IMG/VR virus record: IMGVR_UViG_3300043409_000928 | Span: 124,001 to 188,000 of that record | Strand: one strand, 5' to 3' | Length of the DNA: 64,000 bases | In this document: one piece after another, positions 1 through 64,000 of the stretch | Numbering within the stretch: position 1 is the first letter of the stretch | Layout of the letters: each line of letters starts with the position of its first letter | Program-made: the position numbers and the translations under genes | The notes under the pieces: generated by a model | Seen by the model: only the letters and a program-made list of their open reading frames with translations | What the model was told of the DNA's origin: nothing | Databases searched by the model: none

Positions 1-166
1 CGTTAACAATGGTGGTCTTACCTACACCGTTTCTAGCACCGTCGCCGCCTAAGTCTAAGTTATGCCCTAACACAAGAGTCAATCCATACTGATCCAGTAG
101 AAGGGCCTGGGTAACATTACCCACGCTCATGAAGTTTTTGATTGTTATATTTTTAAACTTGATCAA
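1..166 (-). CDS. 46: Recombination ATPase gp46 (Rad50/SbcC-like), N-terminal part; runs off the window
   Basis: Not in ORF track. TTG at 166 overlaps the gp47 stop (TTGA); manual translation MIKFKNITIKNFMSVGNVTQ...NGVGKTTIVN with Walker A. Confidence 0.9.
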   Translation of the reverse strand, partial: MIKFKNITIKNFMSVGNVTQALLLDQYGLTLVLGHNLDLGGDGARNGVGKTTIVN

Positions 167-1185
167 TGTGTAAGTCCTTGATAGATATGTGCCAGTATTT
201 GCTTATCAATTTGAGCAGAGTCAATTGCTTGTATCTGATTTAATACAATAGCATCAACTGATTCAAACTGTAGTTCGCCACCCTTCCATTCAGTTGAGTG
301 TTCTTCTTTCTTGGTTGGCATTAGACTAAGCTCTCGCATTCCATATTCGTTGACCCATTTTTCTTTAATATAGGTTGCTTCTTCAAACGAAATATCAACA
401 TCAATTGTAACACGGGCAAAAGTATGTTCATCAAACAAACTCTCATGTTTATCAATTGCATCTGTTAGTGTTAGTGTTCTAAATTTTGGGGCACTGGGCC
501 AGTTTTGGAATTCTGGTTGACCACCATATTCTAAAAACATGCAACCACGCTCGTCATCCCACGCATCGGCGTAGTTGTGCGGGAAACAATTTCCCATGTA
601 TACAACATTACCTCGCTTTTGTCGTTTATGAAAGTGTCCAGAAAATACAAGCTCTTGGTTGGGAAAGTGTCCTTCGTTCAATCCGCCATGGTCTGGCATT
701 TCTACCATGGCATTCATTTTAAAATGTGGAAGTTCAAAGTGTCCAAATACATAACGACTCTTTAACTTTTTCATGTTCTCCCATTCACTGCCAACAAGCC
801 AAGGAACAATTGTCATATCACCGATGGTTGTAATCTCATCAATCAAGTTAACATTGCTCAAGTGTCTAGCAAACGGGAGTGAGTTGATTTCACGCTTCTC
901 TCTATATGCCAAATCATGGTTACCCATAATAATGTATACCTGCTCAAAGTTTTCTGAAAGGTACTTGACATTTGAAGTAGTGTAGTTGAGTGTGCTCACA
1001 TTCACAGTGGATCTGTTGTTGTGCCAATCGCCAAGGAAGATGCAAGTTTCAGCACCTGCTCGTTTGGCTTCTTGGGTCATCCATTTTATAAAGTTCTCAC
1101 AATCATCATTGTGAGCTCTACTGTTGTTTCTTAAGCCAAAATGAATATCTGTAAAGCACACAGCTTTTTTAAAAGGTTGAGTCAT
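163..1185 (-). CDS. 47: Recombination nuclease gp47 (Mre11/SbcD metallophosphoesterase)
   Basis: Motifs FTDIHFG, LGDWH, GNHD, GHFE, SGHFH; adjacent to gp46. Confidence 0.92.
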   Translation of the reverse strand: MTQPFKKAVCFTDIHFGLRNNSRAHNDDCENFIKWMTQEAKRAGAETCIFLGDWHNNRSTVNVSTLNYTTSNVKYLSENFEQVYIIMGNHDLAYREKREINSLPFARHLSNVNLIDEITTIGDMTIVPWLVGSEWENMKKLKSRYVFGHFELPHFKMNAMVEMPDHGGLNEGHFPNQELVFSGHFHKRQKRGNVVYMGNCFPHNYADAWDDERGCMFLEYGGQPEFQNWPSAPKFRTLTLTDAIDKHESLFDEHTFARVTIDVDISFEEATYIKEKWVNEYGMRELSLMPTKKEEHSTEWKGGELQFESVDAIVLNQIQAIDSAQIDKQILAHIYQGLTH

Positions 1186-1190
1186 CAGTA

Positions 1191-1219
1191 ATTATAGCAT
1201 TTCTATTGTTGTAGGACAA
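1191..1219 (-). promoter_or_regulatory. sigma70-type promoter; -10 lies 5 nt from the gp47 ATG
   Basis: TTGTCC-17nt-TATAAT with TG extended -10. Confidence 0.65.
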
Positions 1220-1234
1220 TGACATATCTGCCCG

Positions 1235-1918
1235 TCATTGGTTTGATCCATAGTTGTATATACTCATTGTATATGTAGGATCTCTAAAAATTGCATTGGA
1301 GACTCTGATCTCCAATCTTGTCTTACCAGAATAAGCTTTAACTTGTGCAAATTTGGGATCAATAACAGATAGTACTTTCATTGACTTTTTTGTAAAAATA
1401 CAATCAGACTCTGTAAAATTTACTTGATCGCCGCCAACTTTAAAACCGGCCAACGAACAATTGAGTGCATTGTCTCGAAAAATTGTCAGCATGTAGTATT
1501 CTTTGACTGTGGATACTTTTTTGAACCATCCATCAACAAATAAATTCCATAAGGCCTGTTTATCTTTATTACCAAAGTCAACAGTTGATTTTTCTTGCAA
1601 TGCCAATGGTTGATACATGCTTGCTTCTGTGGTGTAGTTGCCAATAATTTGCATACTTTTGACATCACACTTGATGTTGTCACTCAAGCTGACATCAGCA
1701 ATACCTTTGCCGGCGCCACACCAAGTGGCATTGGCAATACTGTCAGCCACAGCGTATTCCCACAGTTCTTTTCCCATACTAAGCGGTCTGCCAATGGCAA
1801 CATTTTTTCTATAAGGTTGCAAGTATAAATCCATTTCAGACTGAAACGTATTAATAAATGCTGTACCTATTAGTTGTTGCAATTCAGTTACAGCCAATGG
1901 GGTTAAGTAATACGCCAT
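1235..1918 (-). CDS. PD-(D/E)xK nuclease, restriction endonuclease-like
   Basis: ELWE helix followed by IADV-x6-CDVKS, a D...DxK catalytic pattern. Confidence 0.5.
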   Translation of the reverse strand: MAYYLTPLAVTELQQLIGTAFINTFQSEMDLYLQPYRKNVAIGRPLSMGKELWEYAVADSIANATWCGAGKGIADVSLSDNIKCDVKSMQIIGNYTTEASMYQPLALQEKSTVDFGNKDKQALWNLFVDGWFKKVSTVKEYYMLTIFRDNALNCSLAGFKVGGDQVNFTESDCIFTKKSMKVLSVIDPKFAQVKAYSGKTRLEIRVSNAIFRDPTYTMSIYNYGSNQ

Positions 1919-1924
1919 CTACTG

Positions 1925-2119
1925 TTAGATCATTTCTGCTAACGTGATACGACAGCGAGATAGTTCATCTTTGACAAATAACTTTTTCTTCTTAAGAGTA
2001 CGTGCAACAGGAGTATCATTTTGATGATGCTGTTCTAAAATTGATAGCTGTCTCTCAAGGTTGACGTGAAAGTCTTCCAAGTGATCAATATGTTTTTTTA
2101 AACTGTCTGGATGATGCAT
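1925..2119 (-). CDS. DUF465/YdcH-like small coiled-coil protein
   Basis: C-terminal LKKKKLFVKDEL motif. Confidence 0.6.
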   Translation of the reverse strand: MHHPDSLKKHIDHLEDFHVNLERQLSILEQHHQNDTPVARTLKKKKLFVKDELSRCRITLAEMI

Positions 2120-2121
2120 TG

Positions 2122-2493
2122 TTACTCCTTCTTTAAAAATGATGTAAGATTAGGAGGTACCCAGCCTAGTGGCTTAAGGACCTTACCGTCTTCACGCTTA
2201 CGAACTTTACCAGTCTCTCGATCAATCTTGGCAAAGTTTGTGCTCATAACTTCTTTCCATGCCCCTTCACTATCAGCACCAAAACTATGAATGGCACCTA
2301 TTGTTACAACCAGAATGTCTATAAGTGCATCCAATTGTTCTACACGGTCATCTGATAATGTAGCTTCCAATAATTCCTGATGTTCTTCGTCAATGAGTTT
2401 AACATACATTGCATACTGTAGTTCATTAAATGAGTCTACAGTTTGATCACAGGCTCGCATAAACTTTTCTTGATCACGAAACGGGTTTGTCAT
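2122..2493 (-). CDS. MazG-like NTP pyrophosphohydrolase
   Basis: EEHQEL...DALIDILVV acidic motif; C-terminal KREDGKVLKP. Confidence 0.8.
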   Translation of the reverse strand: MTNPFRDQEKFMRACDQTVDSFNELQYAMYVKLIDEEHQELLEATLSDDRVEQLDALIDILVVTIGAIHSFGADSEGAWKEVMSTNFAKIDRETGKVRKREDGKVLKPLGWVPPNLTSFLKKE

Positions 2494-3479
2494 TATACTT
2501 CTTCCTTATCCTCTAAAACAATTTCAGTAAGTTCAATATCTGCATCTGGATCAATTTCTAGATCCTTGTTGGCTTCTGCCAAAGCCTCTTCAACTTTAAG
2601 AGCATTAAGTCTTTCAACTTCAGCATGATGATGCTGTGAACTTTCCATTTGTCTTGTCCAACTTGGCATCTGTCCTGAATCTTGTAGCATGTCGTCTCGA
2701 ATGTCTCGTTGACGCTTTTCTACATTAAGCACACGGGTAAAGCTATTGGTCACAGCGGCAGTATAATAAGCAAACGGATTTTGACTTTTACCTTCATCAA
2801 ACTGTAGTGCAATTTGTGTCAGCTGAATCAATGCCTGTCCACGCATTTCATCTACATAGCTATATCCGCGCCAGTTGCTTCGTAAACTATAACGCTCACA
2901 CAGCTTTAGAAACATTGCGCCAAGACGATTTGTAATTTGTCCGTGGTCAACACTGAACTCTCCAGTTTGTAAGTCTCCCTTCCAATGACTACGCAACACT
3001 TCACGCCATGTACCATCTTCATCAATGACAAAATGTTTAAATGGAGGAAAGTTTACTTTACTGCGATGATCAGCAAGACTCTTAGGATTATTTTTGCGGC
3101 CTGGTGCCAGCGGGATATGGTCAAAAGTCATTAACCGTACTACAAGATCAGCAGTGGGAATCTTTTTAGCTAAAATTTCAGACTCGTCTGCTTTTGGCTT
3201 AATACTGGCTTTGCCGCCTGCGGCTTCCCAAGCGGCCAATGCCGCTTTGTGTGCTTCTGAGGAAAGTCTATTTGCTCTAGCCGCTTTGGCCAGATTAACA
3301 GCACCTTCAGGACAGGCCTTAGTTTTTCTATTATGAAAACTTTTCAATTCGTATAGAATGTAATCGTATTGCTGATATTCCGGACTGGCAATCCAGCAAT
3401 ATTTCATTTTACTACGATGTATTTCTGCTAAAATGTCTTTATTTTTAAGATAAACAACTTTTACTTTTTCTTCTGTCAC
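2493..3479 (-). CDS. 55: Late-transcription sigma factor, T4 gp55-like
   Basis: NWRGYSYVDEM...FDEGKSQNPFAYYT motifs typical of gp55; GTG start with AGGAG RBS. Confidence 0.85.
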   Translation of the reverse strand: MTEEKVKVVYLKNKDILAEIHRSKMKYCWIASPEYQQYDYILYELKSFHNRKTKACPEGAVNLAKAARANRLSSEAHKAALAAWEAAGGKASIKPKADESEILAKKIPTADLVVRLMTFDHIPLAPGRKNNPKSLADHRSKVNFPPFKHFVIDEDGTWREVLRSHWKGDLQTGEFSVDHGQITNRLGAMFLKLCERYSLRSNWRGYSYVDEMRGQALIQLTQIALQFDEGKSQNPFAYYTAAVTNSFTRVLNVEKRQRDIRDDMLQDSGQMPSWTRQMESSQHHHAEVERLNALKVEEALAEANKDLEIDPDADIELTEIVLEDKEEV

Positions 3480-3498
3480 AGGTAGCTCCTTATTAGTA

Positions 3499-3527
3499 AG
3501 TATAGCAGATTCAGTTCACCTTGTCAA
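3499..3527 (-). promoter_or_regulatory. sigma70 promoter for gp55
   Basis: TTGACA-17nt-TATACT with TG extended -10. Confidence 0.85.
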
Positions 3528-3555
3528 TGGTAAAGTACCTAGATAATTCAAACGG

Positions 3556-3561
3556 TAAATA
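3556..3561 (+). promoter_or_regulatory. Late promoter motif TAAATA, 5 nt before ATG 3567
   Basis: Core of the T4 late promoter TATAAATA at the head of the structural operon. Confidence 0.7.
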
Positions 3562-3566
3562 GGTGT

Positions 3567-4214
3567 ATGAAGATTACTGATCTAGCACCCCGTATCATTG
3601 CCGTATATGCTGGCCGCTTTCACCCATTTCACCATGGACATGCGGAAGTTTTTCGCGAACTTGCAAGTAAGTTTGGCATTAACAATACTTACATCACCAC
3701 TAGCGGCAAGGTAGACCCGAATAAGAGTCCGTTTTCATTTGATGAAAAGAAAATAATGATGCAGGCCGCTGGCGTACCAGCAGGCAATGTTGTTGAAGAA
3801 ATTGTTCCGTATGCGCCAGTTAATCTTCCACAAAAATTGACAGCAGATCCCAATAGAGATATCATGGTATTTGGTGTAGGGCAAAAGGACATGGCCGAAG
3901 ATCCTAGATTTGCATTTACCCCACTAAAAGATGGAACAGCCAGTTTCTTTCAAAAGTACACAGGTAAAAACATGATGCCGTTCAGCAATAAGAAAAATGA
4001 TGATGGTACCCGAGCCGGCCACGGATATGTAATACCTGTGGCCGATGTTGAATTCAGCATTGCTGGTAAAAAGATAAACAGCGCAAGTCAAATTAGAGAG
4101 TTGTATAAGTCTGCTGATGTGGAGCAACGATTGCAAATTTTAAATGAGCTATACCCCAACGGTGGCGCAAAAGTTAATAGTATCAAACGTATCTTTGATG
4201 CTAAACTAGGATAA
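3567..4214 (+). CDS. HIGH-motif nucleotidyltransferase (cytidylyltransferase-like)
   Basis: YAGRFHPFHHGH and SASQIR motifs. Confidence 0.75.
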   Translation: MKITDLAPRIIAVYAGRFHPFHHGHAEVFRELASKFGINNTYITTSGKVDPNKSPFSFDEKKIMMQAAGVPAGNVVEEIVPYAPVNLPQKLTADPNRDIMVFGVGQKDMAEDPRFAFTPLKDGTASFFQKYTGKNMMPFSNKKNDDGTRAGHGYVIPVADVEFSIAGKKINSASQIRELYKSADVEQRLQILNELYPNGGAKVNSIKRIFDAKLG

Positions 4215-4218
4215 CGCC

Positions 4219-4851
4219 GTGGCAAAATTAGGCTCTCAAGTTACACTTGAATTCAAAGCATTTGCAGATATGGGCACAAGAGATGCCAGTGGTCGAATGA
4301 CTGGTGAAAACGACGAACGATCACCCACTTACAAAAAAAATGAAAAGCACATTCTGACATGGCCAAGTACACCTAAGATTGCACAGTCAATTGAAGTTAA
4401 TTACAGTACTTGGGAATTACAACATACCAACTACCAGCCAAGCGCATTTGGTAATCGTTCAACACCTATTGTTACCATCAGTGGGCAGTGGTTCAGCCGA
4501 GACATAGCCGAGGCAACAGCAACATTACAGGCTATTCATTTACTGCGCTCAGCAACAAGTATGTTCTATGGTCGCGAAGATCCTAAGAAAGGAACTCCTC
4601 CCCCAATTGGAAGATTAAATGCTCACGGACTGTATAATAACACCCCGGTGGTGATAAAAACATTTCAATATGATTTTCCAAACGATGTTGATTATATCAC
4701 AGTACCTATGTTTAGTAGTAACCAAAGTGTTCCTGTGCTATTTGAAATGAGTATAAGCTTGATTGTGCAAATTAACAGTATTGATACTGTTAAAAATTAT
4801 ACACTTGAAAAATTTGTTAAAGGTGATTTACTTGGCGAAGGGTACATTTAA
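4219..4851 (+). CDS. Putative baseplate/tail-tube initiator protein
   Basis: GTG start; position directly before gp53; beta-rich sequence. Confidence 0.45.
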   Translation: MAKLGSQVTLEFKAFADMGTRDASGRMTGENDERSPTYKKNEKHILTWPSTPKIAQSIEVNYSTWELQHTNYQPSAFGNRSTPIVTISGQWFSRDIAEATATLQAIHLLRSATSMFYGREDPKKGTPPPIGRLNAHGLYNNTPVVIKTFQYDFPNDVDYITVPMFSSNQSVPVLFEMSISLIVQINSIDTVKNYTLEKFVKGDLLGEGYI

Positions 4852-4857
4852 AATATT

Positions 4858-5157
4858 ATGGCAACCACAGGATTAAACCAATACTCGGATACCCGCATTA
4901 CAGATTTTTATTTAAATCTTGCAAAATTGCCAACAGCCGATGATTTGCTTGCTGGCAAGACTGCACAATTTATAACAGTTGAGCCTAGGTTTCAACACAG
5001 ATTAGATTTACTAAGTCACTCCATATACGGTACCAGCGCATACTGGTGGGTAATTGCATTGTTAAACAGAAACCAGTTACAAGATCCCATTAGAGATTTG
5101 AAAACAGGCATGGTACTAAGAGTATTGTCATCGAGTGATATCAAAGGGGCTATTTAA
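4858..5157 (+). CDS. 53: Baseplate wedge protein gp53-like (LysM-like)
   Basis: RLDLLSHSIYGTSAYWWVIALLN...G.VLRV. Confidence 0.75.
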   Translation: MATTGLNQYSDTRITDFYLNLAKLPTADDLLAGKTAQFITVEPRFQHRLDLLSHSIYGTSAYWWVIALLNRNQLQDPIRDLKTGMVLRVLSSSDIKGAI

Positions 5158-7496
5158 TGGCCGCACCAAAACCAACATACAATGATGATATTGGTTTACC
5201 AGACATTCATTACAACCCTTTACAAAATTATCGTAATGTAACCTATAACACCAGGTTAACAATGATGCCGGCCAAAGAAGCCACACTTGAAAGACCATTA
5301 CGCTCGTATGATTTCAAGAAAGGAATCATCATGTGGGAAACTGGTGGAGCAGGCACAGTATTCTTAGAAGAACTGCAGGTTGAAACAGTTGGCACAGGCT
5401 CAGCAACCGGAGCATACGCTTCGCAACAGTTCCATAATTTTAGTGGTAAACTAGTTGAGCCAATTGGTGGAAGATTTATAGAAGCATTAAGTTTAGGAGC
5501 ACTGACATTAGGCTATGCAAATAACTCTGGTGCAGTCTATTTGTTTGAAATATACTTTAGCGGATATAATCCTGATTCAGACATGCCCGAACAATGTAAA
5601 GGTTGGGATGGTGAGGAACTGATATTCCGATGGTATGTAACACTTAAAGAACTCAAAATGAAACTGGACTACAAAGGTAGTACCTATGACTTTACTATGT
5701 TCGTGTCTACAGCAGAGGCAGGCCTAAGTGACCACACCCACTTAGAACAAGGTTTTAAAATGGAAGGTAGTCCCAACACCATTGGCGAATTTTGTACAAA
5801 ACTTGAAAAAGCATTGAATGACAGAGAAAAAGAAAAGGTCAAGTCTCAACAAAGATGTCACGCACATGTCTATAAAATTTCAGCACATAAAGAAATTGCA
5901 AACTTAAAATATGACTATGGTCTATTTTCGTTGAATACATTGTCCTTTGGAATGTACAAGGGACAAATACAAGTTCCGTCTGGCACCACAATACAAAGTT
6001 TTGTATTAAGTTCTATGCCAAACAGCAAAGATATTTTAAAATTTTTGCATAAGGTTCCTGAGAAAAAAGATTTCAACAGCACAAATACTAAAAAAGATAC
6101 AATGCATCTGATTGCAAAAAACTTTAGTATCATCTCTGGTTCAAAGGACCTTGAAAAGGGAGGCAATCCTTTATTTGACAATAGGATTGGCACAACCGCC
6201 AAAGAAGTACACTATTTCATAACAACCAAAGAAGATGCAAAAAATGTTATTGGTCCACAAGAATACGAAGATGCATGGGAAACTACCAACAGAGACAAGC
6301 GAGTTGATAATTGGATTAAAAAAGGTCTTCTAAGAAAAGTATACAAGTGGATTTACACAGGTGAAAACACAGAAGTTATCAATTGTGATATCAAACTAGA
6401 CTACCTATGGAGAACAGTTCGACCACTGTGGCTGGACAAAGATGGCAATCCGGTATCGGCACAAGCTCAACAGCCGGCAGCAAAAGCATCTAAAGGCGGC
6501 TCCCCTGCACCAGTGGCATGTATAGATGCAAGATCGGTACAAGCATTTAACGACGGCAAATCGCAGTTGTATGTTGAAGACATGCCGTACAAAGAAGGGC
6601 AAGATTTGGATATTAATCCTAAAAAAGGTTGGTATCCACACATGCCACAAACTTCGATTGTTAACACCACTGTCCAAGAAGGTAGTGGACAAGGTGCTCT
6701 GTCACCACAGAGCGCCACGGAATATAGTGTGTTTAGGCAACTTGGTAATGGTCAAGCAACCGGTGTTGAAGACATGTTTCAAATAACCCTGGAGGTAGTT
6801 GGTGATCCGTATTGGCTATTTCAAATACCAGGAAAGCCAGGAGCCGCACCCTGGGAAGAAGATGTGTGGGAATACGAAAAAGAACAGTTAACTGAAGATA
6901 TGATGGCAGAGAAAAGAAAGAAAACTGCCAGCCATAACTGGTTGCCTTTTATCTACTTTCAAGCACAGGCACCTTCTGCTGATTTAACAGCAGACGACCT
7001 AATGAATCTTCGCAAAGCAGATGCAATTACTGGAATATTTTCAGCTAAGAAAGTAACAAATAAATTTGTAAAAGGTAAATTCACAACCACACTAGAGTGC
7101 TTTAGAGATCAGTTGTCAAATCCTTGGGGTAAAACAAGTAAGAAATCAACTAGTAGTTCGTTTACACCAAAGTCCGGCGCCGGCGAAGCATCAGCAACTG
7201 GCCCAACTAATGCCAGTCCGCCCAACCCAAGTGGTACATATGATCCAAACAGAAATGATGGTGGCACCGCTTACCAACCAGGCGAACGGGAGTATGCACA
7301 ACAGTCGGCCGCGGCCGGTAATTTAAGAGAAGCAGAACGAGTTCGATCGGGTGCCACCACTACAGTAATAGGGCAGGTACCTGTAGAGCAAGTACCTGCA
7401 GGAAGCCCAGTCACTGGCAATCAAAATCCGGGGGTTCCTGCAACTAGAACTGCACCGCCCACTGAAGCTGAAATCCGGCGCAGATACGGAAACTAA
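5157..7496 (+). CDS. Putative baseplate hub/tail protein
   Basis: Lies between gp53 and gp5; LEVVGDPYWL and KGKFTTTL hub-like motifs; low-complexity C-terminus. Confidence 0.55.
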   Translation: MAAPKPTYNDDIGLPDIHYNPLQNYRNVTYNTRLTMMPAKEATLERPLRSYDFKKGIIMWETGGAGTVFLEELQVETVGTGSATGAYASQQFHNFSGKLVEPIGGRFIEALSLGALTLGYANNSGAVYLFEIYFSGYNPDSDMPEQCKGWDGEELIFRWYVTLKELKMKLDYKGSTYDFTMFVSTAEAGLSDHTHLEQGFKMEGSPNTIGEFCTKLEKALNDREKEKVKSQQRCHAHVYKISAHKEIANLKYDYGLFSLNTLSFGMYKGQIQVPSGTTIQSFVLSSMPNSKDILKFLHKVPEKKDFNSTNTKKDTMHLIAKNFSIISGSKDLEKGGNPLFDNRIGTTAKEVHYFITTKEDAKNVIGPQEYEDAWETTNRDKRVDNWIKKGLLRKVYKWIYTGENTEVINCDIKLDYLWRTVRPLWLDKDGNPVSAQAQQPAAKASKGGSPAPVACIDARSVQAFNDGKSQLYVEDMPYKEGQDLDINPKKGWYPHMPQTSIVNTTVQEGSGQGALSPQSATEYSVFRQLGNGQATGVEDMFQITLEVVGDPYWLFQIPGKPGAAPWEEDVWEYEKEQLTEDMMAEKRKKTASHNWLPFIYFQAQAPSADLTADDLMNLRKADAITGIFSAKKVTNKFVKGKFTTTLECFRDQLSNPWGKTSKKSTSSSFTPKSGAGEASATGPTNASPPNPSGTYDPNRNDGGTAYQPGEREYAQQSAAAGNLREAERVRSGATTTVIGQVPVEQVPAGSPVTGNQNPGVPATRTAPPTEAEIRRRYGN

Positions 7497-7499
7497 CAA

Positions 7500-9677
7500 A
7501 TGGCAAGAGCAACCTCATCCGGCAATAAATTAAGCCATCAAAATTCATCAAGTGCAGGTGCTGGAAATAAACAGCACGGCATTTTTGTTGGCAAGGTTAA
7601 AGAAAACATAGATCCCAAAGGCCTTGGGCGTTTGCAAGTATGGATTCCGCAACTTAGTGCAGTTGGCGAAGCAGATAAAACTGGTTGGTTTACTGTTCGT
7701 TATTGTCCTCCAATGGCCGGCGCCGGTGACGAAGGCGGTGAAGCAAAGGCCAACGATGCAACAAAGTACAAGCAAACAAATCAAAGTTATGGAATGTGGA
7801 TGGTTCCACCTGACAAGAATGTACAGGTAATTTGTGGATTTTTAAATGGTGATATACACCAAGGTATATGGTGGGCATGTATGCCGCCAGACGGACATAC
7901 CCATGCATTGCCTGGTATTGCATCAGGCAGTACACACGAAGGTGCAGTATTACCTGTAGCCGAGCGTAATAGATATAATAATGCAGATCCGCAAAATGAA
8001 AATCGTCCGGAGCATATTGTTAGCAATGTTATTAAAGGACAAGGTCTAGAAAAAGATAGACAGCGTGGCCATACTAATGCAGGCCCGTTTAGAAATGCCG
8101 CAAAGCACACAGGCAAAGCCTATGGAGTACTAACACCTGGACAGCACCAGTTTGTTATGGATGATGGGCCAGATGGTCACAGCGGTCAAATTAGATTGCG
8201 TACACAAAGCGGTAACAGTATTATCATGGATAACAACTGTGGCTTCATTTATGTTATTAATGCCAATGGTAGTGCATGGTTGCAACTGGATAAAAAAGGT
8301 AACATTGACTTTTACGCGGCCGGCGACTTTAGTGTCAATGCAGAAGGCAGTATTAACCTAAGAGCAAGTGAAAATATTAACCTAGATGCCGGTATCAACA
8401 TTAATGCTGGCGCGGTTAAGAATTTCAACCTGGAAGCATGTGAAATTTTTAATGCAACTGGCACAACTGGAATGCGTTTGAGTACAGCACAAAACATGAA
8501 CATATATGCAGATAGCCAGGTTAAAGTAACGGGACAACGAATTGATTTGAATGGCCCAATTGCAGATCGTGCCACTCTTCCAACGCCAAATGCATTGATA
8601 ACAAATAGTACAGTGGGCAAGAGCATAGCTGGCCGTGTTCCAGAAGCAGAGCCGTACGGAGGACACGACTGTCGAAATCAAGGTGAACAGCCAACCGCCG
8701 CACCCGGAAGCGCAGGTGTACCAGATTCCGTGATTGAACCAGCAAAGGAAAGTTATGAAGACACGCCTGCACCAACAGAAACAAATGCAATTGATTGTGT
8801 ACCTGAACCTACACAGTCAAGACTAAGCGATGATGGATTTAAGATTCTAAAAAGCCGTGAAGCCTATCGAGGAATGATGTATAGCGATGTACAAGGACAA
8901 AGTATTGGTTACGGCATACGCTTGGATATTTTTGGTCCAAATGGTGGCGGCAAAATTGATTCTGATTTAAAACAAGCCCTAGGCGCAGGCCCGAGCGAAG
9001 CCGAAGCAAGACTGGCCAGCCGTCAGATTCTTGATAGAGAAAACACACCAAGGGTAATGCGAGCAATAGAAAAAGCCAAAGCCGGTAAAAATGCTTGTTT
9101 AACACAATCACAAATTGATGCTCTGATCATGGCATCATATGGCAGTCCAGTAAATGCAGATAAGATGGCGTTGGCACTAGTAGATGCGGCCGCCAGTCGA
9201 CCAGATGGCAAAGCCACCAACGAAGACATTGCTAAAATTTGGGCAAATACCCCATATAATAACGATAGCAAAACTAGAAATAGTGATGCAAAATATGCAA
9301 TGACTGGCAAGCCAAATCCAGATACAGTAATTAAGGAACCTGAAAAACTTCGAAATGAAGGAACTTCAATTGATCAACGAAATTACAAGAGCAACAAATG
9401 TCAGTTGCCAGCAGATACAAGTGCATGGAAAACTCCATACGGTAACGGTGGCGCATGGGCGGCCAGCACTGGCAACGCATATGGTCCACCTTCAACCGTA
9501 CACCAAGGCCAATTTGAGCGCAGTCAATATCTAAATACAGGCAATGTACCATACGGTTCTAGCTTGACAGTACAGCAATTGCGGGACAAGTACGGAGCAC
9601 CACACCTAGGGGGTAACTATCCACCAGGTGCAAATACAAAAGTAGCAGGTAATGCATCCAACAGCAATGTTGGTTAA
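7500..9677 (+). CDS. 5: gp5/VgrG-like baseplate spike with C-terminal lysozyme-like domain
   Basis: OB fold GIFVGKVKENIDPKGLGRLQVWIP; beta-helix repeats; REAYRGMMYSDVQGQSIGYG GH24-like motif. Confidence 0.8.
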   Translation: MARATSSGNKLSHQNSSSAGAGNKQHGIFVGKVKENIDPKGLGRLQVWIPQLSAVGEADKTGWFTVRYCPPMAGAGDEGGEAKANDATKYKQTNQSYGMWMVPPDKNVQVICGFLNGDIHQGIWWACMPPDGHTHALPGIASGSTHEGAVLPVAERNRYNNADPQNENRPEHIVSNVIKGQGLEKDRQRGHTNAGPFRNAAKHTGKAYGVLTPGQHQFVMDDGPDGHSGQIRLRTQSGNSIIMDNNCGFIYVINANGSAWLQLDKKGNIDFYAAGDFSVNAEGSINLRASENINLDAGININAGAVKNFNLEACEIFNATGTTGMRLSTAQNMNIYADSQVKVTGQRIDLNGPIADRATLPTPNALITNSTVGKSIAGRVPEAEPYGGHDCRNQGEQPTAAPGSAGVPDSVIEPAKESYEDTPAPTETNAIDCVPEPTQSRLSDDGFKILKSREAYRGMMYSDVQGQSIGYGIRLDIFGPNGGGKIDSDLKQALGAGPSEAEARLASRQILDRENTPRVMRAIEKAKAGKNACLTQSQIDALIMASYGSPVNADKMALALVDAAASRPDGKATNEDIAKIWANTPYNNDSKTRNSDAKYAMTGKPNPDTVIKEPEKLRNEGTSIDQRNYKSNKCQLPADTSAWKTPYGNGGAWAASTGNAYGPPSTVHQGQFERSQYLNTGNVPYGSSLTVQQLRDKYGAPHLGGNYPPGANTKVAGNASNSNVG

Positions 9678-9705
9678 CGATAAAACCCAGCTTTATTGAT
9701 ATTGG

Positions 9706-9711
9706 TAAATA
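9706..9711 (+). promoter_or_regulatory. Late promoter motif TAAATA, 5 nt before ATG 9717
   Basis: ggTAAATAggcttATG. Confidence 0.65.
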
Positions 9712-9716
9712 GGCTT

Positions 9717-10097
9717 ATGCCAATATTCACATCAAAATTTAGGGGTTATAGCTCAGTTGGGACTAGTTTTCTTAGTCCAACTCGATATGACATGGACCTA
9801 GCAAAACAAGACTTAATGAATCATTTTAACACTCGTAAGGGCGAGCGTGTGATGATGCCTGAGTTTGGTAGTATAATTTGGGATCTGTTATTTGAACCGT
9901 TGGATGATCAAACTAAAAAATTAATTGATGAAGATGTTCGTCAAGTTATCAAAAATGACCCACGCTGGCAACTAATTTCAGTAACAATATCTGAAGCACC
10001 CAATGCACTTAACCTTGAAGTTATAATGACATATTTGCCAGCAGATGAGACAGTACAATTACCCCTGATCTATAACAAAGGAACTAATACAGTATGA
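9717..10097 (+). CDS. 25: Baseplate wedge gp25-like
   Basis: TRKGERVMMPEFGS..WDLLFEP; start moved to ATG 9717. Confidence 0.9.
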   Translation: MPIFTSKFRGYSSVGTSFLSPTRYDMDLAKQDLMNHFNTRKGERVMMPEFGSIIWDLLFEPLDDQTKKLIDEDVRQVIKNDPRWQLISVTISEAPNALNLEVIMTYLPADETVQLPLIYNKGTNTV

Positions 10098-13000
10098 GCC
10101 AATCTCGACGCCTTGGTCAACTAAACGCCGCTGAAAGTTGGCTGAATAATTACCGATACTTAACAAATGCAAACTTTAAGGCCTACGACTTTGATAGTCT
10201 TAGAGCCGCATTGTTATTGCATATACAAACAAATTACCCAGAAGATTTTAACGACTTTATTAACTCAAGTGAATATGTTGGTTTAATTGATCTAATGGCA
10301 TTTATTGGACAAAACTTAGCATTCAGAAGTGATTTGAATCTTCGCGAAACTTTTCTTGAAACTGCTGAAGTACGAGGCAATGTATTAAGTATTGCCCGTC
10401 AACTTGGCTATAAGCCATTCCGCAATGGCGGTGCTTCAGGATTCTTAAGACTTAAGGCAATTAATACCACACAAAATATCTATGATAGCAAAGGAAACAA
10501 CTTGGCTGGGCAGACCATTGTTTGGGGTGATCCTCTAAATTATGATTTTAGCGAACAGTTTATTACAATTATCAATCAGGTGTTGAATAAATCCAATCCA
10601 GTTGGACGCCCTATCAGTAGCATTGTTGACAACGGCACAATTCGTCAATTGTATCAAGTTGACCAGCTGGAAAACAGAACAATGGTCGAAACATTAGGCC
10701 TACCATCAAGAAATAACACAACCTATCCATGTGAAATTATTCCAGTAAACATTGACGTAGACACACAGCTTTCAATTGAAAGCGAACCAAATCCCTACGG
10801 TTATCTGTCAATGTTGTTCAACAACGACGGTACTGGATATGCAAATACTGGCAATGGATGGTTCTTTATGTTCAAGCAAGGTAGTTTGAAATTTGAGGAT
10901 TATGTAATTACCGACTTGGTTGAAAATCGTGTGATTGACATTCAAACAGATAATATCAACGAAACAGATATCTGGGTACAAAGTATTGACGGCGATGGCC
11001 GCATATTGAGTACATGGACACCAGTTCCAAGTACCGTAGGTAAAAATATTATATTCAACGGTGTTGATAAAGACAACAGAAACCTTTATGAAGTAATTAC
11101 TAGAGAAAACGATTCCGTATCTATTAAATTTGGAGACGGTACATTTTCAAATATACCAACAGGTAACATTCGTGTTTGGTTCCGTCAAAGTGCAAACGAG
11201 TCTGTAATATTCAGCCCATTGGATGTAGCCGGAACACAAATTGCATTACGCTACCTTGACAGCACAGGAGCTTCACAAGATCTAATTTGTACATTAGAGT
11301 TAACAGATATTTCAGCCAGCACTCCAACCGAAACGCTATCACAAATTAAAAATCGTGCAAGTCGTACAGCAGCCAGTCAAGAACGAATGATCACTGCAAG
11401 TGATTATAATGTGTATCCTGAAGGAAAAGTAGGTGGCATAGACAAAATTAAAGCGGTCAATAGAACACATGCTGGTCAAAGCTTGTTTACAGACTTTCAA
11501 GATCCAACTGGAACCTATCGTCCTGTGATTTCACTTGCTGATGATGCATTTATATACTCAACTGAAATTATTCAACAATACACAGTCAATGGAGATATGG
11601 GCAAAGAAGAAGTGTTTTCGTGGATGGAGAATCTCTTGCTAGAAAGAGGAATTCACCAGTTATACTACAGAAAATATCAAACGGTTATGCCTATAGACAT
11701 AGTATATTGGATGAATACAGATTCTGCAAATAGCGCAAGCCACGGATATTTTACACTGGACGACGGCACAGGTTTGCCATTGAGAATTGGCAAAGGTAAC
11801 CCAGACCTGCTGTATAGAACTATCAAGAAAAATACTCTTATTAAGACAATTGATGGCAAATGGTCTAAGATTTTAGATGTTTATAGAGAAGGGTTTGGCC
11901 TTACCGACAACACAGGAACTAATACAGGACTTCGTGCAAACGGTCAAGGCGCGATATTTTTAAATACTATCATTGACGCAGACGCACCGTTGCGAGTAAC
12001 TGAATGGTTCCCGTCGTTACGTAGCATTTTTGCACCAACAGAAAAAATAGAAATTTTAAGAGAGTTAGAAAGTTTTCGTTCATTTGGACTGCGATACGAT
12101 CAAACTTTTGATCGCTGGCGCATAATTCGTGCAGACAATATTGATACTAGCAACAACTTTAGTTTAACTCGTGCAGGGGACAATACAAATCAATCACTTG
12201 ATGCCAGTTGGCTAATCCGTATGGATTATGATACTTTAACAGGTATTTGGAATGCAACTACTCGTAAAGATCAAACGGTACTTGGAAGTGTTAACCAACT
12301 TGCATTTTATAATCAGCGATTTGGCAAAGGCATTGATCAAAGTGCTAGAAAAATTATTACCGACCATATTAAGATTTTAAAAATCAATGAAGATATCACT
12401 GAAGAGCTTGAGCTAGACATTGCAGATTATTTTAAATTAGACGATGGCCGTTACGATTCAAACAGAGTTATATTGTGGATGCCTGGTATGGCCCACGGGC
12501 TAGTCCCCAATGATCCTTATATAATTAATAAACTCCTTGGCACCCGAACCCTTATGTTGGAACGATTGCCTTACCTGGATGCAGTTGGACAGTATACACT
12601 GAAACCAGTTGCTGGCGAAACTACAAATACTAAAGTTGGACCGTTGTCTGGCAGACAAGGCATTAAGATTCAATACAACCATGTGCCATTGAGAGATACA
12701 CGAGTAAATGCAACAACAACAAATATCATGGACATGTTTGTTCTAACTAGTGAATATAACGCTACCTTTAGAACATGGGTTGCTGGTGGCGCTCGGACCC
12801 GACAGGAACCTCTGGCATTAGATTCTTACAGCCTTGGTGTGTTAATGGCAGATATTATTCCTTATAAAAGTGTAAGCGATACAATCATTTTCCACCCTGT
12901 TAAGTATAAGATTATTTTTGGGCCAACTAGTACTTTAAGAAACCAAGTAAAAATTCGTGTAACCAAAACAGATGGAACAAAGATCAGCGATGCTGAAATA

Positions 13001-13273
13001 CGCTCGCGTGTCATTCAATCAATCAATGATTACTTTAGTGTTGACAACTGGGATTTTGGAGAATCATTCTTCTTCACCGATATGGCATCCTGGGTGCATA
13101 CACAGTTAAATGGTATGATTACAAGCATTGCATTAATACCTCGACAAAACGGTCTAACACCAAACGACATGTTTCAAATTCGTTGCGAAGACGATGAGCT
13201 TTTAATTAGTAGCGCCACAGTAAGTGATGTCGAAGTTATTAACAGCACTATGTCTATTACAACAAGCGTTTAA
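10094..13273 (+). CDS. 6: Baseplate wedge gp6-like
   Basis: DFDSLR...DFNDF...LETA...ARQLGYKP; FGDG; TASDY motifs. Confidence 0.88.
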   Translation: MSQSRRLGQLNAAESWLNNYRYLTNANFKAYDFDSLRAALLLHIQTNYPEDFNDFINSSEYVGLIDLMAFIGQNLAFRSDLNLRETFLETAEVRGNVLSIARQLGYKPFRNGGASGFLRLKAINTTQNIYDSKGNNLAGQTIVWGDPLNYDFSEQFITIINQVLNKSNPVGRPISSIVDNGTIRQLYQVDQLENRTMVETLGLPSRNNTTYPCEIIPVNIDVDTQLSIESEPNPYGYLSMLFNNDGTGYANTGNGWFFMFKQGSLKFEDYVITDLVENRVIDIQTDNINETDIWVQSIDGDGRILSTWTPVPSTVGKNIIFNGVDKDNRNLYEVITRENDSVSIKFGDGTFSNIPTGNIRVWFRQSANESVIFSPLDVAGTQIALRYLDSTGASQDLICTLELTDISASTPTETLSQIKNRASRTAASQERMITASDYNVYPEGKVGGIDKIKAVNRTHAGQSLFTDFQDPTGTYRPVISLADDAFIYSTEIIQQYTVNGDMGKEEVFSWMENLLLERGIHQLYYRKYQTVMPIDIVYWMNTDSANSASHGYFTLDDGTGLPLRIGKGNPDLLYRTIKKNTLIKTIDGKWSKILDVYREGFGLTDNTGTNTGLRANGQGAIFLNTIIDADAPLRVTEWFPSLRSIFAPTEKIEILRELESFRSFGLRYDQTFDRWRIIRADNIDTSNNFSLTRAGDNTNQSLDASWLIRMDYDTLTGIWNATTRKDQTVLGSVNQLAFYNQRFGKGIDQSARKIITDHIKILKINEDITEELELDIADYFKLDDGRYDSNRVILWMPGMAHGLVPNDPYIINKLLGTRTLMLERLPYLDAVGQYTLKPVAGETTNTKVGPLSGRQGIKIQYNHVPLRDTRVNATTTNIMDMFVLTSEYNATFRTWVAGGARTRQEPLALDSYSLGVLMADIIPYKSVSDTIIFHPVKYKIIFGPTSTLRNQVKIRVTKTDGTKISDAEIRSRVIQSINDYFSVDNWDFGESFFFTDMASWVHTQLNGMITSIALIPRQNGLTPNDMFQIRCEDDELLISSATVSDVEVINSTMSITTSV

Positions 13274-13281
13274 GGTAACAA

Positions 13282-16200
13282 ATGGCTAAGAATCCTAAAA
13301 AATTAAATCCAATTGATCCATTGATTAAAACATGGCCAGGCCAATCGTTAAACACGGGAGTTGTTCCTGCCACAACTGATCTACTTCCTGGCATTTTTAG
13401 AACTGACACCAATAAGAAAGTTATTAGTGCAATCATGGAAGACTTATTTCAACCTGCGTCTTTAGAAACACTAAACTTTTTAGTTGGAAGAAATACATCC
13501 AGAAGCAAAGACAATAACTTTTTACCACATCCAACTGCCCGTCGCCAATTAGAAGCTGGTCTTGTTGTATTCACCAATGATGGTGTTGAGACTTTAAGTG
13601 CTGACGATGTTGCTAGAGGTTGGGAATTTAACAACAGAGAAAATGAATTACCTGTTCCATTGGGAGTATTAAATTTACCTATTGATCCAGATAAATTTGT
13701 GAACTGGTCTGATTATTATTGGATTGAAGAAGGCATGCCTTCTGTTAACGTAACAGGCGGCACCCAAGAACAATACTACGACATCAGTAGAGACATTGTT
13801 GGCAGCAGATATTATACACTTCCTATACAGCGCAACGGCCGCGCACTAGAATTAAAAAATGGCATGCGTTTGATTTTCCAACAGCATCCATTCCAAACAG
13901 GTATTGCCGCAGACGAACGCATTGCCTATGTTTCAACTGGTGCAATGGCTGACTCATTGCATTTTGAATTACTAGGATACGATAAACAACTTATTAGCAT
14001 TAGTGTCACTACTGACAGTATTGACGAAGTTACAAACTTACCAATCAGGAAAACCATCCAGCAAGTACAAGGCACGGACTATAGTATCTATGGCAATGAA
14101 ATACAATGGATTGTTAGACCAACAGTAGGCGACAATATCCATGTATTTCTATTAGATTACTATCTGACCAGAGATGACTACAAGCAAATGCGTGTCTGGC
14201 AAGTAGAAGGCGTTGGATCAGAAAAAGGTATTCGATTATTAGGCCGCTCTCACCAAATAACAAATACTGTTTATAGTAAAATAACACAAGGCCTTTGGGA
14301 TCAAACTGCAATACCATGGGACCGCATTGAATGGGATGGCAACATCTTGGGTATCAATGCAAAACATTATGTACTACAAAAAGTAGGTGCAGAAAATAGA
14401 AACGCACACAGCCGAGTTAATGTATGGTATCACAAGGATACCATACAGACTTTAGCAACCTTCTTAGACATCCCGTTTAATGACATTGCTAAGCCATCCA
14501 GCAAGGGTCTTCGCCCAATCTTGGAATTTGATCACAGACTGGAATTATGGAATCATGGAAAGACATATCGTCCATGGGTCAACAGTGTTGAGTCTAGTAA
14601 GTCGTCTCCAAACACGTATGTGGGAATGCCTTTAAAAGAATTTAGCATTGAACAAAAGATTGCAAATGAAGATACACTTGACTATCAATTGAATACCGCT
14701 CCACGAATCTTATGGTTAACAACAAATAGTACTGTTGTTAACAAAATTATCAATTTTATTTCAGAAGACGGTGTTATTACTGGCTATTTTGTCGAGACTG
14801 CAAATGCAGATGATGCAGTGGTTGTGGCTAATCCTTTTTATGTCAGCGGCCTTTCGTACACTGAATACTATTGGTTACCAACTGGCGAAGCAAGATTGGC
14901 CAACTACAGAAAAACTAGAACCACTCATCCTCTGTTTGAATTATACAGTAGAGATGGTATAAAATTAAGTGATCCTGCCAGCACTACTACAGGAACTCGA
15001 CCAGGAGTTGTTAACAGTACAATTATACAATTAGCATCAAATGGAGATACAGTAGATAACGAATCAGGTTATAAATTGAAATTTTTAACTAGTCAATTCA
15101 ATCAACTAAGCGAAGGCAACATTGCTAAAAATGCAATGTATGATATCTCATATGAATTTACTCAACAGGTTTATGCTGTATATTTTGAAGCGGGTGCGGC
15201 CAAGACCGTGCCAGGCCCGTATTCGTATAGAATTATACAAGGTAAGCCGCTTGAATACGAACTTAGTAACGGTTGGAAAAGGGCATGGTTTAGATTAAAG
15301 TCATGGGCAATTCGACGCATTGATATAACAGGCGATACTGTTATCCCACTTGATACCACAATGTGGCCAACATATAACTGGGGAATTTCTCCAATTGCCG
15401 GAGAAGCAAAATTTATTCATCTGGACGACTTTAAACCGGTGGTTGAAAATTGTGCAGTTGTTGCTCGCGGCGAGTTGGCCATATTTGATATGTACTTCCC
15501 GCTGGTCTCGTCTGTAATTGTTAACTTTGGCTCGGCTGAAATTGAACTCGATGTAGTCAACGGCAAACTCGAATTTGTAGTGCCATCAACAGCTAGCGAT
15601 ATATGTACAATCAGCTGGCTCAATAATAAATTAACTTTCAGAGTAATTGAAACCTATCAAGATCCGAGAAATGTAAAAGTCAAATTGAACGGCCTTCCAG
15701 CAGAGTATGAGTTTAATGTAGTAAGAGCAGGCACTGACATATTATCTGTGTCGCTGGTTATGACCGGCACAGGCACAATAGATATAATGCATCAGGGCAA
15801 CAGAGTAGAAACTGATATTTTAACAGCCATTCCAGGATTTGATCTTAATGCAGACCAGCTGACGGGTTTTGGCAATGTTGCATTGTCTACTTCTTCACTT
15901 TCTGTTGGTCGACTAGTTGGTGGGCTACAAGCAGAAATTGAAGCAACCAAAAGAAAAGGTCAGTCATGGATTGATTGTATGGCAGTTGGAGCAATGAGTG
16001 GCATATTGATGGCACAACACAGTTCTATCCGTGCCGCCTGGGCTACTTTTAAATTAAACCCGTCGTTGGACAAATTACTAATTGCAAGATCAATGGCATC
16101 ATGGCGCTGGTATCGTCGATTTATCAACAAGCTAGAAGAAAGTTTAACAATTTTAGATTTAGACAACACAACTACTGCATCTGCGCTAGATAGGATACTA

Positions 16201-19200
16201 GAAGAATTACTACTGGGAACCAATTACAGTTCAACTGATGCAGTCACTGGCATGGCATTTACTACCAACGGAATGCTACCAACGGAATATAATGTTACTG
16301 TGTTGCAGTCACGCTTTGCACTGGCATCACTGCTAGAGACTGGTATAAATGGAAACGACCATGTATATTTTTACTTGAATGGCCAACTATTAAAGAACAG
16401 AGTTGATTACACATTTGATACTGTATCAAATGAAGTAGTTTTAAAACTGCCTGCATCCGTTGGAAGCACAGTTACAATATTTCAGGCCAATGAAGCAGAT
16501 GTGTTTACCGCTATTCCAGCAAGCCCTGCCAAGTTAGGTCTTTCTGGAGTATACGAGCCTAAGATTGTTGTTGAAGCATGGGGAGATGAAACTAGAACAT
16601 TAATACAAAGACACGATGGTTCTAGGATAACAGCATATACACCGCCAGATGAATCAACAGTTGAAAATTATATTCTTAATAAGATTATTCTTGAATTTGA
16701 AACACGGGTATTCAATGGTATTATAAAAACAGTAGGCGACATTGGCGTACAACTTCAAGTCAACAATTTTAACAATAAAGATCCGTTAGAAGCACTGGCA
16801 AGGGCACAACTTGAATGGTATTCTACTAACAGTATTAATTTTAGAGATCGTTCAGATTTTAAACTGACAGATCCATGGACATGGAACTATAGTGGATACA
16901 GTTGGAGAGGCATGTACATTAACTATTTTGGAACATACAATCTAAATACAGCACCGTGGGAATCGCTAGGTTATAGTATTATGCCAGCATGGTGGGATAG
17001 TCATTATTCGTGGACTGACGCAGGCAAGCGAGCTAGCTTAGAATTTGCATTGCAAAATGGTATTACAAGCAGTCCTGCAGATGCATTAACAATTAACCCT
17101 GCGTTTGTTCGCAATGTTGATTCTTTCCCAGTTGGCACAGATGGAAAGTTATTGGATCCAGTAATCTGGGGAATTGATGCACCAACAGCAGACGAAGCCG
17201 AACAGCCTTGGGAAATTGGTTCTTGGGGAACTGCTGAAACAGCATGGAGAAGAAGCATTGCCGGAGCATGGGCCGGTGTGCTATATGCTGTCAATGACTA
17301 CGCATACCTGAGCGAGTTTTTTGACAGCTCAGTTGATCCGTTCTCTATGCAATTGCAATTTGATAATGATAGTGTTAAACCTAAAAGCTTTAATTCTATG
17401 AGTCCAAGTCAATTCTTTCAAGACCGCCCAACAGTTGGCATAGGTGCAGTGATATTTGAAGCTTATAGAGAATTTAATTTAATTGGCGAAACTCCACTAA
17501 TTGATCTGATGTCAATTAACATTCGTGTCGGATTTGGCATAGGTGGATTTAGCGACAATGATTTCACATTAAAAATGCCATTTGCTAAATTTCAAATTGG
17601 TAGTTATGTACCGGACGAAGATGTATTAATGACTCTAAGCGAAGGCGTAGCATTGCCAGCATTACGATACACTGCGGTTCGCATTGAAAAAGACAATGAA
17701 GGTTTCAGAGTCTATGGATTTGATCCAGGCCAACGCTACTTTACTATTTTTCAGCCATCTACTCGTAGTAGCACTGGCAATTTTCCAAGTACACGACAAC
17801 AACTGGTAACAAGCTATGGTACTTTTATAGAATACTTAGAATGGGACCAAGCTGGGACTGTGGTACCGTATGGACAGCTTGTTTCAAACAAACAGGACCT
17901 GTTGACATTCTTACTGGGCCTAGGGGAATTTCAAGCCAGCAAGGGACTGATGCTGGATCAAATTAACGATCGAGGAACAGTTACCACATGGAAGCAGGCT
18001 GCAATTGACGCATTTGCATGGATTGAAGAAAATTGGGGTGACCGTCACTACTGTGTGGTTGGTGTTGCAACCAATGATGGTTTAAAGTTTTATCACGAAA
18101 GAGGTATGCTAGACAGGCTTGACAGTGAAGTAGGACAAAGCGGTAAAATTTTATTCAACTCGGGCAGATCGGCTCTTGCAAATGAAATTCTAATCACACG
18201 CGAGTATGAGCCTAATGTGGATAAAATTTCTCCGGCAAGCGATGAACAAATTGTGTTTGCTGATATTAGATTGCGCGAATATGAACATGTAGTTTATATC
18301 AATAGAAGAACTAAGTTCAGCGATACCATTGTTGACTTCTTAACAGGAGCAAGACTTGATAGTTTAAAATTCTCTGGTCGTAGGTCATACGCTTGGACAG
18401 GCCGCCCCAACGCCCGAGGCCTAATTCCAAATGAAACCGGAATTGTGCCCAGTTTTGATGCAATAGTATCTGACATCATTGAAAGTCATAAACCTGAATC
18501 AAGCGCATTTGATGGGTTCAAGAGTCGTGTGTCGCGAGCAAACTCAGTGCCGTCTAAGGACACAGTTGTATTTGATATTATACAAGATCCCAATGCGGCA
18601 TTTTTATATAGACAAGGTTTACAAACAGCATCTGGTACCAACTTGGCAATTGATGCATTATTTAGAAATGTAAATTTTGATATTCCAGGTCGTCTACAAG
18701 ATGTAAGTGTTAACGAACAGTGGATGTTTGATACAGGCAACTATGGTCGCCTTGGTGAACAAAAAATTTGGGAAATTGAATTACGCAAAGAAGATTTTAC
18801 TGGCAATAGACAAATTATTCGATTTAAAGAAGTTAATACAGCAGTAGACTTGCAAGGCGACAATATTATTGATATCATTGGCGTAAATGATCCGCGCTGG
18901 GTTACACGGCCAACCAACTCGGTTGACTTCAGAACCATCTCTCGTAATAACATAACGCTCGAGTATAGCAAACAAAACGGATGGTTACCAAGTGCTGGTA
19001 TTGCCGAGTTAACAGATACCAATATACAAATAGTCACTTTAGATGACCTAAACTATAGTGATTTGCTAGGACTAACAGACATTGCAAATAATGTAACCAA
19101 TACATTAACTACAGGTAAACTATTTGCAATCAGGTCATTCAGCAAATACGGTGATTATGAAGTTGGCGACTATACATGGTATACTGGTATTTTATATCAA

Positions 19201-21888
19201 TCAATTGAAAAATATCGTGGCTCTGTTACAGGAGCATTTGATTCCACAATGTGGGAAAGTGTCCCAGTAACTGGCAATTTGCTTCCATCTGCATGGATCA
19301 GTGATTACAATGGCAACGGCTGGAATGTATTACAAGTGCTTGCCCCTATGTACGTTGAAGAAGTTTGTCCCAATGCACTAGAGCAGTCGTTAAACGAAAG
19401 CAAGGCTACATTTGCTAGCCCACACGGACTGATTGTTGGAGAAAAAATCATCTTAGGCGGAAGCGGAGACGGGGCATATGATAGTGTACATGTAGTAAAA
19501 GAAGTAGTTGACGATTATAACATTTTAATTCCAGCCAGAAGTACCAGTGGCGAAATTGTTTACGATATGGTAGCCTATCGCTTGGTTGAAGTTAAATTTA
19601 ATTCTGAAGCAGAATGGCAACAATCTGGTATTAATTTTTCAGCCGGAATGAAAGCGTATATTGACTATGGTGATACAGAAGGTACATGGAAAATTGTATC
19701 TTATGTGGCTGATGGTACAAGCACTCCTGCCATTGTAACAGAGTACAGCGGGCCAATGGTGGCCAGCGGAGATATTACAACAGTACAGCTTACTGATTAT
19801 TATACACAAACTGTAGTTTCTGACGTAGAAGTATTTGATCCTTATAAAGGATTAACAATTGACCAAGTGGCTATACATTTAGATTATAAAGGAATTGTAG
19901 ATCCTGCAACTTATAATGTAACAGACTTGGGAACAACAGATGAATATGCAGTTGAAAGCTGGGGTGCAGATGAAGTTGGTAAACTGTGGTGGGACTTGAC
20001 TAAACTTCGTTACATTGAATACGAACAAACAGATGATATACAATATCGTGCAAGCCATTGGGGAGAGAAGTTTGCAAATACAAAGGCTGTGGTATATGAA
20101 TGGACAGGCACTGACAGCCTGCCTAATACCACAGATTACCCATTTGCCAGATTGGATACAAGTAGTGGACCACAAGGCCAAATTCGTTACAGTGAAAACG
20201 ACGAAACTGATTTTGACACTAGTGGAACAACTACACGCTACTATTTCTGGAATGGCAATGTTGACACAGTACCAGTAGGAATAGACCGGCCGGCCGCAAA
20301 TGCAATTGAATCAATCTTAAATGATCCAGATGCAAACGGTGTAGCTTGGATGTCGCCAATTGATACTAATGCATTTGTTATTTCAAATATCAATGACTTC
20401 TTCAATAACACTGACCGACTTGTATTAAGAATAGAACAAAATACAAATGTTGATCAAATTTACAACTTTAGTAAAATTGTTACTGAAGGATTTGCTGGCG
20501 ATGTAATTGACGACTATTTTTATAATCGATTAGAATCATCAGTTGCTGGGCGAGACAACTACAGAGAGTTGTACATCATCAAGCCATATGTGGGCGGCCA
20601 GTCTTATACCAAAGGCGACTACATTGTTAACTTTAACAATGGATATTTTAAAGCAGTGACAACACCAGGTGCGTACGGCACTAACGAGTTTCCATTGCTG
20701 ACAGGAATATCAGATCGCAGAGAAGATATCAAACGAGTATGGACAGCAAAGCCCGGGCTCGACCATAAAATTTTTATAGCGGCAAAAAACTTTGTGGCCA
20801 ATGGAACTGTTGCAGTTGATCGCGCCAGCAGAGTTATGGTGCGTAGTGCGGCAACAGCACTGATTACAAATATTTTAGAATCATTGTCACCAGAGTATTA
20901 TGCTGTGGTAAACAATCGACGAGCAGTACCAAGTAAGAAACTGCATCCGTTACGCAGATATGGCAATAAGTATTTTCCATATCCACAAAGTTGGTTTAGT
21001 AATTTGACCAATGCTCGACGAACTCTTGTTGTTGCGGCAAATGATTCTTTATTAAAGATTGATACAGTTAGTAAGGCCAATTGGGACTTCTATCTAAGAA
21101 CATACCGACCATTGTACGGAACGTACTCAAGAGACCTTAGTAAATTTTGGAAATATGTTGACTATGCAGTTGATGGATATATTCCAGGCAGCGAAGCCAA
21201 CCGGTTGACTTCATTTATACAAGTCCAAGACTTGGATAGTACAGCAACTAATTTTGCAATTGTTGACAATGCTAACAATACCATCGAAGCATACAATCGT
21301 GATGGCACAACCATTGAATTGGTATACAGAAAAAATGGTACCATACAGTTCTTGGACACAGTATGGAACGGAAGTTTAGGTGATGCATGGGACAGGAGTA
21401 GATGGGATAGAACTCCGTGGGATGACGATGGCAGTGAAATTATTGAAAGTATTTTACGAGCTCTGCGACTCAACATCTTCACAGCAACAGATGAAGGATA
21501 CTTCAATCTGCTATTCTTTGCAATGATAAAAGAAAGCCTGGTTCAAATTCCGTTTGCCAATTGGGTAAGCAAAACTACCTACCTGGATGTGGCACAAACC
21601 AGTTCAAATTCGTTGCTTAAAGTTGGCACATTCTTCAACAAGAATGACTCTACGATCAAGAAGTATTTGAATGAGGTTAAACCTTACCACAGTAAAATTG
21701 TTGACACCAATCAATACAGCAAGTCTTCATTTGCATTTGATGTTAAATTAGACGAAATCATTGCGTTAAACATTACAACTGTAACGCTTATTACAACAGA
21801 AGGTGAAGATATACTTCAAACTGAATCAAATCAGGGCATTGCTTACAAGTTTGATACTGTAACGCAGAGCCTTACAGAAGAAGGATAA
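13282..21888 (+). CDS. Very large virion structural protein (2868 aa), baseplate/tail associated
   Basis: Uninterrupted ORF after gp6; C-terminal YLNEVKPYHSKI; Trp/Asp motifs. Confidence 0.65.
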   Translation: MAKNPKKLNPIDPLIKTWPGQSLNTGVVPATTDLLPGIFRTDTNKKVISAIMEDLFQPASLETLNFLVGRNTSRSKDNNFLPHPTARRQLEAGLVVFTNDGVETLSADDVARGWEFNNRENELPVPLGVLNLPIDPDKFVNWSDYYWIEEGMPSVNVTGGTQEQYYDISRDIVGSRYYTLPIQRNGRALELKNGMRLIFQQHPFQTGIAADERIAYVSTGAMADSLHFELLGYDKQLISISVTTDSIDEVTNLPIRKTIQQVQGTDYSIYGNEIQWIVRPTVGDNIHVFLLDYYLTRDDYKQMRVWQVEGVGSEKGIRLLGRSHQITNTVYSKITQGLWDQTAIPWDRIEWDGNILGINAKHYVLQKVGAENRNAHSRVNVWYHKDTIQTLATFLDIPFNDIAKPSSKGLRPILEFDHRLELWNHGKTYRPWVNSVESSKSSPNTYVGMPLKEFSIEQKIANEDTLDYQLNTAPRILWLTTNSTVVNKIINFISEDGVITGYFVETANADDAVVVANPFYVSGLSYTEYYWLPTGEARLANYRKTRTTHPLFELYSRDGIKLSDPASTTTGTRPGVVNSTIIQLASNGDTVDNESGYKLKFLTSQFNQLSEGNIAKNAMYDISYEFTQQVYAVYFEAGAAKTVPGPYSYRIIQGKPLEYELSNGWKRAWFRLKSWAIRRIDITGDTVIPLDTTMWPTYNWGISPIAGEAKFIHLDDFKPVVENCAVVARGELAIFDMYFPLVSSVIVNFGSAEIELDVVNGKLEFVVPSTASDICTISWLNNKLTFRVIETYQDPRNVKVKLNGLPAEYEFNVVRAGTDILSVSLVMTGTGTIDIMHQGNRVETDILTAIPGFDLNADQLTGFGNVALSTSSLSVGRLVGGLQAEIEATKRKGQSWIDCMAVGAMSGILMAQHSSIRAAWATFKLNPSLDKLLIARSMASWRWYRRFINKLEESLTILDLDNTTTASALDRILEELLLGTNYSSTDAVTGMAFTTNGMLPTEYNVTVLQSRFALASLLETGINGNDHVYFYLNGQLLKNRVDYTFDTVSNEVVLKLPASVGSTVTIFQANEADVFTAIPASPAKLGLSGVYEPKIVVEAWGDETRTLIQRHDGSRITAYTPPDESTVENYILNKIILEFETRVFNGIIKTVGDIGVQLQVNNFNNKDPLEALARAQLEWYSTNSINFRDRSDFKLTDPWTWNYSGYSWRGMYINYFGTYNLNTAPWESLGYSIMPAWWDSHYSWTDAGKRASLEFALQNGITSSPADALTINPAFVRNVDSFPVGTDGKLLDPVIWGIDAPTADEAEQPWEIGSWGTAETAWRRSIAGAWAGVLYAVNDYAYLSEFFDSSVDPFSMQLQFDNDSVKPKSFNSMSPSQFFQDRPTVGIGAVIFEAYREFNLIGETPLIDLMSINIRVGFGIGGFSDNDFTLKMPFAKFQIGSYVPDEDVLMTLSEGVALPALRYTAVRIEKDNEGFRVYGFDPGQRYFTIFQPSTRSSTGNFPSTRQQLVTSYGTFIEYLEWDQAGTVVPYGQLVSNKQDLLTFLLGLGEFQASKGLMLDQINDRGTVTTWKQAAIDAFAWIEENWGDRHYCVVGVATNDGLKFYHERGMLDRLDSEVGQSGKILFNSGRSALANEILITREYEPNVDKISPASDEQIVFADIRLREYEHVVYINRRTKFSDTIVDFLTGARLDSLKFSGRRSYAWTGRPNARGLIPNETGIVPSFDAIVSDIIESHKPESSAFDGFKSRVSRANSVPSKDTVVFDIIQDPNAAFLYRQGLQTASGTNLAIDALFRNVNFDIPGRLQDVSVNEQWMFDTGNYGRLGEQKIWEIELRKEDFTGNRQIIRFKEVNTAVDLQGDNIIDIIGVNDPRWVTRPTNSVDFRTISRNNITLEYSKQNGWLPSAGIAELTDTNIQIVTLDDLNYSDLLGLTDIANNVTNTLTTGKLFAIRSFSKYGDYEVGDYTWYTGILYQSIEKYRGSVTGAFDSTMWESVPVTGNLLPSAWISDYNGNGWNVLQVLAPMYVEEVCPNALEQSLNESKATFASPHGLIVGEKIILGGSGDGAYDSVHVVKEVVDDYNILIPARSTSGEIVYDMVAYRLVEVKFNSEAEWQQSGINFSAGMKAYIDYGDTEGTWKIVSYVADGTSTPAIVTEYSGPMVASGDITTVQLTDYYTQTVVSDVEVFDPYKGLTIDQVAIHLDYKGIVDPATYNVTDLGTTDEYAVESWGADEVGKLWWDLTKLRYIEYEQTDDIQYRASHWGEKFANTKAVVYEWTGTDSLPNTTDYPFARLDTSSGPQGQIRYSENDETDFDTSGTTTRYYFWNGNVDTVPVGIDRPAANAIESILNDPDANGVAWMSPIDTNAFVISNINDFFNNTDRLVLRIEQNTNVDQIYNFSKIVTEGFAGDVIDDYFYNRLESSVAGRDNYRELYIIKPYVGGQSYTKGDYIVNFNNGYFKAVTTPGAYGTNEFPLLTGISDRREDIKRVWTAKPGLDHKIFIAAKNFVANGTVAVDRASRVMVRSAATALITNILESLSPEYYAVVNNRRAVPSKKLHPLRRYGNKYFPYPQSWFSNLTNARRTLVVAANDSLLKIDTVSKANWDFYLRTYRPLYGTYSRDLSKFWKYVDYAVDGYIPGSEANRLTSFIQVQDLDSTATNFAIVDNANNTIEAYNRDGTTIELVYRKNGTIQFLDTVWNGSLGDAWDRSRWDRTPWDDDGSEIIESILRALRLNIFTATDEGYFNLLFFAMIKESLVQIPFANWVSKTTYLDVAQTSSNSLLKVGTFFNKNDSTIKKYLNEVKPYHSKIVDTNQYSKSSFAFDVKLDEIIALNITTVTLITTEGEDILQTESNQGIAYKFDTVTQSLTEEG

Positions 21889-21909
21889 AGTGGGTTATTT
21901 CAAGTAAAC

Positions 21910-21915
21910 TAAATA
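21910..21915 (+). promoter_or_regulatory. Late promoter motif TAAATA, 5 nt before ATG 21921
   Basis: cTAAATAtgcttATG. Confidence 0.65.
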
Positions 21916-21920
21916 TGCTT

Positions 21921-22547
21921 ATGAACAAGATTCAATTACCAGTCAGTATCGAAACATTTATTGTCATCAAAGATGCCGATACCGGAGAAATATTGCGTGA
22001 AGGCTCCAATGCCATTCACCAGGAAAACATGAGCACCGCCATTGCAACGGGACTGTCCCGTGGTAATAATCACTTTATCAGTGAAATACACTTTGGCATT
22101 GGTGCAAGTATTACAGGCATTGACGGAGTAATTACATACCGCAAGCCCAATGTAACTGGCATTGACGCCAACTTACACAAAGCAACATATTTTAGGGTAG
22201 TCGACGACGAAGACCTAAACAATCCAGACGCAGAAGCAAACAATGTGACTGTGACACATACAACAGGCACAACCTATGCAGATACTATTGTGACCGCAAC
22301 AATTGATTATAGTGATCCGTTGGTAAACGACAGCACATATAACATTGTTAACGGTACACAACAAAGCTTAGATGCCACAACCAGTGTTGACGGTGAGGTT
22401 GTGTTTGATGAAATTGGATTAAAAACCAAAGGGACAACTGGGGTCAATACAGGTAATTTGCTCACGCATTTTATATTCCACCCAGTTGAAAAGCAAATTA
22501 ATCAGCGTATACAAATTATATACACACTGAGAGTGCAGACCGGTTAA
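21921..22547 (+). CDS. Putative virion structural protein
   Basis: Structural operon context; FDEIGL...LLTHFIFHPVEK..N..I.I.YTLR C-terminus; start reassigned to 21921. Confidence 0.55.
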   Translation: MNKIQLPVSIETFIVIKDADTGEILREGSNAIHQENMSTAIATGLSRGNNHFISEIHFGIGASITGIDGVITYRKPNVTGIDANLHKATYFRVVDDEDLNNPDAEANNVTVTHTTGTTYADTIVTATIDYSDPLVNDSTYNIVNGTQQSLDATTSVDGEVVFDEIGLKTKGTTGVNTGNLLTHFIFHPVEKQINQRIQIIYTLRVQTG

Positions 22548-22560
22548 AACGGGTATCCGC

Positions 22561-22566
22561 TAAATA
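22561..22566 (+). promoter_or_regulatory. Late promoter motif TAAATA upstream of fibre gene
   Basis: Intergenic TAAATA followed by a 33-nt leader. Confidence 0.5.
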
Positions 22567-22599
22567 TACAAAGGCAATAAGCCAAAAGGACATGAGAAA

Positions 22600-23667
22600 A
22601 TGGCATACGAAGTAAACAAAAGCAACGGTGATATATTAGTTAACTTGATTGATGGTGAAGTTGACAATACTACTACGCCCTTAAATTTACTAGGTAAAAA
22701 CTACCTGGGATATGGCGAACTAATCGCTGAAAACTTTGTTCACATGCTTGAAAATTTTTCAAGCAGTTCAGAGCCTGTGAGCCCTATTACCGGTCAGCTA
22801 TGGTTCAACACCGGTGAGAACAGATTGGCAGTACAAGATACTGATGAACATTGGAAAACGCTGGCCCATTTGGTGAGTCGTCAGAATAGACCAACTGATA
22901 CTGCTCGCTTAGGCGACTTTTGGTGGGATACAACAAACAAAGCATTGAAGATTTATGTTGGAACAACAAGTGCAGATCAAGTACTTCCGGGCTACAATTC
23001 TGGTTGGGTAAATGCCAGTGCGTTCCAAGGCAACAGCGGTATCAGCTTTGCAGACTTACTAGATACAAACGGAACCACACACAGGGTAGTTCGTTTTAAT
23101 GTAAATGGAATCTGCGTTGTAATTCTTAGCACTGATGCAGAGTTCACAATTGCACAGTCACATGCTGTTAATGGATTTCTTAGAATTGGTAAAGGTATTA
23201 ACATGAATACCACAGGCAACGACACACAGGCATTTAATCCAAATGCGTTTAAGTTGCGCGGTATTAGTATGGAAGCTGAATTTGCTGACGTGGCTGAAAT
23301 TTATGTTGGCGATGCTACATATGAGCCAGGTACATTGGTAAGCTTGGGTGGAGTAGCAGAAGTAACACAAACAGTTGGTGTAGCAGATCAAAATATCTTT
23401 GGTATTGTTTCTACTAGACCAGCTTACTTGATGAATGCACGACAAAAGCACGAAATAAATGCAATGCCAATTGCTGTTGCAGGACGAATCCCAGTCAAGG
23501 TCACTGGCATCGTAAACAAAGGCGACAGATTAGTTGCAAGCGATATCCCTGGAGTAGCACAATCTGCCACAGTTGATGTTCCAGCCTGGAGCATTATTGG
23601 TCGTAGCTTACAAAATTTCAGCGGAGAAGGCGTCGGTAAAGTCGAAGCTACAGTTGGAGTTAGGTAA
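22600..23667 (+). CDS. Tail fibre/baseplate appendage protein with C-terminal chaperone-like domain
   Basis: N-terminal LLGKNYLGYGE..AENF..MLENF; C-terminal ADVAEIY...YEPGTLV...GRIPVKV.G...GD.LV. Confidence 0.6.
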   Translation: MAYEVNKSNGDILVNLIDGEVDNTTTPLNLLGKNYLGYGELIAENFVHMLENFSSSSEPVSPITGQLWFNTGENRLAVQDTDEHWKTLAHLVSRQNRPTDTARLGDFWWDTTNKALKIYVGTTSADQVLPGYNSGWVNASAFQGNSGISFADLLDTNGTTHRVVRFNVNGICVVILSTDAEFTIAQSHAVNGFLRIGKGINMNTTGNDTQAFNPNAFKLRGISMEAEFADVAEIYVGDATYEPGTLVSLGGVAEVTQTVGVADQNIFGIVSTRPAYLMNARQKHEINAMPIAVAGRIPVKVTGIVNKGDRLVASDIPGVAQSATVDVPAWSIIGRSLQNFSGEGVGKVEATVGVR

Positions 23668-23672
23668 GCACA

Positions 23673-26600
23673 ATGTCTACCAAACGCTATATTGTTGCTG
23701 TCAATAAAGATGTAGTCGATCTGAATCTATTTTGGAATCAGGTTGAGTCTGCCACTGCTGGCATTGCAAACATTCCTGACCGCCCAGTTGCAATAGCAAA
23801 CAATCGAAGTGCGTTTACACGAATTTGCGAATATGAGTTAACTGAAGCTGAAGCTGAACAGTTACGCAATGATCCTAGGGTGTATTCGGTTGGGCGACCT
23901 TATGAAGATTTACCTTGGATTACAATAGCACCAAACTCTATTACTCAATCTGATAATTTTACAAAACCGGCCAATGGTAACAGTAGTAACAGCTTTGTAA
24001 ATTGGGGAATGCCTCGACACAGTAGTACTAGCAATGTTTATGCAACTAATTCAAATCCACCATACATTTATGATCTAGATGGAACTGGTGTTGATGTTAT
24101 TATTTCAGACTCTGGCATACAAGCAGACCATCCTGAATTTACAGATGCTAATGGCAACACCAGAGTCTACAATCCAAATTGGGATAACATTGCTAGTCAA
24201 ATTGGTGCATCTGCTACAAGTGGATGGGATACAGCAAGTTATATCTATGGTAACACATCAAGTGTTGCAGGCCACGGTACCCATGTAGCTGGTACAGTAG
24301 CAGGAAAAACATACGGTTGGGCAAAGAATTCAAGAATACTATCATTAAGATCAACTGGGGAATTACCAGGTGACATAGCTGATGTATTTTCTATGATAAA
24401 ACATTGGCATCAAAATAAGGGCAGTAATAGACCAACCGTAGTTAATATGAGCTGGGGTACATCAATTAGTGCTAATGATCTGGGACTAACAGATCCAAGT
24501 CAAACTTCGTTGGTAAAACAGATCATTGATTCTGTAACATATCGAGGTACCACATATACTACAAATGGTTCAATTGAATCAGATAACTTCTATCAGTCTA
24601 AGGGGCTACTAGTAGGTTCTGACAATTTTGCATGGGCATCTTTGCTTAATGGTTTACCAATCCATGATACAACATATGACACTTTTATTAGTGAAATGCT
24701 AAGTGCTGGAATAGTCCTGACACATTCAGCTGGTAATAGTAGCTATAAAATTGATATACCCACTGGGCTAGATTATAATAATAATTTTTTAATAAACATT
24801 GATGCTATTTTTCCAGGATATGGAACACTTACAGTTTATTATAATCGAGGTAGCAATCCATCAGTTCCTATTACTGTAGGTAGCTTAGATAGTGTTACAT
24901 CTGGATTAACTGATCAAGCCGCAACATATTCAATGAAAGGCCCAGGCGTCGATATATGGGCCGCTGGTACTAATATTATGAGTGCCTGGGCAAACAATGA
25001 TGGTAGTAGCGTAGCGTATTTTAAAAATTCTAGCTTTAAACAAAAAAACAATACAGGTACTAGTATGGCTAGTCCTAATATTGCTGGTATAGCCGCATTG
25101 TACCTGCAACAAAATCCAACAGCAACACCTGCACAAGTTAAAGCGGCTTTATTGGCTAACGCCACCAACACAATTTTAAACACTGGAACCACAACTGATT
25201 ATACCAATGGCAGATCATTGCTAGGCAGTAGTCCTAAGGTTGCCTATATTAATACAGTAACAACTACACCACCACCAACAACCTACACATTAACTGTAAT
25301 CAAGACTGGCTCTGGCGACGGAACAATAACAAGTTTACCAGCAGGTATTACAGGTCCAGGTACAGCAACATTTGCCGCAGGCACAGTTGTTACCTTAACC
25401 GGAGCACCACAAGCAAATAGTTCTTTTGCTGGGTGGTCTGGAGCCGCAACAGGTACTGCTCCTGCAAGCATTGCAATGAATGCTAACAAAACAGTTACAG
25501 CAACATTCAATGCAATCAATGTTCCTTCTTATACAATTACAACAGCACCTACGCAACTCAGTGAAGGCGCTACAGCACCATTTGTTGTTACAACAACCAA
25601 TGTTCCAAACAATGCAACATTGTATTGGAGAATTGTCAACGGTGCCAGCAACTTTACGCAAGCAAGTGGTTCATTTACTATCGCTTCCAACAGCGGAACA
25701 TTTACAGTAACGCCTAATACAAATACCATAGTTGATGGCAATAGAACATTCGTTGTTGAAATTAAAACAGTTTCAACCAACGGGGTAACAGTTGCTACCA
25801 GCAATCCCGTTACCATTGTGGATATGAACTCATACCCAGTGGCCGGAACAGAACTATCAACATTCTGCAGAGACTATGATCAATGGGCAATGATTGCAGA
25901 TGGCGCAGGTGGGCAAACTGAACAACTTAAACAAGCAGACAGCACAAACTGCGGATATGATCCAACATGGCCAGCCAAGGACTCTATCATAAGTGAAGGC
26001 TGTGTCCCAGGTACATATACCTATAGAGTTACTCGAGCAAACGGATACAATGGAACATACAACGAAAACGAAATCAACAGTATCCGTTGTGGTTACCAGG
26101 CAACTGGCACACCAATGGGCGAACCTTATTGCCTGGGTCTTGATCGATACCAGGACTATGCAGACGGTTATGGTGGAAGATACAACCTGGTAATTGAAAG
26201 GAATAGCACACTATGCGGATATGTACCACGAATAAGACCAGCCGAAACAAAACCACAACCAGAAAAGAAGATAACAGAGCACTGGTACAATACACTAACA
26301 ACAGAAGTGAATGAGTTGTTTGGGGATATACATGCTGGCAAAGGACCTAGTGCGGATGTGACTGTGCAAGAAAGTGCAATCAAATGGGGCTGGGGCGGAG
26401 AGAATGTTGCCCAAGTTGGAGTCTCTGAAAAGATAACAGCGGTTCATACCAATAAACTTGTAAATCGTGTTAACTTGAGTACATTAAGAACTGGCAGTAG
26501 TGATCAAGAATTGGTCATTGTTTCTAAAGGTGGCAGGCTAACTGATGAGTTTTTCAAAACTGTAACAGATTTACTAGATACTGCCAGGGAAATAAAGAAC

Positions 26601-27389
26601 ACTGTTGAACCAAGTATGACCGAATTAAGCGTACTTGGATCATACAACAGCACTGAAAATTGGACCAACATTTTACAAACAGAAGTTCAATTGGACTTTG
26701 GCACTTACGAAGATGCTCGACATTTCTTTAACGCAGGCGGTGATATCAGACTTAGTTTTAGCACACAAGATGGTTACGGTCCAGGTTACCATAATTGGCG
26801 CTGTATCTTTTTTGATCAAGGAACATTAAAATTAAATGTTGATAGTCTACTCAGCTTGAACTCCCGTGGTATTACACAGGATAAAGGCTTTGCCCAGATC
26901 ATTGAAGAAGAACAATTGCTATACACTAGTCCTAGTGCCAGCGGTGGTAGTGGAGGCTATGGAGGCTATGGAGGCTATGGCGGCTATGGAGGCTATGGAG
27001 GCTATGGCGGATATGGAGGCTATGGAGGCTATGATAATTGCCACACTGGCGGATATGGAGGCTATGGAGGCTATGGAGGCTATGGAGGCTATGGAGGCTA
27101 CGGCCACCAGCATCATGACCACAGCGGATATGGCGGCTATGGCGGATATGGCGGATATGGAGGCTACGGTGGTTACGCATCCAGCCGCTTAAAAGTATAT
27201 GGTTCAATTGTCAACGATAAACTAATTTTAAGAGTAATCCTTGATAATTCTGGACTTGGAGTAAGAATTCGAGGCATAATGAAAATGGCAGTTTCTGTGA
27301 CTCATCCTTCAACTGTGACCGAAAACAATGTCACATTAACATTGCCAGTTCCTACTATAGAACTGACACAAGGCTGGACTGAAATCTAA
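23673..27389 (+). CDS. Subtilisin (S8) serine protease fused to Ig-like/repeat domains and a virion-type C-terminal domain
   Basis: Triad DVIISDSGI, GHGTHVAG, GTSMASP; oxyanion SAGN; InlB-B-like repeat YTLTVIKTGSGDGTI...FAGWSGA. Confidence 0.88.
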   Translation: MSTKRYIVAVNKDVVDLNLFWNQVESATAGIANIPDRPVAIANNRSAFTRICEYELTEAEAEQLRNDPRVYSVGRPYEDLPWITIAPNSITQSDNFTKPANGNSSNSFVNWGMPRHSSTSNVYATNSNPPYIYDLDGTGVDVIISDSGIQADHPEFTDANGNTRVYNPNWDNIASQIGASATSGWDTASYIYGNTSSVAGHGTHVAGTVAGKTYGWAKNSRILSLRSTGELPGDIADVFSMIKHWHQNKGSNRPTVVNMSWGTSISANDLGLTDPSQTSLVKQIIDSVTYRGTTYTTNGSIESDNFYQSKGLLVGSDNFAWASLLNGLPIHDTTYDTFISEMLSAGIVLTHSAGNSSYKIDIPTGLDYNNNFLINIDAIFPGYGTLTVYYNRGSNPSVPITVGSLDSVTSGLTDQAATYSMKGPGVDIWAAGTNIMSAWANNDGSSVAYFKNSSFKQKNNTGTSMASPNIAGIAALYLQQNPTATPAQVKAALLANATNTILNTGTTTDYTNGRSLLGSSPKVAYINTVTTTPPPTTYTLTVIKTGSGDGTITSLPAGITGPGTATFAAGTVVTLTGAPQANSSFAGWSGAATGTAPASIAMNANKTVTATFNAINVPSYTITTAPTQLSEGATAPFVVTTTNVPNNATLYWRIVNGASNFTQASGSFTIASNSGTFTVTPNTNTIVDGNRTFVVEIKTVSTNGVTVATSNPVTIVDMNSYPVAGTELSTFCRDYDQWAMIADGAGGQTEQLKQADSTNCGYDPTWPAKDSIISEGCVPGTYTYRVTRANGYNGTYNENEINSIRCGYQATGTPMGEPYCLGLDRYQDYADGYGGRYNLVIERNSTLCGYVPRIRPAETKPQPEKKITEHWYNTLTTEVNELFGDIHAGKGPSADVTVQESAIKWGWGGENVAQVGVSEKITAVHTNKLVNRVNLSTLRTGSSDQELVIVSKGGRLTDEFFKTVTDLLDTAREIKNTVEPSMTELSVLGSYNSTENWTNILQTEVQLDFGTYEDARHFFNAGGDIRLSFSTQDGYGPGYHNWRCIFFDQGTLKLNVDSLLSLNSRGITQDKGFAQIIEEEQLLYTSPSASGGSGGYGGYGGYGGYGGYGGYGGYGGYGGYDNCHTGGYGGYGGYGGYGGYGGYGHQHHDHSGYGGYGGYGGYGGYGGYASSRLKVYGSIVNDKLILRVILDNSGLGVRIRGIMKMAVSVTHPSTVTENNVTLTLPVPTIELTQGWTEI
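25833..26222 (+). repeat. Three 42-46 aa Cys-containing protein repeats ending in CGY
   Basis: C...A(D/N)G.(G/N)G.......S..CGY three times. Confidence 0.8.
26952..27176 (+). repeat. 9-bp tandem repeat (GGAGGCTAT and variants) encoding GGY x20 in blocks of 9, 6 and 5
   Basis: Directly visible; spacers DNCHT and GHQHHDHSGY. Confidence 0.97.
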
Positions 27390-27416
27390 TTGGACATTCC
27401 ACATTATATACGCTGA

Positions 27417-27422
27417 TAAATA
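27417..27422 (+). promoter_or_regulatory. Late promoter motif TAAATA heading the glycosyltransferase operon
   Basis: gaTAAATAac in the 27390-27447 gap. Confidence 0.55.
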
Positions 27423-27447
27423 ACAACGTATATAATATTGGAATTAA

Positions 27448-27792
27448 ATGGACAGTAAAATCACAGATGCACTTGCATTTGCCAATTATAGATTAACCCT
27501 ACAAGTACAGCGCCAAAATATTGAAGCGCGAGTCCAAACGGCCCTATTGTTGTCTTATCAAAGTGCAATTTTTAAAACTACACAAGAACTAATTTCTTTT
27601 GTTGATACAAAATTGCGACTTGGTGGCAACCTTTTTGTTCAAGACCAAACCAATAATGTAATTTCCATTCTTAATCCAGCTGAATTTTTAAGCTGTTTAA
27701 TTACAACATATGATTCAGCAATGGAAATGAAGCAAACCGAGCAACATAAATTAAAGTCAGCAAGAAGCACAGCTAAAATTGTAGGACTCTAA
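27448..27792 (+). CDS. Hypothetical protein, possibly fibre assembly chaperone
   Basis: Follows the fibre/protease genes; helical. Confidence 0.4.
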   Translation: MDSKITDALAFANYRLTLQVQRQNIEARVQTALLLSYQSAIFKTTQELISFVDTKLRLGGNLFVQDQTNNVISILNPAEFLSCLITTYDSAMEMKQTEQHKLKSARSTAKIVGL

Positions 27793-27793
27793 A

Positions 27794-28672
27794 ATGAGTA
27801 CCAAAGGCTTTATGATGTTTGCTTACAATAACGAACAATTGGATTACACCCAACTGGCGTTAGTAGCGGCATACGCTGTAAAAAAACACATGCCAGACTA
27901 TCCAGTTGTGCTAGTCACGAATCAAGCCAGTCTGGAACATTGTAAAAATACACATGGCCCTGCAATAATGAATGCCGCATGGGATGATATCATATTAACT
28001 GATCCAGGCTATGAAAAGAATATGCGACTGCACCACGATGGCGCATATTATAGCTTTAATGCACAGTTTACAAATACAAACAAGCATGACATTTATAATC
28101 TAAGTCCGTTTGACGAAACTATTTTAATTGACACAGACTACTTGTGCGGCAATGCCAACTTGTCAATGCTGTTTGACAGCCAATATGATGTTGCCATGTA
28201 TAGAGATGCTCGCAATCTTCGTTATGAAGAACCCTACACAACTGAACGATGGTTACACTATGCAGGTATTCGCATGTGGTGGAGTACTGTGGTATATTGG
28301 CGCAAGAGCGAAGAAGCCAAACACTTCTTTAATATTTGGGCCGAAGTTAAAAAGAACTGGGAATATTATCGCTTCTTGTATAAGTTTCCTGGTACATTAT
28401 ATCGCACAGACTATTCAGCCAGCATTGCCGCGCACATGTGTGATGGTTGGCAAGATGGTGGCTTCATTGGCCAAATTCCTAACTTCATGCGTTACCAAGA
28501 TCAGCGCGATGATATAGTTGAAGTAAAGGGTCCTAATAGTTGGGTAATGTTAAGCAATTTACCCGACGAATGGAAGAACATGGTAGTTGAAATAGCCGGG
28601 GAAGATGTACACTTGATGAATAAAAAAAGCATACTTCGCAACTATGATCAAATTATGGAACTGTTGGCATGA
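27794..28672 (+). CDS. GT-A fold nucleotide-diphospho-sugar transferase
   Basis: SPFDETILIDTDY DxD motif; N-terminal GFMMFAYN. Confidence 0.7.
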   Translation: MSTKGFMMFAYNNEQLDYTQLALVAAYAVKKHMPDYPVVLVTNQASLEHCKNTHGPAIMNAAWDDIILTDPGYEKNMRLHHDGAYYSFNAQFTNTNKHDIYNLSPFDETILIDTDYLCGNANLSMLFDSQYDVAMYRDARNLRYEEPYTTERWLHYAGIRMWWSTVVYWRKSEEAKHFFNIWAEVKKNWEYYRFLYKFPGTLYRTDYSASIAAHMCDGWQDGGFIGQIPNFMRYQDQRDDIVEVKGPNSWVMLSNLPDEWKNMVVEIAGEDVHLMNKKSILRNYDQIMELLA

Positions 28673-29373
28673 CAACCATACATGTATTGGTATACGAAGG
28701 CCAGGCCGACTTATATAAAGTGACCGAGCAAGACGCTAAACAAGTAGACACACTCAATCAGTACAATCAAATAAATTTATTTGGATCATATGTTGATCAA
28801 CTAAAAACGCTAGCGCAGGTAGAATATCAACCAGGAGATGTTATTTGTTTTGCAGGTGCCTGCATACGACAATTTACTCAGCACATTGGCAACATTGCTA
28901 GAAATTCTAAATTAAATTATATGCCTGGACATGGAGTGGATCATAGAGGGCAACCAATACCATTTGCCAGGATTAGTCGACGAATTCCAATTGATAAAAA
29001 TTTCTATGAAGTATGGCCGTCATTGATGGTCATTGGTTGTCCTGAATCTGCTCGGTTAAGTTTTGAGACTCTGGCACAAATTGACAGCAGTCTATGCTGG
29101 CCTCACTATGAGCCAGAAAATCCAACACTAGAACATTATCTTGCAGTATTGCCATATGCGTTTGATAGTTGGATTGCGCCACACTGGTTTAAAATTGTTG
29201 ATATGAGTGTACGAGATTTAGAAGTAGTTCCAGTCATGTATGCAACGCATCGTTGGCACGATTGGATTTCTTTTTATCCTGCCAATAAAAATTTCAAGTT
29301 AGAAAATCATACACAACTCTATCCAGTTTGGCTAGCAGGAAGTAGCAAGCCATTGGAGTATTGGAATGACTGA
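28669..29373 (+). CDS. Hypothetical protein (possibly degenerate glycosyltransferase)
   Basis: Translationally coupled ORF; no clear catalytic motif. Confidence 0.4.
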   Translation: MTTIHVLVYEGQADLYKVTEQDAKQVDTLNQYNQINLFGSYVDQLKTLAQVEYQPGDVICFAGACIRQFTQHIGNIARNSKLNYMPGHGVDHRGQPIPFARISRRIPIDKNFYEVWPSLMVIGCPESARLSFETLAQIDSSLCWPHYEPENPTLEHYLAVLPYAFDSWIAPHWFKIVDMSVRDLEVVPVMYATHRWHDWISFYPANKNFKLENHTQLYPVWLAGSSKPLEYWND

Positions 29374-30346
29374 TGAAATTCAGTTTGTATTACGGACTAG
29401 GAAAAAAACTCAAGCAGAAATCTGGTCCGTAGGGTTTGACTCTAATACTGGTAATATCTTAGAAATTGTACCGGGTAATGCCAGTAAAGAAAGGGCAACA
29501 ATACAAGTTTCGTACGCTTCTGTTAAAGCAATACTTGCTGGCACAAAAAATCAAAACGACTATCGCGTAGTTTTTAATGAATCAATCGGGGCATTAGATC
29601 TGGTAGATATAAAACTGCCTACAAAAATTAAAAGAAAACACATTAACACCGGTTGGCTAAGCAACGGGGAGTATCAAGGCGAGTTAGATAGTGATATAAG
29701 AACTATACTTTTCAACGACTCGGGGATGATACGAGTTGAAGCCACAAGACAGTGGTCTACACACATTAAAGAACGCATGGAAACAAATTCACTAGAAGAA
29801 ACAATTCCGTTTTTTATCACTGACATTGAAGATCCTCATCAGCTATTTGGTAAAGGCGACATACGCCTAATAGATATAGTTGAGCGTGGATTCTGGGAAA
29901 GCCGGCTATGGGCATTTATGGATCATGATGTAGTACAAAAAATATTATACCACGGACAAAAAGTTAGGATTAATTTGCCGCCAATTGCAAAATCATTATT
30001 CTTTACAAGGCTTGGAGAATATTCACAGTTTAGTGGAGTAGTCGATGATCAGACTGTAATGAGTCATATTGGCCCAGGCAAGCACATTTCTATATTTGTC
30101 AAGGATGGCATATTATGGGCACAAAGTCATTATCAGCCCGGATCACCAATTGACAATCTGACAGGAAATTTAAAATTAGCAGTATTAAAATCAAACGACA
30201 CCGAATCCTTTGTACAATGGACACAGTTACCAGCCCTACTGCTAAGACAACATGCACCATTTGAAATTTCAAGTAAATGGCCATACAAAGGACACCCATA
30301 CATGTTATATAAAGCAAACAACCTAGATATTGGAGTACTAAATTGA
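29366..30346 (+). CDS. Hypothetical protein
   Basis: 326-aa coupled ORF. Confidence 0.5.
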   Translation: MTDEIQFVLRTRKKTQAEIWSVGFDSNTGNILEIVPGNASKERATIQVSYASVKAILAGTKNQNDYRVVFNESIGALDLVDIKLPTKIKRKHINTGWLSNGEYQGELDSDIRTILFNDSGMIRVEATRQWSTHIKERMETNSLEETIPFFITDIEDPHQLFGKGDIRLIDIVERGFWESRLWAFMDHDVVQKILYHGQKVRINLPPIAKSLFFTRLGEYSQFSGVVDDQTVMSHIGPGKHISIFVKDGILWAQSHYQPGSPIDNLTGNLKLAVLKSNDTESFVQWTQLPALLLRQHAPFEISSKWPYKGHPYMLYKANNLDIGVLN

Positions 30347-31314
30347 AAACCCCTATTACAGAATTTGATGTAGTATTCATCAGCTATGATGAACCAAATG
30401 CTGATGAGAACTATGCAGACCTATTAGAAAAATGCCCTTGGGCCAAGCGCAGTCATGGTGTGTATGGTAGCGATGCTTGCCATAAGGCAGCGGCCAAGCT
30501 GGCAGAAACAGAACGCTTTATCACAATTGATGCAGATAACAAAGTGCGAGCAGACTTCTTTGAAATGGAACTGGATTTGACCAAGTTTGATCGCAGTGAT
30601 GTACTAAGCTGGTCAGGCAAGAACGTGGTCAATGGTTTAGTTTATGGCAATGGCGGTGTTAAGCTGTGGCCCAAGAAAGTTGTTGAACAGATGCGTACAC
30701 ACGAAGCAGTTGATTCAGGCGCTGGCGCTGTGGATTTTTGTTGGGATATACATTACCATCAGTTAAACAACATCTATTCAGATGTGTACAACAATGCAAC
30801 ACCATATCAAGCATATCGTGCAGGTTTTAGAGAAGGTGTTAAACTAGCATTACATGATGGTCGTCCAATGGACTGGCGTCAAATTGCAGATAGAAATAAT
30901 TTTAAAAATCATCGTAGACTACTGGTCTGGATGAGTGTTGGCGACGATATTGACAACGGTTTGTGGGCCATGTATGGTGCCCGCTTGGGTTGTTATCTAA
31001 CCAACTTGCGAAAAGATTGGGACTACAGGCTAGTAGCCGATTTTGAATGGCACAATGCATACTGGCAAGAAGATGTTATGCCGCAGTTTGCTGGTGACGA
31101 AATTGTATGTCCAAAGTCAAAATATGCTTGGAGTAAAACAAAATTAATGGCCGAAACAATTAAGTTGGGTAAAGCATTGCATCAAGACCTGCGCCTAGAC
31201 ATTGCCACGTTAGATGCCGCTGGCAGTAAATTCTTCAAGGCAAGTTATTTCAATCCTCATCGCCTTGGCCCAACTGTCAAGGAAAGCGATGTTGAACAAT
31301 TTATTGCGGAGTAA
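30343..31314 (+). CDS. GT-A/GT2-like glycosyltransferase, paralogue 1
   Basis: DVVFISYDEPNAD...HKAAA...ITIDADN; YGNGG; GFREG. Confidence 0.65.
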   Translation: MKTPITEFDVVFISYDEPNADENYADLLEKCPWAKRSHGVYGSDACHKAAAKLAETERFITIDADNKVRADFFEMELDLTKFDRSDVLSWSGKNVVNGLVYGNGGVKLWPKKVVEQMRTHEAVDSGAGAVDFCWDIHYHQLNNIYSDVYNNATPYQAYRAGFREGVKLALHDGRPMDWRQIADRNNFKNHRRLLVWMSVGDDIDNGLWAMYGARLGCYLTNLRKDWDYRLVADFEWHNAYWQEDVMPQFAGDEIVCPKSKYAWSKTKLMAETIKLGKALHQDLRLDIATLDAAGSKFFKASYFNPHRLGPTVKESDVEQFIAE

Positions 31315-31317
31315 AGT

Positions 31318-32190
31318 TTGTTAGACGTTTTCTTTATCAGTATTGGCGAACAAGAGGCAGAAGAAAACTTTGCACGACTGCAAGAATTTGTTCCAAATGC
31401 CAAGCGTATAACAAATGTCACAGGCATTTATAATGTGCATAAGGCATGTGCTGAATTAAGTGCCACAGAAAACTTTTGGGTAGTTGATGCTGATGCATGG
31501 ATTGTGGACGGATTCGACTTTGATTGGGAACCTGATATATCTGTAATACACTGGGGTGTACCTGAAACTGAATGTGTGGCTATTTGGCCAAGTGTCAATC
31601 CAGTTAATTATTTACAGTATGGATACGGTGCAGTAAAAGTGTTCCCACGCAAACCCTTTATTGAAAACAGGCCATGGCATATTGATATGACTTCGTCCAT
31701 TGCAAATATTATTATCAATAAAGGAATTGTCAGTTGCGAAACACGATTCAACGCAACTCCTGAAAGTGCCTGGATTGGGGCATTTAGAGAATGTGCAAAA
31801 CTTGCTTCACTTTCAATGATCAAGACTCGTGTCAACAAAGCAAAAGCCGCTGAAAAGGCCGAATTGGAAGAGGTAGTAAGGTACTCTGTTGAACAAGACT
31901 GGGATTACGACAAGAAACACAACTATCGCAGAAGCAGGGCCTTGCTGGTTAAAGACAGGTATAAAAGAGAAAAGGATATCTTCACCTATTGGGATGAAAT
32001 GGTCACGGGCGGCCAAAATAAACTAGTATGGTGTACCAAAGGATGGGATAATAAAAACGGCAAGTATGCAATACTTGGCGCACAGGCAGGATCTAAATTT
32101 GGACTGATCAACAGTGACAATTTAGAAGTGCTTGATTTGATCAATGATTGGAATTGGTTAAGAAAGGAATTTAAAAATGTCAATGTTTAA
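31318..32190 (+). CDS. GT-A/GT2-like glycosyltransferase, paralogue 2
   Basis: DVFFISIGE...HKACA...WVVDADA; YGYGAVK; AFRECAKL; TTG start. Confidence 0.65.
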   Translation: MLDVFFISIGEQEAEENFARLQEFVPNAKRITNVTGIYNVHKACAELSATENFWVVDADAWIVDGFDFDWEPDISVIHWGVPETECVAIWPSVNPVNYLQYGYGAVKVFPRKPFIENRPWHIDMTSSIANIIINKGIVSCETRFNATPESAWIGAFRECAKLASLSMIKTRVNKAKAAEKAELEEVVRYSVEQDWDYDKKHNYRRSRALLVKDRYKREKDIFTYWDEMVTGGQNKLVWCTKGWDNKNGKYAILGAQAGSKFGLINSDNLEVLDLINDWNWLRKEFKNVNV

Positions 32191-33157
32191 TATTAAAACG
32201 ACAACTGGTGATTCATCAATTGCTAATTCATCAATAGTCAATATTCCGGTAGTGTTTCTTAGCTTTGATGAGCCAAATGCCGACCTGCATTGGGAAAATT
32301 TACAGTCAATTGTACCACACAAGAAAATTGCCAGGGTACATGGGGTAGTGGGATTTGATACTGCACACAAAGCCGCCGCCGCAGAGTTTCCAACAAGCAA
32401 ATACATCATCACAGTTGACGCAGATAATATTGTTGATCCTAAATTTTTTAAATTGACTATTCCTGGAAAGGCAGATGGCCAAGTCAGTTACACCTGGGGC
32501 GGCAGACAATATACAAATGGCCTAATGTACGGAAACGGTGGTTTAAAAATGTGGAGCACAGAACATCTTGCCAACATGAAAAGCCATGAGCTGGCAGATG
32601 ACCAACGTGATGCTGTAGATTTTTGTTGGGACTTTGAACGCTACAAAGACTTACCAGGTTGCTATTCTAATGTATACACAAATGCCAGTGCTTACCAAGC
32701 ATTCCGTGTGGGCTTCCGCGAAGGTGTAAAGCTGTCAATGGAACAAGGTCGTGTGCTGGCATTTGACGAATGGATAACTACAATGCATGCCGCAAACTAC
32801 CAACGATTAATAACTTGGATGACAGTGGGTGCTGATGTTGAGCATGGCATGTGGAGTGTGTACGGAGCACGACTTGCAGTGAAATTTTTGCAATATGATG
32901 ATTTTGACTTTGTAAACATACGCGACTACGCATGGTTCAATGAGTTCTTCAAACAACATGGGACAGTTGATCCAGTTAAAGGTAGTAAAGTACTGGGCAA
33001 ACAAATTAGTGAGGGTCTGGGTTGGATACTACCTGATTTTGATAGTGAACAAAGTTCGTTTATTAAACAAATACAATTGCATCCAGCCAAAGCACTCACA
33101 CACGAAGATGTTGTATGGCGTACCAATTTAAGTTTATATGGATGGTTCCGTGGATAG
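32177..33157 (+). CDS. GT-A/GT2-like glycosyltransferase, paralogue 3
   Basis: VVFLSFDEPNAD...HKAAA...ITVDADN; YGNGG; GFREG. Confidence 0.65.
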   Translation: MSMFNIKTTTGDSSIANSSIVNIPVVFLSFDEPNADLHWENLQSIVPHKKIARVHGVVGFDTAHKAAAAEFPTSKYIITVDADNIVDPKFFKLTIPGKADGQVSYTWGGRQYTNGLMYGNGGLKMWSTEHLANMKSHELADDQRDAVDFCWDFERYKDLPGCYSNVYTNASAYQAFRVGFREGVKLSMEQGRVLAFDEWITTMHAANYQRLITWMTVGADVEHGMWSVYGARLAVKFLQYDDFDFVNIRDYAWFNEFFKQHGTVDPVKGSKVLGKQISEGLGWILPDFDSEQSSFIKQIQLHPAKALTHEDVVWRTNLSLYGWFRG

Positions 33158-34319
33158 AAATACAGAATTGAGAAATGCCCTGCTGTTCTTTACAGATGAA
33201 GCATTGGGGTTTCGTAAAAGCCTGCACCATTTACACAGATGGTTTGAGTCTGGAGAGCAACACGATCTAGAATTACTAATAGCCGAAGTGGGGATAGAAC
33301 ATCATATTAATTTTTGGCCACTGATACACTATGCAAACGGCCAGTCAGAATTAAACGATCAAGATGTAAAGACATTATTTTTAAAGAATTTACATGTGCC
33401 ATTGGAATGGAATCCAGACGGTTGTATACTTTCACCGTTTACTCCTTTTGCATTTTCAAGCCCATCATTACCTATCATTGACAGAGTTGACAATTTTTGG
33501 AAAATTAAACAGTGGATCGAAGATAATCCACACTTTGAAAACCCCATGACAATGGTAGCTCACTGCCTGCAAACGATACAAGAGTCCAGACAAGACTTTA
33601 CAAAATTAGTTGACATTCTTAACATGTTACTTGGTCCAACAATTGTTTCTTGTGTTAAAAATAACGACATTAACTTTTTAAGTGAGATGGTTGCAAACTA
33701 CTATTCCAATGCACCAGCATTTGTTAAAAATCTAGGAGCAGTTGTCAATGACACTCCGGATTTAAATTGGACAGATGCACTCAGCAGGAATCAAATACAA
33801 AGTAAAGTATGGCTCTTGGAAAAATTAAAAGAATCGGGCGTATTATCTAAATCTCGACCAGTAACAGAGAAACCTGCAACAACTATCATTGTTGGCGGAT
33901 GGGTGGGCATGTTACCCATGCTGGCGGCCATGCATAAGATACACTTAGGCGATGTTATCAATGTTGATTCTGATAAATCTGTGCATAGTGCTTCTATGAA
34001 CTTGAATATAGCACATAACAAATCTTATAAAAGTGTTGATAAGGATATCAAACAGTATCCATTTAACAAGCACAAGGAACTGTTGGTCATCGACACTATA
34101 GTTGAACATTTTGAAAATCACGGCGAATGGATTAAAACATTGCCCAAAGGAACCACCGTGGTGCTACAGGGCAATGATATGTTTAATCTACCTGATCATG
34201 TAAACTGCCATCGATCGTTAGAAGAGTTTTTATCCGACTGTGGCTTAAATACTATTCTATGGGCCGGCGAACTTAATTTATATAAGTGCAACAGGTTCAT
34301 GGCAATAGGAAAAGTTTAA
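33138..34319 (+). CDS. Class I SAM-dependent methyltransferase-like protein with unknown N-terminal domain
   Basis: DALSRNQIQSKVWL; IIVGGWVG motif I; VINVDSD; IDTIVEH. Confidence 0.6.
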   Translation: MDGSVDRNTELRNALLFFTDEALGFRKSLHHLHRWFESGEQHDLELLIAEVGIEHHINFWPLIHYANGQSELNDQDVKTLFLKNLHVPLEWNPDGCILSPFTPFAFSSPSLPIIDRVDNFWKIKQWIEDNPHFENPMTMVAHCLQTIQESRQDFTKLVDILNMLLGPTIVSCVKNNDINFLSEMVANYYSNAPAFVKNLGAVVNDTPDLNWTDALSRNQIQSKVWLLEKLKESGVLSKSRPVTEKPATTIIVGGWVGMLPMLAAMHKIHLGDVINVDSDKSVHSASMNLNIAHNKSYKSVDKDIKQYPFNKHKELLVIDTIVEHFENHGEWIKTLPKGTTVVLQGNDMFNLPDHVNCHRSLEEFLSDCGLNTILWAGELNLYKCNRFMAIGKV

Positions 34320-34837
34320 TGTCAGCTGACTCAAGGTTTAAAAAGTACAACTTTCAAATTGATTTAGAGCGTTTAAAAGAAGAAACTGAACGGCTTCTTT
34401 TTGATTCTTCTACGGGCAAATATCGTACACAAATGTCCCTGCAAACAAACGGAACAACTGATTGGGATTCTAGCACAGGTACAAGAGAAGGTGATGATGA
34501 AGCACAGTGGGATCAAATACATCCTGAATTGGCAGGCACCTGGTGGGATGATTTCTTAAAAGGATTTCCATTTAAACTGTATCGCGCTCGACTAATGACA
34601 ATGCATCCACGTACCTGTTATAGTATACATACTGATATGAATCCCAGGATACACATTGCCATCAAAACCCATCGGCAGGCCCGTTTTATCTTTACAGCAC
34701 CACCGTCAAACACACACCTTCCAGCCGACGGGAGTGTATGGTGGATCGATACCACAAAAGAACATTCAGCAATGAACGGTAGCATGGAAGATCGCATTCA
34801 TTTAGTTGCTTGCTTGGTAAACACAGCAGAAGAATAA
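34319..34837 (+). CDS. Asp/Asn beta-hydroxylase family 2OG-Fe(II) dioxygenase
   Basis: RARLM..HP...YSIHTD...RIHIAI...EHSAMN...RIHLV; start at TAATG overlap. Confidence 0.8.
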   Translation: MSADSRFKKYNFQIDLERLKEETERLLFDSSTGKYRTQMSLQTNGTTDWDSSTGTREGDDEAQWDQIHPELAGTWWDDFLKGFPFKLYRARLMTMHPRTCYSIHTDMNPRIHIAIKTHRQARFIFTAPPSNTHLPADGSVWWIDTTKEHSAMNGSMEDRIHLVACLVNTAEE

Positions 34838-34841
34838 TGTA

Positions 34842-34847
34842 TACATA
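34842..34847 (+). promoter_or_regulatory. Late promoter variant TACATA, 5 nt before ATG 34853
   Basis: One mismatch, same N5-ATG spacing. Confidence 0.35.
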
Positions 34848-34852
34848 TAGAC

Positions 34853-35470
34853 ATGCACCTGTCTGTAATAAGTACCCACTCTGACAACTTTACAAAACAC
34901 GAAGAAAAGTATGACCAATTTTTACAGTTGGTCGAAAGCAGTGACAGTCCAGCGGCAATCAATATGGGCCATGTGCCACCGGCTGGATTGGTATATCTTT
35001 TAAAAGGCAAGCATCGTTGGAATAAGGGCTCTGGCGAAGTTGCACTATTGCACAACGATACTACAAACAGTATAGTAGGTGTCAGTGCAGTAGAGCATAG
35101 CACCTTGTTACCCAAACTTGGATCAGGCGGCAATCGCTGTTGGCTATTGCCCGAGTACCGAAAACACAATGAAGTAACTAGATTTCTTTTAAAGAGGAAT
35201 CTAGAATGGTGTGTAGAACAAGATAAAAAAGGAATGTTGTTGAGTTTTAACAACTATAATAAACTATTATACGATGCAGTGGTTAAAATTAACAAAGGCA
35301 AGGCCGCGGCAATTGGAACTGTATGGAGCAATTGGTGGAAGGATTGTATTCCATTGCCAAGGCAAATTATGTTGTTCAATACCCCACAATGGGCAGTACT
35401 CAAACCACTGGACAATGAAGACGAAATGTTTAAGTTGGTTGAACAATTGGATAGTATCCATGGAATTTAA
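34853..35470 (+). CDS. GNAT-like acyltransferase
   Basis: IVGVSAV...RCWLLPEYRK resembles GNAT motif A. Confidence 0.4.
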   Translation: MHLSVISTHSDNFTKHEEKYDQFLQLVESSDSPAAINMGHVPPAGLVYLLKGKHRWNKGSGEVALLHNDTTNSIVGVSAVEHSTLLPKLGSGGNRCWLLPEYRKHNEVTRFLLKRNLEWCVEQDKKGMLLSFNNYNKLLYDAVVKINKGKAAAIGTVWSNWWKDCIPLPRQIMLFNTPQWAVLKPLDNEDEMFKLVEQLDSIHGI

Positions 35471-36418
35471 ATGATTATTAATACCGAAAACAATCACCTT
35501 CATTATTGGTTTAACAGTGACCGCTCTCAAATTTGGAGGCACAGTAACTTTGATACCACAGCAATGAGTGTTGGCGGATGTTTAAGACCAACAATGTCAT
35601 TGCGAGCAGAACTTATTAGAAATGCCCGTTCGATATATAGAAATTATCCCGACCTTACACTTTTTATGAGCGGCGGACTGGACAGCGAAATGGCACTACG
35701 CAGTTTTATGTCAGCTGGAATTATCCCAAAGCTTGCAACAATTAGATTTCCAAACGATAACAATATGTACGATATTGGCCCAATGATTCGAATGGTAGAA
35801 CAACTTAAATTAAAGATTACTGTTATCGACTTTGATCCAAACAAGTTTGTACAATCAGGCGAGTACAAGGATGTTGGATTGCGCTACCAGGCATACACAC
35901 TTTACCAACAGATGCTGTTGCGTGTAGCAGAAGACTATGCGGCTCCAATGATTACCATTGATGAGGTTGAGGTTGAAAAAAATCCATCTATTGACTTTGA
36001 TACTGGAAAAGTCACCAATGAGTGGATCTTTTTAAAAAAGGAAGATCAAGATGGTGTATGGCGGCGTTTCAATGACAAAACTGGGATTCCGGCCTTGAAC
36101 AATTTTTACACATATTCTCCGGAAACAATCCTGGCTTTCTTACAAAATCCCACCGTTGATGATTTAATAAATGATCGTATGCATGGAAAGCTTGGATGGA
36201 CATCTAGTAAAATGAAAATTTATTCTAGCCTGGGATATGAGTTTAGAAAACGACCAAAATGGCATGGAATAGAGAACTATATACACTTGTGGGACGCTGT
36301 CAGATACAGCATGTCAGATTCTGGACTTATTTTCAATTCCAGGGCGTACTCGGTGCCTGCAAACTTGCTCAAAGAGAATCTTATAAATGGAGTTGAAACA
36401 TTATGTCAGGTAGCTTAG
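35471..36418 (+). CDS. PP-loop adenine nucleotide alpha hydrolase (asparagine synthase-like ATPase domain)
   Basis: LFMSGGLDSE. Confidence 0.65.
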   Translation: MIINTENNHLHYWFNSDRSQIWRHSNFDTTAMSVGGCLRPTMSLRAELIRNARSIYRNYPDLTLFMSGGLDSEMALRSFMSAGIIPKLATIRFPNDNNMYDIGPMIRMVEQLKLKITVIDFDPNKFVQSGEYKDVGLRYQAYTLYQQMLLRVAEDYAAPMITIDEVEVEKNPSIDFDTGKVTNEWIFLKKEDQDGVWRRFNDKTGIPALNNFYTYSPETILAFLQNPTVDDLINDRMHGKLGWTSSKMKIYSSLGYEFRKRPKWHGIENYIHLWDAVRYSMSDSGLIFNSRAYSVPANLLKENLINGVETLCQVA

Positions 36419-37047
36419 TACCGTTAACTGTTGAGCACTTGCCAGCATTGCTGGAATTTGCCGCTCACATCTATGAAAATACTGAGCCAGACAAGTATCC
36501 AGATTTTCGTGTATCTGCCGATGTAGATGATGCAAGTAAGAATAGCAAGTTTTTTAGTGCATTTTTGCTACCTGGCGAGTTTAATAATTCCAATATACGG
36601 CAAGCCTATGCACTCATGGATTCCAACGGAGTTTATCAAGCGGCAGTTGGAGTAAAAAGATTTTCACATTTACCAAGTTGGTCAGTGGCCTGGTTGTTGA
36701 GTCCAAGACAAGGCATTTATTTTATTACAGCTTTTAGGCAAACAATGAAGTTGTTGTTTGAACTGCATGAAAATGCAGGCATGTATGAGTTTTATGTGAG
36801 TTATCCCAGCACCAGAGAAGCCGCATACAGTAAAATTATGCTGCCATTTAGAGAACGCTATTATAGTTTTGTTGAATGTACTATTCCAGCCAACACAAGG
36901 AGCCCTTACGGATTTATACACGAACTTATGGGTCATAGTCTGCACCCGCATGATATGAACTTAAGAAGATATATACTAAGGAGACCTAACACAGAAGCAC
37001 CTTCAGAAGGTGGTAAAGTTACTAGATTAGGTATTGAAAAAGAATGA
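36403..37047 (+). CDS. Hypothetical protein, possible GNAT fold
   Basis: Beta-strand pattern AYALMDSNGVYQAAVGV; weak. Confidence 0.3.
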   Translation: MSGSLVPLTVEHLPALLEFAAHIYENTEPDKYPDFRVSADVDDASKNSKFFSAFLLPGEFNNSNIRQAYALMDSNGVYQAAVGVKRFSHLPSWSVAWLLSPRQGIYFITAFRQTMKLLFELHENAGMYEFYVSYPSTREAAYSKIMLPFRERYYSFVECTIPANTRSPYGFIHELMGHSLHPHDMNLRRYILRRPNTEAPSEGGKVTRLGIEKE

Positions 37048-37949
37048 CATCAGAATTAAACAACTGGCTAACAACTCAGGTTAGCCTTTATAAGAAAACC
37101 AAACAAATTCCTTTTATTGTAGCAATATGGTTTCCTTATCATCTTGCGGCAATAATTGCAATCGTATATGCTGTAACAACTGCATGGTCGTGGTGGTTGC
37201 CTGTTACAGCCATATGTGGCTGGATACTACTGGATGGTGTTGGCAACAACCTAACACTACATCGTTGGTTGAGTCATAAGAGTTGGACTCCTAGAAGGTG
37301 GATGGAACCGTTCTTATTATGGGCCGCTACAATGGTTGGCGAAGGCAGTCCACTATGGTGGGCGGCACTACATCGAGGGCACCATCATCGTGTAAGTGAC
37401 CAGCCAGGTAAAGATATTCATACTCCAGTAGAAAACGGATGGTTACACAGTTATATGGGTTGGCAATTTGGCATTACACAAGATAGTGTGAAATTTAGAC
37501 ATGCAGTTGATTTGCTCAGAGATAAACGAATTACATTCATACATGAAAATTACAACAAGATTATCTATGCCACACTATTGTTAAGCTGGCTATTGTTTGG
37601 ATTAACATTCACCGTTTGGTTTTTTGTAATAGGTAGCTTGATGAGTTTGCATGCCGATGGACTGGTCAACACATTTGGACATGTTCCAGCCGCCGGCTAT
37701 CGAAACTTTGATAATAAAGATGCCAGTACCAATGTATGGTGGATTGGATACTTTCATTGGGGTTCAGGCTGGCACAACAACCATCATAAGAAAGCAAGTA
37801 GCTTTGACTTTGGCACCAGTGTCAGTGGTCGCCCTCACGAGTTTGATCCTTGCATGTTGTTAGTATTGCCGTTTGCTTCATTTAGCGAAATAAAAAGATT
37901 GTGGAGCATCAGAAAAGATGCTATAATTGATAGAAAGGAACTTACATGA
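37044..37949 (+). CDS. Delta-9 type membrane fatty acid desaturase
   Basis: His boxes HRWLSH, HRGHHH, HNNHH; GEGSPLWW; transmembrane stretches. Confidence 0.9.
   Translation: MTSELNNWLTTQVSLYKKTKQIPFIVAIWFPYHLAAIIAIVYAVTTAWSWWLPVTAICGWILLDGVGNNLTLHRWLSHKSWTPRRWMEPFLLWAATMVGEGSPLWWAALHRGHHHRVSDQPGKDIHTPVENGWLHSYMGWQFGITQDSVKFRHAVDLLRDKRITFIHENYNKIIYATLLLSWLLFGLTFTVWFFVIGSLMSLHADGLVNTFGHVPAAGYRNFDNKDASTNVWWIGYFHWGSGWHNNHHKKASSFDFGTSVSGRPHEFDPCMLLVLPFASFSEIKRLWSIRKDAIIDRKELT
37899..37927 (+). promoter_or_regulatory. Internal sigma70 promoter for thyX
   Basis: TTGTGG-17nt-TATAAT with TG extended -10, inside the desaturase 3' end. Confidence 0.5.
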
Positions 37950-38611
37950 ATGTACGACTACTCAGCTACTCAAACCCAACTGAAGAATTTGCAAATTTGG
38001 GCATCACGGATGCACAGGAACTCATTGCGTATTGCGCCCGTGTGTCCAATCCTGCCAACCAACTTAACACTGAGACATCAGAAAAGCTTATCCGATACCT
38101 TATCAAACACAGTCATTGGAGCCCACTCGAAATGGTCAGTGCCTGTATTGAAATCACAACTACTCGAGACATTGCCCGACAAATCTTGCGACACAGAAGT
38201 TTCAGCTTCCAAGAGTTCAGTCAGCGATATGCTGATCCTACTAAAGACCTGTCATTTGTACTTAGAGAAGCACGGTTACAAGATCCCAAAAATAGACAAA
38301 ACAGTATTGACGCTGTAGAGCACGAAACACAAATGGTTTGGCTTGATAAACAACAAACAGTCATTGACGCGGCCACTAATGCATATGATTGGGCCATTGC
38401 TAATGGCATTGCTAAAGAACAAGCAAGGGCGGTGCTACCAGAAGGTAATACAGTTAGTCGCTTATATATGAACGGCACATTGCGCTCATGGATTCACTTT
38501 ATTGAACTACGCTCTGCAAATGGCACACAGAAAGAGCATCAGGAAGTGGCACGGGCCTGTGCCCAAGTAATTGCTGAAATCTTTCCAATGGCAACTGACT
38601 TAGTCGTCTAA
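37946..38611 (+). CDS. thyX: FAD-dependent thymidylate synthase
   Basis: HWSPLE; RHRSFSFQEFSQRY ThyX motif. Confidence 0.95.
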   Translation: MNVRLLSYSNPTEEFANLGITDAQELIAYCARVSNPANQLNTETSEKLIRYLIKHSHWSPLEMVSACIEITTTRDIARQILRHRSFSFQEFSQRYADPTKDLSFVLREARLQDPKNRQNSIDAVEHETQMVWLDKQQTVIDAATNAYDWAIANGIAKEQARAVLPEGNTVSRLYMNGTLRSWIHFIELRSANGTQKEHQEVARACAQVIAEIFPMATDLVV

Positions 38612-39664
38612 TTCCTTTGTGGCAGTCAATGAACCATCTTCATTCTGCCACAAAAATCCCCAAGCATTGTTGTAACGAGTAATACTTGGCAAACTTGGCC
38701 ATTTGGTTTTATAGTTGAAGTATTGTTCGTTTGCCCATACATCATTAATAATTTGTTTAGCAGGTAGCTTGTAAGTATTCCACTTGCCACCTACCTTGGG
38801 CTCATTTGTATATAATGCCCATTGCTGATAAGCTTCACTATCAAAGAAGTTTACAACATTGCTGGCCATGTATACTGCCTGTTCAGCAGTGGGGCTATGC
38901 ATACTCATACGATACTTAACAGCTTGCCACTTCATTGAGTAGTTCAGCCACCAAAGAAAATCGTGGTTTGTATTGATAGGAACAGGACACGCAGTCACAA
39001 GATCCCATAACATTGATTCTCGTTCATCTCTATAATTGTCACACTTGTCTAAAAGCCACGGTAAGCTTTCTGTTCTATAATCACCATGTATGGAATCAAA
39101 TTTGCCTGTATTATCCATGTAACCTTTTAAGGTTAAACTGCCAAACAAGTTGTCGGCACATTCACCAGTGATGCATACATTGCGTGTGTCGTTGATAATA
39201 CCATAGAAGTTATTACTTGGTAGTAGGCGTTGTCCAAAGTTTGGCAATATGATTTGATCAAAGAATTTTTGATTTTCAAGTTGACTATCTTCGTTTACAG
39301 CACACCATACATTCTTCTTAATAACTTCCCAGTCTGGATGACTAATCAGCAATGTTACAATTAGTGTACTATCAATTCCACCACTAAAAAATATTACTAA
39401 TCGTTCCCTGCCCGGATCGTTTAGTTTGGCAATGCATTCGTCAATGCGTGTATAACTAGCGGCGCTAAAGCTATGCATAATTTCTGGCCTTGGCGGAATA
39501 GGGCTATTATTGTAAATTTCAATGCCCGGGATATCAAGTGTACCAGTTCTATCATTTAAACTGATCCACGGGTTAAACATTTCAACAAACTCTTTGGTAA
39601 CGGGATCAATATTTCTATCACTACGATAGAGTCTATGTGGAATATAATATAATAATTTTTTCAT
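38600..39664 (-). CDS. Asparagine synthetase-like PP-loop ATP-dependent amide ligase
   Basis: IFFSGGIDST and ITGECADNLFG. Confidence 0.7.
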   Translation of the reverse strand: MKKLLYYIPHRLYRSDRNIDPVTKEFVEMFNPWISLNDRTGTLDIPGIEIYNNSPIPPRPEIMHSFSAASYTRIDECIAKLNDPGRERLVIFFSGGIDSTLIVTLLISHPDWEVIKKNVWCAVNEDSQLENQKFFDQIILPNFGQRLLPSNNFYGIINDTRNVCITGECADNLFGSLTLKGYMDNTGKFDSIHGDYRTESLPWLLDKCDNYRDERESMLWDLVTACPVPINTNHDFLWWLNYSMKWQAVKYRMSMHSPTAEQAVYMASNVVNFFDSEAYQQWALYTNEPKVGGKWNTYKLPAKQIINDVWANEQYFNYKTKWPSLPSITRYNNAWGFLWQNEDGSLTATKELDD

Positions 39665-39666
39665 AG

Positions 39667-40287
39667 TTACATCATCATTGTTAAAAAGGAATCTTCTTCC
39701 ATTGCTGTTCTACATTTGGCAATGTCGTCTTTATTCTTGGCATTGCGAATAGCAATTTGGTGCCGTGCTCGTAATCTTTCAAGTTTACGTATTAAAAATT
39801 TTCTGTTTTGGTATTTGTTTACAATAATGCCAGCGGCAACATTAATAGTCAAGCCGCTTTCTTCTGCATAGTCACTGACCATATTGGATTCTCCTACACC
39901 ACTTTCAATCACAGTCATGGCCTGCTTATATTTTTCTTCGTATGCTTCTATTTGCCATTGATTTTGTATTTCAAATCTTTTAAAGCCATGGGCCAAGCGA
40001 TGTTGAAGCTCAACCAGTAATCCTACTTTAGTTTGCAGATTGTGACTTAGTGCTACAAGTTCTAGGTCTTTACGATGCGGCACAAACGTGGTAACCTTAG
40101 GACCTTTAAATTGAATTCTAAAGTCTAAATTAAAATTTCGTAGTTGTTGCGCCGGTAAATCATCAACGCTGTATATTCTAGAAATGGCTCTAAATTCATT
40201 TTGACAAGCACTTTCCAGAACTGATAAATTTTCACACCAAGCGAGTACTTCATTTTCCGCCGTGCAAGCAATTGCTAACCATTGCAT
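39667..40287 (-). CDS. Hypothetical protein, C-terminus resembles phage tail-fibre assembly helical domain
   Basis: Y..K...A......YAEE.G.T....A..I..K......LE..R pattern; GGAG RBS. Confidence 0.3.
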   Translation of the reverse strand: MQWLAIACTAENEVLAWCENLSVLESACQNEFRAISRIYSVDDLPAQQLRNFNLDFRIQFKGPKVTTFVPHRKDLELVALSHNLQTKVGLLVELQHRLAHGFKRFEIQNQWQIEAYEEKYKQAMTVIESGVGESNMVSDYAEESGLTINVAAGIIVNKYQNRKFLIRKLERLRARHQIAIRNAKNKDDIAKCRTAMEEDSFLTMMM

Positions 40288-40333
40288 AGTGGTCTCCTAT
40301 ATACTGTTATATACCTATATAATTTAGTTGATG

Positions 40334-40858
40334 TTAACCAATAGAAATATCTGGTGAAAACCGAACACTAAGCATGAGTCTTCTTTTGTCACTGTGATTA
40401 ATAACCTGGTGAGGAACATCTATTTTAACAATTGTGGGCTTATCAACAATGATTGATTGTTGTATTTGTTTTTCTTCGTCCCAGTTAAGTTCTAAATATT
40501 TTAGGCCTTGCGTATTTGCAGTTTCGCTTAGATGAAATTTACCAGAGTACCAAATCATCTCACCAGCATCACAATTGGCAATTGGAATATTCAATGCACA
40601 GTTACTTGCACCCCTACGGTCGACATCATAGCCATCAACATGTATTGCTTGTGTGCTAGTTGGACCTTGCCCAAATACTATTGCACTTTTGAGTTTTAAC
40701 GTACTTCCCAGTGTTGATTCTAATATGTCTGCTAACCAAATGTTATCTTCCTGAGTACAAATATAGCTCTGTTGTGTAGCAACATCGGGCATAAGCCCTT
40801 GGAAACGCTCAACAATGGCTGTACAATTGGCCAGCTCAATGTGTTTATATAATTGCAT
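40334..40858 (-). CDS. 2OG-Fe(II) dioxygenase-like protein
   Basis: IHVDG...ALNIPI...PHQVIN...RLMLSVRF. Confidence 0.65.
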   Translation of the reverse strand: MQLYKHIELANCTAIVERFQGLMPDVATQQSYICTQEDNIWLADILESTLGSTLKLKSAIVFGQGPTSTQAIHVDGYDVDRRGASNCALNIPIANCDAGEMIWYSGKFHLSETANTQGLKYLELNWDEEKQIQQSIIVDKPTIVKIDVPHQVINHSDKRRLMLSVRFSPDISIG

Positions 40859-40862
40859 ATTC

Positions 40863-40904
40863 TATTTATCTTGGCGTAAACAACAAATCTATTATCTATA
40901 AATA
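40863..40904. promoter_or_regulatory. Back-to-back late promoter motifs (TAAATA minus 40863-40868; TATAAATA plus 40897-40904)
   Basis: Each lies 4-5 nt before a divergent ATG. Confidence 0.7.
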
Positions 40905-40909
40905 GCAGT

Positions 40910-41362
40910 ATGGAATACATTATAACTTTTTTGGTCTGGACTCTCTACTTGTATGTGATTCATCGCGTAATACATGGGGTAGGATTAAAGTTCTTTCCTG
41001 TTGCGTTCAAGGCACACGCTGATCACCACAAATATATTAATACCCACGAGCAAACCAAATGGCACTGGAACAACTTGTTCTTGTTCAACGATACTTGGAC
41101 AAGTACATTGGATCTTTGGATTACAGAAGTCATTCCAACTTTGGTTTTTAGTTGGATAACAGGTTACTGGTGGATCAGCGTATTTTATTATCTATGGGCG
41201 GCACTGGTGCAAGAAACAATTGAACACAATCCAAAATTCAACGTCTATCCGTACCTTACAAGTGGAAAGTGGCACCTAATTCACCATCGAGATACCACTG
41301 CTAATTATGGATTGTTTATTCCGCTGTGGGATAAACTATTTGGCACACTTACTCGTGCCTAG
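40910..41362 (+). CDS. Fatty acid hydroxylase/sterol desaturase family membrane protein
   Basis: HRVIH, HADHH, HLIHH...NYG....WDKLFGT. Confidence 0.85.
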   Translation: MEYIITFLVWTLYLYVIHRVIHGVGLKFFPVAFKAHADHHKYINTHEQTKWHWNNLFLFNDTWTSTLDLWITEVIPTLVFSWITGYWWISVFYYLWAALVQETIEHNPKFNVYPYLTSGKWHLIHHRDTTANYGLFIPLWDKLFGTLTRA

Positions 41363-42063
41363 GCAAATTGAAACTTTTTAGTTGGCCCAAATCTTTCTGC
41401 CCAGTCGTGGTATGCAAACAGTGTCTGATCGGGTGCTTCAACTTCGCGCTGTAATATTACATTCCATATGTCCATGAAATGTCTTTTAATAAGGCGTTGT
41501 GTATGCATGTCATCAACCGGATATGTTCTAATTGAAACACCGTCACCTGTGTCAATGAAAATTTGTGCAGGCCCGTTTCTAATGCCCATGTCATCTAGTG
41601 CTTTAAATGCATACTCAACTTTATTTACAAACTCTTGAGCTGATTGGTTTTCGAACAATGTCCATTTTCCTTCTTTAAAAGATAAACAGCAATTTAGTAC
41701 GTGCTGGCCTTTGTAAGAAACAGTTTCAAATAAAAATGTCCCTTCTTGTTCACTGCCATTGTACCAATTTTCCAATCGTGCAGTAGCCTTGTCTTTAAGA
41801 TTTGAAAGTAGTATCCTATCTTCTTGCGTTAGCCTTTCAACTAATCGTTGTCCAGCAAGATTACAGCCGATTGCACTTTTGAATGTTGCATCATCACTGA
41901 ATGGCGGGCCAGTATTGTGATTATAAAGAAATTTACTATCAATGCTATAAGAAACTAACTGCCCAGCGGTTACAACAATGTTATAAGTGATGCCTTTTTC
42001 TTTAAAGAAGTCCAGAAAGTTATAGTGATTTTGTGTAGGGTTGACCAACAATATATCAATCAT
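41359..42063 (-). CDS. Hypothetical protein with degenerate ATP-grasp-like C-terminus
   Basis: ALDDMGIRNGPAQIFI resembles the ATP-grasp LG...G..H.E segment; catalytic residues not clear. Confidence 0.3.
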   Translation of the reverse strand: MIDILLVNPTQNHYNFLDFFKEKGITYNIVVTAGQLVSYSIDSKFLYNHNTGPPFSDDATFKSAIGCNLAGQRLVERLTQEDRILLSNLKDKATARLENWYNGSEQEGTFLFETVSYKGQHVLNCCLSFKEGKWTLFENQSAQEFVNKVEYAFKALDDMGIRNGPAQIFIDTGDGVSIRTYPVDDMHTQRLIKRHFMDIWNVILQREVEAPDQTLFAYHDWAERFGPTKKFQFA

Positions 42064-42067
42064 TGTA

Positions 42068-42370
42068 TTATTCCTGATTAAAGTGAGTGGCCAATAGTGC
42101 TCCAACAAATCTTGTCACTTTTGATTTGATCAGCTCACTGTTCATCATTACTTCAAAGTCTACAATTTGGTCTAAGTATTGCTCTAATTGTTTGATCCCA
42201 AGTACTTCTTTACTTGTTTTAATATCGCTTAGGTCTTTTTGTTTGAAGATAATTTCTGTGCCATCTGCAAGATATACTTTGATCCAATCTATATATTCAA
42301 CAGGCACTTCTTCAACATGAACTTCTCTAAGCATGTCTTCAAAACTACGATCTTTCTTGCGGATGCTCAT
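42068..42370 (-). CDS. Hypothetical protein
   Basis: 100-aa acidic ORF. Confidence 0.5.
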   Translation of the reverse strand: MSIRKKDRSFEDMLREVHVEEVPVEYIDWIKVYLADGTEIIFKQKDLSDIKTSKEVLGIKQLEQYLDQIVDFEVMMNSELIKSKVTRFVGALLATHFNQE

Positions 42371-42413
42371 TTATTATTCCAAAAAGATTTAATACGGCCA
42401 AGTAACGATGGAT

Positions 42414-43040
42414 TTATGCCACCATCTTTACCTTTGTTGGTCTGCCACGGCCCCTCTTGTTTTCGGTCGCTGTCAATGAGGCTTGATTTTCTTGGACGAC
42501 CGCGACCGCGCCTTTTGGGTCCAGTTTCTCAGCCTCCTCACGCAGGCGTCTTACTTCGACTTCAAATGTATTTGCTTGTTGACGAAACTTTGCCGCTAGA
42601 GATTCATCTGTAATAACTCCTGTGGAGTTGCTTGGCAAATTTTGTGCAATGTCAGCAGACCTAGTTCCAGTTGCTGCCTGAGTGTTTGCAATACCTTTAA
42701 GCTGTTTGTTCAGTTCAACAAGATTAATTTCAACACCGGACTGTGGCGTCATCATAATACTCTTAGTTGGAACCTTAACCATCCATCCGCGTTGATGAAT
42801 GGTATTCAGCATATTTGTACCATCGGTAAACTGTTGCCTAAACAACCAGTCACTCGGGTCTAGCATATCTTGACAACCAGATGTTTCAATAGCTCTAATT
42901 AAGTCATCGTGGTATAACGCAGTCAGCATTCCAGTTGGAACTACCAATGCATGTTCTGGATCTCCAGGAACTTCACGAAATACAACTACAACTTTGTTAC
43001 CTTGTCCATTGATTCCGACATGTTTAATAAATTTTGCCAT
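42414..43040 (-). CDS. Hypothetical protein
   Basis: Start reassigned to MAKFIKHVG after GGAG RBS. Confidence 0.55.
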   Translation of the reverse strand: MAKFIKHVGINGQGNKVVVVFREVPGDPEHALVVPTGMLTALYHDDLIRAIETSGCQDMLDPSDWLFRQQFTDGTNMLNTIHQRGWMVKVPTKSIMMTPQSGVEINLVELNKQLKGIANTQAATGTRSADIAQNLPSNSTGVITDESLAAKFRQQANTFEVEVRRLREEAEKLDPKGAVAVVQENQASLTATENKRGRGRPTKVKMVA

Positions 43041-43062
43041 CTTAGCAACTCCTTTAATGTTG

Positions 43063-43329
43063 TTACTCGGTAACTTCTGCAGGTACCTCTTCTCCAGCTG
43101 GTGCTGGTGTACTCTCTGGTGTTGCAACCATTGGTTCATTTGTTTTTAAGAAATTCGCCAACTTGTTATAAGTGGCCCCAATAATTTCCATTTCATTTGC
43201 ACGGAATGCTCCACGCTGTGCGCCCAACTCTACTGCACCTGCAAGAACTTTCATATCTTGTAAAGTCAGTGTAACTGGTGCTGGTTGTGCTTCTTGTGCA
43301 ACTTCTTGTGTATCTTGTACTTGTTCCAT
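43063..43329 (-). CDS. Hypothetical small phage protein
   Basis: AGGAG RBS; RGAFRANE motif. Confidence 0.55.
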   Translation of the reverse strand: MEQVQDTQEVAQEAQPAPVTLTLQDMKVLAGAVELGAQRGAFRANEMEIIGATYNKLANFLKTNEPMVATPESTPAPAGEEVPAEVTE

Positions 43330-43405
43330 TTAAAATCTCCTAGGTTAGAACGGAATATCCATCACGAATACTTATAGTGCTATTCTACCTAGATTTAACC
43401 AAAAA

Positions 43406-44284
43406 TTAGGCGCTAACAATTCTTATTTTCCTACGATCCTTTTCACTTCTACACTGATTCATTGTGCAGGCAAATGGTTGTGTAGGTGGACACCATGCAG
43501 GATCAAACGCATTGAAGTGCTCGTTTCTGCCACCACATTGACTGTATGATACAAATCCTTTGGGGTTTATATATAACCAATCAACCCCTGCATAGCAAGG
43601 CATTCCTGTATACACAGGATCTGTGTCATTGACTATTCGTAAATCAATGTACCTAGGATCTGGCAAGTTTAGATCAACAATAACGGGCTCTGATATATAA
43701 TCATCAGGTCTGCCAAAAATTCTGTTTTCATCAATTGTACTGTATCCGCTGTACAGCTCGCCATTTTCGTTATACAATATTTGTTCACAGCAGTGGTACC
43801 CTAAGTTTTTAAAGTACTCTACTTTTTGTCTAAACTCAAAAACACGACCCGGAACTAACGGAACTTCAATTGATACTTCTATGTTTTTTTCTTGACATTG
43901 CTCCAATATAAATCCAACCACATCATCGTTTTGCCATTCGTGGTAAGTGAGTTTAAGTCTATCAATTAAATTTAACACCCCGTACAGTGCAAAATACGTA
44001 TCATCACCACTGGTATCTAATCTTATAATACAAGGCTGTTCTCTCATTTTTTTTAGCAATGTACTCAGGTCAGGGAAGTTCAGTGGTTCACCGCCACCTA
44101 TCTTCCAAAGTATTTTAGAGTGATGTTGTAGTCTTGTATTTTGTAATTTTTCAATGACAGAGAGATACTGGTCAACGGGCCTGTCTAAATTTCCAGTTCT
44201 AAATTGTGGCTGGCAATAAGAACATTGTAGTTTGCAATGAGCATTTAAAAGCCAAGTTACCTCTGCATGGTCTAGTTCTATCAT
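43406..44284 (-). CDS. Radical SAM enzyme with Cys-rich (twitch/SPASM-like) C-terminus
   Basis: CKLQCSYC; GGGEP; PCYAG...QCG...C....AC..NQC. Confidence 0.85.
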   Translation of the reverse strand: MIELDHAEVTWLLNAHCKLQCSYCQPQFRTGNLDRPVDQYLSVIEKLQNTRLQHHSKILWKIGGGEPLNFPDLSTLLKKMREQPCIIRLDTSGDDTYFALYGVLNLIDRLKLTYHEWQNDDVVGFILEQCQEKNIEVSIEVPLVPGRVFEFRQKVEYFKNLGYHCCEQILYNENGELYSGYSTIDENRIFGRPDDYISEPVIVDLNLPDPRYIDLRIVNDTDPVYTGMPCYAGVDWLYINPKGFVSYSQCGGRNEHFNAFDPAWCPPTQPFACTMNQCRSEKDRRKIRIVSA

Positions 44285-44289
44285 GTGTA

Positions 44290-44295
44290 TATTTA
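44290..44295 (-). promoter_or_regulatory. Late promoter motif TAAATA, 5 nt before the radical SAM ATG
   Basis: tTAAATAtacacATG. Confidence 0.65.
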
Positions 44296-44303
44296 ACTAA
44301 GCC

Positions 44304-44331
44304 AAAAAAAAACGCACTCCAAGAGTGCGTT
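44304..44331 (-). terminator. Rho-independent terminator after the VWA gene
   Basis: 9-bp stem AACGCACTC/GAGTGCGTT, 3-nt loop, U-tract on minus strand. Confidence 0.85.
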
Positions 44332-44347
44332 AAAGGAGCTCAGCAAA

Positions 44348-45556
44348 TTAATGCTTGGGTGGCACGTAATTGGCAGTGATACCAAACGGTGCAGTGATAT
44401 CTTTGCTACCATGCACAACAAACAGCGTGTCGCAGTAGTCTGGGTCTCCCCATGAACCGAACGGGTAGCCGTCTGTAAAGAATACCAATTGGTGCGGCTG
44501 AACTTCGTTGTCTTTCATCCATTGCCATACACAAGCAAAGTCTGTACCGCCCCCACCTTTAATACTGTATTCAGCCATGCTTCGACCATCGTCGCCGGTA
44601 AACGTGTCTTCGTTGTAAACGTCTGTGTCAAAGGTAACTACCTGCACCTTGTAACTTGTAAACTGATCCAAGCTACCTTGTACCATACCTAAGAAGTCAC
44701 GCAACATGCCTTCATCAATGGAACCGGATGCATCTAGTGCCACTACAATGTCAAGTTCCTCACCAGGTAACTGTCCTGGAAGTACTGCACCGGTGTGCCA
44801 GCCCTTGCGGTTGGGACGCATCCAAGTGTAATCGCTTTTTACTGATCCACTAAACTGAATACGCAACAGATCTTTAAGATCCATTACAGGTGCAGTAATA
44901 TCTTTAACCAGTCTTTCAATATCCATTGGGACATTGCCAGCGCCTGCATTTTTCGTTGCCTGTATAACTGCTTCACGCCATTCATCGCGCAAGGCTTTCT
45001 GTTCTTCTTCGCTTAACTTCTTAAACTTTGGCCTGCCCTTGCCAGGAATAGGATTGCCATTGGCATCAGTTTCGCCATCGCCTTCTTCGCCATCGCCTTC
45101 CATGTCTAAGTGATCATCTAGCGTCATTTGGATTTTGACAGCGTTTTTCATTAAGTCATCATATACTTCGTCGGCAGTCTTGCCTTCATACTTACGATCT
45201 TCTAAGATTGGGACGGCAGTAATGCGAGTTCCAACGCTTTCACGGATCAGCATGTTGTTGATAACATAGTCACCTGCCATGTTCCAAATCTGTGGTTCCC
45301 GACTACCACGGCGTGTCATGTGATCAAAAATAATGTGTCCAAGCTCGTGTCCAAATCCAAAAATTAACTCGCCATCTGACAGCTTCTGGACAAACTCTTT
45401 ATTGTAGTAGAACTTGCGGCCGTCTGTTGCAATAGTTTTGCACCATTCTACTTCTTCTAATTTTAGGCGAGCGGCCAACGGTCCCCAAAATGGATACTTT
45501 AAGAGCATGGCAACACGGCTCTTAATTAAACGATCTCTTGCAGGCATTTTAGACAT
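44348..45556 (-). CDS. Putative metallopeptidase (HExxH) plus VWA domain protein, DUF2201-like
   Basis: TIATDG; HELGH; VALDASGS MIDAS; GGGTDF; FTDG. Confidence 0.85.
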   Translation of the reverse strand: MSKMPARDRLIKSRVAMLLKYPFWGPLAARLKLEEVEWCKTIATDGRKFYYNKEFVQKLSDGELIFGFGHELGHIIFDHMTRRGSREPQIWNMAGDYVINNMLIRESVGTRITAVPILEDRKYEGKTADEVYDDLMKNAVKIQMTLDDHLDMEGDGEEGDGETDANGNPIPGKGRPKFKKLSEEEQKALRDEWREAVIQATKNAGAGNVPMDIERLVKDITAPVMDLKDLLRIQFSGSVKSDYTWMRPNRKGWHTGAVLPGQLPGEELDIVVALDASGSIDEGMLRDFLGMVQGSLDQFTSYKVQVVTFDTDVYNEDTFTGDDGRSMAEYSIKGGGGTDFACVWQWMKDNEVQPHQLVFFTDGYPFGSWGDPDYCDTLFVVHGSKDITAPFGITANYVPPKH

Positions 45557-45584
45557 ATAATGGCTCCATTTACTTTATGTATAT

Positions 45585-45613
45585 ATTATACTGTTATTTA
45601 GGCTTTTGGTCAA
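45585..45613 (-). promoter_or_regulatory. sigma70 promoter
   Basis: TTGACC-17nt-TATAAT preceded by AAAAAATCAGG. Confidence 0.75.
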
Positions 45614-45938
45614 CCTGATTTTTTATCAAATCTGGACCTGACAAGTCCCAAATCATAGCCACTTGTGGATCCCTGAACCAAATAGATTGCTTTGGTATAA
45701 AATCCCAATCCAGTCGCTTCAATCCTTGTTCTCTGGCCCATTTGGTAACTTCATTAATTGTGGCATTGGTTGGGTAAGATCGGACGGACCAGCTCTTCCT
45801 TTGTTCGCGGAGCCACTCGCTAACATCAGATGGGGCAGGGGGCTGATCCGCCCAAACTTGGCGGGCTTCTGAGCCATACATTATTTCAAGTACGGCCCAG
45901 TTCCGTTGTCTCTTACTCGTCTGTGAGTAAGTTGGCAT
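45594..45938 (-). CDS. Hypothetical protein
   Basis: ORF between MoxR and VWA; true start uncertain (possibly 45881). Confidence 0.45.
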   Translation of the reverse strand: MPTYSQTSKRQRNWAVLEIMYGSEARQVWADQPPAPSDVSEWLREQRKSWSVRSYPTNATINEVTKWAREQGLKRLDWDFIPKQSIWFRDPQVAMIWDLSGPDLIKNQVDQKPK

Positions 45939-47013
45939 AGCGTTTGAAGAAGTCAGGGAAGTTAGTCATCTTCTTACGATCAAACACCACCTTGTAAGAC
46001 TTCAATACAGTATGGGCACCCATGATAACCATTTCTGGTTCAAAGTTCGCCATCATAAAGCCCAGCCAGTTGTCTGCACTCTTGTTGAACTCGTCTAACT
46101 TGCCAGACCGCTTGCCTGCTTCGTAACGTGTACGAAGTTCGTAGCTCAGGCTGGTGACCATTGCATAAGCGGCACTTACCTCTTTGCTCTTAAAAGTGGT
46201 AACTTTACCTGACAGCACATCTTCTGGAGCAGGCAAGTCCGCGGCATGTTTACGATGGCTCATAAACTTAATTGCCATTCCTTCACCAACCAAGCCAGAT
46301 ACCATATCTGTGTTGGCACTGGCCGGCATGTCGTCGTCCAGCATCTCGCTGACAAAACTCCAGGTGCGAGGAGTAGCAAAGGCACGGTCGTGTTGCGTAG
46401 GATCAAAGTTGTATAGGTCGCCTTTGAACTGCTTCAAGAAGCCAACCACGTGCGGATGGACTTCGTGCATGATGGCCCATTGTTCCCAGTCTTCAAAGTC
46501 CACTCGGATTTCCAAGTGCATGAAACGGTTGGCTAGTGGGCTAGGCATACGATAGGTAACACCCTTATCGCCCATTCGGTTACCTGCGGCAATTAGAACC
46601 ACATTGTCGGGCAATTTGTATTGTCCAACCTTGCGGTTAAGGATAAGTTGGTAAGCCGCGGCTTGTACAGCAGGAGGAGCACTGTTAAGCTCATCTAAGA
46701 ACAAGAACACAATGTCGTATTCTTTTGCAAATTCCTCAGTAGGCAATTCTGAAGGGGTAGCCCACTTCATAGTATTGTCACCTGCACTATAATAAGGGAC
46801 ACCCTTAATATCTGTAGGATCCATTAGGGCCATACGCAAGTCCACGACTGCGGAGTTGGGCCATTCTGCGGCAACTTGGTTCACCATATCCGACTTGCCT
46901 ACTCCGGGAGGTCCCCAGACAAAGACAGGTCGGCGTTTTGCAACGGCTCGGCGTAGAATTGGTTTGCACTCGCTAATTTTTACGGTGCGGGTTTCGACTG
47001 TATTAGATCCCAT
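45913..47013 (-). CDS. MoxR-family AAA+ ATPase
   Basis: GPPGVGKS Walker A; LFLDELN Walker B; AAGN; LANRF. Confidence 0.9.
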   Translation of the reverse strand: MGSNTVETRTVKISECKPILRRAVAKRRPVFVWGPPGVGKSDMVNQVAAEWPNSAVVDLRMALMDPTDIKGVPYYSAGDNTMKWATPSELPTEEFAKEYDIVFLFLDELNSAPPAVQAAAYQLILNRKVGQYKLPDNVVLIAAGNRMGDKGVTYRMPSPLANRFMHLEIRVDFEDWEQWAIMHEVHPHVVGFLKQFKGDLYNFDPTQHDRAFATPRTWSFVSEMLDDDMPASANTDMVSGLVGEGMAIKFMSHRKHAADLPAPEDVLSGKVTTFKSKEVSAAYAMVTSLSYELRTRYEAGKRSGKLDEFNKSADNWLGFMMANFEPEMVIMGAHTVLKSYKVVFDRKKMTNFPDFFKRYANLLTDE

Positions 47014-47051
47014 TTGGTGGCTCCAGCTTAGGGTTTGTTGAACATGTATTT

Positions 47052-47080
47052 ATTATAGCAAACACAGGGGTTGTTGTCAA
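47052..47080 (-). promoter_or_regulatory. Perfect consensus sigma70 promoter
   Basis: TTGACA-17nt-TATAAT. Confidence 0.9.
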
Positions 47081-47087
47081 CCCCTGT
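47064..47087. repeat. Perfect 10-bp inverted repeat overlapping the -35 box (terminator or operator)
   Basis: ACAGGGGTTG-TTGT-CAACCCCTGT. Confidence 0.85.
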
Positions 47088-47092
47088 TGTTA

Positions 47093-47449
47093 TCACGCAA
47101 CTGCTTCTGCAGAAACTACAGGACTAACTTGTGCAACAAACTCAGAAGCATCAATAGCTTCTTTGGTCATTGCAAAAGGCAACTCCACAAACTTAACATC
47201 GGTGCAACCTGCACGGACCAAAGTGCGAGTCCGGCGCTTGTCGTTTGTGTAACGAACTGCACCTTTACCATTTTTGCTGACAGCATATCCAACATGGGTA
47301 AAAGTCTCACCATTGGTAACTGCTTCAATTGCGGCAGTGACAACAGCAGGTGCAACTGGGGCAACAACAGCAGATGCCATAATTTTGGCACGGGCACGAG
47401 CTTCACGCTTGCGGATTGCAGTAGGGGTCTGCGAAAGAACTTTAGACAT
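47093..47449 (-). CDS. Hypothetical protein with basic/Ala-rich N-terminus
   Basis: Start reassigned to MSKVL after AGGAG RBS. Confidence 0.6.
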   Translation of the reverse strand: MSKVLSQTPTAIRKREARARAKIMASAVVAPVAPAVVTAAIEAVTNGETFTHVGYAVSKNGKGAVRYTNDKRRTRTLVRAGCTDVKFVELPFAMTKEAIDASEFVAQVSPVVSAEAVA

Positions 47450-47504
47450 AAAAATACTCCTGTGTGTGTTTAAAAACATTGCAGAACCGTTCCGCAATAT
47501 GTAT

Positions 47505-47533
47505 ACTATACTACAGACCCAGATCCTTGTCAA
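47505..47533 (-). promoter_or_regulatory. sigma70 promoter
   Basis: TTGACA-17nt-TATAGT preceded by AAAAACAGG. Confidence 0.8.
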
Positions 47534-47675
47534 CCTGTTTTTGGTTCTTAGCGGTTCTTTTGTAGACTTTTTTGCTGTCCACAACTTTGGCCCTAAAAGG
47601 ACTGTCAGCATGGTACAGCTCAATAGCTCTACGCTTTGGCGCTTTAAACTTTAAAGTAAGGATCGTCCGTTTCAT
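47511..47675 (-). CDS. Small basic protein, ArfA-like (alternative ribosome rescue factor)
   Basis: AIELYHADSPFRAKVVDSKKVYKRTAK aligns by eye with ArfA [30 protein letters not shown]. Confidence 0.45.
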   Translation of the reverse strand: MKRTILTLKFKAPKRRAIELYHADSPFRAKVVDSKKVYKRTAKNQKQVDKDLGL

Positions 47676-47684
47676 AGTGTTACT

Positions 47685-47713
47685 ATTATATGGCAACTAG
47701 AGCCAAGAGTCAA
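47685..47713 (-). promoter_or_regulatory. sigma70 promoter for the ArfA-like gene
   Basis: TTGACT-17nt-TATAAT preceded by AAAAAACAGG; 9 nt to ATG. Confidence 0.8.
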
Positions 47714-47756
47714 CCTGTTTTTTGACTATTTTTGTTGTATTTTTACAACAAACTGC

Positions 47757-48191
47757 CTAATTCTGACGAAATTTTAGGTTTTTTACTTGCCTTAGCACCC
47801 GGCTCATAAACTTAAAGTTAGCACTCACTAACTCCAATAGTTCATCGGCAGGATTGGTACTGGTGCTGGCCATACCAAATGCTATCTCACCTACATCAGA
47901 AAAGTATTGTAAGGTGGGCCAGCGTCTTTGCTTTATTTCCCATGCATCAATAAACAAACATTCTTCACCAATACCACGCATAATTGGTTGCCGCTGTCTT
48001 CCTGGCAAGTTCTGTGCCGACAGCATTTTAATTGCAATCGGCTGTTCCCATAGGTCAGTGCGTTCAAATGTTCTGGCCACAGTATGTACCAAGAAGGCTT
48101 CTACATCAGGCTCCAAATAAGTCTGACTGACACCTTGGGCTTCAACTACCAACTCCCACCCAGCTTTTACATATGGTTGCCAATTCTGCAT
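47757..48191 (-). CDS. Hypothetical protein
   Basis: Start reassigned to MQNWQ, preceded by TAAATA-N5 (48197-48202). Confidence 0.55.
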   Translation of the reverse strand: MQNWQPYVKAGWELVVEAQGVSQTYLEPDVEAFLVHTVARTFERTDLWEQPIAIKMLSAQNLPGRQRQPIMRGIGEECLFIDAWEIKQRRWPTLQYFSDVGEIAFGMASTSTNPADELLELVSANFKFMSRVLRQVKNLKFRQN

Positions 48192-48226
48192 AGAAATATT
48201 TATGCAGTATTTGGAAGTTACCGGAG

Positions 48227-48610
48227 TTAACCTTTTCCCTGCGCTCGTCTGCTTAGTCCGTCCAGCCAAAGAATGATGTCATCATTTACCAAACGAATTT
48301 CCATAGCATCATTTTCACCAAATATACGAAAGTAGCCGGCGCCGTGGTAGTAAGGCCAATCCAGGTGTTTCTCTAAACCTATTAGATGACCAGGTTTTGG
48401 ACTCCAGCCAACAGGACACTGATAAGACCAATACCTAAAATGAGGTCGCATCAGTTCCCAACCAAATGCAGTTAAACGAAGTCCTTTTTGTTTTTTTGGT
48501 TGGTAATTTTTAAACACCGTGTAAGGCGTTATCTTAGTGCTTTCCCAAATGTGTGGGATAGGATATTGAGCAAGATACTCAGTTATCCTTGTAGCTATTT
48601 CCTGCTTCAT
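48227..48610 (-). CDS. Hypothetical protein
   Basis: 127-aa aromatic-rich ORF. Confidence 0.5.
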   Translation of the reverse strand: MKQEIATRITEYLAQYPIPHIWESTKITPYTVFKNYQPKKQKGLRLTAFGWELMRPHFRYWSYQCPVGWSPKPGHLIGLEKHLDWPYYHGAGYFRIFGENDAMEIRLVNDDIILWLDGLSRRAQGKG

Positions 48611-48890
48611 TGATACGCCGCCCTTGCTTTAATTCTACCACACTAAAGTCTTCAGCTTTAAATAAATTATTCAAACGATCAGCTAGATTAAAAGCATGTC
48701 CAGGATTAGAAAAGCTGACTTTTTTGTATTTAGGACCTGGATAGCTTACCAGGCTGTTTAGTGTACGAAGATTAATAGGCTTATCTTTGTAGAATACAGC
48801 ATAGATAGCGTCAGCCGCCAGCACTTCCTCGCTTTTGTAAGTGCGAGGGTTTGTATTGGTAAGGAGGATAGTTGGCTTGGGTCTGGACAT
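48579..48890 (-). CDS. Hypothetical phage protein
   Basis: Start MSRPKP preceded by TAAATA-N5 (48896-48901). Confidence 0.6.
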   Translation of the reverse strand: MSRPKPTILLTNTNPRTYKSEEVLAADAIYAVFYKDKPINLRTLNSLVSYPGPKYKKVSFSNPGHAFNLADRLNNLFKAEDFSVVELKQGRRINEAGNSYKDN

Positions 48891-48938
48891 GCAGTTATTT
48901 ATCAAAACAGCATATTTAATGACTGGATAAACTACCGC

Positions 48939-49301
48939 TTAAATGAATGTTTTAGCTTTAAAAGATCTTAAATTTTTACCAGTTAATACCACACAACTTA
49001 AACTGGTTTTACTATCATCAGTTGACATACCGGATGCAACTATAGTCCAATTACCTGTAGATCTACTTGCCCATACAGTCATTAATAAATCTAGTGAATC
49101 AACTTCACCGGTAATAATAAGCTCTTCACCAACACTGGCCAGTCCACCTACAACTTCTTCACTGGTGGCACAGGTCAATGTGATATTACTTTGAAATACC
49201 GCGGCCAGAGCAGGCAAGCACAATGACAATGTCAGTGCTATTATTAAAATTTTAGTTGTAGCTGGCCGCCAGCCATTCTGTATGTTGTTGAGCATTGTCA
49301 C
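48939..49301 (-). CDS. Hypothetical exported/membrane protein
   Basis: Signal-peptide-like ILIIALTLSLCLPALAA; start uncertain. Confidence 0.45.
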   Translation of the reverse strand: MTMLNNIQNGWRPATTKILIIALTLSLCLPALAAVFQSNITLTCATSEEVVGGLASVGEELIITGEVDSLDLLMTVWASRSTGNWTIVASGMSTDDSKTSLSCVVLTGKNLRSFKAKTFI

Positions 49302-50235
49302 TTGCCTTCTGTAACTGATACTTACCGCAGAACTTCATAAAATGAGGTCCTACGCCGGTATTTCGTTGTCGCTGTACAGAGGTAGCAATAGTCTCGTTCA
49401 ATACTTCTTTGATATTATCAGGCTGTGCTGATAAATCAATGATGTCTCGGTTGCGTTCGTAGTCATCCCGCACCAAGTGTTCAACATCATTATGGTCGGT
49501 CCAGCGTTGCAACATTAGATTGTTCCACAGGAATCCTTTGTTATGACGATCAGCAAAGGCTTCCTCGAGACCAACCTTATTTTTACTCCCTTTTGTGCGT
49601 ACTCCCGGATAAGCTGAAAATATGTTGTCAGATGTATCACCTCGCATACATTTTTCAAACAGGAGCCACTCTGGATTTGGTGCGGCTTTAATAGCCTTAG
49701 TTTTTTTATCAACAATTGATTTACCTTTGTCATCATAATACCCTTCGTGAGTAGTAAGAACGCCAGCAATGCCATTGTATAACTGAACATTGGGTGCAAT
49801 GAGTTGTTCAAAGTCTCCATCGCTTGAAACAATGGTATGATTGTCACTTGGGTGCAGTTGTATCCAACGAGCAATAAAATCGTCAGCTTCGCATACCGGA
49901 TTACGCAATACTGTTACATTGGTACGAGTGCTAATGTATTCATAAAAATTATCAAAGCTTTCCCAGAACAGCTTTTCTTCCTCAGCTTCCTTGACTGTGT
50001 GTTTGGCACGGGCATCTGAACGCTGTGCCTTATAAGGTTTATAAACATCCTTACGCCAGCTTCGTCCTTCGAAGCAGAACACAACATGCTGACCCTGGCG
50101 CTCTTTCCATTGTTTAAGAACAGCAGAAAGAATAATATGATAACTCATAGCAACCCGTTCCTCAGGATCACCAGAACGGATCACATGACGGGCACGGAAG
50201 AAAAGATTAGCGGCATCGACGATTAAGTAGCTCAT
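49252..50235 (-). CDS. rnh: T4 RNase H-like 5'-3' exonuclease
   Basis: LIVDAANL; CEADDFIA; SSDGDF; GDTSDNI. Confidence 0.9.
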   Translation of the reverse strand: MSYLIVDAANLFFRARHVIRSGDPEERVAMSYHIILSAVLKQWKERQGQHVVFCFEGRSWRKDVYKPYKAQRSDARAKHTVKEAEEEKLFWESFDNFYEYISTRTNVTVLRNPVCEADDFIARWIQLHPSDNHTIVSSDGDFEQLIAPNVQLYNGIAGVLTTHEGYYDDKGKSIVDKKTKAIKAAPNPEWLLFEKCMRGDTSDNIFSAYPGVRTKGSKNKVGLEEAFADRHNKGFLWNNLMLQRWTDHNDVEHLVRDDYERNRDIIDLSAQPDNIKEVLNETIATSVQRQRNTGVGPHFMKFCGKYQLQKASDNAQQHTEWLAASYN

Positions 50236-50241
50236 GTAATT

Positions 50242-50270
50242 AGTATAACATTAAAAAAAAAGTTTGTCAA
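50242..50270 (-). promoter_or_regulatory. sigma70 promoter; -10 lies 6 nt from the rnh ATG
   Basis: TTGACA-17nt-TATACT, TG extended -10, no RBS. Confidence 0.85.
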
Positions 50271-50274
50271 CTAC

Positions 50275-50970
50275 TCAATATCTGACAGTAGGATCAAAAT
50301 TAAGATCTGGCACTGGCAATATAGTAGGATCAGTTAGATTATGCAGTTGAAATTTTCCGCTGGACCAGTGATATAATGAAAGTGCCATAGGTTCGTTAGG
50401 TTCAATTATTTCAATTATGTCACCAACTTTGACAATGCCAGACTGTATTACCTGTGTAGCAAGTCCTATCTTTGTCTGGTCAAATTTGTTGTAATCAATG
50501 CTTGTGAAGTTGCCGTTTCCACAAAATGGTGAAATAAATCCACCACACAAAGATCTACGGCCCACAACTTGTAAAAGAACTTCATCGCCTATTTTTAGTA
50601 TTGTGTTTAAAGATAGGTAGTTGATATTGGTGCCGTTGACTAATATATTTTCTCCAACTGCACCGCCAAGTACATCAGTACCAAATTTTTCATTTAGACT
50701 GTCAAGCTCTTCTTTACTAAAAATATTAACCTCATTGATTCGTCGACGCATGTAGTCTAGGCCATTTTTCTTTACAGGCATGGGCGGGAAATAATAAAAA
50801 TCATTTAATATACCACCAAGCATTACTGTTATCCAAGTGTGTTCTCGTCTTGTGGTAGGAGGATAGTTGTGCTGACTTAGTTTCACTCCGGGCGTACTTG
50901 CTATCTTACCTAAAGTGTATAATTGTGGTGATTTATCTTTGGTATATACACCCAATACTTTCAAAGTCAT
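50275..50970 (-). CDS. MOSC domain protein (YiiM-like)
   Basis: GAVGENILV...LKIG..VLLQV...R..C...G....VI..G.VKVGD.I. Confidence 0.7.
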   Translation of the reverse strand: MTLKVLGVYTKDKSPQLYTLGKIASTPGVKLSQHNYPPTTRREHTWITVMLGGILNDFYYFPPMPVKKNGLDYMRRRINEVNIFSKEELDSLNEKFGTDVLGGAVGENILVNGTNINYLSLNTILKIGDEVLLQVVGRRSLCGGFISPFCGNGNFTSIDYNKFDQTKIGLATQVIQSGIVKVGDIIEIIEPNEPMALSLYHWSSGKFQLHNLTDPTILPVPDLNFDPTVRY

Positions 50971-51293
50971 TTTTGATTTTTAGTTTTTGCGTTTGTAGCA
51001 ATACGACCGCCATCAGCAATGAATGAGCCATCAGCCATGCCGTCCATGCCCACATTACGGCAAAGGTCAGTAAACCATTGGTCTACAATTTCTTCGGGAC
51101 TTGGACCTGTGTAACCATTTGAAATTAGAAACATTACAAATGCAGGATTCCATTCGAGTTCAAAGTATCCTTGTTTAGGATTAGAAGGATCTACATGAGC
51201 CTTGACAACATTAACCCAGGGCTCCAGGCTATCTTTCATTGACTTTGCAGTCGGCTTTCTCTTAAAGAGAGTTTTAATTGATTCAAACATCAT
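50967..51293 (-). CDS. Hypothetical phage protein
   Basis: GYFELEWNPAFV..L...GY.G...EEIVDQWF. Confidence 0.55.
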   Translation of the reverse strand: MMFESIKTLFKRKPTAKSMKDSLEPWVNVVKAHVDPSNPKQGYFELEWNPAFVMFLISNGYTGPSPEEIVDQWFTDLCRNVGMDGMADGSFIADGGRIATNAKTKNQK

Positions 51294-51502
51294 TCATCTC
51301 CAAATGCAAGGTCTTCTCGCTTTTTAAGTTCAAGTAATACATTTTCTCTCCATTCTGTTGTTTCGCTGTACCATAACATGCGCTCTTCATCAGAACGAAA
51401 GCACCCAATGCAACGCCCTTTGTCATCATTTGAACAAATACCAATACAAGGGTTAGTGGTATTTGCATGTTTATCCAGTTCTGTCACGAAATTCTGCTTC
51501 AT
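51290..51502 (-). CDS. DUF1289-like small Cys-rich (Fe-S) protein
   Basis: NPCIGIC......CIGCFRS..E...W. Confidence 0.8.
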   Translation of the reverse strand: MKQNFVTELDKHANTTNPCIGICSNDDKGRCIGCFRSDEERMLWYSETTEWRENVLLELKKREDLAFGDE

Positions 51503-51731
51503 ATTCTTCGGTTAATGTTTTAGTTTTTATCGGCCGGAACAGCGCCGCAATTTTATTTCTACTACGTTCAATAAACGAATACTCTGGCTCTGCGGTTACC
51601 AAGTAACCACCATGCCGCAAAGAATGTACTGTGCTGTTGATATGACAAAACTCACAGATTCTGTTGTATTCAAGAAGCAGATATGTTCCAGAGTGTGAGC
51701 AATGATGTGTCCAGGTTTCGTTTTTCTGCAT
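51471..51731 (-). CDS. Hypothetical protein, possible zinc ribbon
   Basis: HHC...CEFC. Confidence 0.4.
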   Translation of the reverse strand: MQKNETWTHHCSHSGTYLLLEYNRICEFCHINSTVHSLRHGGYLVTAEPEYSFIERSRNKIAALFRPIKTKTLTEEYEAEFRDRTG

Positions 51732-51748
51732 AGTATCTTATATAGCTG

Positions 51749-52108
51749 TTAATTAGTAAGTTTGTTATTCATACGGAATGTTCTAACATCTTTGATTGCA
51801 GTCTTCAAAGTCTCTGCATAATTAAGAGCCTGCTGTTCTTTCATGATAATTGTGGCCTCATATTCAATGTATCCTCGAGTCAGTAAAGTCCATATCTTTT
51901 GCCAACGATTCAATGCCCACCACTTGCTTTTTTGTTGTGTGTATGTTGTTACAGTAACGCCTGTATCATCAGCTTCAATCCATACATTATGATCGTGATT
52001 ATCATCGCCACATTCGCATACCACTTGATAGGTCATGGCGTCGCCCCAATCGCTTCTCTTCAATATACCTTCTGCTGGTACTTGCGCTTTTAATGTGTTA
52101 GTAGCCAT
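51749..52108 (-). CDS. Hypothetical protein
   Basis: CECG.D.H motif. Confidence 0.5.
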   Translation of the reverse strand: MATNTLKAQVPAEGILKRSDWGDAMTYQVVCECGDDNHDHNVWIEADDTGVTVTTYTQQKSKWWALNRWQKIWTLLTRGYIEYEATIIMKEQQALNYAETLKTAIKDVRTFRMNNKLTN

Positions 52109-52314
52109 ATCAAATGTTCCTTTTTATCATGATAACGGAATTCAACAACTGCTTCTTTTGTGCCAGCCCATATAACTACACCTTCCACTGCATATCTCAA
52201 CCACAGCAACTTTCCTGTTAGTTCACATCTGCGTGGCTTCCAAAGAAATCTTGATTTCCAAAATGCTTTATCGTGAAAGGAAGACATCTGCGTACGACTG
52301 TAATAAAACGGCAA
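52090..52314 (-). CDS. Hypothetical protein
   Basis: Short Trp-rich ORF. Confidence 0.4.
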   Translation of the reverse strand: MPFYYSRTQMSSFHDKAFWKSRFLWKPRRCELTGKLLWLRYAVEGVVIWAGTKEAVVEFRYHDKKEHLIWLLTH

Positions 52315-53184
52315 TCACTTGCCCCAACCATTGGACCAAATGTCAACATGCAACCTGGGACTATAACGATAGCCTCTGGCCAGTGCTTCATCAGCAATGT
52401 GTCTTGTGTTAGAAAAGTATGCTTTGTCTGTGCCGCCTACCGGCATCACATAAACTTGTCCACCAAAGCCTGCGGCACGGTATTCACTTACTGCTTGGTC
52501 TACTTCTTTAAAGTCCATGATGTTATCAATTACAAATTTTAAATAGGTGTAACCAAGAGTTTGGTATTCAACAACTACACCTGGCTTAATGGCATCTGAC
52601 CACTTCTCACCACTGGAAGTCAGCTTGGGGCTAACACTGAATGTAAGATAGTCTCGGTCTCGGCCAAACCTTGTCCATTCTTCAAACAGATAGGTATGAA
52701 AGTCATCATGCAACTTCTGAGTACCATTTGTTTCAAATGTCAAATTGGCCAAGTCACTCATACGGCTATTGCTTAACAATGCAGGATACAATTGTTGCCA
52801 GCCCAGCAAGGGCTCACCGCCTGTGATGACCAAATGTACATCATTGCCATTGTTCTGTTCCCAGTGATTGTTGGGAGTTAGATCCAGCATAGCATCAACA
52901 CTTTGTTCAACACTGTAGTTAGGACTTAGATGTTTGAATGCAGGATGCCAACTGGCGTAACTGTCACAACCGGTATTGGCCAGTGGTAGATCATTAAAGG
53001 TTGGATATAGGTGTACTACCTTGCCAATGTCATCTGGCTCTGTGGTCTTTTCACCTGTGGGCAATCCAAAGCCTGCACACTTAAAGTTACAACCAAATGT
53101 TCTAAAGAACACACTGGGTACGCCAACAAAGCGACCTTCGCCTTGTGCGCTGTAGAATACTTCGCTTACTTTAAATTCATTCAT
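52315..53184 (-). CDS. queE: 7-carboxy-7-deazaguanine synthase (radical SAM)
   Basis: VSEVFYSAQGEG..VG.PSVF.R.FGCN..C; GCDS; VITGGEP; FETNGT; SVSPK; SPRLHVDIW. Confidence 0.9.
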   Translation of the reverse strand: MNEFKVSEVFYSAQGEGRFVGVPSVFFRTFGCNFKCAGFGLPTGEKTTEPDDIGKVVHLYPTFNDLPLANTGCDSYASWHPAFKHLSPNYSVEQSVDAMLDLTPNNHWEQNNGNDVHLVITGGEPLLGWQQLYPALLSNSRMSDLANLTFETNGTQKLHDDFHTYLFEEWTRFGRDRDYLTFSVSPKLTSSGEKWSDAIKPGVVVEYQTLGYTYLKFVIDNIMDFKEVDQAVSEYRAAGFGGQVYVMPVGGTDKAYFSNTRHIADEALARGYRYSPRLHVDIWSNGWGK

Positions 53185-53449
53185 ATATACTAGACCATTT
53201 CTTTAGTTTCTCAAACTTGGCTTGCTTTGCGGCTTCCATGCCTTCAACTGTTACTACATTTAACGATTGTAACAGGTCTACCATGGCAAGTAAATCACCA
53301 ATTTCACCTTCTAAGTGCTGTGCATTAGTTAGCGGCTTGCCTGGCTTCATATTGTCCAAGCCAAAACGATTGCATTTGCTAACGGCCTGAATCACCTCAG
53401 CACATTCTTCACTTAGAATGTTCATTACTTCGTATAGTTTATTGTCCAT
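53177..53449 (-). CDS. MazG-like NTP pyrophosphohydrolase
   Basis: EECAEV...LEGEIGDL. Confidence 0.75.
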   Translation of the reverse strand: MDNKLYEVMNILSEECAEVIQAVSKCNRFGLDNMKPGKPLTNAQHLEGEIGDLLAMVDLLQSLNVVTVEGMEAAKQAKFEKLKKWSSIYE

Positions 53450-54339
53450 TATACCTCCAATACTATGTTAGGGTTCCAGCCTGTGTCTTCGCTGTAACCA
53501 TTATGATGATAGCCTCGTGGGTTACATACCACCCTTGTCTCACCAATCTCATAATCAAACGGATGATGAGTATGTCCATGTGTCCACAATTTAATTTGCG
53601 GGTGATCCAAGATAAACTCACTCAACTCACTGTGGTAGCCACCGTTCATCAATTTATCGTTTCCATACATTGGATGACAACTTTGAAAACTTGGAGTATG
53701 ATGTCCAACTACCACAACCTTTTTGTCCTTGTGTTCTTGCACAATGTGTTTGATATAGCCCAGTGTCTTATCGTGACGAATAGCAACATCCAACGCACTC
53801 ATGGTGGCAAAACTTCTTTTATCGTTACGGATGATACGAAAGTCGTTCATCATACCTTCAATGGCATGCATGGTCAGCGGATCACGCCGGTTCATATCAG
53901 TCCATAAGGTACCACCTACAAACACTACATCAGAGACTTCACCAGTTTTGCGATTTCTATCTTGAATAATTTTTGTATCGTTTTCTAACATATAGATGTT
54001 AGGGTACCGGGCTAGTTCCTCACGCATATAGTCAATGCCCGCAAAGAACTTACCGTTGTAAAATTCGTGATTACCCATAATATAAATCACATGGGGGAAC
54101 TGAAAACTGCAACGCTTGAAAAAATCTCTAAAACGCTGTGCGGCCTGCTGTCTGCGACCCAGTCCAGTACTGTTGGCAATGGCCGCTTGATCCGTAGTAT
54201 TAGCAGGCTCGGGGTGGTCGTGCAGGTCCTGGGCGATACAAATGTCGCCACCTAAGATTAGAACATCACAGTTGTCATCGTTATTAATATAAACATCTGA
54301 GAATTCTAAATGTAAATCACTAACCAGCTTTATCTTCAT
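53449..54339 (-). CDS. Calcineurin-like metallophosphoesterase
   Basis: SDLHLE; GGDI; GNHE; GHHTP; HGHTH. Confidence 0.9.
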   Translation of the reverse strand: MKIKLVSDLHLEFSDVYINNDDNCDVLILGGDICIAQDLHDHPEPANTTDQAAIANSTGLGRRQQAAQRFRDFFKRCSFQFPHVIYIMGNHEFYNGKFFAGIDYMREELARYPNIYMLENDTKIIQDRNRKTGEVSDVVFVGGTLWTDMNRRDPLTMHAIEGMMNDFRIIRNDKRSFATMSALDVAIRHDKTLGYIKHIVQEHKDKKVVVVGHHTPSFQSCHPMYGNDKLMNGGYHSELSEFILDHPQIKLWTHGHTHHPFDYEIGETRVVCNPRGYHHNGYSEDTGWNPNIVLEV

Positions 54340-54613
54340 TGTCGTCTTCTAGTTTTGCTATTGAATTAAGACCGCTTACTGGAATACCATCCTCATCAAC
54401 AATCGCAAAGCCATCAAATATAAAACCAGCGCCTTTGCAGAAATCTGAAAACGCTTGTAAAATTTCTTCAAGATTCTCGTGACTGTGATCTAAGATAAGT
54501 TTTCTAGTACCATCATTGTAGCATATTAACCATTGTGTGTCAAGCGAATGTTTCTCAATATCGTTCATAGAACGCAATGCTTTTTTAATTGAGTCCCAGT
54601 CGTTAGTTGCCAT
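54320..54613 (-). CDS. Hypothetical protein
   Basis: 97-aa acidic ORF. Confidence 0.45.
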   Translation of the reverse strand: MATNDWDSIKKALRSMNDIEKHSLDTQWLICYNDGTRKLILDHSHENLEEILQAFSDFCKGAGFIFDGFAIVDEDGIPVSGLNSIAKLEDDNEDKAG

Positions 54614-55400
54614 CGGGTCTTATTTCTGCATTAAGATTCAATACTGCGCGGGCCAAATCAACATGAACTCCAGCTTTGACCAATGCAGTTTCAAAAGTCT
54701 GCATGTCTTTGGGAAAACACTTGCCACCAAATCCTGCTTGTCCATCTGGACCGGGACTTTGCCAATGACTTGCACCTAATCGGCCTTCATTAGCAAGCAA
54801 CTGACTAACGACATCATACGAAATATTATATTTTTCGCACAACATTCTAACTTGATTTGCAAAAATAACCTTGGTTGACAAGAAAGCGTTGGTGCTAAGT
54901 TTTGCAACCATTGCTTCAACTGGATCAGTAATAACAAGCTTGCCTGTATAGGTTGATTCAAACAAAGAAGAAAATTCTTCAGCACGATCGCCACCAAGTA
55001 CAACCATTGGTGGAGCAATACTATCTGCTTGCCAGGTCGCTTCTCGAATATACTCTGGCCACATAATAAGATTTTCACCTAGTTGTGTTAACAGCATAAT
55101 TGCACTTTCAACGCCAATGGTACTGCGAACCACTACCGGTCCAGTATATCCTTTGCCAAATGCATAGTTAATAGCGTTATCAAGATTTGCAGTATCGTTT
55201 TCTGGCAGATCTAAAGAAGTATTTAGATTGGAATTAACACATACAACAACATAGTCAACACCAAGCCACTGACTATCTTCTAACACAAGGTCCTTGTACG
55301 GATCGTTAAACAAGATTTCAAGATCTTGGTTGTGATGTTTAAGAAACATCTCGGTGGACTGTCCAACTGTTCCTTTTCCTAAAATTACAATTTTGGTCAT
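54603..55400 (-). CDS. ugd: UDP-glucose/GDP-mannose 6-dehydrogenase, short form lacking the C-terminal domain
   Basis: GKGTVG; RST; PEY.RE; KLSTNAFL..K..FAN; GFGGKCFPKD. Confidence 0.85.
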   Translation of the reverse strand: MTKIVILGKGTVGQSTEMFLKHHNQDLEILFNDPYKDLVLEDSQWLGVDYVVVCVNSNLNTSLDLPENDTANLDNAINYAFGKGYTGPVVVRSTIGVESAIMLLTQLGENLIMWPEYIREATWQADSIAPPMVVLGGDRAEEFSSLFESTYTGKLVITDPVEAMVAKLSTNAFLSTKVIFANQVRMLCEKYNISYDVVSQLLANEGRLGASHWQSPGPDGQAGFGGKCFPKDMQTFETALVKAGVHVDLARAVLNLNAEIRPDGN

Positions 55401-56161
55401 TTTTCTCTCAATACATAGTTGGGGTATTTTACCATACTGGCATCTAATAATGCTTCAAGCCTATCAATATCAACCCAACCCTTTACCACTACCAGAATCT
55501 TTCTGTATTTTGGATCAAAGTCGGCACCATGCAAAAAGTTTTCGTTATTCCATGCAAATGCATTTGTATCACTTGGCAGTTTTACATACATTCTTCCATC
55601 CAGTGGCACAGGCACTTTAGAATTTGGTTGATATTTTTCTTTAGAGCACAACCAAAATGTTTCTGTTGGATTTTTGTCATCTAACATAATTCTAATTTCG
55701 GTGGGGAAAAACATTTTCTTATCTAAGAATGTTGGCATGTTTCCATCAAAATGAGGAGGAATATTAATGTGAGCACTCCAACATCTAATAGATCTAATTT
55801 TGGCAAACGGCATCAACTCAAAAATTGATTTTACATAGTTAGGTTGCGAGTCGGCTAACTCTTGGCAAACTTTAGTCCTCCATGCCGCATTATCTAATAA
55901 TGTTTCGTCTTCATACATTGCCAGCCCATCCCAGTGTGTTGTATGCATTTTAGGTTCTGACACACCAACTGCACCACGATCAATATGCTGGCGATCTACT
56001 CTAACCAATTCTTGATTCCAGACATGCCAAAATGCATCCGGCGAATCTAATTCAAATTTTGGCATTGCCAATGGCAGTCCTGCAATATCCTTATACTTTT
56101 CATTTAGTCTTGGACATTCGGATAATTTTATTAATTTTATTAAATCATTTTCATTATACAT
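55397..56161 (-). CDS. 2OG-Fe(II) dioxygenase-like protein
   Basis: IPPHFDG...FAWNNENFLHGA...RKILV. Confidence 0.5.
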   Translation of the reverse strand: MYNENDLIKLIKLSECPRLNEKYKDIAGLPLAMPKFELDSPDAFWHVWNQELVRVDRQHIDRGAVGVSEPKMHTTHWDGLAMYEDETLLDNAAWRTKVCQELADSQPNYVKSIFELMPFAKIRSIRCWSAHINIPPHFDGNMPTFLDKKMFFPTEIRIMLDDKNPTETFWLCSKEKYQPNSKVPVPLDGRMYVKLPSDTNAFAWNNENFLHGADFDPKYRKILVVVKGWVDIDRLEALLDASMVKYPNYVLREK

Positions 56162-56484
56162 TATCTTTCCAACAAGTGGCCTTTGTTTTTAACATCTTTA
56201 AATTCTTCAGCAGTATCAAGTGGCGCCTTACTTCTAGTAATAACAGGCCAAATTTTGCTAAGTTCAATGTTGATTGGTAGCCAGGGTTTTTGTTCTTCTG
56301 TCATGTCTCGATCTGCAACAATAGCATCCACTGGACATTCAGGAATACAAACGCCACAGTCAATACATTCGTCAGGATCTATAACAAGAAAGTTTGGCCC
56401 TTCTTTAAAACAATCAACAGGGCATACTTCAACACAATCAGTATACTTGCATTTAACACAACTTTCAGTCACGACATAAGTCAT
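56161..56484 (-). CDS. fdxA: 7Fe ferredoxin (FdxA/FdI type)
   Basis: [18 protein letters not shown]...[20 protein letters not shown]. Confidence 0.95.
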
Positions 56485-56485
56485 T

Positions 56486-56899
56486 TTATATCTTCCAATT
56501 CTGTTCTATGCGTTCTTTGTTGTTGGGTCTGTTACCAGTTAACCCCAACATACCTCTATATGTCTGCCAAGCTTCCTGTACCATTGGATCTTCATGTCCG
56601 CCGGTAGGAAACAAATCAGCCCATACAGCATTTTCTGGCATCATATTTCTATATGTGCCAAAGTTACGAGGTTGGTGTATCTTCCCTTCTCGGAACAGCA
56701 CACTGGCCACACCTTGACACGCTGTCTCGTCTAATCCTTCTAAGTATCCAGTGCGATACATATATTCATTCACAATTGGAACCAGTTGTTCCTGTGTTTC
56801 AAATCGTGTGCCAGATACAATAACTACAACATCGTTGATATCAACAACATCTGTAACAATGTCACGAATACAACGGCCTAGGCTAAATCCCACTTTCAT
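56486..56899 (-). CDS. Hypothetical protein
   Basis: Start reassigned to [10 protein letters not shown] after AGGAG. Confidence 0.55.
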
Positions 56900-57401
56900 A
56901 TGTGCTCCTTGTCCACCAAGACTCCCACGGGAAGTCGATCCATACATCTTTTTCAACTTTGTTAACACTCATACCACAATAGTCAGTATACTGGTCGCTA
57001 GCCTCATTGTCAACCAAAACGGCTAAACGAACTGATTTATGCCAATATTTATCAATAAAATCTGGCTCTACGCCAGCTACAGCACCGGCCCAATCTTCCA
57101 TGAGCCATGCTTGAGTTGCTCCTGAATCATTGATGTCATCAACTAATAAAATATTCTTACCAGCAAGCACTTCTTCTGGTGCCCATAACAACGACTCAGT
57201 ATCTTTGAAATCTCTAAGCGAGACTTTAACTGTGGCATGTGGAATCTCCAGGTACTGACTGAGCATGTTACTGAGAATTAATCCACCACGATCAATGCCA
57301 ATGATAAGATCTGGTCGCCAACCACTTACATTGATATCACGAATAATAGTATGGGCCAGATATTCTATATCGCCCCAGGACAATGAACATTTTTTTAACA
57401 T
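56883..57401 (-). CDS. Type I phosphoribosyltransferase (xanthine/guanine PRT-like)
   Basis: IIGIDRGGL; LLVDDINDSGAT; WIDFPWE. Confidence 0.88.
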   Translation of the reverse strand: MLKKCSLSWGDIEYLAHTIIRDINVSGWRPDLIIGIDRGGLILSNMLSQYLEIPHATVKVSLRDFKDTESLLWAPEEVLAGKNILLVDDINDSGATQAWLMEDWAGAVAGVEPDFIDKYWHKSVRLAVLVDNEASDQYTDYCGMSVNKVEKDVWIDFPWESWWTRSTYESGI

Positions 57402-57934
57402 TATTTTTCTTCCGACGAATCTGGGCCGCCTAATAGTTTTTCCATTGCTTTATACTCGTTGTACATTTCCTTGAGCATGGGATACTTTTCATGCATTTCA
57501 AAGTTTGGTGTAATGATTAGTAAACGCTTCTTTAATGTAGTCATCATATCAGCCAGCTCGTCAATATCAATTTCGCTCTTGGCTGTCTTGATAGTGTTCT
57601 TACCATACATGGTAGTGTCTGCAGAAAGAATTGAAGCACTGGTATTGTAACTGATGTTGCCAGTCAATGATGATCCTATAGGACCTATAGTATATGCCCC
57701 GCCCATAGTATTTCCAGCACTTCCACTGCCAGTAATTGTAAGGCCAGTACTGAGTCCGATATTAGTTAGGTCAATACTGTCCATGCCAATATCGCATAGG
57801 TCTCCGGTAAAAGTAATGGCAGAAACATCCTGTGCAATGACGCCAACAGTTGTATTGGTCTCGTCCCATTTAAACTCAACAGGATCTATAGTAGACAGCA
57901 CATCTTTCAATTTGTTTTTAGTATCATCGTTCAT
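57401..57934 (-). CDS. Hypothetical protein with low-complexity G/T/S middle
   Basis: 177-aa ORF. Confidence 0.5.
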   Translation of the reverse strand: MNDDTKNKLKDVLSTIDPVEFKWDETNTTVGVIAQDVSAITFTGDLCDIGMDSIDLTNIGLSTGLTITGSGSAGNTMGGAYTIGPIGSSLTGNISYNTSASILSADTTMYGKNTIKTAKSEIDIDELADMMTTLKKRLLIITPNFEMHEKYPMLKEMYNEYKAMEKLLGGPDSSEEK

Positions 57935-57937
57935 AGT

Positions 57938-58816
57938 TCACCGTGGAGCAAATTCTTGTTGCATTTTAATGTTATCAAAGAATTCTTTCTTTGTACCTGC
58001 ATCGTCCTTGAACGAACCTTTGAGTACAGTGGTCTGTGTTAAACTACTGTGTGCCATAATGCCACGATTCTCACAGCATCCATGCGTGGCCTGAATGTAC
58101 ACGCCTAAATTTTCTGCTCCGGTGGCTTTTTGTATTTCCCTAGCAATGTCATTACAAAGTTCCTCTTGTAAAGTACCACGCCTAGCACACCACTGAGCAA
58201 TGCGAGTATACTTAGATAAACCAATGAGCTTGTTGGCAGCGATGATTCCAATATAAGCCACGCCTGTAACAGGCTGGTGATGATGACTGCACATACTGCG
58301 AAGTTCACTACGTACAACCAACATGCCTTCATAACGGTCCTTTGTATCATTTGGAAATGCTGTTGCGTCTGGTGCAGTAACATATCGTCCTTCCATTACT
58401 TCGTTAAAATACATCTTAGCCAATCGCTTGGCTGTGCCTTTGCTATTAGGATCGTTCTCACGATCAATCAGCAGTCGATCCAACACTAGTTCAAATGCTT
58501 CTGCGGCTTCGTTGATCAGTTGTTCTTTATTTTCTTCGGTGACGTATTCGCTAATATTGTCGCCTGCCCAAAATCTCTTACCTTCACGTTTCATTTTGAA
58601 ACGTAGATGATCGCCTAGGTAGGCTTCTTTGTAATCTTTGTCGTCATCACCCTGCTGTTCTGCACCAGCAAGTGCGTTTCTTATTTCTTGATCTCTTTTC
58701 AAGAGTTCAGGTGGTGTTGGATTTCCCATATTATTCTCCGCAGGATGTAAAATTGGATCTGGTTTAAATGTTCTATCTACTTTGTCTGCGTGAATAGGAA
58801 CGAATTTGTTTTGCAA
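57938..58816 (-). CDS. folE: GTP cyclohydrolase I with N-terminal extension
   Basis: SMCSHH; IGLSK..RI; LQE.L; HGCCENRG. Confidence 0.93.
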   Translation of the reverse strand: MQNKFVPIHADKVDRTFKPDPILHPAENNMGNPTPPELLKRDQEIRNALAGAEQQGDDDKDYKEAYLGDHLRFKMKREGKRFWAGDNISEYVTEENKEQLINEAAEAFELVLDRLLIDRENDPNSKGTAKRLAKMYFNEVMEGRYVTAPDATAFPNDTKDRYEGMLVVRSELRSMCSHHHQPVTGVAYIGIIAANKLIGLSKYTRIAQWCARRGTLQEELCNDIAREIQKATGAENLGVYIQATHGCCENRGIMAHSSLTQTTVLKGSFKDDAGTKKEFFDNIKMQQEFAPR

Positions 58817-58857
58817 TGTTTTTTCTCCGAGTTACTGTCGTGGATGACACTTTGTTT

Positions 58858-58886
58858 ATTGTAACAGATAGTTAGTCATTAAGCAA
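58858..58886 (-). promoter_or_regulatory. sigma70 promoter for folE
   Basis: TTGCTT-17nt-TACAAT with TG extended -10. Confidence 0.55.
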
Positions 58887-59192
58887 TACCTCGCTTGGCC
58901 AACTTAGAAGATAAAGCATAAGGTCCTCTGATCTTTTAAAATGTACTATAATGGTAATGTTCATTTCTGCCAAGTATTGCTGTTGCCAACTATCTACCTT
59001 TCCCAACTTACGCCAATTAAAACTATAACCTTTGTAGTCAGTTGCTGACCAACGATTGTTACAATTATCAACTAGCCACCGCCTAATTTCTTTAAGTGTG
59101 TTTACAGCAACTACTGTTTTCGCCCCATATTGATTAGCCACCAATGTGTCGAGCATACAACTCACTTTTACGCAGATCGTCCCAGCCACCAA
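58872..59192 (-). CDS. Hypothetical protein
   Basis: Trp-rich ORF; start uncertain. Confidence 0.4.
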   Translation of the reverse strand: MVAGTICVKVSCMLDTLVANQYGAKTVVAVNTLKEIRRWLVDNCNNRWSATDYKGYSFNWRKLGKVDSWQQQYLAEMNITIIVHFKRSEDLMLYLLSWPSEVLLND

Positions 59193-59382
59193 TTAACGCA
59201 CCATCAATGATGATTTGCGGAACTGTTCTGGCAGTTGGTACTGCTTCTAATAAATTTTCACGAGTAAAGCCATTATGGCCTACTCGGTGCTCAGTAAAGG
59301 ACAAGCCTTTACTGTTCAACCAGGCCTTGGCCTGATCGCAATAGGGGCAATGGTCCTTGCTATAAACTACAATTGTTGTCAT
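59134..59382 (-). CDS. Glutaredoxin
   Basis: CPYC; TVPQI; IGG. Confidence 0.92.
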   Translation of the reverse strand: MTTIVVYSKDHCPYCDQAKAWLNSKGLSFTEHRVGHNGFTRENLLEAVPTARTVPQIIIDGALIGGWDDLRKSELYARHIGG

Positions 59383-59543
59383 ACTCCTGATCCGTCTTCA
59401 AATAAATTCTTTTCGTATTCGTCTAGTGCTGTTTGGTACTGCTCTTCTGTTAGGCCATGCCAGCCACAGCACTTGCCATCTGGACTACGACCGCAACCAC
59501 ATCTACCAAATTCTTCTGGATTCTCTCTTACTCTGATTTGCAT
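59379..59543 (-). CDS. CDGSH-like iron-sulfur protein
   Basis: CGCGRSPDGKCCGWH; start reassigned to MQIRV. Confidence 0.65.
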   Translation of the reverse strand: MQIRVRENPEEFGRCGCGRSPDGKCCGWHGLTEEQYQTALDEYEKNLFEDGSGV

Positions 59544-59544
59544 A

Positions 59545-59973
59545 TTATGCCTTAGATATATCGTAGGTCTGTGCAAAGATGTCTTTCTTCACTGCACCGT
59601 AATCGCCGGTACCGTGACGCACAATGTAATCATTGCCTGTGGTATAGTTTAAGTCGCCCCAACTGGTATGGATAACACCATCATGGTCAGCAAGTTTGGC
59701 CGTCTTAGGAATCTTCTTAGGAGTAGCAATGCCGTTACCTTGATCATCTTTGAGTGTGTTAAACTTCTCAGCAGTAATAGGATACTGCTCACCTTTGGGA
59801 CCAGTCATGATATAATGGCCTGCTTCATATTGAACAGGACCTTCAAGAGTCTGTACAGTTCCAGCTTGCTGTGCAACTTCATACTTTTCTTGTGCAGGCT
59901 TTTTGAATGTATCAAAGCCACCTTGCTTGAACCAAGTATCGTTGATGCCGTTTTCTAATTCATTGATTTTCAT
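59545..59973 (-). CDS. PGDYG-like protein with internal duplication
   Basis: TLEG.....G.YI..G..GE.YP, then TSWG......DYIV..G.GDYG. Confidence 0.55.
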   Translation of the reverse strand: MKINELENGINDTWFKQGGFDTFKKPAQEKYEVAQQAGTVQTLEGPVQYEAGHYIMTGPKGEQYPITAEKFNTLKDDQGNGIATPKKIPKTAKLADHDGVIHTSWGDLNYTTGNDYIVRHGTGDYGAVKKDIFAQTYDISKA

Positions 59974-60392
59974 TTTTTTTCCTTTTCTGCTTCATAAACT
60001 CTTTTACGAAGGCTACTGGATGAGAAACTATGGGCGCGACCGTTAAAGTATAAATCAATGTTTCGCTTGTGACAAATTTCGCGGCCGGTAAACTCTTTAC
60101 CCTCATATTCCACACCTAAAATGCGTACATTAAGTGGTAGTGTTAAAAGTAAATCTTCTAGATCTTTTTCTGTATTGTAGACCCAAATTTCATCAACATA
60201 CTTATTCCCACGCAGTTGCATTTGACGTTCAATGATTGTTTGTACAGGTTTATTTTTTGTTGTTCTGTCCAGAGTTGGATCATTTTGTAATCCAACAATT
60301 AGATAATCACATTGCGTCTTTGCTTCTTGTAACATGGCCACATGCCCTGCATGAAGTAAGTCAAAGGTCGAACAAGTAAAACCTATTTTCAT
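59970..60392 (-). CDS. Glycerol-3-phosphate cytidylyltransferase-like (TagD/RfaE-II)
   Basis: FDLLHAGH; YLIVGL; SSS.LR; start reassigned. Confidence 0.85.
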   Translation of the reverse strand: MKIGFTCSTFDLLHAGHVAMLQEAKTQCDYLIVGLQNDPTLDRTTKNKPVQTIIERQMQLRGNKYVDEIWVYNTEKDLEDLLLTLPLNVRILGVEYEGKEFTGREICHKRNIDLYFNGRAHSFSSSSLRKRVYEAEKEKK

Positions 60393-61384
60393 GCCCGATC
60401 CTGATACAATGACGAGTTGTACCAGTCCCATGCGGTCTTAACAATGTTATCAACTCCACTTGCTTCTGGTTTCCATTTTGTGGTTTTTGTAAAGCTATAT
60501 GCGCTTGCTACCAAGGTAGCAGGATCACCTTCTCTGCGTGGTCCAGTATGTATTAATGGAACTTCTCCTGTGATCTTTTCGACACTAGAAATAATTTCTC
60601 TAATACTAATTCCTTTACCAGTGCCAAGGTTAAACTCTTTACTGGTACCCTTATCTAAACCAGATCCATACAAGCTTCCTAGGTAATGTGCATTTGCAAT
60701 GTCTTCTACGTGTAGATAATCACGCACACATGTTCCATCATGTGTATCATAATCAATGCCATTTAAAGTGAATACGTCCTTGTTAATTATACTTTCAATA
60801 ACCCGAGCAATCAGGTGTGTGGCCTGTTTTAATTGTCCATGTCTTACTTGGCTATCGGCACCAGAAGCATTGAAGTATCTAAATGATATAGTGTTAATAT
60901 TATATGCTTTTGCACAATCACGCAACAGTTGTTCTACCATTAACTTGCTATGTCCGTACGGGCTAATTGGTAAAGTTGGACTATTTTCTTTTAGTAAACT
61001 TTCTGAGGGGTTACCGTATACTGCGGCACTACCAGAAAATATGAAAGTGCCTTCCCATTTAATGCCAGCAAGCTGTACCATAAACCTAGCAGTCTGTCCA
61101 ACATTATTCATATAATAGACAGCCGGATTTGTAACACTTGGACCTACTAAACTTGTGCCAGCACAATGTACAATTGTAGCTGGCTTTAGGTCTAAGATTT
61201 GGTGCAGGAACATTGCATTTGTAAAATCACCAGGGATATATGAATCACAAATATCTCTAATCCAAGAAGATGTATTACTACGATCGCACCCAAGGACTGA
61301 ATATCCCATGTCTTTAAATTTTAATACTGTTTGTCCACCAATGTATCCACCGGCTCCAGTAACAGCAACCCATTTTTCAGCCAT
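60389..61384 (-). CDS. galE: UDP-glucose 4-epimerase
   Basis: GAGGYIG; YG.SK; RYFNA.GA; GTCVRDYLHV.DIA.AH; FNLGTG.G; start reassigned. Confidence 0.88.
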   Translation of the reverse strand: MAEKWVAVTGAGGYIGGQTVLKFKDMGYSVLGCDRSNTSSWIRDICDSYIPGDFTNAMFLHQILDLKPATIVHCAGTSLVGPSVTNPAVYYMNNVGQTARFMVQLAGIKWEGTFIFSGSAAVYGNPSESLLKENSPTLPISPYGHSKLMVEQLLRDCAKAYNINTISFRYFNASGADSQVRHGQLKQATHLIARVIESIINKDVFTLNGIDYDTHDGTCVRDYLHVEDIANAHYLGSLYGSGLDKGTSKEFNLGTGKGISIREIISSVEKITGEVPLIHTGPRREGDPATLVASAYSFTKTTKWKPEASGVDNIVKTAWDWYNSSLYQDRA

Positions 61385-62595
61385 TAATACTTTGCTCCAG
61401 CAACATGATCTCGATAGCGGTTGCCTGAACGATTCCATTGTGCGGCCTTACATTCCATGCCGCCTTCAGCAACGGTGCCAGCAGTTTCCATAATGTCGCA
61501 GATGCGATCAATCGTTCCATTGTTCCAGTCACTGATCTTACCTTGACGAATATGAGCTCCGGACAATTGTATACGAAGCTTTTGCATTGCATCTTCTATG
61601 CTCCATGGCACATACATTCTTGTGTGATCATTTGCAAATGTCTCAGGAAAGCTACGATAAGCAGGATACAGCACATTACAACCCAATGCATCAGCTTCAC
61701 TTACAGTATTGCTAACCCAGTCTTGTAACGCACAGTTAAACAGCACACGGCTGTCATTTACAATGTTATAGTAGTCGTTCTTTTGCAAATCTTTATAAAT
61801 CTTTAACTTGCCGTCTGCTTCCATCTGCCAAGCACGTTCAATATATTTAGGATTGTTGCTACGCAACGGTCCACCACTTAGTACTGCAAACTCAACTGGA
61901 TAGTCTGCATGTTGCTTGTGCCAAGCCTCGATCAAGTCCATAAAGAAGTCTGGTTGCTTCTCTTGGTCAAACCTTGCGGCAAATACAACACGATTGGCTC
62001 GCTCCGGCCAAGATTTTAGTTTGTTATCAACGCGACCAAGTACTTCTTCTTTACCAAATGCCAATCCTGAAATATTATAGATAGGAGCACTCCAACCTGC
62101 AATACGCATGTGGGCTACCATCTCTTCATTTGTGGCCAGTACACCTGTAACAAATTGATTGACCATTTGTTCATACAATCCCATCCACTTACTCATGCCC
62201 CATACATGAACAAAGTCATCTGGGTCAATTGCTTGTGCAAGACAACGAACAAAAATTCTTGGACGTAAGTTATGTGGAACCTGATTGAGAATGTAAGGCA
62301 AACTTTCAATACCTGGTTGGAACATGTCTTCAAAGTAGATGACATCTTCATTTGTAACATCACCACTACGCATCATCTGCACCAGGTTCATCATTTGACT
62401 CATACCAAAGTAGCTTCGACCATGTGCGTCTAACACTTGGCCTACACTGATTGCTCGGGTATTGTCAATTGTGCTACCAGGCACAATAACATAATTAATG
62501 TTGCGGCGTTTGAATACTGCTTCATTCCAATCTTGGAGTTGAAGAGTATACCGACCTTCATAGGGTTCTAGACCCATGTAGTAAAGCTTACGCAT
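61384..62595 (-). CDS. GT-B fold glycosyltransferase
   Basis: VFAARFDQEKQP; EADALGCNVLYP. Confidence 0.7.
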   Translation of the reverse strand: MRKLYYMGLEPYEGRYTLQLQDWNEAVFKRRNINYVIVPGSTIDNTRAISVGQVLDAHGRSYFGMSQMMNLVQMMRSGDVTNEDVIYFEDMFQPGIESLPYILNQVPHNLRPRIFVRCLAQAIDPDDFVHVWGMSKWMGLYEQMVNQFVTGVLATNEEMVAHMRIAGWSAPIYNISGLAFGKEEVLGRVDNKLKSWPERANRVVFAARFDQEKQPDFFMDLIEAWHKQHADYPVEFAVLSGGPLRSNNPKYIERAWQMEADGKLKIYKDLQKNDYYNIVNDSRVLFNCALQDWVSNTVSEADALGCNVLYPAYRSFPETFANDHTRMYVPWSIEDAMQKLRIQLSGAHIRQGKISDWNNGTIDRICDIMETAGTVAEGGMECKAAQWNRSGNRYRDHVAGAKY

Positions 62596-63056
62596 TACTG
62601 CTCCTGGCGGTCTAAACGATTAGGCATACAACACATGCCATCTGCACTATGCATGGTCTCAGAACACCATGCGCTCTTGTAAAAGCCCACATGGATCTTG
62701 AGTGCCTTGCTAGCACGATCCTCTGCACTTTGGATATTGACCGTATATGTAAAGCTACGGTCACCACTTGCCTCGTGAATACGAGATTCTGGCATATTGA
62801 TGGTATAACCATAAATGTAGTTGCCACGCACCAAGTCCATTAGGTACTTGTTGTAAAAGTCCAAAGGCAAGTGCCCAAGGTCTTCTGTTAATACACCGTC
62901 ATATAACTCACTAATTTTTAGCAAGTCAAACTTGATGTGGTTAAGGTTAAGACCAGTCCGACGTGGCTGGAATTGTGGATTATAGTTTCCACGATCTTTA
63001 CGTTCAAAACGAACACGAGTATTAAGAGTACTGTTTAAGGCATCCATTTTCGCCAT
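62595..63056 (-). CDS. Hypothetical protein
   Basis: Likely start MAKMDAL; lies between queD-like and GT-B genes. Confidence 0.5.
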   Translation of the reverse strand: MAKMDALNSTLNTRVRFERKDRGNYNPQFQPRRTGLNLNHIKFDLLKISELYDGVLTEDLGHLPLDFYNKYLMDLVRGNYIYGYTINMPESRIHEASGDRSFTYTVNIQSAEDRASKALKIHVGFYKSAWCSETMHSADGMCCMPNRLDRQEQ

Positions 63057-63399
63057 CCTCTGAAATGTCAATCCAAACTTTACGATCTGTGTACTTTGAT
63101 GAAATTTGACCATATAGATCATCTGCCATCATTTCGCAGGACTTGTGATTCAATTCTAGTGTTCCTTGGGTATATAAATTTTCCAACCAACGCTTGAACT
63201 GAATAAACTCAACATCTCGATCGTCATGAAAGATTTCGAGATACACTTTAAAGTGGAACATGTGTCGATGAGGATGTCCTAAAAAAGAAACATCATACTC
63301 GTCACCTGTTGCCAACTTGGGATCCGTAAGTGCCGCCGGATACCTGTGGATTCCTTCCTTGCGAAAGGTAACCCAAATCATGTCTTGTGACATAACCAT
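63022..63399 (-). CDS. queD: QueD/6-pyruvoyl-tetrahydropterin synthase-like T-fold protein
   Basis: EGIH, GHPHRH.F, SCEMMA, V.ISEDG; folE and queE nearby. Confidence 0.6.
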   Translation of the reverse strand: MVMSQDMIWVTFRKEGIHRYPAALTDPKLATGDEYDVSFLGHPHRHMFHFKVYLEIFHDDRDVEFIQFKRWLENLYTQGTLELNHKSCEMMADDLYGQISSKYTDRKVWIDISEDGENGCLKQYS

Positions 63400-63402
63400 T
63401 CC

Positions 63403-63579
63403 TTATTTAATAATACCATCTTTTTTTGCGTAAGCCCACAACTTGTAATCAATGTCTTTTGACAATTTTACCAAATCTTCTAAATTTTTATTGATCTGTT
63501 TTAAAAGATGTATAACAACTTCTGATTCAGACTTTGCAGGCTCAACAGCAAGTAAATTTTTAGCAGTAGGCTTGTTCAT
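63403..63579 (-). CDS. 58-aa protein missed by ORF track; paralogue of the upstream gene
   Basis: MNKPTAK...LEDLVKLSKDIDYKLWAYAKKDGIIK. Confidence 0.65.
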   Translation of the reverse strand: MNKPTAKNLLAVEPAKSESEVVIHLLKQINKNLEDLVKLSKDIDYKLWAYAKKDGIIK

Positions 63580-63587
63580 ATACGCAA

Positions 63588-63800
63588 TTAATCAATGTAG
63601 TTGTTAGCTTTTAAATAAACCCAAATCTTCCAATCAATTGCCTGGAGATGCTTTACTACTGCATCTAACTTTGCATTTAATTCAGCATTGCTAGGAGAAG
63701 CAGAACTCTCCTGTGCGGCATCATCAGCTACAACTGATTTAGGAGTTGGACGCTTGTTTGGTTTGTTAAAATTACCAACTTTAACTTCTTCTTCGCTCAT
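63588..63800 (-). CDS. Small protein with C-terminal IDWKIW motif
   Basis: AGGAA RBS; LDAVVKHLQAIDWKIWVYLK. Confidence 0.6.
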   Translation of the reverse strand: MSEEEVKVGNFNKPNKRPTPKSVVADDAAQESSASPSNAELNAKLDAVVKHLQAIDWKIWVYLKANNYID

Positions 63801-63813
63801 TTTATTTCCTTAG

Positions 63814-64000
63814 TTAATTAACAGGGTTGTCGCCTTGGTAGGCACTCCAGGGTGTAAATACTTCTCGGTCCATAAGTTTATGTAACGAGTGGCACCACAC
63901 ACCAGGATTGGTTTGATTGAAGCCTTTGTCATCAATCTTAATCGTTGTATTATAGTTAAGCAGTTTAGTATAGGGTAGTTTGACCGAAACCATTGGAATT
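63814..64000 (-). CDS. C-terminal part of a hypothetical protein entering the window
   Basis: Manual translation IPMVSVKLPY...TNPGVWCHSLH...FTPWSAYQGDNPVN*. Confidence 0.6.
   Translation of the reverse strand, partial: IPMVSVKLPYTKLLNYNTTIKIDDKGFNQTNPGVWCHSLHKLMDREVFTPWSAYQGDNPVN

What the first reader, a model, noticed from the sequence alone, without database searches (positions are those of the whole stretch)
27417..44295. Late tailoring-enzyme cluster right behind the virion appendage genes: candidate virion decoration system
Seen: directly after the fibre and protease-GGY genes lie at least 4 GT-A glycosyltransferases, a SAM methyltransferase, two HxD..H dioxygenases, GNAT-like proteins, two PP-loop ligases, two His-box di-iron enzymes and a radical SAM. 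TAAATA late motifs precede the GT operon (27417), the dioxygenase and hydroxylase (40863-40904) and the radical SAM (44290), with a variant before the GNAT (34842), whereas thyX inside the cluster has its own sigma70 promoter. Established: gp55-type late promoters drive assembly-stage genes, and phage glycosyltransferases can glycosylate virion proteins. Inference: this is a multi-step glycosylation/hydroxylation/acylation/amidation pathway acting on virion proteins rather than on DNA.
Basis: partly seen in the sequence, partly recalled or inferred. Interest (0 to 1): 0.8.

Follow-up and report, generated by a model that had tools for sequence, protein, structure and literature searches.

The report
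Glycan-building operon behind phage tail genes
An uncultured 285-kb lake phage carries, directly behind its baseplate and fibre genes, a conserved operon of sugar-transferring enzymes plus a variable set of tailoring enzymes, which most likely builds a decorated glycan on the virus particle, although the molecule that receives the sugars is not yet known.

Summary
Genes p1 to thyX (27448-38611) form one tightly packed + strand operon. Its core holds a GT8-like enzyme (p2), a decayed copy of it (p3), three paralogous GT-A enzymes with an invariant DxD (p5-p7; p5 confirmed by structure prediction) and a methyltransferase-like protein (p8).

The order u3-u4-p1-p2-p2'-p4-p5 recurs behind the baseplate/fibre genes in at least 16 diverged phage lineages, including cultured Ralstonia phage RsoM2USA. 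TAAATA is depleted in the window (32 sites against about 69 expected) but sits conserved before the structural gene u4 (20/20 relatives), p1 (29/32) and p17 (11/12). thyX has its own conserved TGCTATAAT.

The accessory enzymes look more like sugar tailoring than side-chain chemistry: a GNAT-like protein, an asparagine-synthetase-like protein, a PP-loop protein, cupin/2OG enzymes and a radical SAM. GalE, a sugar dehydrogenase, a nucleotidyltransferase and a GT4 lie elsewhere in the window. The two His-box enzymes are membrane proteins that probably act on lipids. The accessory genes are missing from one close relative.

The acceptor (virion protein, DNA or envelope) is not established. I read this as a new variant of virus-encoded glycosylation, of moderate interest.

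The parts
13282..27389 (+). Upstream virion genes. They comprise a giant structural protein (13282-21888, 2868 aa), u3 (21915-22547), the fibre/tail-pin-like u4 (22600-23667), and a 1238-aa protein (23673-27389) with an S8 subtilase domain, an InlB B-repeat and (GGY)n repeats.
   Evidence: The giant protein matches RsoM2USA ORF361, which was detected in virions (PMC8504454). u3 and u4 match proteins annotated as structural or tail pin in PA5oct, Atu_ph07 and BF-like jumbo phages. Peptidase_S8 scores 7e-28, and the GGY repeats were read.
27403..27436 (+). Covarying hairpin with TAAATA (27417-27422) in its loop, 25 nt before the p1 start codon.
   Evidence: TAAATA is conserved in 29 of 32 distinct relatives. 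The stem is 71.5% paired against 24-46% for slid controls, 10 of 13 pairs change on both sides, and there are 19 G-U cells. The fold z-score is -6.5.
27448..27792 (+). p1, a 114-aa protein of unknown function and the first gene of the operon.
   Evidence: It keeps its position in diverged lineages at 31-40% identity. It has no family hit.
27794..28672 (+). p2, a GT8-like (retaining GT-A) glycosyltransferase with a DTD motif.
   Evidence: D113 and D115 are invariant. The atlas gives GT8/Mannosyl_trans3 neighbours. Glycogenin matches at E 0.028. Identity is 80-91% within the clade.
28669..29373 (+). p3, a decayed paralogue of p2. The DxD is lost in this clade.
   Evidence: hhalign against p2 gives E 0.005 over the DxD region. 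Other lineages show tandem p2 hits at this position.
29366..30346 (+). p4, an unknown beta-rich protein that keeps its position but evolves fast.
   Evidence: Identity is 48-66% where p5 is 83-95%. The AlphaFold model is poor, pLDDT 59. It shows no similarity to p5.
30343..33157 (+). p5 (30343-31314), p6 (31318-32190) and p7 (32177-33157): three paralogous GT-A glycosyltransferases of a family without a Pfam model.
   Evidence: Paralogy and the invariant DxD are shown. The p5 model has pLDDT 86. Foldseek hits are all GT-A enzymes. The family has more than 7565 members with no Pfam domain.
33138..34319 (+). p8, with an unknown N-terminal domain and a class-I methyltransferase-like C-terminal domain (33768-34319).
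   Evidence: The motifs GGWVG, D277 and D279 are invariant. The domain family has 1344 representatives, some fused to GT2 and some with weak Methyltransf/Spermine_synth hits. There is no direct Pfam or PDB hit.
34286..34837 (+). p9, a member of the Asp/Asn beta-hydroxylase (cupin, Fe/2OG) family.
   Evidence: Pfam PF05118 scores 2.5e-8 and 34.4 bits, above the cut-off. TAAATA at 34246 inside p8 is kept in 14 of 22 relatives.
34853..37047 (+). p10 (GNAT-like lead), p11 (PP-loop ATP pyrophosphatase) and p12 (unknown). TACATA-N5-ATG lies at 34842.
   Evidence: p10. p11: SGGLDS is invariant and there is a weak NAD synthetase match. p12: nothing found. TACATA or a near variant is kept at the same spacing in the relatives displayed.
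37044..37949 (+). p13, a membrane fatty-acid-desaturase-family di-iron enzyme.
   Evidence: PF00487 scores 2.9e-14. It is DesA-like. TM segments lie at 21-52 and 173-202. A homologue lies beside the GT operon in the distant locus L082.
37919..38611 (+). thyX (37946-38611), with its own extended -10 element TGCTATAAT (37919-37927) inside the end of p13.
   Evidence: Thy1 scores 6.8e-45. The motif, or TGCTATA with a varying tail, is kept in the relatives displayed.
38600..40858 (-). A - strand unit of p17 (40334-40858, HxD..H cupin/2OG-like), p16 (39667-40287, unknown) and p15 (38600-39664, asparagine-synthetase-like PP-loop enzyme without a glutaminase domain). It is headed by TAAATA-N4-ATG at 40868.
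   Evidence: p17 invariants H73, D75 and H150. p15 has SGGIDS, and its homologues carry PF00733. The motif is kept in 11 of 12 relatives.
40899..41362 (+). p18 (40910-41362), a small membrane enzyme of the FA_hydroxylase family, headed by TAAATA-N5-ATG.
   Evidence: PF04116 scores 3.6e-13. A TM segment lies at 3-21. Relatives carry TAAGTA at the same spacing.
41359..43329 (-). p19-p22, four small or unknown proteins. p21 has a basic AT-hook-like tail. None is a recognisable enzyme.
   Evidence: No family hits. Translations were read.
43406..44331 (-). p23, a radical SAM enzyme with a C-terminal Cys cluster (43406-44284). It is preceded by TAAATA-N5-ATG (44295) and an intrinsic terminator (44311-44331) that ends the upstream MoxR-VWA unit.
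   Evidence: CxxxCxxC is present. Radical_SAM scores 1.5e-4 and NrdG2/MoaA/QueE-type hits are below their cut-offs.
54603..62595 (-). Outside the finding: sugar-nucleotide and glycan genes. They are an NDP-sugar dehydrogenase (54603-55400), a ferredoxin (56161-56484), an RfaE-II/TagD-like nucleotidyltransferase (59970-60431), GalE (60389-61438) and a GT4 glycosyltransferase (61384-62595).
   Evidence: GalE TIGR01179 scores 1.3e-84, above the cut-off. NDP-sugDHase scores 1.6e-29, rfaE_dom_II 1.6e-19, Glycos_transf_1 5.9e-5 and Fer4/DUF3470 1e-14.

Best explanation
The region is not one uniform pathway. Its core is a phage-encoded glycan-assembly operon wired to the tail/fibre module.

Shown:
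- p2, p5, p6 and p7 are soluble GT-A-type glycosyltransferases, and p3 is a decayed copy of p2.
- p8 carries a methyltransferase-like domain that is fused to GT2 domains in other proteins.
- The block u3-u4-p1-p2-p2'-p4-p5 is kept behind the baseplate/fibre genes across a very large, mostly uncultured group of aquatic jumbo phages.
- The block carries the same conserved TAAATA signal as structural gene u4.

Inferred:
- Late in infection, in the cytoplasm, these enzymes use nucleotide sugars to build a short glycan on virion proteins. The phage's own GalE, NDP-sugar dehydrogenase and nucleotidyltransferase would help supply those sugars.
- The most likely acceptors are the fibre-like u4 family, the giant protein or the S8/GGY protein encoded just upstream. 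p8 would methylate the glycan.
- The variable accessory enzymes most likely tailor the sugars (N-acylation, amidation of uronic acids, oxidation, C-modification) rather than amino-acid side chains. These are GNAT-like p10, AsnB-like p15, PP-loop p11, cupin/2OG p9 and p17, and radical SAM p23. In relatives they include extra radical SAMs, RmlC and an E1 dehydrogenase.
- The membrane di-iron enzymes p13 and p18 probably modify host lipids.
- thyX is an embedded nucleotide-metabolism gene with its own sigma70-type promoter.
For: - GT-A fold and DxD.
- GT8-like p2.
- p3 as a p2 paralogue.
- p8 domain fused to GT2, with weak methyltransferase hits in homologues.
- Synteny with structural genes in RsoM2USA, L082, L084, the P0113 contig and 12 phage-type loci from MAG bins.
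- Whole-cluster synteny within the freshwater clade.
- Upstream genes are virion proteins; PMC8504454.
- TAAATA is depleted overall yet conserved before u4 (20/20), p1 (29/32) and p17 (11/12).
- The GTs have no TM segments.
- Sugar-nucleotide genes lie in the window, and RmlC, E1_dh and many radical SAMs lie next to p5 in relatives.
- p15 belongs to the Asn-synthetase family.
- Cellular homologues of p5 (40% identity) sit in GT4/GT28-like loci of Rhodobacterales chromosomes, which argues for a glycan rather than a phage-DNA role.
- Virion glycoproteins are reported for jumbo phage XacN1 (PMC5852040). Mycobacteriophage capsid and tail-tube glycosylation is cited in PMC12619734.
Against: - There is no direct evidence for any acceptor.
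- No Ser/Thr-rich acceptor tails occur in u3, u4 or the giant protein. The only such feature is a TTTPPPTT linker in the S8 protein.
- XacN1 lacks the p2 and p5 families, so its glycoproteins are not evidence for this operon.
- The best fold matches of p5 are teichoic-acid glycosyltransferases, at low TM of about 0.3.
- The family calls for p8, p10, p11 and p17 rest on motifs or leads.
- thyX sits in the same operon, so the unit is not purely an assembly-stage unit.
- The G-U pairs in the hairpin around the p1 TAAATA suggest read-through RNA, which complicates the promoter reading.
- Lake metatranscriptome contigs only show sparse presence and give no timing.
- Synteny between phages that share ancestry can persist without functional coupling.
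Confidence: 0.45

Rival explanations
1. Host-envelope or free-glycan remodelling. The GTs and tailoring enzymes would build or modify a cell-surface glycoconjugate (LPS, capsule, teichoic-acid-like polymer) or membrane lipids of the infected cell. The purpose could be to block superinfection, prevent progeny from re-adsorbing, or alter the membrane. The virion would not be the target.
For: - The best solved-structure matches of p5 are wall-teichoic-acid glycosyltransferases RmlT, TarS and TarP.
- GT8 enzymes commonly act on LPS, from my own knowledge.
- The Asp_Arg_Hydrox family, to which p9 belongs, includes the lipid A hydroxylase LpxO, from my own knowledge.
- p13 and p18 are membrane lipid desaturase/hydroxylase-family enzymes.
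- Cellular p5 homologues lie beside a peptidoglycan-binding caspase/Sel1 protein and GT4/GT28-like genes.
Against: - The GTs have no membrane segment.
- The strict, ancient linkage to baseplate/fibre genes and the shared late-type signal are not expected for envelope remodelling.
- In known cases envelope remodelling is mostly a temperate-phage trait, whereas this is a jumbo lytic-type genome.
- The fold matches are weak (TM about 0.3).
Confidence: 0.2
2. DNA hypermodification. The GTs would glycosylate modified bases in phage DNA. p8/p9 or other enzymes would prepare the base, and the PP-loop, GNAT and radical SAM enzymes would add further groups. The purpose would be to evade restriction.
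For: - Phage GTs are classically DNA-modifying, and GT clusters next to methyltransferase and oxygenase genes are known for 5hmC glycosylation (bioRxiv 10.1101/2023.12.21.572611; PMC13326640).
- The order GT-GT-GT-methyltransferase-like-oxygenase (p5-p9) superficially resembles that arrangement.
- FolE, a PP-loop protein and a radical SAM recall 7-deazaguanine pathways.
- One GT2 domain fused to a p8-like domain gave a weak TAGT hit at E 0.008.
Against: - p8 has no C5- or N6-DNA-methyltransferase motifs (no PC and no (D/N)PPY; read).
- p9 belongs to the Asp/Asn hydroxylase family, not TET/JBP.
- Pfam found no QueC, QueD, DpdA, dNMP hydroxymethylase or TET in the window.
- The TAGT hit overlaps a much stronger GT2 hit.
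- Full-length 40% identical p5 homologues are chromosomal genes of free-living Rhodobacterales.
- The location is inside the late structural arm.
- Only 64 kb of the 285-kb genome was seen, so a base-modifying enzyme elsewhere is not excluded.
Confidence: 0.12
3. One late pathway from 27417 to 44295 would modify virion protein residues directly, in a RiPP-like manner. Steps would include glycosylation, Asp/Asn hydroxylation, acylation, amidation and radical SAM chemistry on a fibre or on the GGY-repeat protein.
For: - The Asp_Arg_Hydrox family acts on protein Asp/Asn residues.
- Asn-synthetase-like enzymes, SPASM-like radical SAMs, GNATs and S8 proteases all occur in peptide maturation, from my own knowledge.
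- An S8 protease with Tyr/Gly repeats is encoded immediately upstream.
- Promoter-type motifs are shared across the units.
Against: - Two of the enzymes are integral membrane lipid-type oxygenases.
- The accessory genes are absent from L078 while the core and the structural genes stay.
- The S8/GGY protein itself is often missing or replaced in relatives.
- The window and its relatives carry sugar-nucleotide enzymes that give the same enzyme classes a simpler role.
- No precursor-peptide-like feature was found.
Confidence: 0.1
4. There is no common function. A real GT operon would be followed by an island of unrelated auxiliary metabolic genes (lipid desaturase/hydroxylase, thyX, amidoligases, radical SAM) that simply accumulate at the junction between the late and early arms.
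For: - The accessory genes are dispensable (L078).
- There is a strand switch, with several separate promoter-type signals and a terminator.
- thyX has its own sigma70-type promoter.
- Lipid desaturases are known stand-alone phage auxiliary genes, from my own knowledge.
Against: - Homologues of p15 and p13, plus radical SAMs, lie next to the GT operon again in the distant locus L082.
- The variable genes next to p5 in other lineages are repeatedly sugar-tailoring types.
- The units share the TAAATA-type signal.
Confidence: 0.13

Closest known systems
Mycobacteriophage virion glycosylation (Che8, Corndog and Myrna type; Freeman et al. 2023, as cited in PMC12619734)
   Same: The phage encodes several GT-A-type glycosyltransferases, presumably acting in the cytoplasm on structural proteins. 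A Che8 glycosyltransferase appears among the weak structural matches of p5.
   Different: There is no detectable sequence relationship. The operon here is fused to the baseplate/fibre module. It carries a methyltransferase-like gene and many tailoring enzymes. No Ser/Thr-rich C-terminal acceptor tails were seen. The acceptor is unproven.
Chlorovirus PBCV-1 capsid glycosylation (multidomain GT-GT-methyltransferase A064R and partners) and Mimivirus fibril glycosylation clusters
   Same: The virus encodes soluble GTs together with a sugar methyltransferase and nucleotide-sugar enzymes that decorate virion surface proteins. Relatives of p8 are fused to GT2 domains, the same domain logic as A064R, which I recall from my own knowledge. 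PBCV-1 is cited for this role in PMC5852040.
   Different: Those are eukaryotic giant viruses. Here the genes lie in a tailed-phage late operon.
Core putative glycosyltransferases of 'moraphages', large aquatic jumbo phages (PMC12619734)
   Same: These are aquatic uncultured jumbo phages up to 307 kb in which four orthogroups of putative glycosyltransferases belong to the core genome, with an unknown target.
   Different: Whether this contig is a moraphage could not be checked. That paper does not describe the linkage to fibre genes, the tailoring genes or the promoter signals. The sigma70-type TTGACA-N17-TATACT promoters seen here do not look like those of the Bacteroidota hosts proposed for moraphages.
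Phage DNA glycosylation systems (T4 alpha/beta-glucosyltransferases; methyltransferase + 5mYOX/TET + GT clusters)
   Same: Phage-encoded GTs sit near methyltransferase-like and oxygenase-like genes.
   Different: No DNA-methyltransferase motifs or TET/JBP-type oxygenase, and no hydroxymethylase in the window. The genes sit in the late structural arm. Close family members occur in bacterial chromosomes.
T4 gp55-type late promoters (TATAAATA)
   Same: The core TAAATA is depleted in coding sequence and conserved before structural and cluster genes.
   Different: The full 8-mer occurs only once, at 40897. Nine sites lie 4-5 nt from the start codon, which would give leaderless mRNAs. At least three sit in hairpin loops. 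No gp55 homologue was looked for outside the window.

Membership tests
GT-A fold glycosyltransferases (GT2-like), for p5-p7 | Single Rossmann-like alpha/beta/alpha GT-A fold | tested here: met
   The p5 model has pLDDT 86. All significant Foldseek hits are GT-A enzymes, although TM is only about 0.3 to PDB entries and 0.59 to uncharacterised viral proteins.
GT-A fold glycosyltransferases (GT2-like), for p5-p7 | DxD metal/nucleotide-sugar motif after beta4 | tested here: met
   D63-A-D65 is invariant in 22 sequences, including p6 and p7.
GT-A fold glycosyltransferases (GT2-like), for p5-p7 | Match to a curated GT family model (Pfam Glycos_transf_2 or similar) | tested here: not met
   No Pfam, PHROGs or NCBIfam hit. 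None of the 120 listed homologues has a Pfam domain.
GT-A fold glycosyltransferases (GT2-like), for p5-p7 | Sugar transfer from a nucleotide sugar | not testable with these tools
   This needs an enzyme assay.
GT8 (retaining GT-A), for p2 | DxD motif and similarity to GT8 members | tested here: inconclusive
   DTD is invariant. The glycogenin match is at E 0.028 only. The atlas neighbours carry Glyco_transf_8 or Mannosyl_trans3. There is no direct Pfam hit.
Class I SAM methyltransferase, for the p8 C-terminal domain | GxGxG SAM-binding loop followed by an acidic residue at the end of beta2 | tested here: met
   GGWVG, D277 and D279 are invariant.
Class I SAM methyltransferase, for the p8 C-terminal domain | Match to a methyltransferase family model or structure | tested here: inconclusive
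   p8 itself has none. Homologues give weak Methyltransf_11/25 or Spermine_synth hits inside the domain (E 4e-4 to 0.04).
PP-loop ATP pyrophosphatases / asparagine-synthetase-like, for p11 and p15 | SGGxDS PP-loop motif | tested here: met
   It is invariant in both families and is the only region the two share.
PP-loop ATP pyrophosphatases / asparagine-synthetase-like, for p11 and p15 | Family model match | tested here: inconclusive
   p15 hits Asn_synthase at 21.1 bits, right at the cut-off. Thirteen homologues carry PF00733. p11 has only NAD synthetase at E 0.035, and its homologues have no Pfam domain.
Fe(II)/2-oxoglutarate or cupin oxygenases, for p9 and p17 | HxD/E...H metal triad in a double-stranded beta-helix | tested here: met
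   p9 matches Pfam Asp_Arg_Hydrox over its full length. p17 has H73, D75 and H150 invariant. The fold of p17 was not modelled.
Radical SAM, for p23 | CxxxCxxC cluster motif and family model | tested here: inconclusive
   The motif CKLQCSYC is present. Radical_SAM scores 22.4 bits, below the cut-off of 29.5. Many radical SAM NCBIfam models score below their cut-offs.
GNAT acyltransferases, for p10 and p12 | GNAT fold with acyl-CoA-binding motif A | tested here: inconclusive
   p10 has atlas neighbours and a neighbour structure that resemble GNATs, but no Pfam or PDB hit. p12 has no support at all.
Phage virion glycosylation system | Glycan covalently attached to virion structural proteins by phage GTs | not testable with these tools
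   Only context is available: conserved linkage to structural genes and a shared signal with u4.
Phage virion glycosylation system | Recognisable acceptor segments (Ser/Thr-rich tails) in structural proteins | tested here: not met
   None occur in u1-u4 or the giant protein. The only such feature is a TTTPPPTT linker in the S8 protein.
Phage DNA glycosylation / hypermodification system | Enzyme that creates the acceptor base (dNMP hydroxymethylase, TET/JBP, DNA methyltransferase, DpdA) | tested here: not met
   Pfam found none among about 60 ORFs of the window. The remaining 220 kb of the genome was not seen.
T4 gp55-type late promoter | TATAAATA at -10 before late genes, dependent on a gp55-like sigma factor | tested here: inconclusive
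   The core TAAATA is conserved before the structural gene u4 and the cluster genes and is depleted elsewhere. The full 8-mer occurs once. The sigma factor and transcription starts were not tested.

The most novel reading that the evidence does not exclude
A very large, almost entirely uncultured group of aquatic jumbo phages carries a hard-wired glycan factory inside its tail/fibre module. The p5 family alone has more than 7500 members and no Pfam model. The factory would be built from uncatalogued GT-A families plus a swappable cassette of radical SAM, amidoligase, acyl- and methyl-transferases. These phages would coat their fibres or baseplate with diverse, lineage-specific tailored glycans. 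That would be a phage counterpart of Mimivirus fibril glycosylation, expressed from TAAATA signals that give leaderless late mRNAs and in places sit in RNA hairpin loops.
Probability: 0.3. Interest if true: 0.8.

Novelty: new variant of a known kind. Interest (0 to 1): 0.55.

Why it matters
Virus-encoded glycosylation of particles is established for chloroviruses, mimiviruses and a few mycobacteriophages. It is almost unexplored in phages of Gram-negative and aquatic bacteria.

Three things would follow if this operon decorates fibres or the baseplate:
- A glycan layer would be a widespread determinant of adsorption, host range, particle stability and escape from host or grazer recognition in freshwater and marine jumbo phages.
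- Several abundant protein families that now have no annotation would gain one. These are the p5, p2 and p8 C-terminal domain families, and p1, p3 and p4.
- The variable cassette next to p5 would be a source of new sugar-tailoring chemistry.

A cultured member, Ralstonia phage RsoM2USA, carries the core, so the question can be tested directly. The TAAATA-N4/5-ATG arrangement and the hairpin-loop TAAATA would also be of interest for phage late transcription.

Tried and rejected
- Megablast of the region against cultured phages found nothing.
- Pfam, PHROGs and NCBIfam gave no hit for p1-p8 and p10-p12.
- Profile searches against PDB sequences gave nothing useful for p8 whole, the p8 C-terminal domain, p10, p12 or p17.
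- The AlphaFold model of p4 was too poor to search (pLDDT 59). p4 is not a p5 paralogue.
- p10 and p12 are not related to each other. p11 and p15 share only the PP-loop.
- Lake-water metatranscriptome contigs cover the region only as short low-depth pieces from relatives. They give no transcript ends or timing, and none spans the hairpin.
- Rfam found no known RNA family in the window.
- The two-hexamer sigma70 scan was uninformative (77 sites against 57+-8) and missed the thyX extended -10.
- I considered and rejected a 7-deazaguanine pathway (FolE, radical SAM, PP-loop), because Pfam found no QueC, QueD or DpdA and p23 scores far below the QueE cut-offs.
- I considered a methyltransferase + TET + GT DNA pathway for p5-p9 and rejected it on motifs and family.
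- XacN1 glycoproteins (PMC5852040) cannot be credited to this operon, because XacN1 lacks the p2 and p5 families.
- The PA5oct transcriptome paper defines no TAAATA-type late motif.
- The Freeman et al. paper on mycobacteriophage glycosylation was not available to read.
- One DNA alignment was a mistaken test and carries no information.

Full report
**Origin.** The window is part of IMG/VR contig IMGVR_UViG_3300043409_000928, 285,304 bp. It comes from an uncultured jumbo phage that occurs in lake-water samples. It has no nucleotide-level relative among cultured phages. Its baseplate and tail proteins are distantly like those of PA5oct, Atu_ph07, BF/RaK2-type phages and Ralstonia phage RsoM2USA.

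**Layout.**
- The finding covers 14 + strand genes, p1 to thyX (27448-38611). They are packed with overlaps or gaps of at most 15 nt.
- A - strand unit follows, p17-p16-p15 (40858 down to 38600).
- Next is a lone + strand gene, p18 (40910-41362).
- The tail of a long - strand unit follows, p23-p19 (44284 down to 41359). It is separated from the MoxR/VWA genes by a strong intrinsic terminator at 44311-44331.
- Upstream lie a VgrG-like spike, a baseplate wedge protein, a 2868-aa structural protein, u3, the fibre/tail-pin-like u4, and a 1238-aa protein with an S8 protease domain and GGY repeats.

**Check of the gene calls.**
- p5, p6, p7: they are paralogues at 39% and 34% identity, and the DxD (D63, D65) is invariant. 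The p5 model (pLDDT 86) matches only GT-A glycosyltransferases. These are RmlT, TarS, TarP and SunS in the PDB, and GtrB, GT25, GT2 and a Che8 enzyme among viral models. TM scores to PDB entries are low, about 0.3.
- p2: it has an invariant DTD, GT8/Mannosyl_trans3 neighbours in the atlas, and a weak glycogenin match.
- p3: it is a decayed p2 paralogue. hhalign gives E 0.005, and other lineages have two tandem p2-like genes at this position.
- p4: it remains unknown.
- p8: its C-terminal domain has a GGWVG..D..D signature. Its family has 1344 cluster representatives. Some members are fused to GT2 domains, and some give weak class-I methyltransferase hits inside the domain.
- p9: a bona fide member of the Asp/Asn beta-hydroxylase family.
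- p17: an invariant HxD...H.
- p10: a GNAT lead. p12 has none.
- p11 and p15: both carry SGGxDS. The p15 family includes members with Pfam Asn_synthase.
- p13 and p18: membrane proteins of the FA_desaturase and FA_hydroxylase families.
- p23: CxxxCxxC and a C-terminal Cys cluster.
Several calls rest only on motifs or leads.

**Check of the signals.**
- TAAATA occurs 32 times against 69.5+-7.9 expected, so it is avoided.
- About half of the sites lie just upstream of genes in the sense orientation.
- In relatives it is kept before u4 (20/20 distinct sequences), p1 (29/32, including lineages with only 31-40% identity in p1), p17 (11/12) and p9 (14/22).
- TACATA (or a near variant) before p10, and TAAGTA before p18, keep the same spacing in relatives.
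- The cluster therefore shares a conserved signal with a structural gene. This supports co-expression with virion genes, though timing was not measured.
- thyX has TGCTATAAT at 37919-37927, an extended -10.

**Two surprises in the signals.**
- Nine of the 32 TAAATA sites are followed after 4-5 nt by an ATG that opens an ORF of 103-292 aa, where 1.3 would be expected. With T4 late-promoter geometry, recalled from my own knowledge, these would be leaderless mRNAs.
- The p1 site lies in the loop of a hairpin (27403-27436) whose stem covaries across 26 relatives and includes 19 G-U cells. This points to an RNA structure in read-through transcripts. Similar TAAATA-in-loop hairpins occur at 9706 and 48202.
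- I cannot explain these features. They make 'gp55-type promoter' an untested label.

**Linkage to structural genes.**
- In RsoM2USA the homologues ORF353 (p2), ORF352 (p2-like), ORF350 (p5), ORF348 (p6-like) and ORF347 (p8-like) lie shortly after baseplate wedge ORF362, ORF361 (the 2541-aa virion protein), tail sheath ORF359 and structural protein ORF356 (PMC8504454).
- The order giant protein, u3, u4, (variable), p1, p2, p2', p4-like, p5 recurs in several places. These are a 348-kb contig (L082), an 87-kb contig (L084), the P0113 contig, and 12 phage-type contigs binned into MAGs. It holds down to 37% p5 identity.
- Within the freshwater clade the whole p1-p18 order is kept.
- The enzymes p2, p5 and p13 are more conserved (75-91%) than the structural proteins and p4.

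**What varies.**
- Downstream of p5, other lineages carry three to six radical SAM genes, extra GT paralogues, a dTDP-sugar isomerase (RmlC family) and a thiamine-dependent E1 enzyme.
- L078 lacks p10-p13, p15-p18 and p23.
- L082 again has p15 and p13 homologues and radical SAMs beside the operon.
- The rest of the window encodes GalE (above the NCBIfam cut-off), an NDP-sugar dehydrogenase, an RfaE-II/TagD-like nucleotidyltransferase, a GT4 enzyme and a ferredoxin.
- Together this looks like a conserved glycan-assembly core with a swappable sugar-tailoring cassette.
- In that frame the GNAT-like, AsnB-like and methyltransferase-like proteins have ordinary roles: N-acylation, uronamide or amidino formation, and O-methylation. 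These roles are inferred from what such families do in bacterial glycan pathways, from my own knowledge.
- The membrane di-iron enzymes fit lipid substrates and not virion proteins.

**Acceptor.** Nothing here identifies it.
- For virion proteins: the conserved linkage, the shared signal, the soluble GTs, and precedent in mycobacteriophages and chloroviruses.
- Against DNA: there are no DNA-methyltransferase or TET features and no base-modifying enzyme in the window. In addition, 40% identical full-length p5 homologues sit in a conserved chromosomal GT4 / 145-aa / p5-like locus next to GT28-like and caspase-Sel1 genes in many Rhodobacterales.
- For an envelope target: the teichoic-acid GT fold matches and the lipid enzymes.

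**Comparison and novelty.**
- The closest known systems are mycobacteriophage virion glycosylation, PBCV-1 and Mimivirus glycosylation clusters, and the core putative GTs noted in 'moraphages' (PMC12619734).
- This case differs in four ways: its GT families have no Pfam model, it is integrated into the tail/fibre module, it has a large tailoring cassette, and its signals are unusual.
- It is a new variant of a known kind.
- A cultured carrier of the core exists, so simple experiments can settle the acceptor.

Noticed in passing
window 3556, 9706, 21910, 40899 (+); 40868, 44295, 48202, 48901, 63409 (-): TAAATA is followed after 4-5 nt by an ATG that opens an ORF of 103-292 aa, at 9 of 32 sites (1.3 expected). 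With T4-like geometry these genes would have leaderless or near-leaderless mRNAs. For 9696-10097 and 21915-22547 it also suggests that the true starts are 9717 and 21921.
   Followed up: partly
window 27403-27436; also 9698-9727 and 48183-48204 (-): TAAATA sits in the loop of hairpins. The one before p1 covaries across 26 relatives and uses G-U pairs, so it is probably an RNA structure on the + strand. Its role (processing site, partial terminator, protein-binding site) and its relation to promoter function are unexplained. It has no Rfam match.
   Followed up: partly
window 37919-37927: An extended -10 element, TGCTATAAT, lies inside the 3' end of the desaturase gene, 18 nt before the thyX start. 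Relatives keep it or TGCTATA with a varying tail. Canonical TTGACA-N17-TATACT promoters are visible before 2493-3479 (-) and 49252-50235 (-). This suggests a host with ordinary sigma70 promoters.
   Followed up: partly
window 23673-27389: A 1238-aa protein combines an S8 subtilase domain, a TTTPPPTT linker, an InlB-type B-repeat, Cys-containing repeats and long (GGY)n runs near the C-terminus. It is often absent or replaced in close relatives.
   Followed up: no
window 54603-62595 (-): A second set of glycan genes lies on the other strand. It holds GalE, an NDP-sugar dehydrogenase that seems to lack its N-terminal Rossmann part (the upstream ORF 55397-56161 has no hit), an RfaE-II/TagD-like nucleotidyltransferase, a GT4 enzyme and a ferredoxin. 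GTP cyclohydrolase I (57938-58816), a phosphoribosyltransferase (56883-57401) and an NMN-adenylyltransferase-like gene (3567-4214) are also present.
   Followed up: partly
L092-L113, L121 (for example L106: 6477-8918): Full-length homologues of p5 (about 40% identity) are chromosomal in Roseibium, Sulfitobacter, Ruegeria, Tateyamaria, Cribrihabitans and other Rhodobacterales. They sit in a conserved locus of GT4, a 145-aa protein and the p5-like gene, next to a 775-aa GT28-like protein and a caspase-Sel1-peptidoglycan-binding protein. The function is unknown.
   Followed up: partly
window 29366-30346 (p4) and 27448-27792 (p1): Two non-enzyme-looking proteins keep fixed positions inside the GT operon in all lineages. 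They evolve much faster than the enzymes (p4 48-66% identity where p5 is 83-95%). They may be adaptors, chaperones or acceptors.
   Followed up: partly
L088, L090, L115, L119, L120, L122 (upstream of the p2 homologues): The fibre/tail-pin-like gene u4 is present in two to three tandem copies in several lineages, directly before the GT operon.
   Followed up: no
window 44348-47013 (-): A MoxR-type AAA ATPase (45913-47013) is paired with a DUF2201 metallopeptidase/VWA protein (44348-45556). Both are preceded by TAAATA at 47052 and 45600, and a strong terminator follows.
   Followed up: no

What the first reader, a model, noticed from the sequence alone, without database searches (positions are those of the whole stretch)
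52315..64000. 7-deazaguanine pathway interleaved with a glycosyltransferase, a purine PRTase and MazG
Seen: folE, queD-like and queE in one minus-strand region with a GT-B transferase (two genes from queD), galE, ugd, a xanthine/guanine-type PRTase and a MazG next to queE. No queC or dpdA/TGT is recognisable in the window. Established: FolE-QueD-QueE makes CDG, the precursor of preQ0-type DNA modifications that protect phage DNA. Inference: the base could be salvaged by the PRTase to a nucleotide for polymerase incorporation, and/or be glycosylated, giving an unreported modified guanine.
Basis: partly seen in the sequence, partly recalled or inferred. Interest (0 to 1): 0.6.

Follow-up and report, generated by a model that had tools for sequence, protein, structure and literature searches.

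The report
Deazaguanine DNA-modification island with glycosyltransferase
A giant freshwater phage carries a gene island for replacing guanine in its DNA with a 7-deazaguanine base; the island always travels with a sugar-transferring enzyme and a purine-salvage enzyme, which hints at a sugar-decorated DNA base that nobody has yet identified.

Summary
The genes are real, but two points need correcting. The "queD-like" gene (63022-63399) is DpdL, the QueD paralogue proposed to decarboxylate CDG; it carries the LxxxHRHxF signature. The true QueD lies 82 kb away.

A DpdA does exist. It is a 522-aa protein encoded 0.9 kb beyond the window's end, between DpdL and the T4-type DNA polymerase. HMM libraries miss it, but it has a tRNA-guanine-transglycosylase fold, the motifs GDSGGFQ and FDCASP, and profile homology to the validated DpdA2.

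No QueC is found in the 285-kb contig. The locus is therefore a DpdA-dependent, DpdL-type (phiST/dDG-like) guanine-replacement system.

Two things look new:
- **GT4 glycosyltransferase plus GalE.** The pair sits beside DpdL in 74 and 75 of 80 related viral contigs. A GT4 homologue adjoins DpdL or DpdA in six or more separate isolate lineages, including PA5oct, whose DNA has a chemically unidentified modified G. The GT4 is more conserved than the DNA polymerase.
- **XGPRT-like PRTase.** Among 50,697 phage records it matches only BUCT-ZZ01 and the phiST group. A separate direct comparison finds a weak PA5oct homologue.

A glycosylated deazaguanine is plausible but unproven. This is a new variant of a known kind.

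The parts
52315..53184 (-). QueE-like radical-SAM enzyme (CPH4 to 7-carboxy-7-deazaguanine, CDG). Its only three Cys are spaced C32-x3-C36-x36-C73.
   Evidence: phrog_2076, 2.4e-51. Weak QueE NCBIfam hits, all below cut-off. 45% identical to BUCT-ZZ01 QueE. Sequence read.
53177..53449 (-). Small MazG-type nucleoside-triphosphate pyrophosphohydrolase, adjacent to QueE.
   Evidence: PF03819, 6.9e-6, over cut-off. phrog_4856, 2e-22. The MazG-QueE pair is kept in 22 of 80 loci, a count limited by flank length.
53449..54339 (-). Calcineurin-like metallophosphoesterase; role unknown.
   Evidence: PF00149, 9.8e-10; phrog_1649, 5e-54.
54320..54613 (-). Conserved 97-aa protein of unknown function.
   Evidence: No family hit. 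Found in 14 related loci.
54603..55400 (-). Short UDP-glucose-6-dehydrogenase-like protein. It has the Rossmann motif and the catalytic GGKCFPKD motif but no C-terminal UDP-binding domain.
   Evidence: PF00984, 3.9e-17; TIGR03026, 1.6e-29, covering profile positions 77-295 of 413. Motifs read.
55397..56161 (-). Conserved 254-aa protein of unknown function.
   Evidence: No hit in Pfam, PHROGs or NCBIfam. Present in 24 related loci.
56161..56484 (-). DUF3470-type ferredoxin. Inferred to be the electron donor for the radical-SAM QueE.
   Evidence: PF11953, 1.1e-14; PF00037, 1.9e-10. Present in 34 of 80 loci.
56486..56968 (-). Conserved 160-aa protein of unknown function.
   Evidence: No family hit. 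Present in 22 related loci.
56883..57401 (-). XGPRT-like 6-oxopurine phosphoribosyltransferase.
   Evidence: PF00156, 1.6e-14. PDB relatives are purine PRTases and E. coli XGPRT. Invariant RGG, D88-D89-x-x-D92-S-G-x-T and WIxFPWE. Among 50,697 phage records it matches only BUCT-ZZ01 and the phiST group.
57401..57934 (-). Conserved 177-aa protein of unknown function between FolE and the PRTase.
   Evidence: Only a sub-threshold Peptidase_S74 hit. Present in 26 related loci.
57938..58816 (-). GTP cyclohydrolase I (FolE), with an N-terminal extension of about 90 aa or a later true start.
   Evidence: PF01227, 3.5e-38; phrog_2197, 2e-44.
59134..59382 (-). Glutaredoxin.
   Evidence: PF00462, 1.5e-15.
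59970..60431 (-). Sugar-phosphate nucleotidyltransferase (RfaE domain II / TagD-like).
   Evidence: PF01467, 1.3e-11; TIGR02199, 1.6e-19 (below cut-off); phrog_7878, 3e-32.
60389..61438 (-). UDP-glucose 4-epimerase (GalE); lies directly downstream of the GT gene in most (not all) of the 75 of 80 related loci that hold it.
   Evidence: phmmer hits to solved GalE structures, 1e-63 to 1e-40. Synteny.
61384..62595 (-). GT4-type (GT-B, retaining) glycosyltransferase of a virus-only family. It is coupled to DpdL.
   Evidence: AF2 model, pLDDT 79. Foldseek: MshA, BshA, PimA, WaaG, BGluT at E 3e-10 to 1e-8. At least 597 relatives in IMG/VR, 70-89% identical among the 80 best kept. 69% identical to the BUCT-ZZ01 protein next to its DpdL. 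Atlas: virus-only clusters, some carrying PF20706 GT4-conflict.
62595..63122 (-). Conserved protein of up to 175 aa between DpdL and the GT; function unknown. The ORF's 5' end overlaps DpdL, so the true start is probably later.
   Evidence: No family hit. Present in 37 related loci.
63022..63399 (-). DpdL: a QueD-like T-fold protein and the proposed CDG decarboxylase.
   Evidence: phrog_17812, 7e-32, the same family as phiST DpdL at 4e-69. blastp to phiST CGPG_00067, 1.7e-12. Motif FLGHPHRHMF matches LxxxHRHxF (PMC10516641).
63588..63800 (-). Conserved 70-aa protein of unknown function.
   Evidence: Present in 30 related loci; no family hit.
63814..64000 (-). 3' end of a 173-aa gene that runs off the window (genome 187814-188335). 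The next gene upstream, outside the window at genome 188322-189890, is the 522-aa DpdA. After it come a 239-aa protein and the T4-type DNA polymerase.
   Evidence: ORFs in L086. The 173-aa protein matches ACP17's cluster protein h132 at 3.5e-10. DpdA: alignment A1 motifs; AF2 pLDDT 86; all top 50 Foldseek hits are tRNA-guanine transglycosylase, E about 2e-7; hhalign to DpdA2, 92.8%. Polymerase: phrog_262, 1e-190.

Best explanation
The region is the larger part of a DpdA-dependent, DpdL-type 7-deazaguanine DNA-modification island. It belongs to a freshwater T4-like jumbo phage (285-kb contig).

Proposed pathway:
1. FolE, QueD (encoded 82 kb away) and QueE, probably reduced by the neighbouring ferredoxin, make 7-carboxy-7-deazaguanine (CDG).
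2. With no QueC, the pathway does not go on to preQ0.
3. DpdL is predicted to convert CDG, in phiST to 7-deazaguanine.
4. The 522-aa TGT-fold DpdA, encoded between DpdL and the DNA polymerase just past the window end, exchanges guanine in phage DNA for the deaza base after replication.

Three further roles are inferred, not shown:
- The XGPRT-like PRTase most likely returns the guanine released by the exchange to GMP and GTP, refuelling FolE.
- The GT4 glycosyltransferase, fed by GalE (UDP-galactose), belongs to the system and adds a hexose to the DpdL product, to the base in DNA, or to an intermediate.
- MazG trims a (d)NTP pool.

Shown here: the gene identities, the DpdA fold and motifs, the conserved synteny, and the absence of QueC. 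Inferred: every chemical step and the identity of the final base.
For: Gene identities.

DpdL: same PHROG as phiST DpdL and the LxxxHRHxF motif.

DpdA:
- Invariant GDSGGFQ, HFLG and FDCASP in 27 sequences.
- Confident model whose 50 best PDB matches are all tRNA-guanine transglycosylase.
- hhalign probability 92.8%, E 4e-7, to a DpdA2 alignment that includes the experimentally validated VH7D enzyme, with the catalytic motifs in register (PMC10516641).
- 52% identical over its full length to PA5oct EST35_0316.

Experimental link: PA5oct DNA resists G-containing restriction enzymes, interpreted as 'modified G in GA/GG' (PMC12191111). That fits motif-directed exchange.

No QueC, QueF or Pfam TGT in the contig. 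No QueC in the complete genomes of BUCT-ZZ01, PA5oct, ACP17 or Phosso.

Synteny Pol-p239-DpdA-p173-DpdL-GT-GalE-...-FolE-PRT-...-MazG-QueE recurs in about 70 of 80 IMG/VR loci.

GT coupling:
- A GT4 homologue adjoins DpdL and/or DpdA, in different gene orders, in BUCT-ZZ01, ACP17, BUDD/X1, BCSR5, Phosso and the PA5oct group.
- In the isolate search seeded with BUDD's GT-like protein (18 records matched), none was a Vibrio or Stenotrophomonas (Menderavirus) phage, the groups that hold DpdA2-like proteins without DpdL; the window's own GT matched only 4 records.
- In distant loci (polymerase 57% identical) the GT is 73% and DpdL 69% identical, against 33% for DpdA.
- No thymidylate-synthase-family hydroxymethylase is present to supply hmC or hmU as an alternative sugar acceptor.

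PRTase: the 6-oxopurine signature is retained, and the protein is restricted to DpdL-type phages.
Against: - No chemistry was measured for this phage or any close relative.
- DpdL's decarboxylase activity is itself only predicted. Cui et al. could not reconstitute it for phiST or ACP17.
- 7-deazaguanine offers no obvious hydroxyl for O-glycosylation, so the GT's acceptor is unexplained.
- The GT's nearest structural neighbours act on small molecules, not DNA.
- Several DpdL phages (phiST, RHph_I1_18, Ahp1) lack a detectable GT, so the GT is not obligatory for DpdL function.
- Most of the 80 loci belong to related lineages, so their synteny is partly inherited and not independent evidence.
- A PRTase together with MazG in phages with fully substituted DNA also fits a nucleotide-level route.
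- The contig is only 86% complete.
Confidence: 0.7

Rival explanations
1. The PRTase couples the deaza base (CDG or 7-deazaguanine) to PRPP, as TubE does in tubercidin biosynthesis. Kinases and ribonucleotide reductase then yield the deaza-dGTP, which the phage polymerase incorporates while MazG destroys dGTP. DpdA would be auxiliary, patching residual G or acting on tRNA.
For: - This PRTase subfamily is found among isolates only in DpdL-type phages, including the phiST group, whose DNA is about 100% dDG.
- In phiST the PRTase gene lies two genes from the ribonucleotide reductase large subunit gene.
- A MazG sits in the cluster here and in phiST.
- The island adjoins the DNA polymerase gene.
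- DpdA3 and DpdL activity was never reconstituted.
- From established knowledge: 7-deaza-dGTP is a good polymerase substrate, and other fully substituted phage genomes are made at the dNTP level.
Against: - A conserved, intact DpdA with catalytic motifs is present in every lineage examined.
- The PRTase keeps D92 of the DDxxDSG motif. From recalled HGPRT/XGPRT enzymology, that residue acts on purine N7, which a 7-deaza base lacks.
- PA5oct's restriction pattern was read as motif-specific, which is typical of DpdA.
- ACP17 and BUDD have DpdL and the GT but no PRTase in their clusters.
Confidence: 0.15
2. The sugar genes (GT4, GalE, ugd-like, nucleotidyltransferase) do not act on DNA or on the deaza base. 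They would instead glycosylate something else: a pterin derived from FolE's product (a cyanobacterial biopterin-glucoside or cyanopterin-type branch using the T-fold DpdL), a host envelope component, or a phage protein.
For: - The GT's structural neighbours use small-molecule acceptors. They include a tetrahydrobiopterin glucosyltransferase (9v0l, rank 10).
- FolE, the T-fold protein and the GT share an unusually high conservation level, distinct from QueE, QueD and DpdA.
- Some DpdL phages lack the GT.
- 7-deazaguanine has no obvious acceptor group.
- The only isolate with a close GT (69% identity) infects Synechococcus elongatus PCC 7942, a pterin-glucoside producer (recalled knowledge).
Against: - The GT homologue is wedged between DpdA and DpdL in proteobacterial phages (ACP17, BUDD, BCSR5, PA5oct), in differing gene orders.
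- The similarity to BGluT is no better than to other GT4 enzymes (11% identity).
- DpdL lacks the catalytic Cys of PTPS/QueD.
- GalE is a nucleotide-sugar epimerase, not a sepiapterin-reductase type of SDR.
- Related Atlas clusters carry the 'GT4 in conflict systems' family.
Confidence: 0.3
3. The TGT-fold enzyme and the que genes modify tRNA (queuosine- or archaeosine-type) and not DNA.
For: The fold is that of tRNA-guanine transglycosylase. Older annotations of related phages assume a tRNA role.
Against: - No tRNA genes in the 64-kb window.
- Profile homology is to DpdA2, which inserts deazaguanines into DNA (PMC10516641).
- The gene lies within the replication module next to the polymerase.
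- PA5oct virion DNA is restriction-resistant at G-containing sites.
- No QueC or QueF to reach preQ1.
Confidence: 0.03

Closest known systems
Cellulophaga phage phiST dDG system: FolE-QueD-QueE-DpdL-DpdA3-MazG (Cui, Hutinet et al. 2023, PMC10516641)
   Same: - CDG-level pathway without QueC.
- DpdL of the same PHROG and with the same motif.
- A MazG in the cluster.
- The same rare XGPRT-like PRTase subfamily elsewhere in the genome.
   Different: - The DpdA here is 522 aa and shows no detectable similarity to the 259-aa DpdA3.
- phiST has no GT4 or GalE.
- phiST is an 80-kb non-T4 phage.
DpdA2 of Vibrio phage VH7D and relatives (phrog_10773; also ACP17, BUDD, BUCT-ZZ01, Menderavirus)
   Same: TGT-fold DNA transglycosylase encoded next to FolE and QueE in T4-like phages. 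Catalytic motifs align (hhalign 92.8%).
   Different: - The window phage's enzyme is not matched by phrog_10773 or Pfam TGT. It forms its own subgroup with PA5oct (52% identity).
- VH7D has QueC and QueF and makes preQ1-type bases. It has neither DpdL nor the GT.
Pseudomonas jumbo phage PA5oct deazaguanine locus (Iyer et al. 2021, PMC7824862; END-nuclease preprint, PMC12191111)
   Same: - Same order: polymerase, p239-like, DpdA (52% identical), GT-like, DpdL (53% identical), PRT-like, QueE.
- Jumbo genome of about 287 kb.
- Experimental evidence for modified G.
   Different: - PA5oct's GT is only 21% identical.
- It has no full GalE, ugd-like or nucleotidyltransferase genes nearby.
- The chemical identity of its base is not reported in the papers I could read.
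T-even phage hydroxymethylcytosine glucosylation (alpha- and beta-glucosyltransferases)
   Same: A GT-B enzyme using a UDP-sugar to decorate an already non-canonical base in a T4-like phage. This is the functional analogy if the GT acts on DNA.
   Different: - That system acts on a pyrimidine with a hydroxymethyl acceptor made at the dNTP level.
- No hydroxymethylase family gene is present here.
- T4 GTs were not among the best structural matches.
Tubercidin/toyocamycin biosynthesis: GCH-I, QueD, QueE plus a PRTase acting on CDG or preQ0 (recalled from the literature, not tested here)
   Same: Co-occurrence of FolE, QueD and QueE with a phosphoribosyltransferase. This is a precedent for making a 7-deazapurine nucleotide from the free base.
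   Different: - That pathway is a bacterial secondary-metabolite cluster with no DpdA.
- I had no reference sequences to compare.
- The phage PRTase looks like a standard XGPRT.

Membership tests
Phage 7-deazaguanine DNA-modification systems (Hutinet 2019; Cui 2023) | Enzymes for CDG synthesis: FolE, QueD and QueE. | tested here: met
   FolE and QueE are in the window. QueD (PF01242, 2.7e-14) is 82 kb away on the same contig.
Phage 7-deazaguanine DNA-modification systems (Hutinet 2019; Cui 2023) | A DpdA-family guanine transglycosylase (the signature protein). | tested here: met
   The 522-aa protein at genome 188322-189890 has a TGT fold, the motifs GDSGGFQ and FDCASP, and hhalign 92.8% to DpdA2. 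It is missed by Pfam TGT, DUF6610 and the DpdA PHROGs. It lies outside the window.
Phage 7-deazaguanine DNA-modification systems (Hutinet 2019; Cui 2023) | QueC (CDG to preQ0), for the preQ0/G+/preQ1 subtypes. | tested here: not met
   No PF06508 hit at E<=1. No tblastn hit to phage QueC or QueF. This places the locus in the CDG/DpdL subtype.
Phage 7-deazaguanine DNA-modification systems (Hutinet 2019; Cui 2023) | A 7-deazaguanine derivative is actually present in virion DNA. | not testable with these tools
   Only indirect evidence: the relative PA5oct has restriction-resistant G sites.
DpdL (proposed CDG decarboxylase, phrog_17812) | T-fold QueD paralogue with LxxxHRHxF in place of CxxxHGH. 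| tested here: met
   phrog_17812, 7e-32. FLGHPHRHMF aligns with phiST, ACP17 and BUDD DpdL and differs from the QueD rows.
DpdL (proposed CDG decarboxylase, phrog_17812) | Decarboxylates CDG to 7-deazaguanine. | not testable with these tools
   The activity is unproven even for phiST and ACP17.
DpdA2 subfamily (phrog_10773) | Sequence membership in the family of the validated VH7D enzyme. | tested here: inconclusive
   Homology is seen by hhalign and weakly by blastp to ACP17 (E 0.003). There is no phrog_10773 hit at 0.01. It is better treated as a separate subgroup shared with PA5oct.
GT4 retaining glycosyltransferases (GT-B fold) | Two-Rossmann GT-B fold with a C-terminal nucleotide-sugar domain. 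| tested here: met
   Foldseek probability 1.0 to MshA, BshA, PimA and WaaG, TM 0.5-0.68. The Pfam Glycos_transf_1 hit scores 23.1 bits, below the 26.4 cut-off.
GT4 retaining glycosyltransferases (GT-B fold) | Identified donor and acceptor. | not testable with these tools
   A UDP-Gal or UDP-Glc donor is inferred only from the adjacent GalE. The acceptor is unknown.
6-oxopurine phosphoribosyltransferases (XGPRT/HGPRT) | Type I PRTase PRPP motif with the third Asp (DDxxD[ST]G) and an aromatic residue that stacks the base. | tested here: met
   D88, D89, D92, G94 and T96 are invariant; W154 and W159-E160 are nearly so. The best PDB relatives are purine PRTases and XGPRT. NCBIfam XGPRT scores 40.5 bits against a cut-off of 138, so it is not an equivalog.
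Deazapurine PRTases of tubercidin/toyocamycin clusters (TubE/ToyH) | Sequence relationship and activity on CDG or preQ0. | not tested
The resemblance is recalled from the literature only.
Pteridine glycoside pathway (FolE, PTPS, sepiapterin reductase, BGluT/PgtA) | A PTPS with the catalytic Cys, a sepiapterin-reductase-type SDR, and a BGluT-like GT. | tested here: not met
   The T-fold protein lacks the Cys. The SDR is a GalE. The GT resembles BGluT no more than it resembles other GT4 enzymes.

The most novel reading that the evidence does not exclude
The DpdL-GT4(-GalE) module makes a hexose-bearing 7-deazaguanine that DpdA places in DNA, or that is glycosylated in situ. That would be the first glycosylated purine known in any natural DNA. 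It would be widespread in freshwater T4-like and jumbo phages and shared with PA5oct, ACP17, BUDD and BUCT-ZZ01. The XGPRT-like PRTase would close a guanine-recycling loop, or alternatively feed a parallel nucleotide route.
Probability: 0.3. Interest if true: 0.85.

Novelty: new variant of a known kind. Interest (0 to 1): 0.6.

Why it matters
7-Deazaguanine DNA modifications are a major phage counter-defence, and their chemistry is still being catalogued. This locus adds four things.

- **A hidden DpdA subgroup.** A divergent DpdA that standard HMMs miss explains apparently 'DpdA-less' que clusters in jumbo and freshwater phages.
- **Two unexplained companion enzymes.** The GT4 glycosyltransferase is conserved more strongly than the DNA polymerase, and the XGPRT-like PRTase is rare. 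Their roles are not covered by the current pathway scheme. They may also account for the failed reconstitution of DpdL and DpdA in E. coli.
- **Ecological reach.** At least 597 viral contigs carry the GT. Lake metagenomes from 12 or more studies hold near-identical sequence, and RNA-library contigs cover the region.
- **Testability.** Cultured relatives exist (PA5oct, ACP17, BUDD, BUCT-ZZ01), so the chemistry can be tested directly.

A sugar-bearing purine would be a new class of DNA base. It would matter for restriction and CRISPR evasion, for modification-dependent nucleases such as the END family, and for sequencing artefacts.

Tried and rejected
**Searches that found nothing**
- Megablast of the region against 50,697 phage records: no match.
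- Pfam TGT, QueC and DUF6610, the phiST DpdA3 PHROGs (phrog_20335, phrog_19058), and blastp with phiST DpdA3 on the whole contig: all negative. This first suggested a DpdA-free system. That reading was rejected once the 522-aa neighbour was folded.
- Profile searches of PDB sequences with the DpdA, GT and p173 alignments: nothing usable.
- Pfam and PHROG scans of the 522-, 173-, 254-, 160-, 177- and 175-aa proteins: no hits. The 239-aa protein matched only phrog_12062, of unknown function.
- Atlas search with p173: no hit.
- The Phosso 'glycosylase' in the p173 position is not related to p173.
- Supplementary tables of Cui et al. are not held.

**Ideas considered and set aside**
- That the GT serves hmC or hmU glycosylation: no thymidylate-synthase-family gene is present.
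- That the GT is a DpdA: it is a GT4 fold.
- A pterin-glycoside branch: kept as a rival, not adopted.
- A complex prediction between GT, DpdL and DpdA was not requested, because I do not claim that they bind.

**Procedural notes**
- The large representative search was not used; it is costly and the claims do not rest on absence of relatives.
- No alternative genetic code was used.
- Read laying was given 3,612 letters.

Full report
**1. Context**

The window is bases 124001-188000 of a 285,304-bp IMG/VR viral contig, linear and estimated 86% complete. GC content is about 40%. The finding lies in a long minus-strand block. Near-identical sequence occurs in freshwater and lake metagenomes from at least 12 studies. 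Short contigs from four lake metatranscriptome libraries cover parts of the GalE-GT-DpdL stretch at 90-100% identity. This is weak evidence of expression, because DNA carry-over cannot be excluded.

**2. The observation**

- QueE-like radical SAM, 52315-53184: phrog_2076, 2e-51. There is no Pfam hit, and the three Cys are spaced C-x3-C-x36-C.
- MazG, 53177-53449, abutting QueE.
- A metallophosphoesterase.
- A short ugd-like protein, 54603-55400: Rossmann motif and GGKCFPKD present, C-terminal UDP-binding domain absent.
- A DUF3470 ferredoxin.
- A purine PRTase, 56883-57401.
- FolE, 57938-58816.
- Glutaredoxin.
- An RfaE-II/TagD-like nucleotidyltransferase.
- A true GalE, 60389-61438: 1e-63 to solved UDP-glucose 4-epimerases.
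- A GT-B protein, 61384-62595.

Three corrections are needed.

*The 'queD-like' gene is DpdL.* The gene at 63022-63399 has no Pfam PTPS hit even at E<=1. It belongs to phrog_17812, the family of phiST CGPG_00067 (DpdL). It carries FLGHPHRHMF. This is the LxxxHRHxF signature that Cui et al. use to separate DpdL from QueD's CxxxHGH.

*QueD is elsewhere.* The canonical QueD is at genome 269872-270411, 82 kb away.

*A DpdA exists just outside the window.* See section 3.

**3. The hidden DpdA**

Searches of the whole contig with Pfam TGT, DUF6610, QueC and the phiST DpdA3 PHROGs were all negative. The lead came from isolates. The best QueE match, Synechococcus phage BUCT-ZZ01, has this cassette:

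QueE - PRTase - x - QueD - FolE - 447 aa - 416 aa - DpdL-like - GT (69% identical to ours)

Its 416-aa protein is homologous to three others:
- ACP17's 424-aa protein;
- BUDD's annotated queuine tRNA-ribosyltransferase;
- the VH7D protein that Cui et al. validated as DpdA2.

ACP17's protein weakly matched an ORF just past the window end. I fetched genome 186001-200000. Read along the minus strand, the order there is:

DNA polymerase (phrog_262, 1e-190) - 239 aa - 522 aa - 173 aa - 70 aa - DpdL

Evidence that the 522-aa protein is a DpdA:
- An alignment of 27 family members shows invariant GDSGGFQ, HFLG and FDCASP.
- The AlphaFold model is confident, with pLDDT 86.
- Its 50 best PDB matches are all tRNA-guanine transglycosylases, at E about 2e-7 and probability 1.0.
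- hhalign against a DpdA2 alignment gives 92.8% probability (E 4e-7), with these motifs in register with ADSGGLQ, HxLGVGS and SYDSTTH.
- It is 52% identical over its full length to PA5oct EST35_0316.

The phage therefore does encode a DpdA, of a divergent subgroup that standard HMMs miss.

**4. Conserved anatomy**

The GT has at least 597 relatives in IMG/VR; the 80 best, which were fetched, are 70-89% identical to it. Counts among the 80 fetched loci:

| Neighbour | Loci (of 80) |
|---|---|
| DpdL upstream of the GT | 74 |
| GalE downstream of the GT | 75 |
| 522-aa DpdA | 71 |
| p173 | 70 |
| Polymerase | 59 |
| FolE | 63 |
| PRTase | 39 |
| QueE | 32 |
| QueD | 17 |

The lower numbers are limited by the 10-kb flanks. 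Five of the six loci without DpdL are cut at a contig end.

In the most distant loci the polymerase is 57% identical. Identities of the other proteins there:

| Protein | Identity |
|---|---|
| FolE | 81% |
| GT | 73% |
| DpdL | 69% |
| QueE | 47% |
| GalE | 46% |
| PRTase | 43% |
| DpdA | 33% |

So the GT and DpdL are held more tightly than the replicase and behave as a pair.

Independent lineages show the same coupling in other gene orders:
- ACP17: FolE - h132 - DpdA - GT - DpdL - QueE.
- BUDD/X1 and BCSR5: GT - DpdA - x - QueE in both; DpdL sits between DpdA and QueE in BUDD, but about 2.7 kb upstream of the GT (next to QueD) in BCSR5.
- Phosso: polymerase - clamp - x - DpdL - GT - x - FolE ... 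QueE.
- PA5oct group: polymerase - p239-like - x - DpdA - GT - DpdL - x - x - PRT-like - QueE.

In the isolate search seeded with BUDD's GT-like protein, no GT homologue appeared in the Vibrio or Stenotrophomonas (Menderavirus) phages, which hold DpdA2-like proteins without DpdL; the window's own GT matched only four records. Some DpdL phages lack it: phiST, RHph_I1_18 and Ahp1. BUCT-ZZ01, PA5oct, ACP17 and Phosso have no QueC in their complete genomes, and neither does our contig.

**5. The glycosyltransferase**

- Pfam hits are sub-threshold.
- The model (pLDDT 79) is a GT-B/GT4 fold. The nearest solved structures are MshA, BshA, a mannosyltransferase, WaaG, PimA and a tetrahydrobiopterin glucosyltransferase, at E 3e-10 to 1e-8 and about 10-15% identity.
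- The protein-atlas neighbours are virus-only clusters. Some carry PF20706, 'GT4 in conflict systems'. ACP17's homologue also touches that family.
- The adjacent GalE points to a UDP-hexose donor. This is inference.
- No thymidylate-synthase-family hydroxymethylase is present, so hmC or hmU is not available as an acceptor.

**6. The PRTase**

- It is a type I purine PRTase, closest to archaeal and bacterial purine PRTases and to E. coli XGPRT.
- Across 14 family members the RGG loop, D88-D89-x-x-D92-S-G-x-T and WIxFPWE are invariant or nearly so.
- From recalled enzymology of HGPRT and XGPRT, the third Asp acts at purine N7 and the Trp stacks the base. This is the signature of enzymes that use ordinary 6-oxopurines.
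- Among 50,697 phage records, tblastn finds this protein only in BUCT-ZZ01 and in the phiST group. A weak homologue is present in PA5oct.
- In phiST the gene lies two genes from the ribonucleotide reductase large subunit gene.
- It is thus a marker of DpdL-type phages.

**7. Mechanism**

*Best-supported reading (0.7 for the core).*
1. GTP is converted by FolE, QueD and QueE to CDG.
2. DpdL processes CDG, in phiST to 7-deazaguanine.
3. DpdA swaps the base for guanine in DNA after replication.

Support comes from the conserved DpdA and from its homology to a validated DNA transglycosylase. Support also comes from PA5oct, whose DNA resists G-containing restriction enzymes in a pattern read as GA/GG-specific and is attacked by G-modification-sensing nucleases.

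*PRTase.* I consider guanine salvage the most likely role, at about 0.45. Each exchange frees one guanine, and GMP to GTP refuels FolE. Deaza-base activation is the alternative, at about 0.15-0.3.

*GT and GalE.* I consider membership of the system more likely than not, at about 0.55-0.6. The acceptor is unknown. Candidates are the DpdL product, its exocyclic N2, the electron-rich pyrrole carbon, a CDG ester, or the base once in DNA.

*Ferredoxin and MazG.* The ferredoxin probably reduces QueE. MazG's substrate is open.

None of these steps was measured.

**8. Rivals**

- The nucleotide route.
- A non-DNA acceptor for the sugar genes, for example pterin glycosides. The FolE, T-fold and GT4 trio with equal conservation is suggestive. 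However, DpdL lacks the PTPS Cys, the SDR is a GalE, and the GT sits between DpdA and DpdL in proteobacterial phages.
- tRNA modification.

Each is set out with its evidence in the Rival explanations section.

**9. Novelty**

[quoted passage not shown] In the searchable literature I found no description of any of the following:
- the GT4/GalE coupling;
- the DpdL-specific PRTase;
- the chemical identity of the base in this group.

I file the locus as a new variant of a known kind. It carries a testable chance of a new, sugar-bearing purine in DNA.

Noticed in passing
window 43406-44284 (-): A second radical-SAM protein (292 aa). It has weak hits to QueE-like phrog_2076 (8e-5) and to a generic radical-SAM PHROG, and lies 8 kb downstream of QueE on the same strand. 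Function unknown.
   Followed up: partly
L004-L083 compared with the window: In distant relatives the GT (73%), DpdL (69%) and one FolE type (81%) are more conserved than the DNA polymerase (57%). DpdA has drifted to 33%. FolE falls into two identity classes (about 35% and about 80%), which suggests either cassette exchange or two FolE types.
   Followed up: partly
L088 (Stenotrophomonas phage Moby) 2454-3704: An annotated inositol-3-phosphate synthase sits between FolE and QueC/DpdA2/QueE in the Menderavirus cluster. This is another sugar-type enzyme embedded in a deazaguanine island.
   Followed up: no
L002 (BUCT-ZZ01) 17778-19121: BUCT-ZZ01 has a second, weakly GT1-like protein (447 aa) directly upstream of its DpdA. 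It therefore has two candidate glycosyltransferases in one deazaguanine cassette.
   Followed up: no
L092 (Rhizobium phage RHph_I1_18) 6402-7226: In this DpdL phage, which lacks the GT, a macro-domain (Appr-1-p processing) protein directly follows DpdL.
   Followed up: no
window 54603-55400 with 55397-56161 and 54320-54613: The ugd-like gene is flanked by conserved unknown ORFs of 254 and 97 aa with 4- and 11-base overlaps. It lacks the UDP-binding domain, so it may oxidise something other than UDP-glucose.
   Followed up: partly
window 13282-21888 (+): A very large ORF (2,868 aa) lies within a plus-strand block of large genes (5-38 kb), presumably virion or tail-fibre genes. It was not examined.
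   Followed up: no
window 44348-47013 (-): An ATPase (phrog_1297, MoxR/CobS-like) is next to a 402-aa protein of phrog_1314. This resembles the CobS/CobT-like pairs of aquatic phages.
   Followed up: no
L001 2061-2771 (genome 270471-271181): An Rv2179c-like 3'-5' exoribonuclease lies next to the distant QueD. Its BUCT-ZZ01 homologue lies next to that phage's GT.
   Followed up: no
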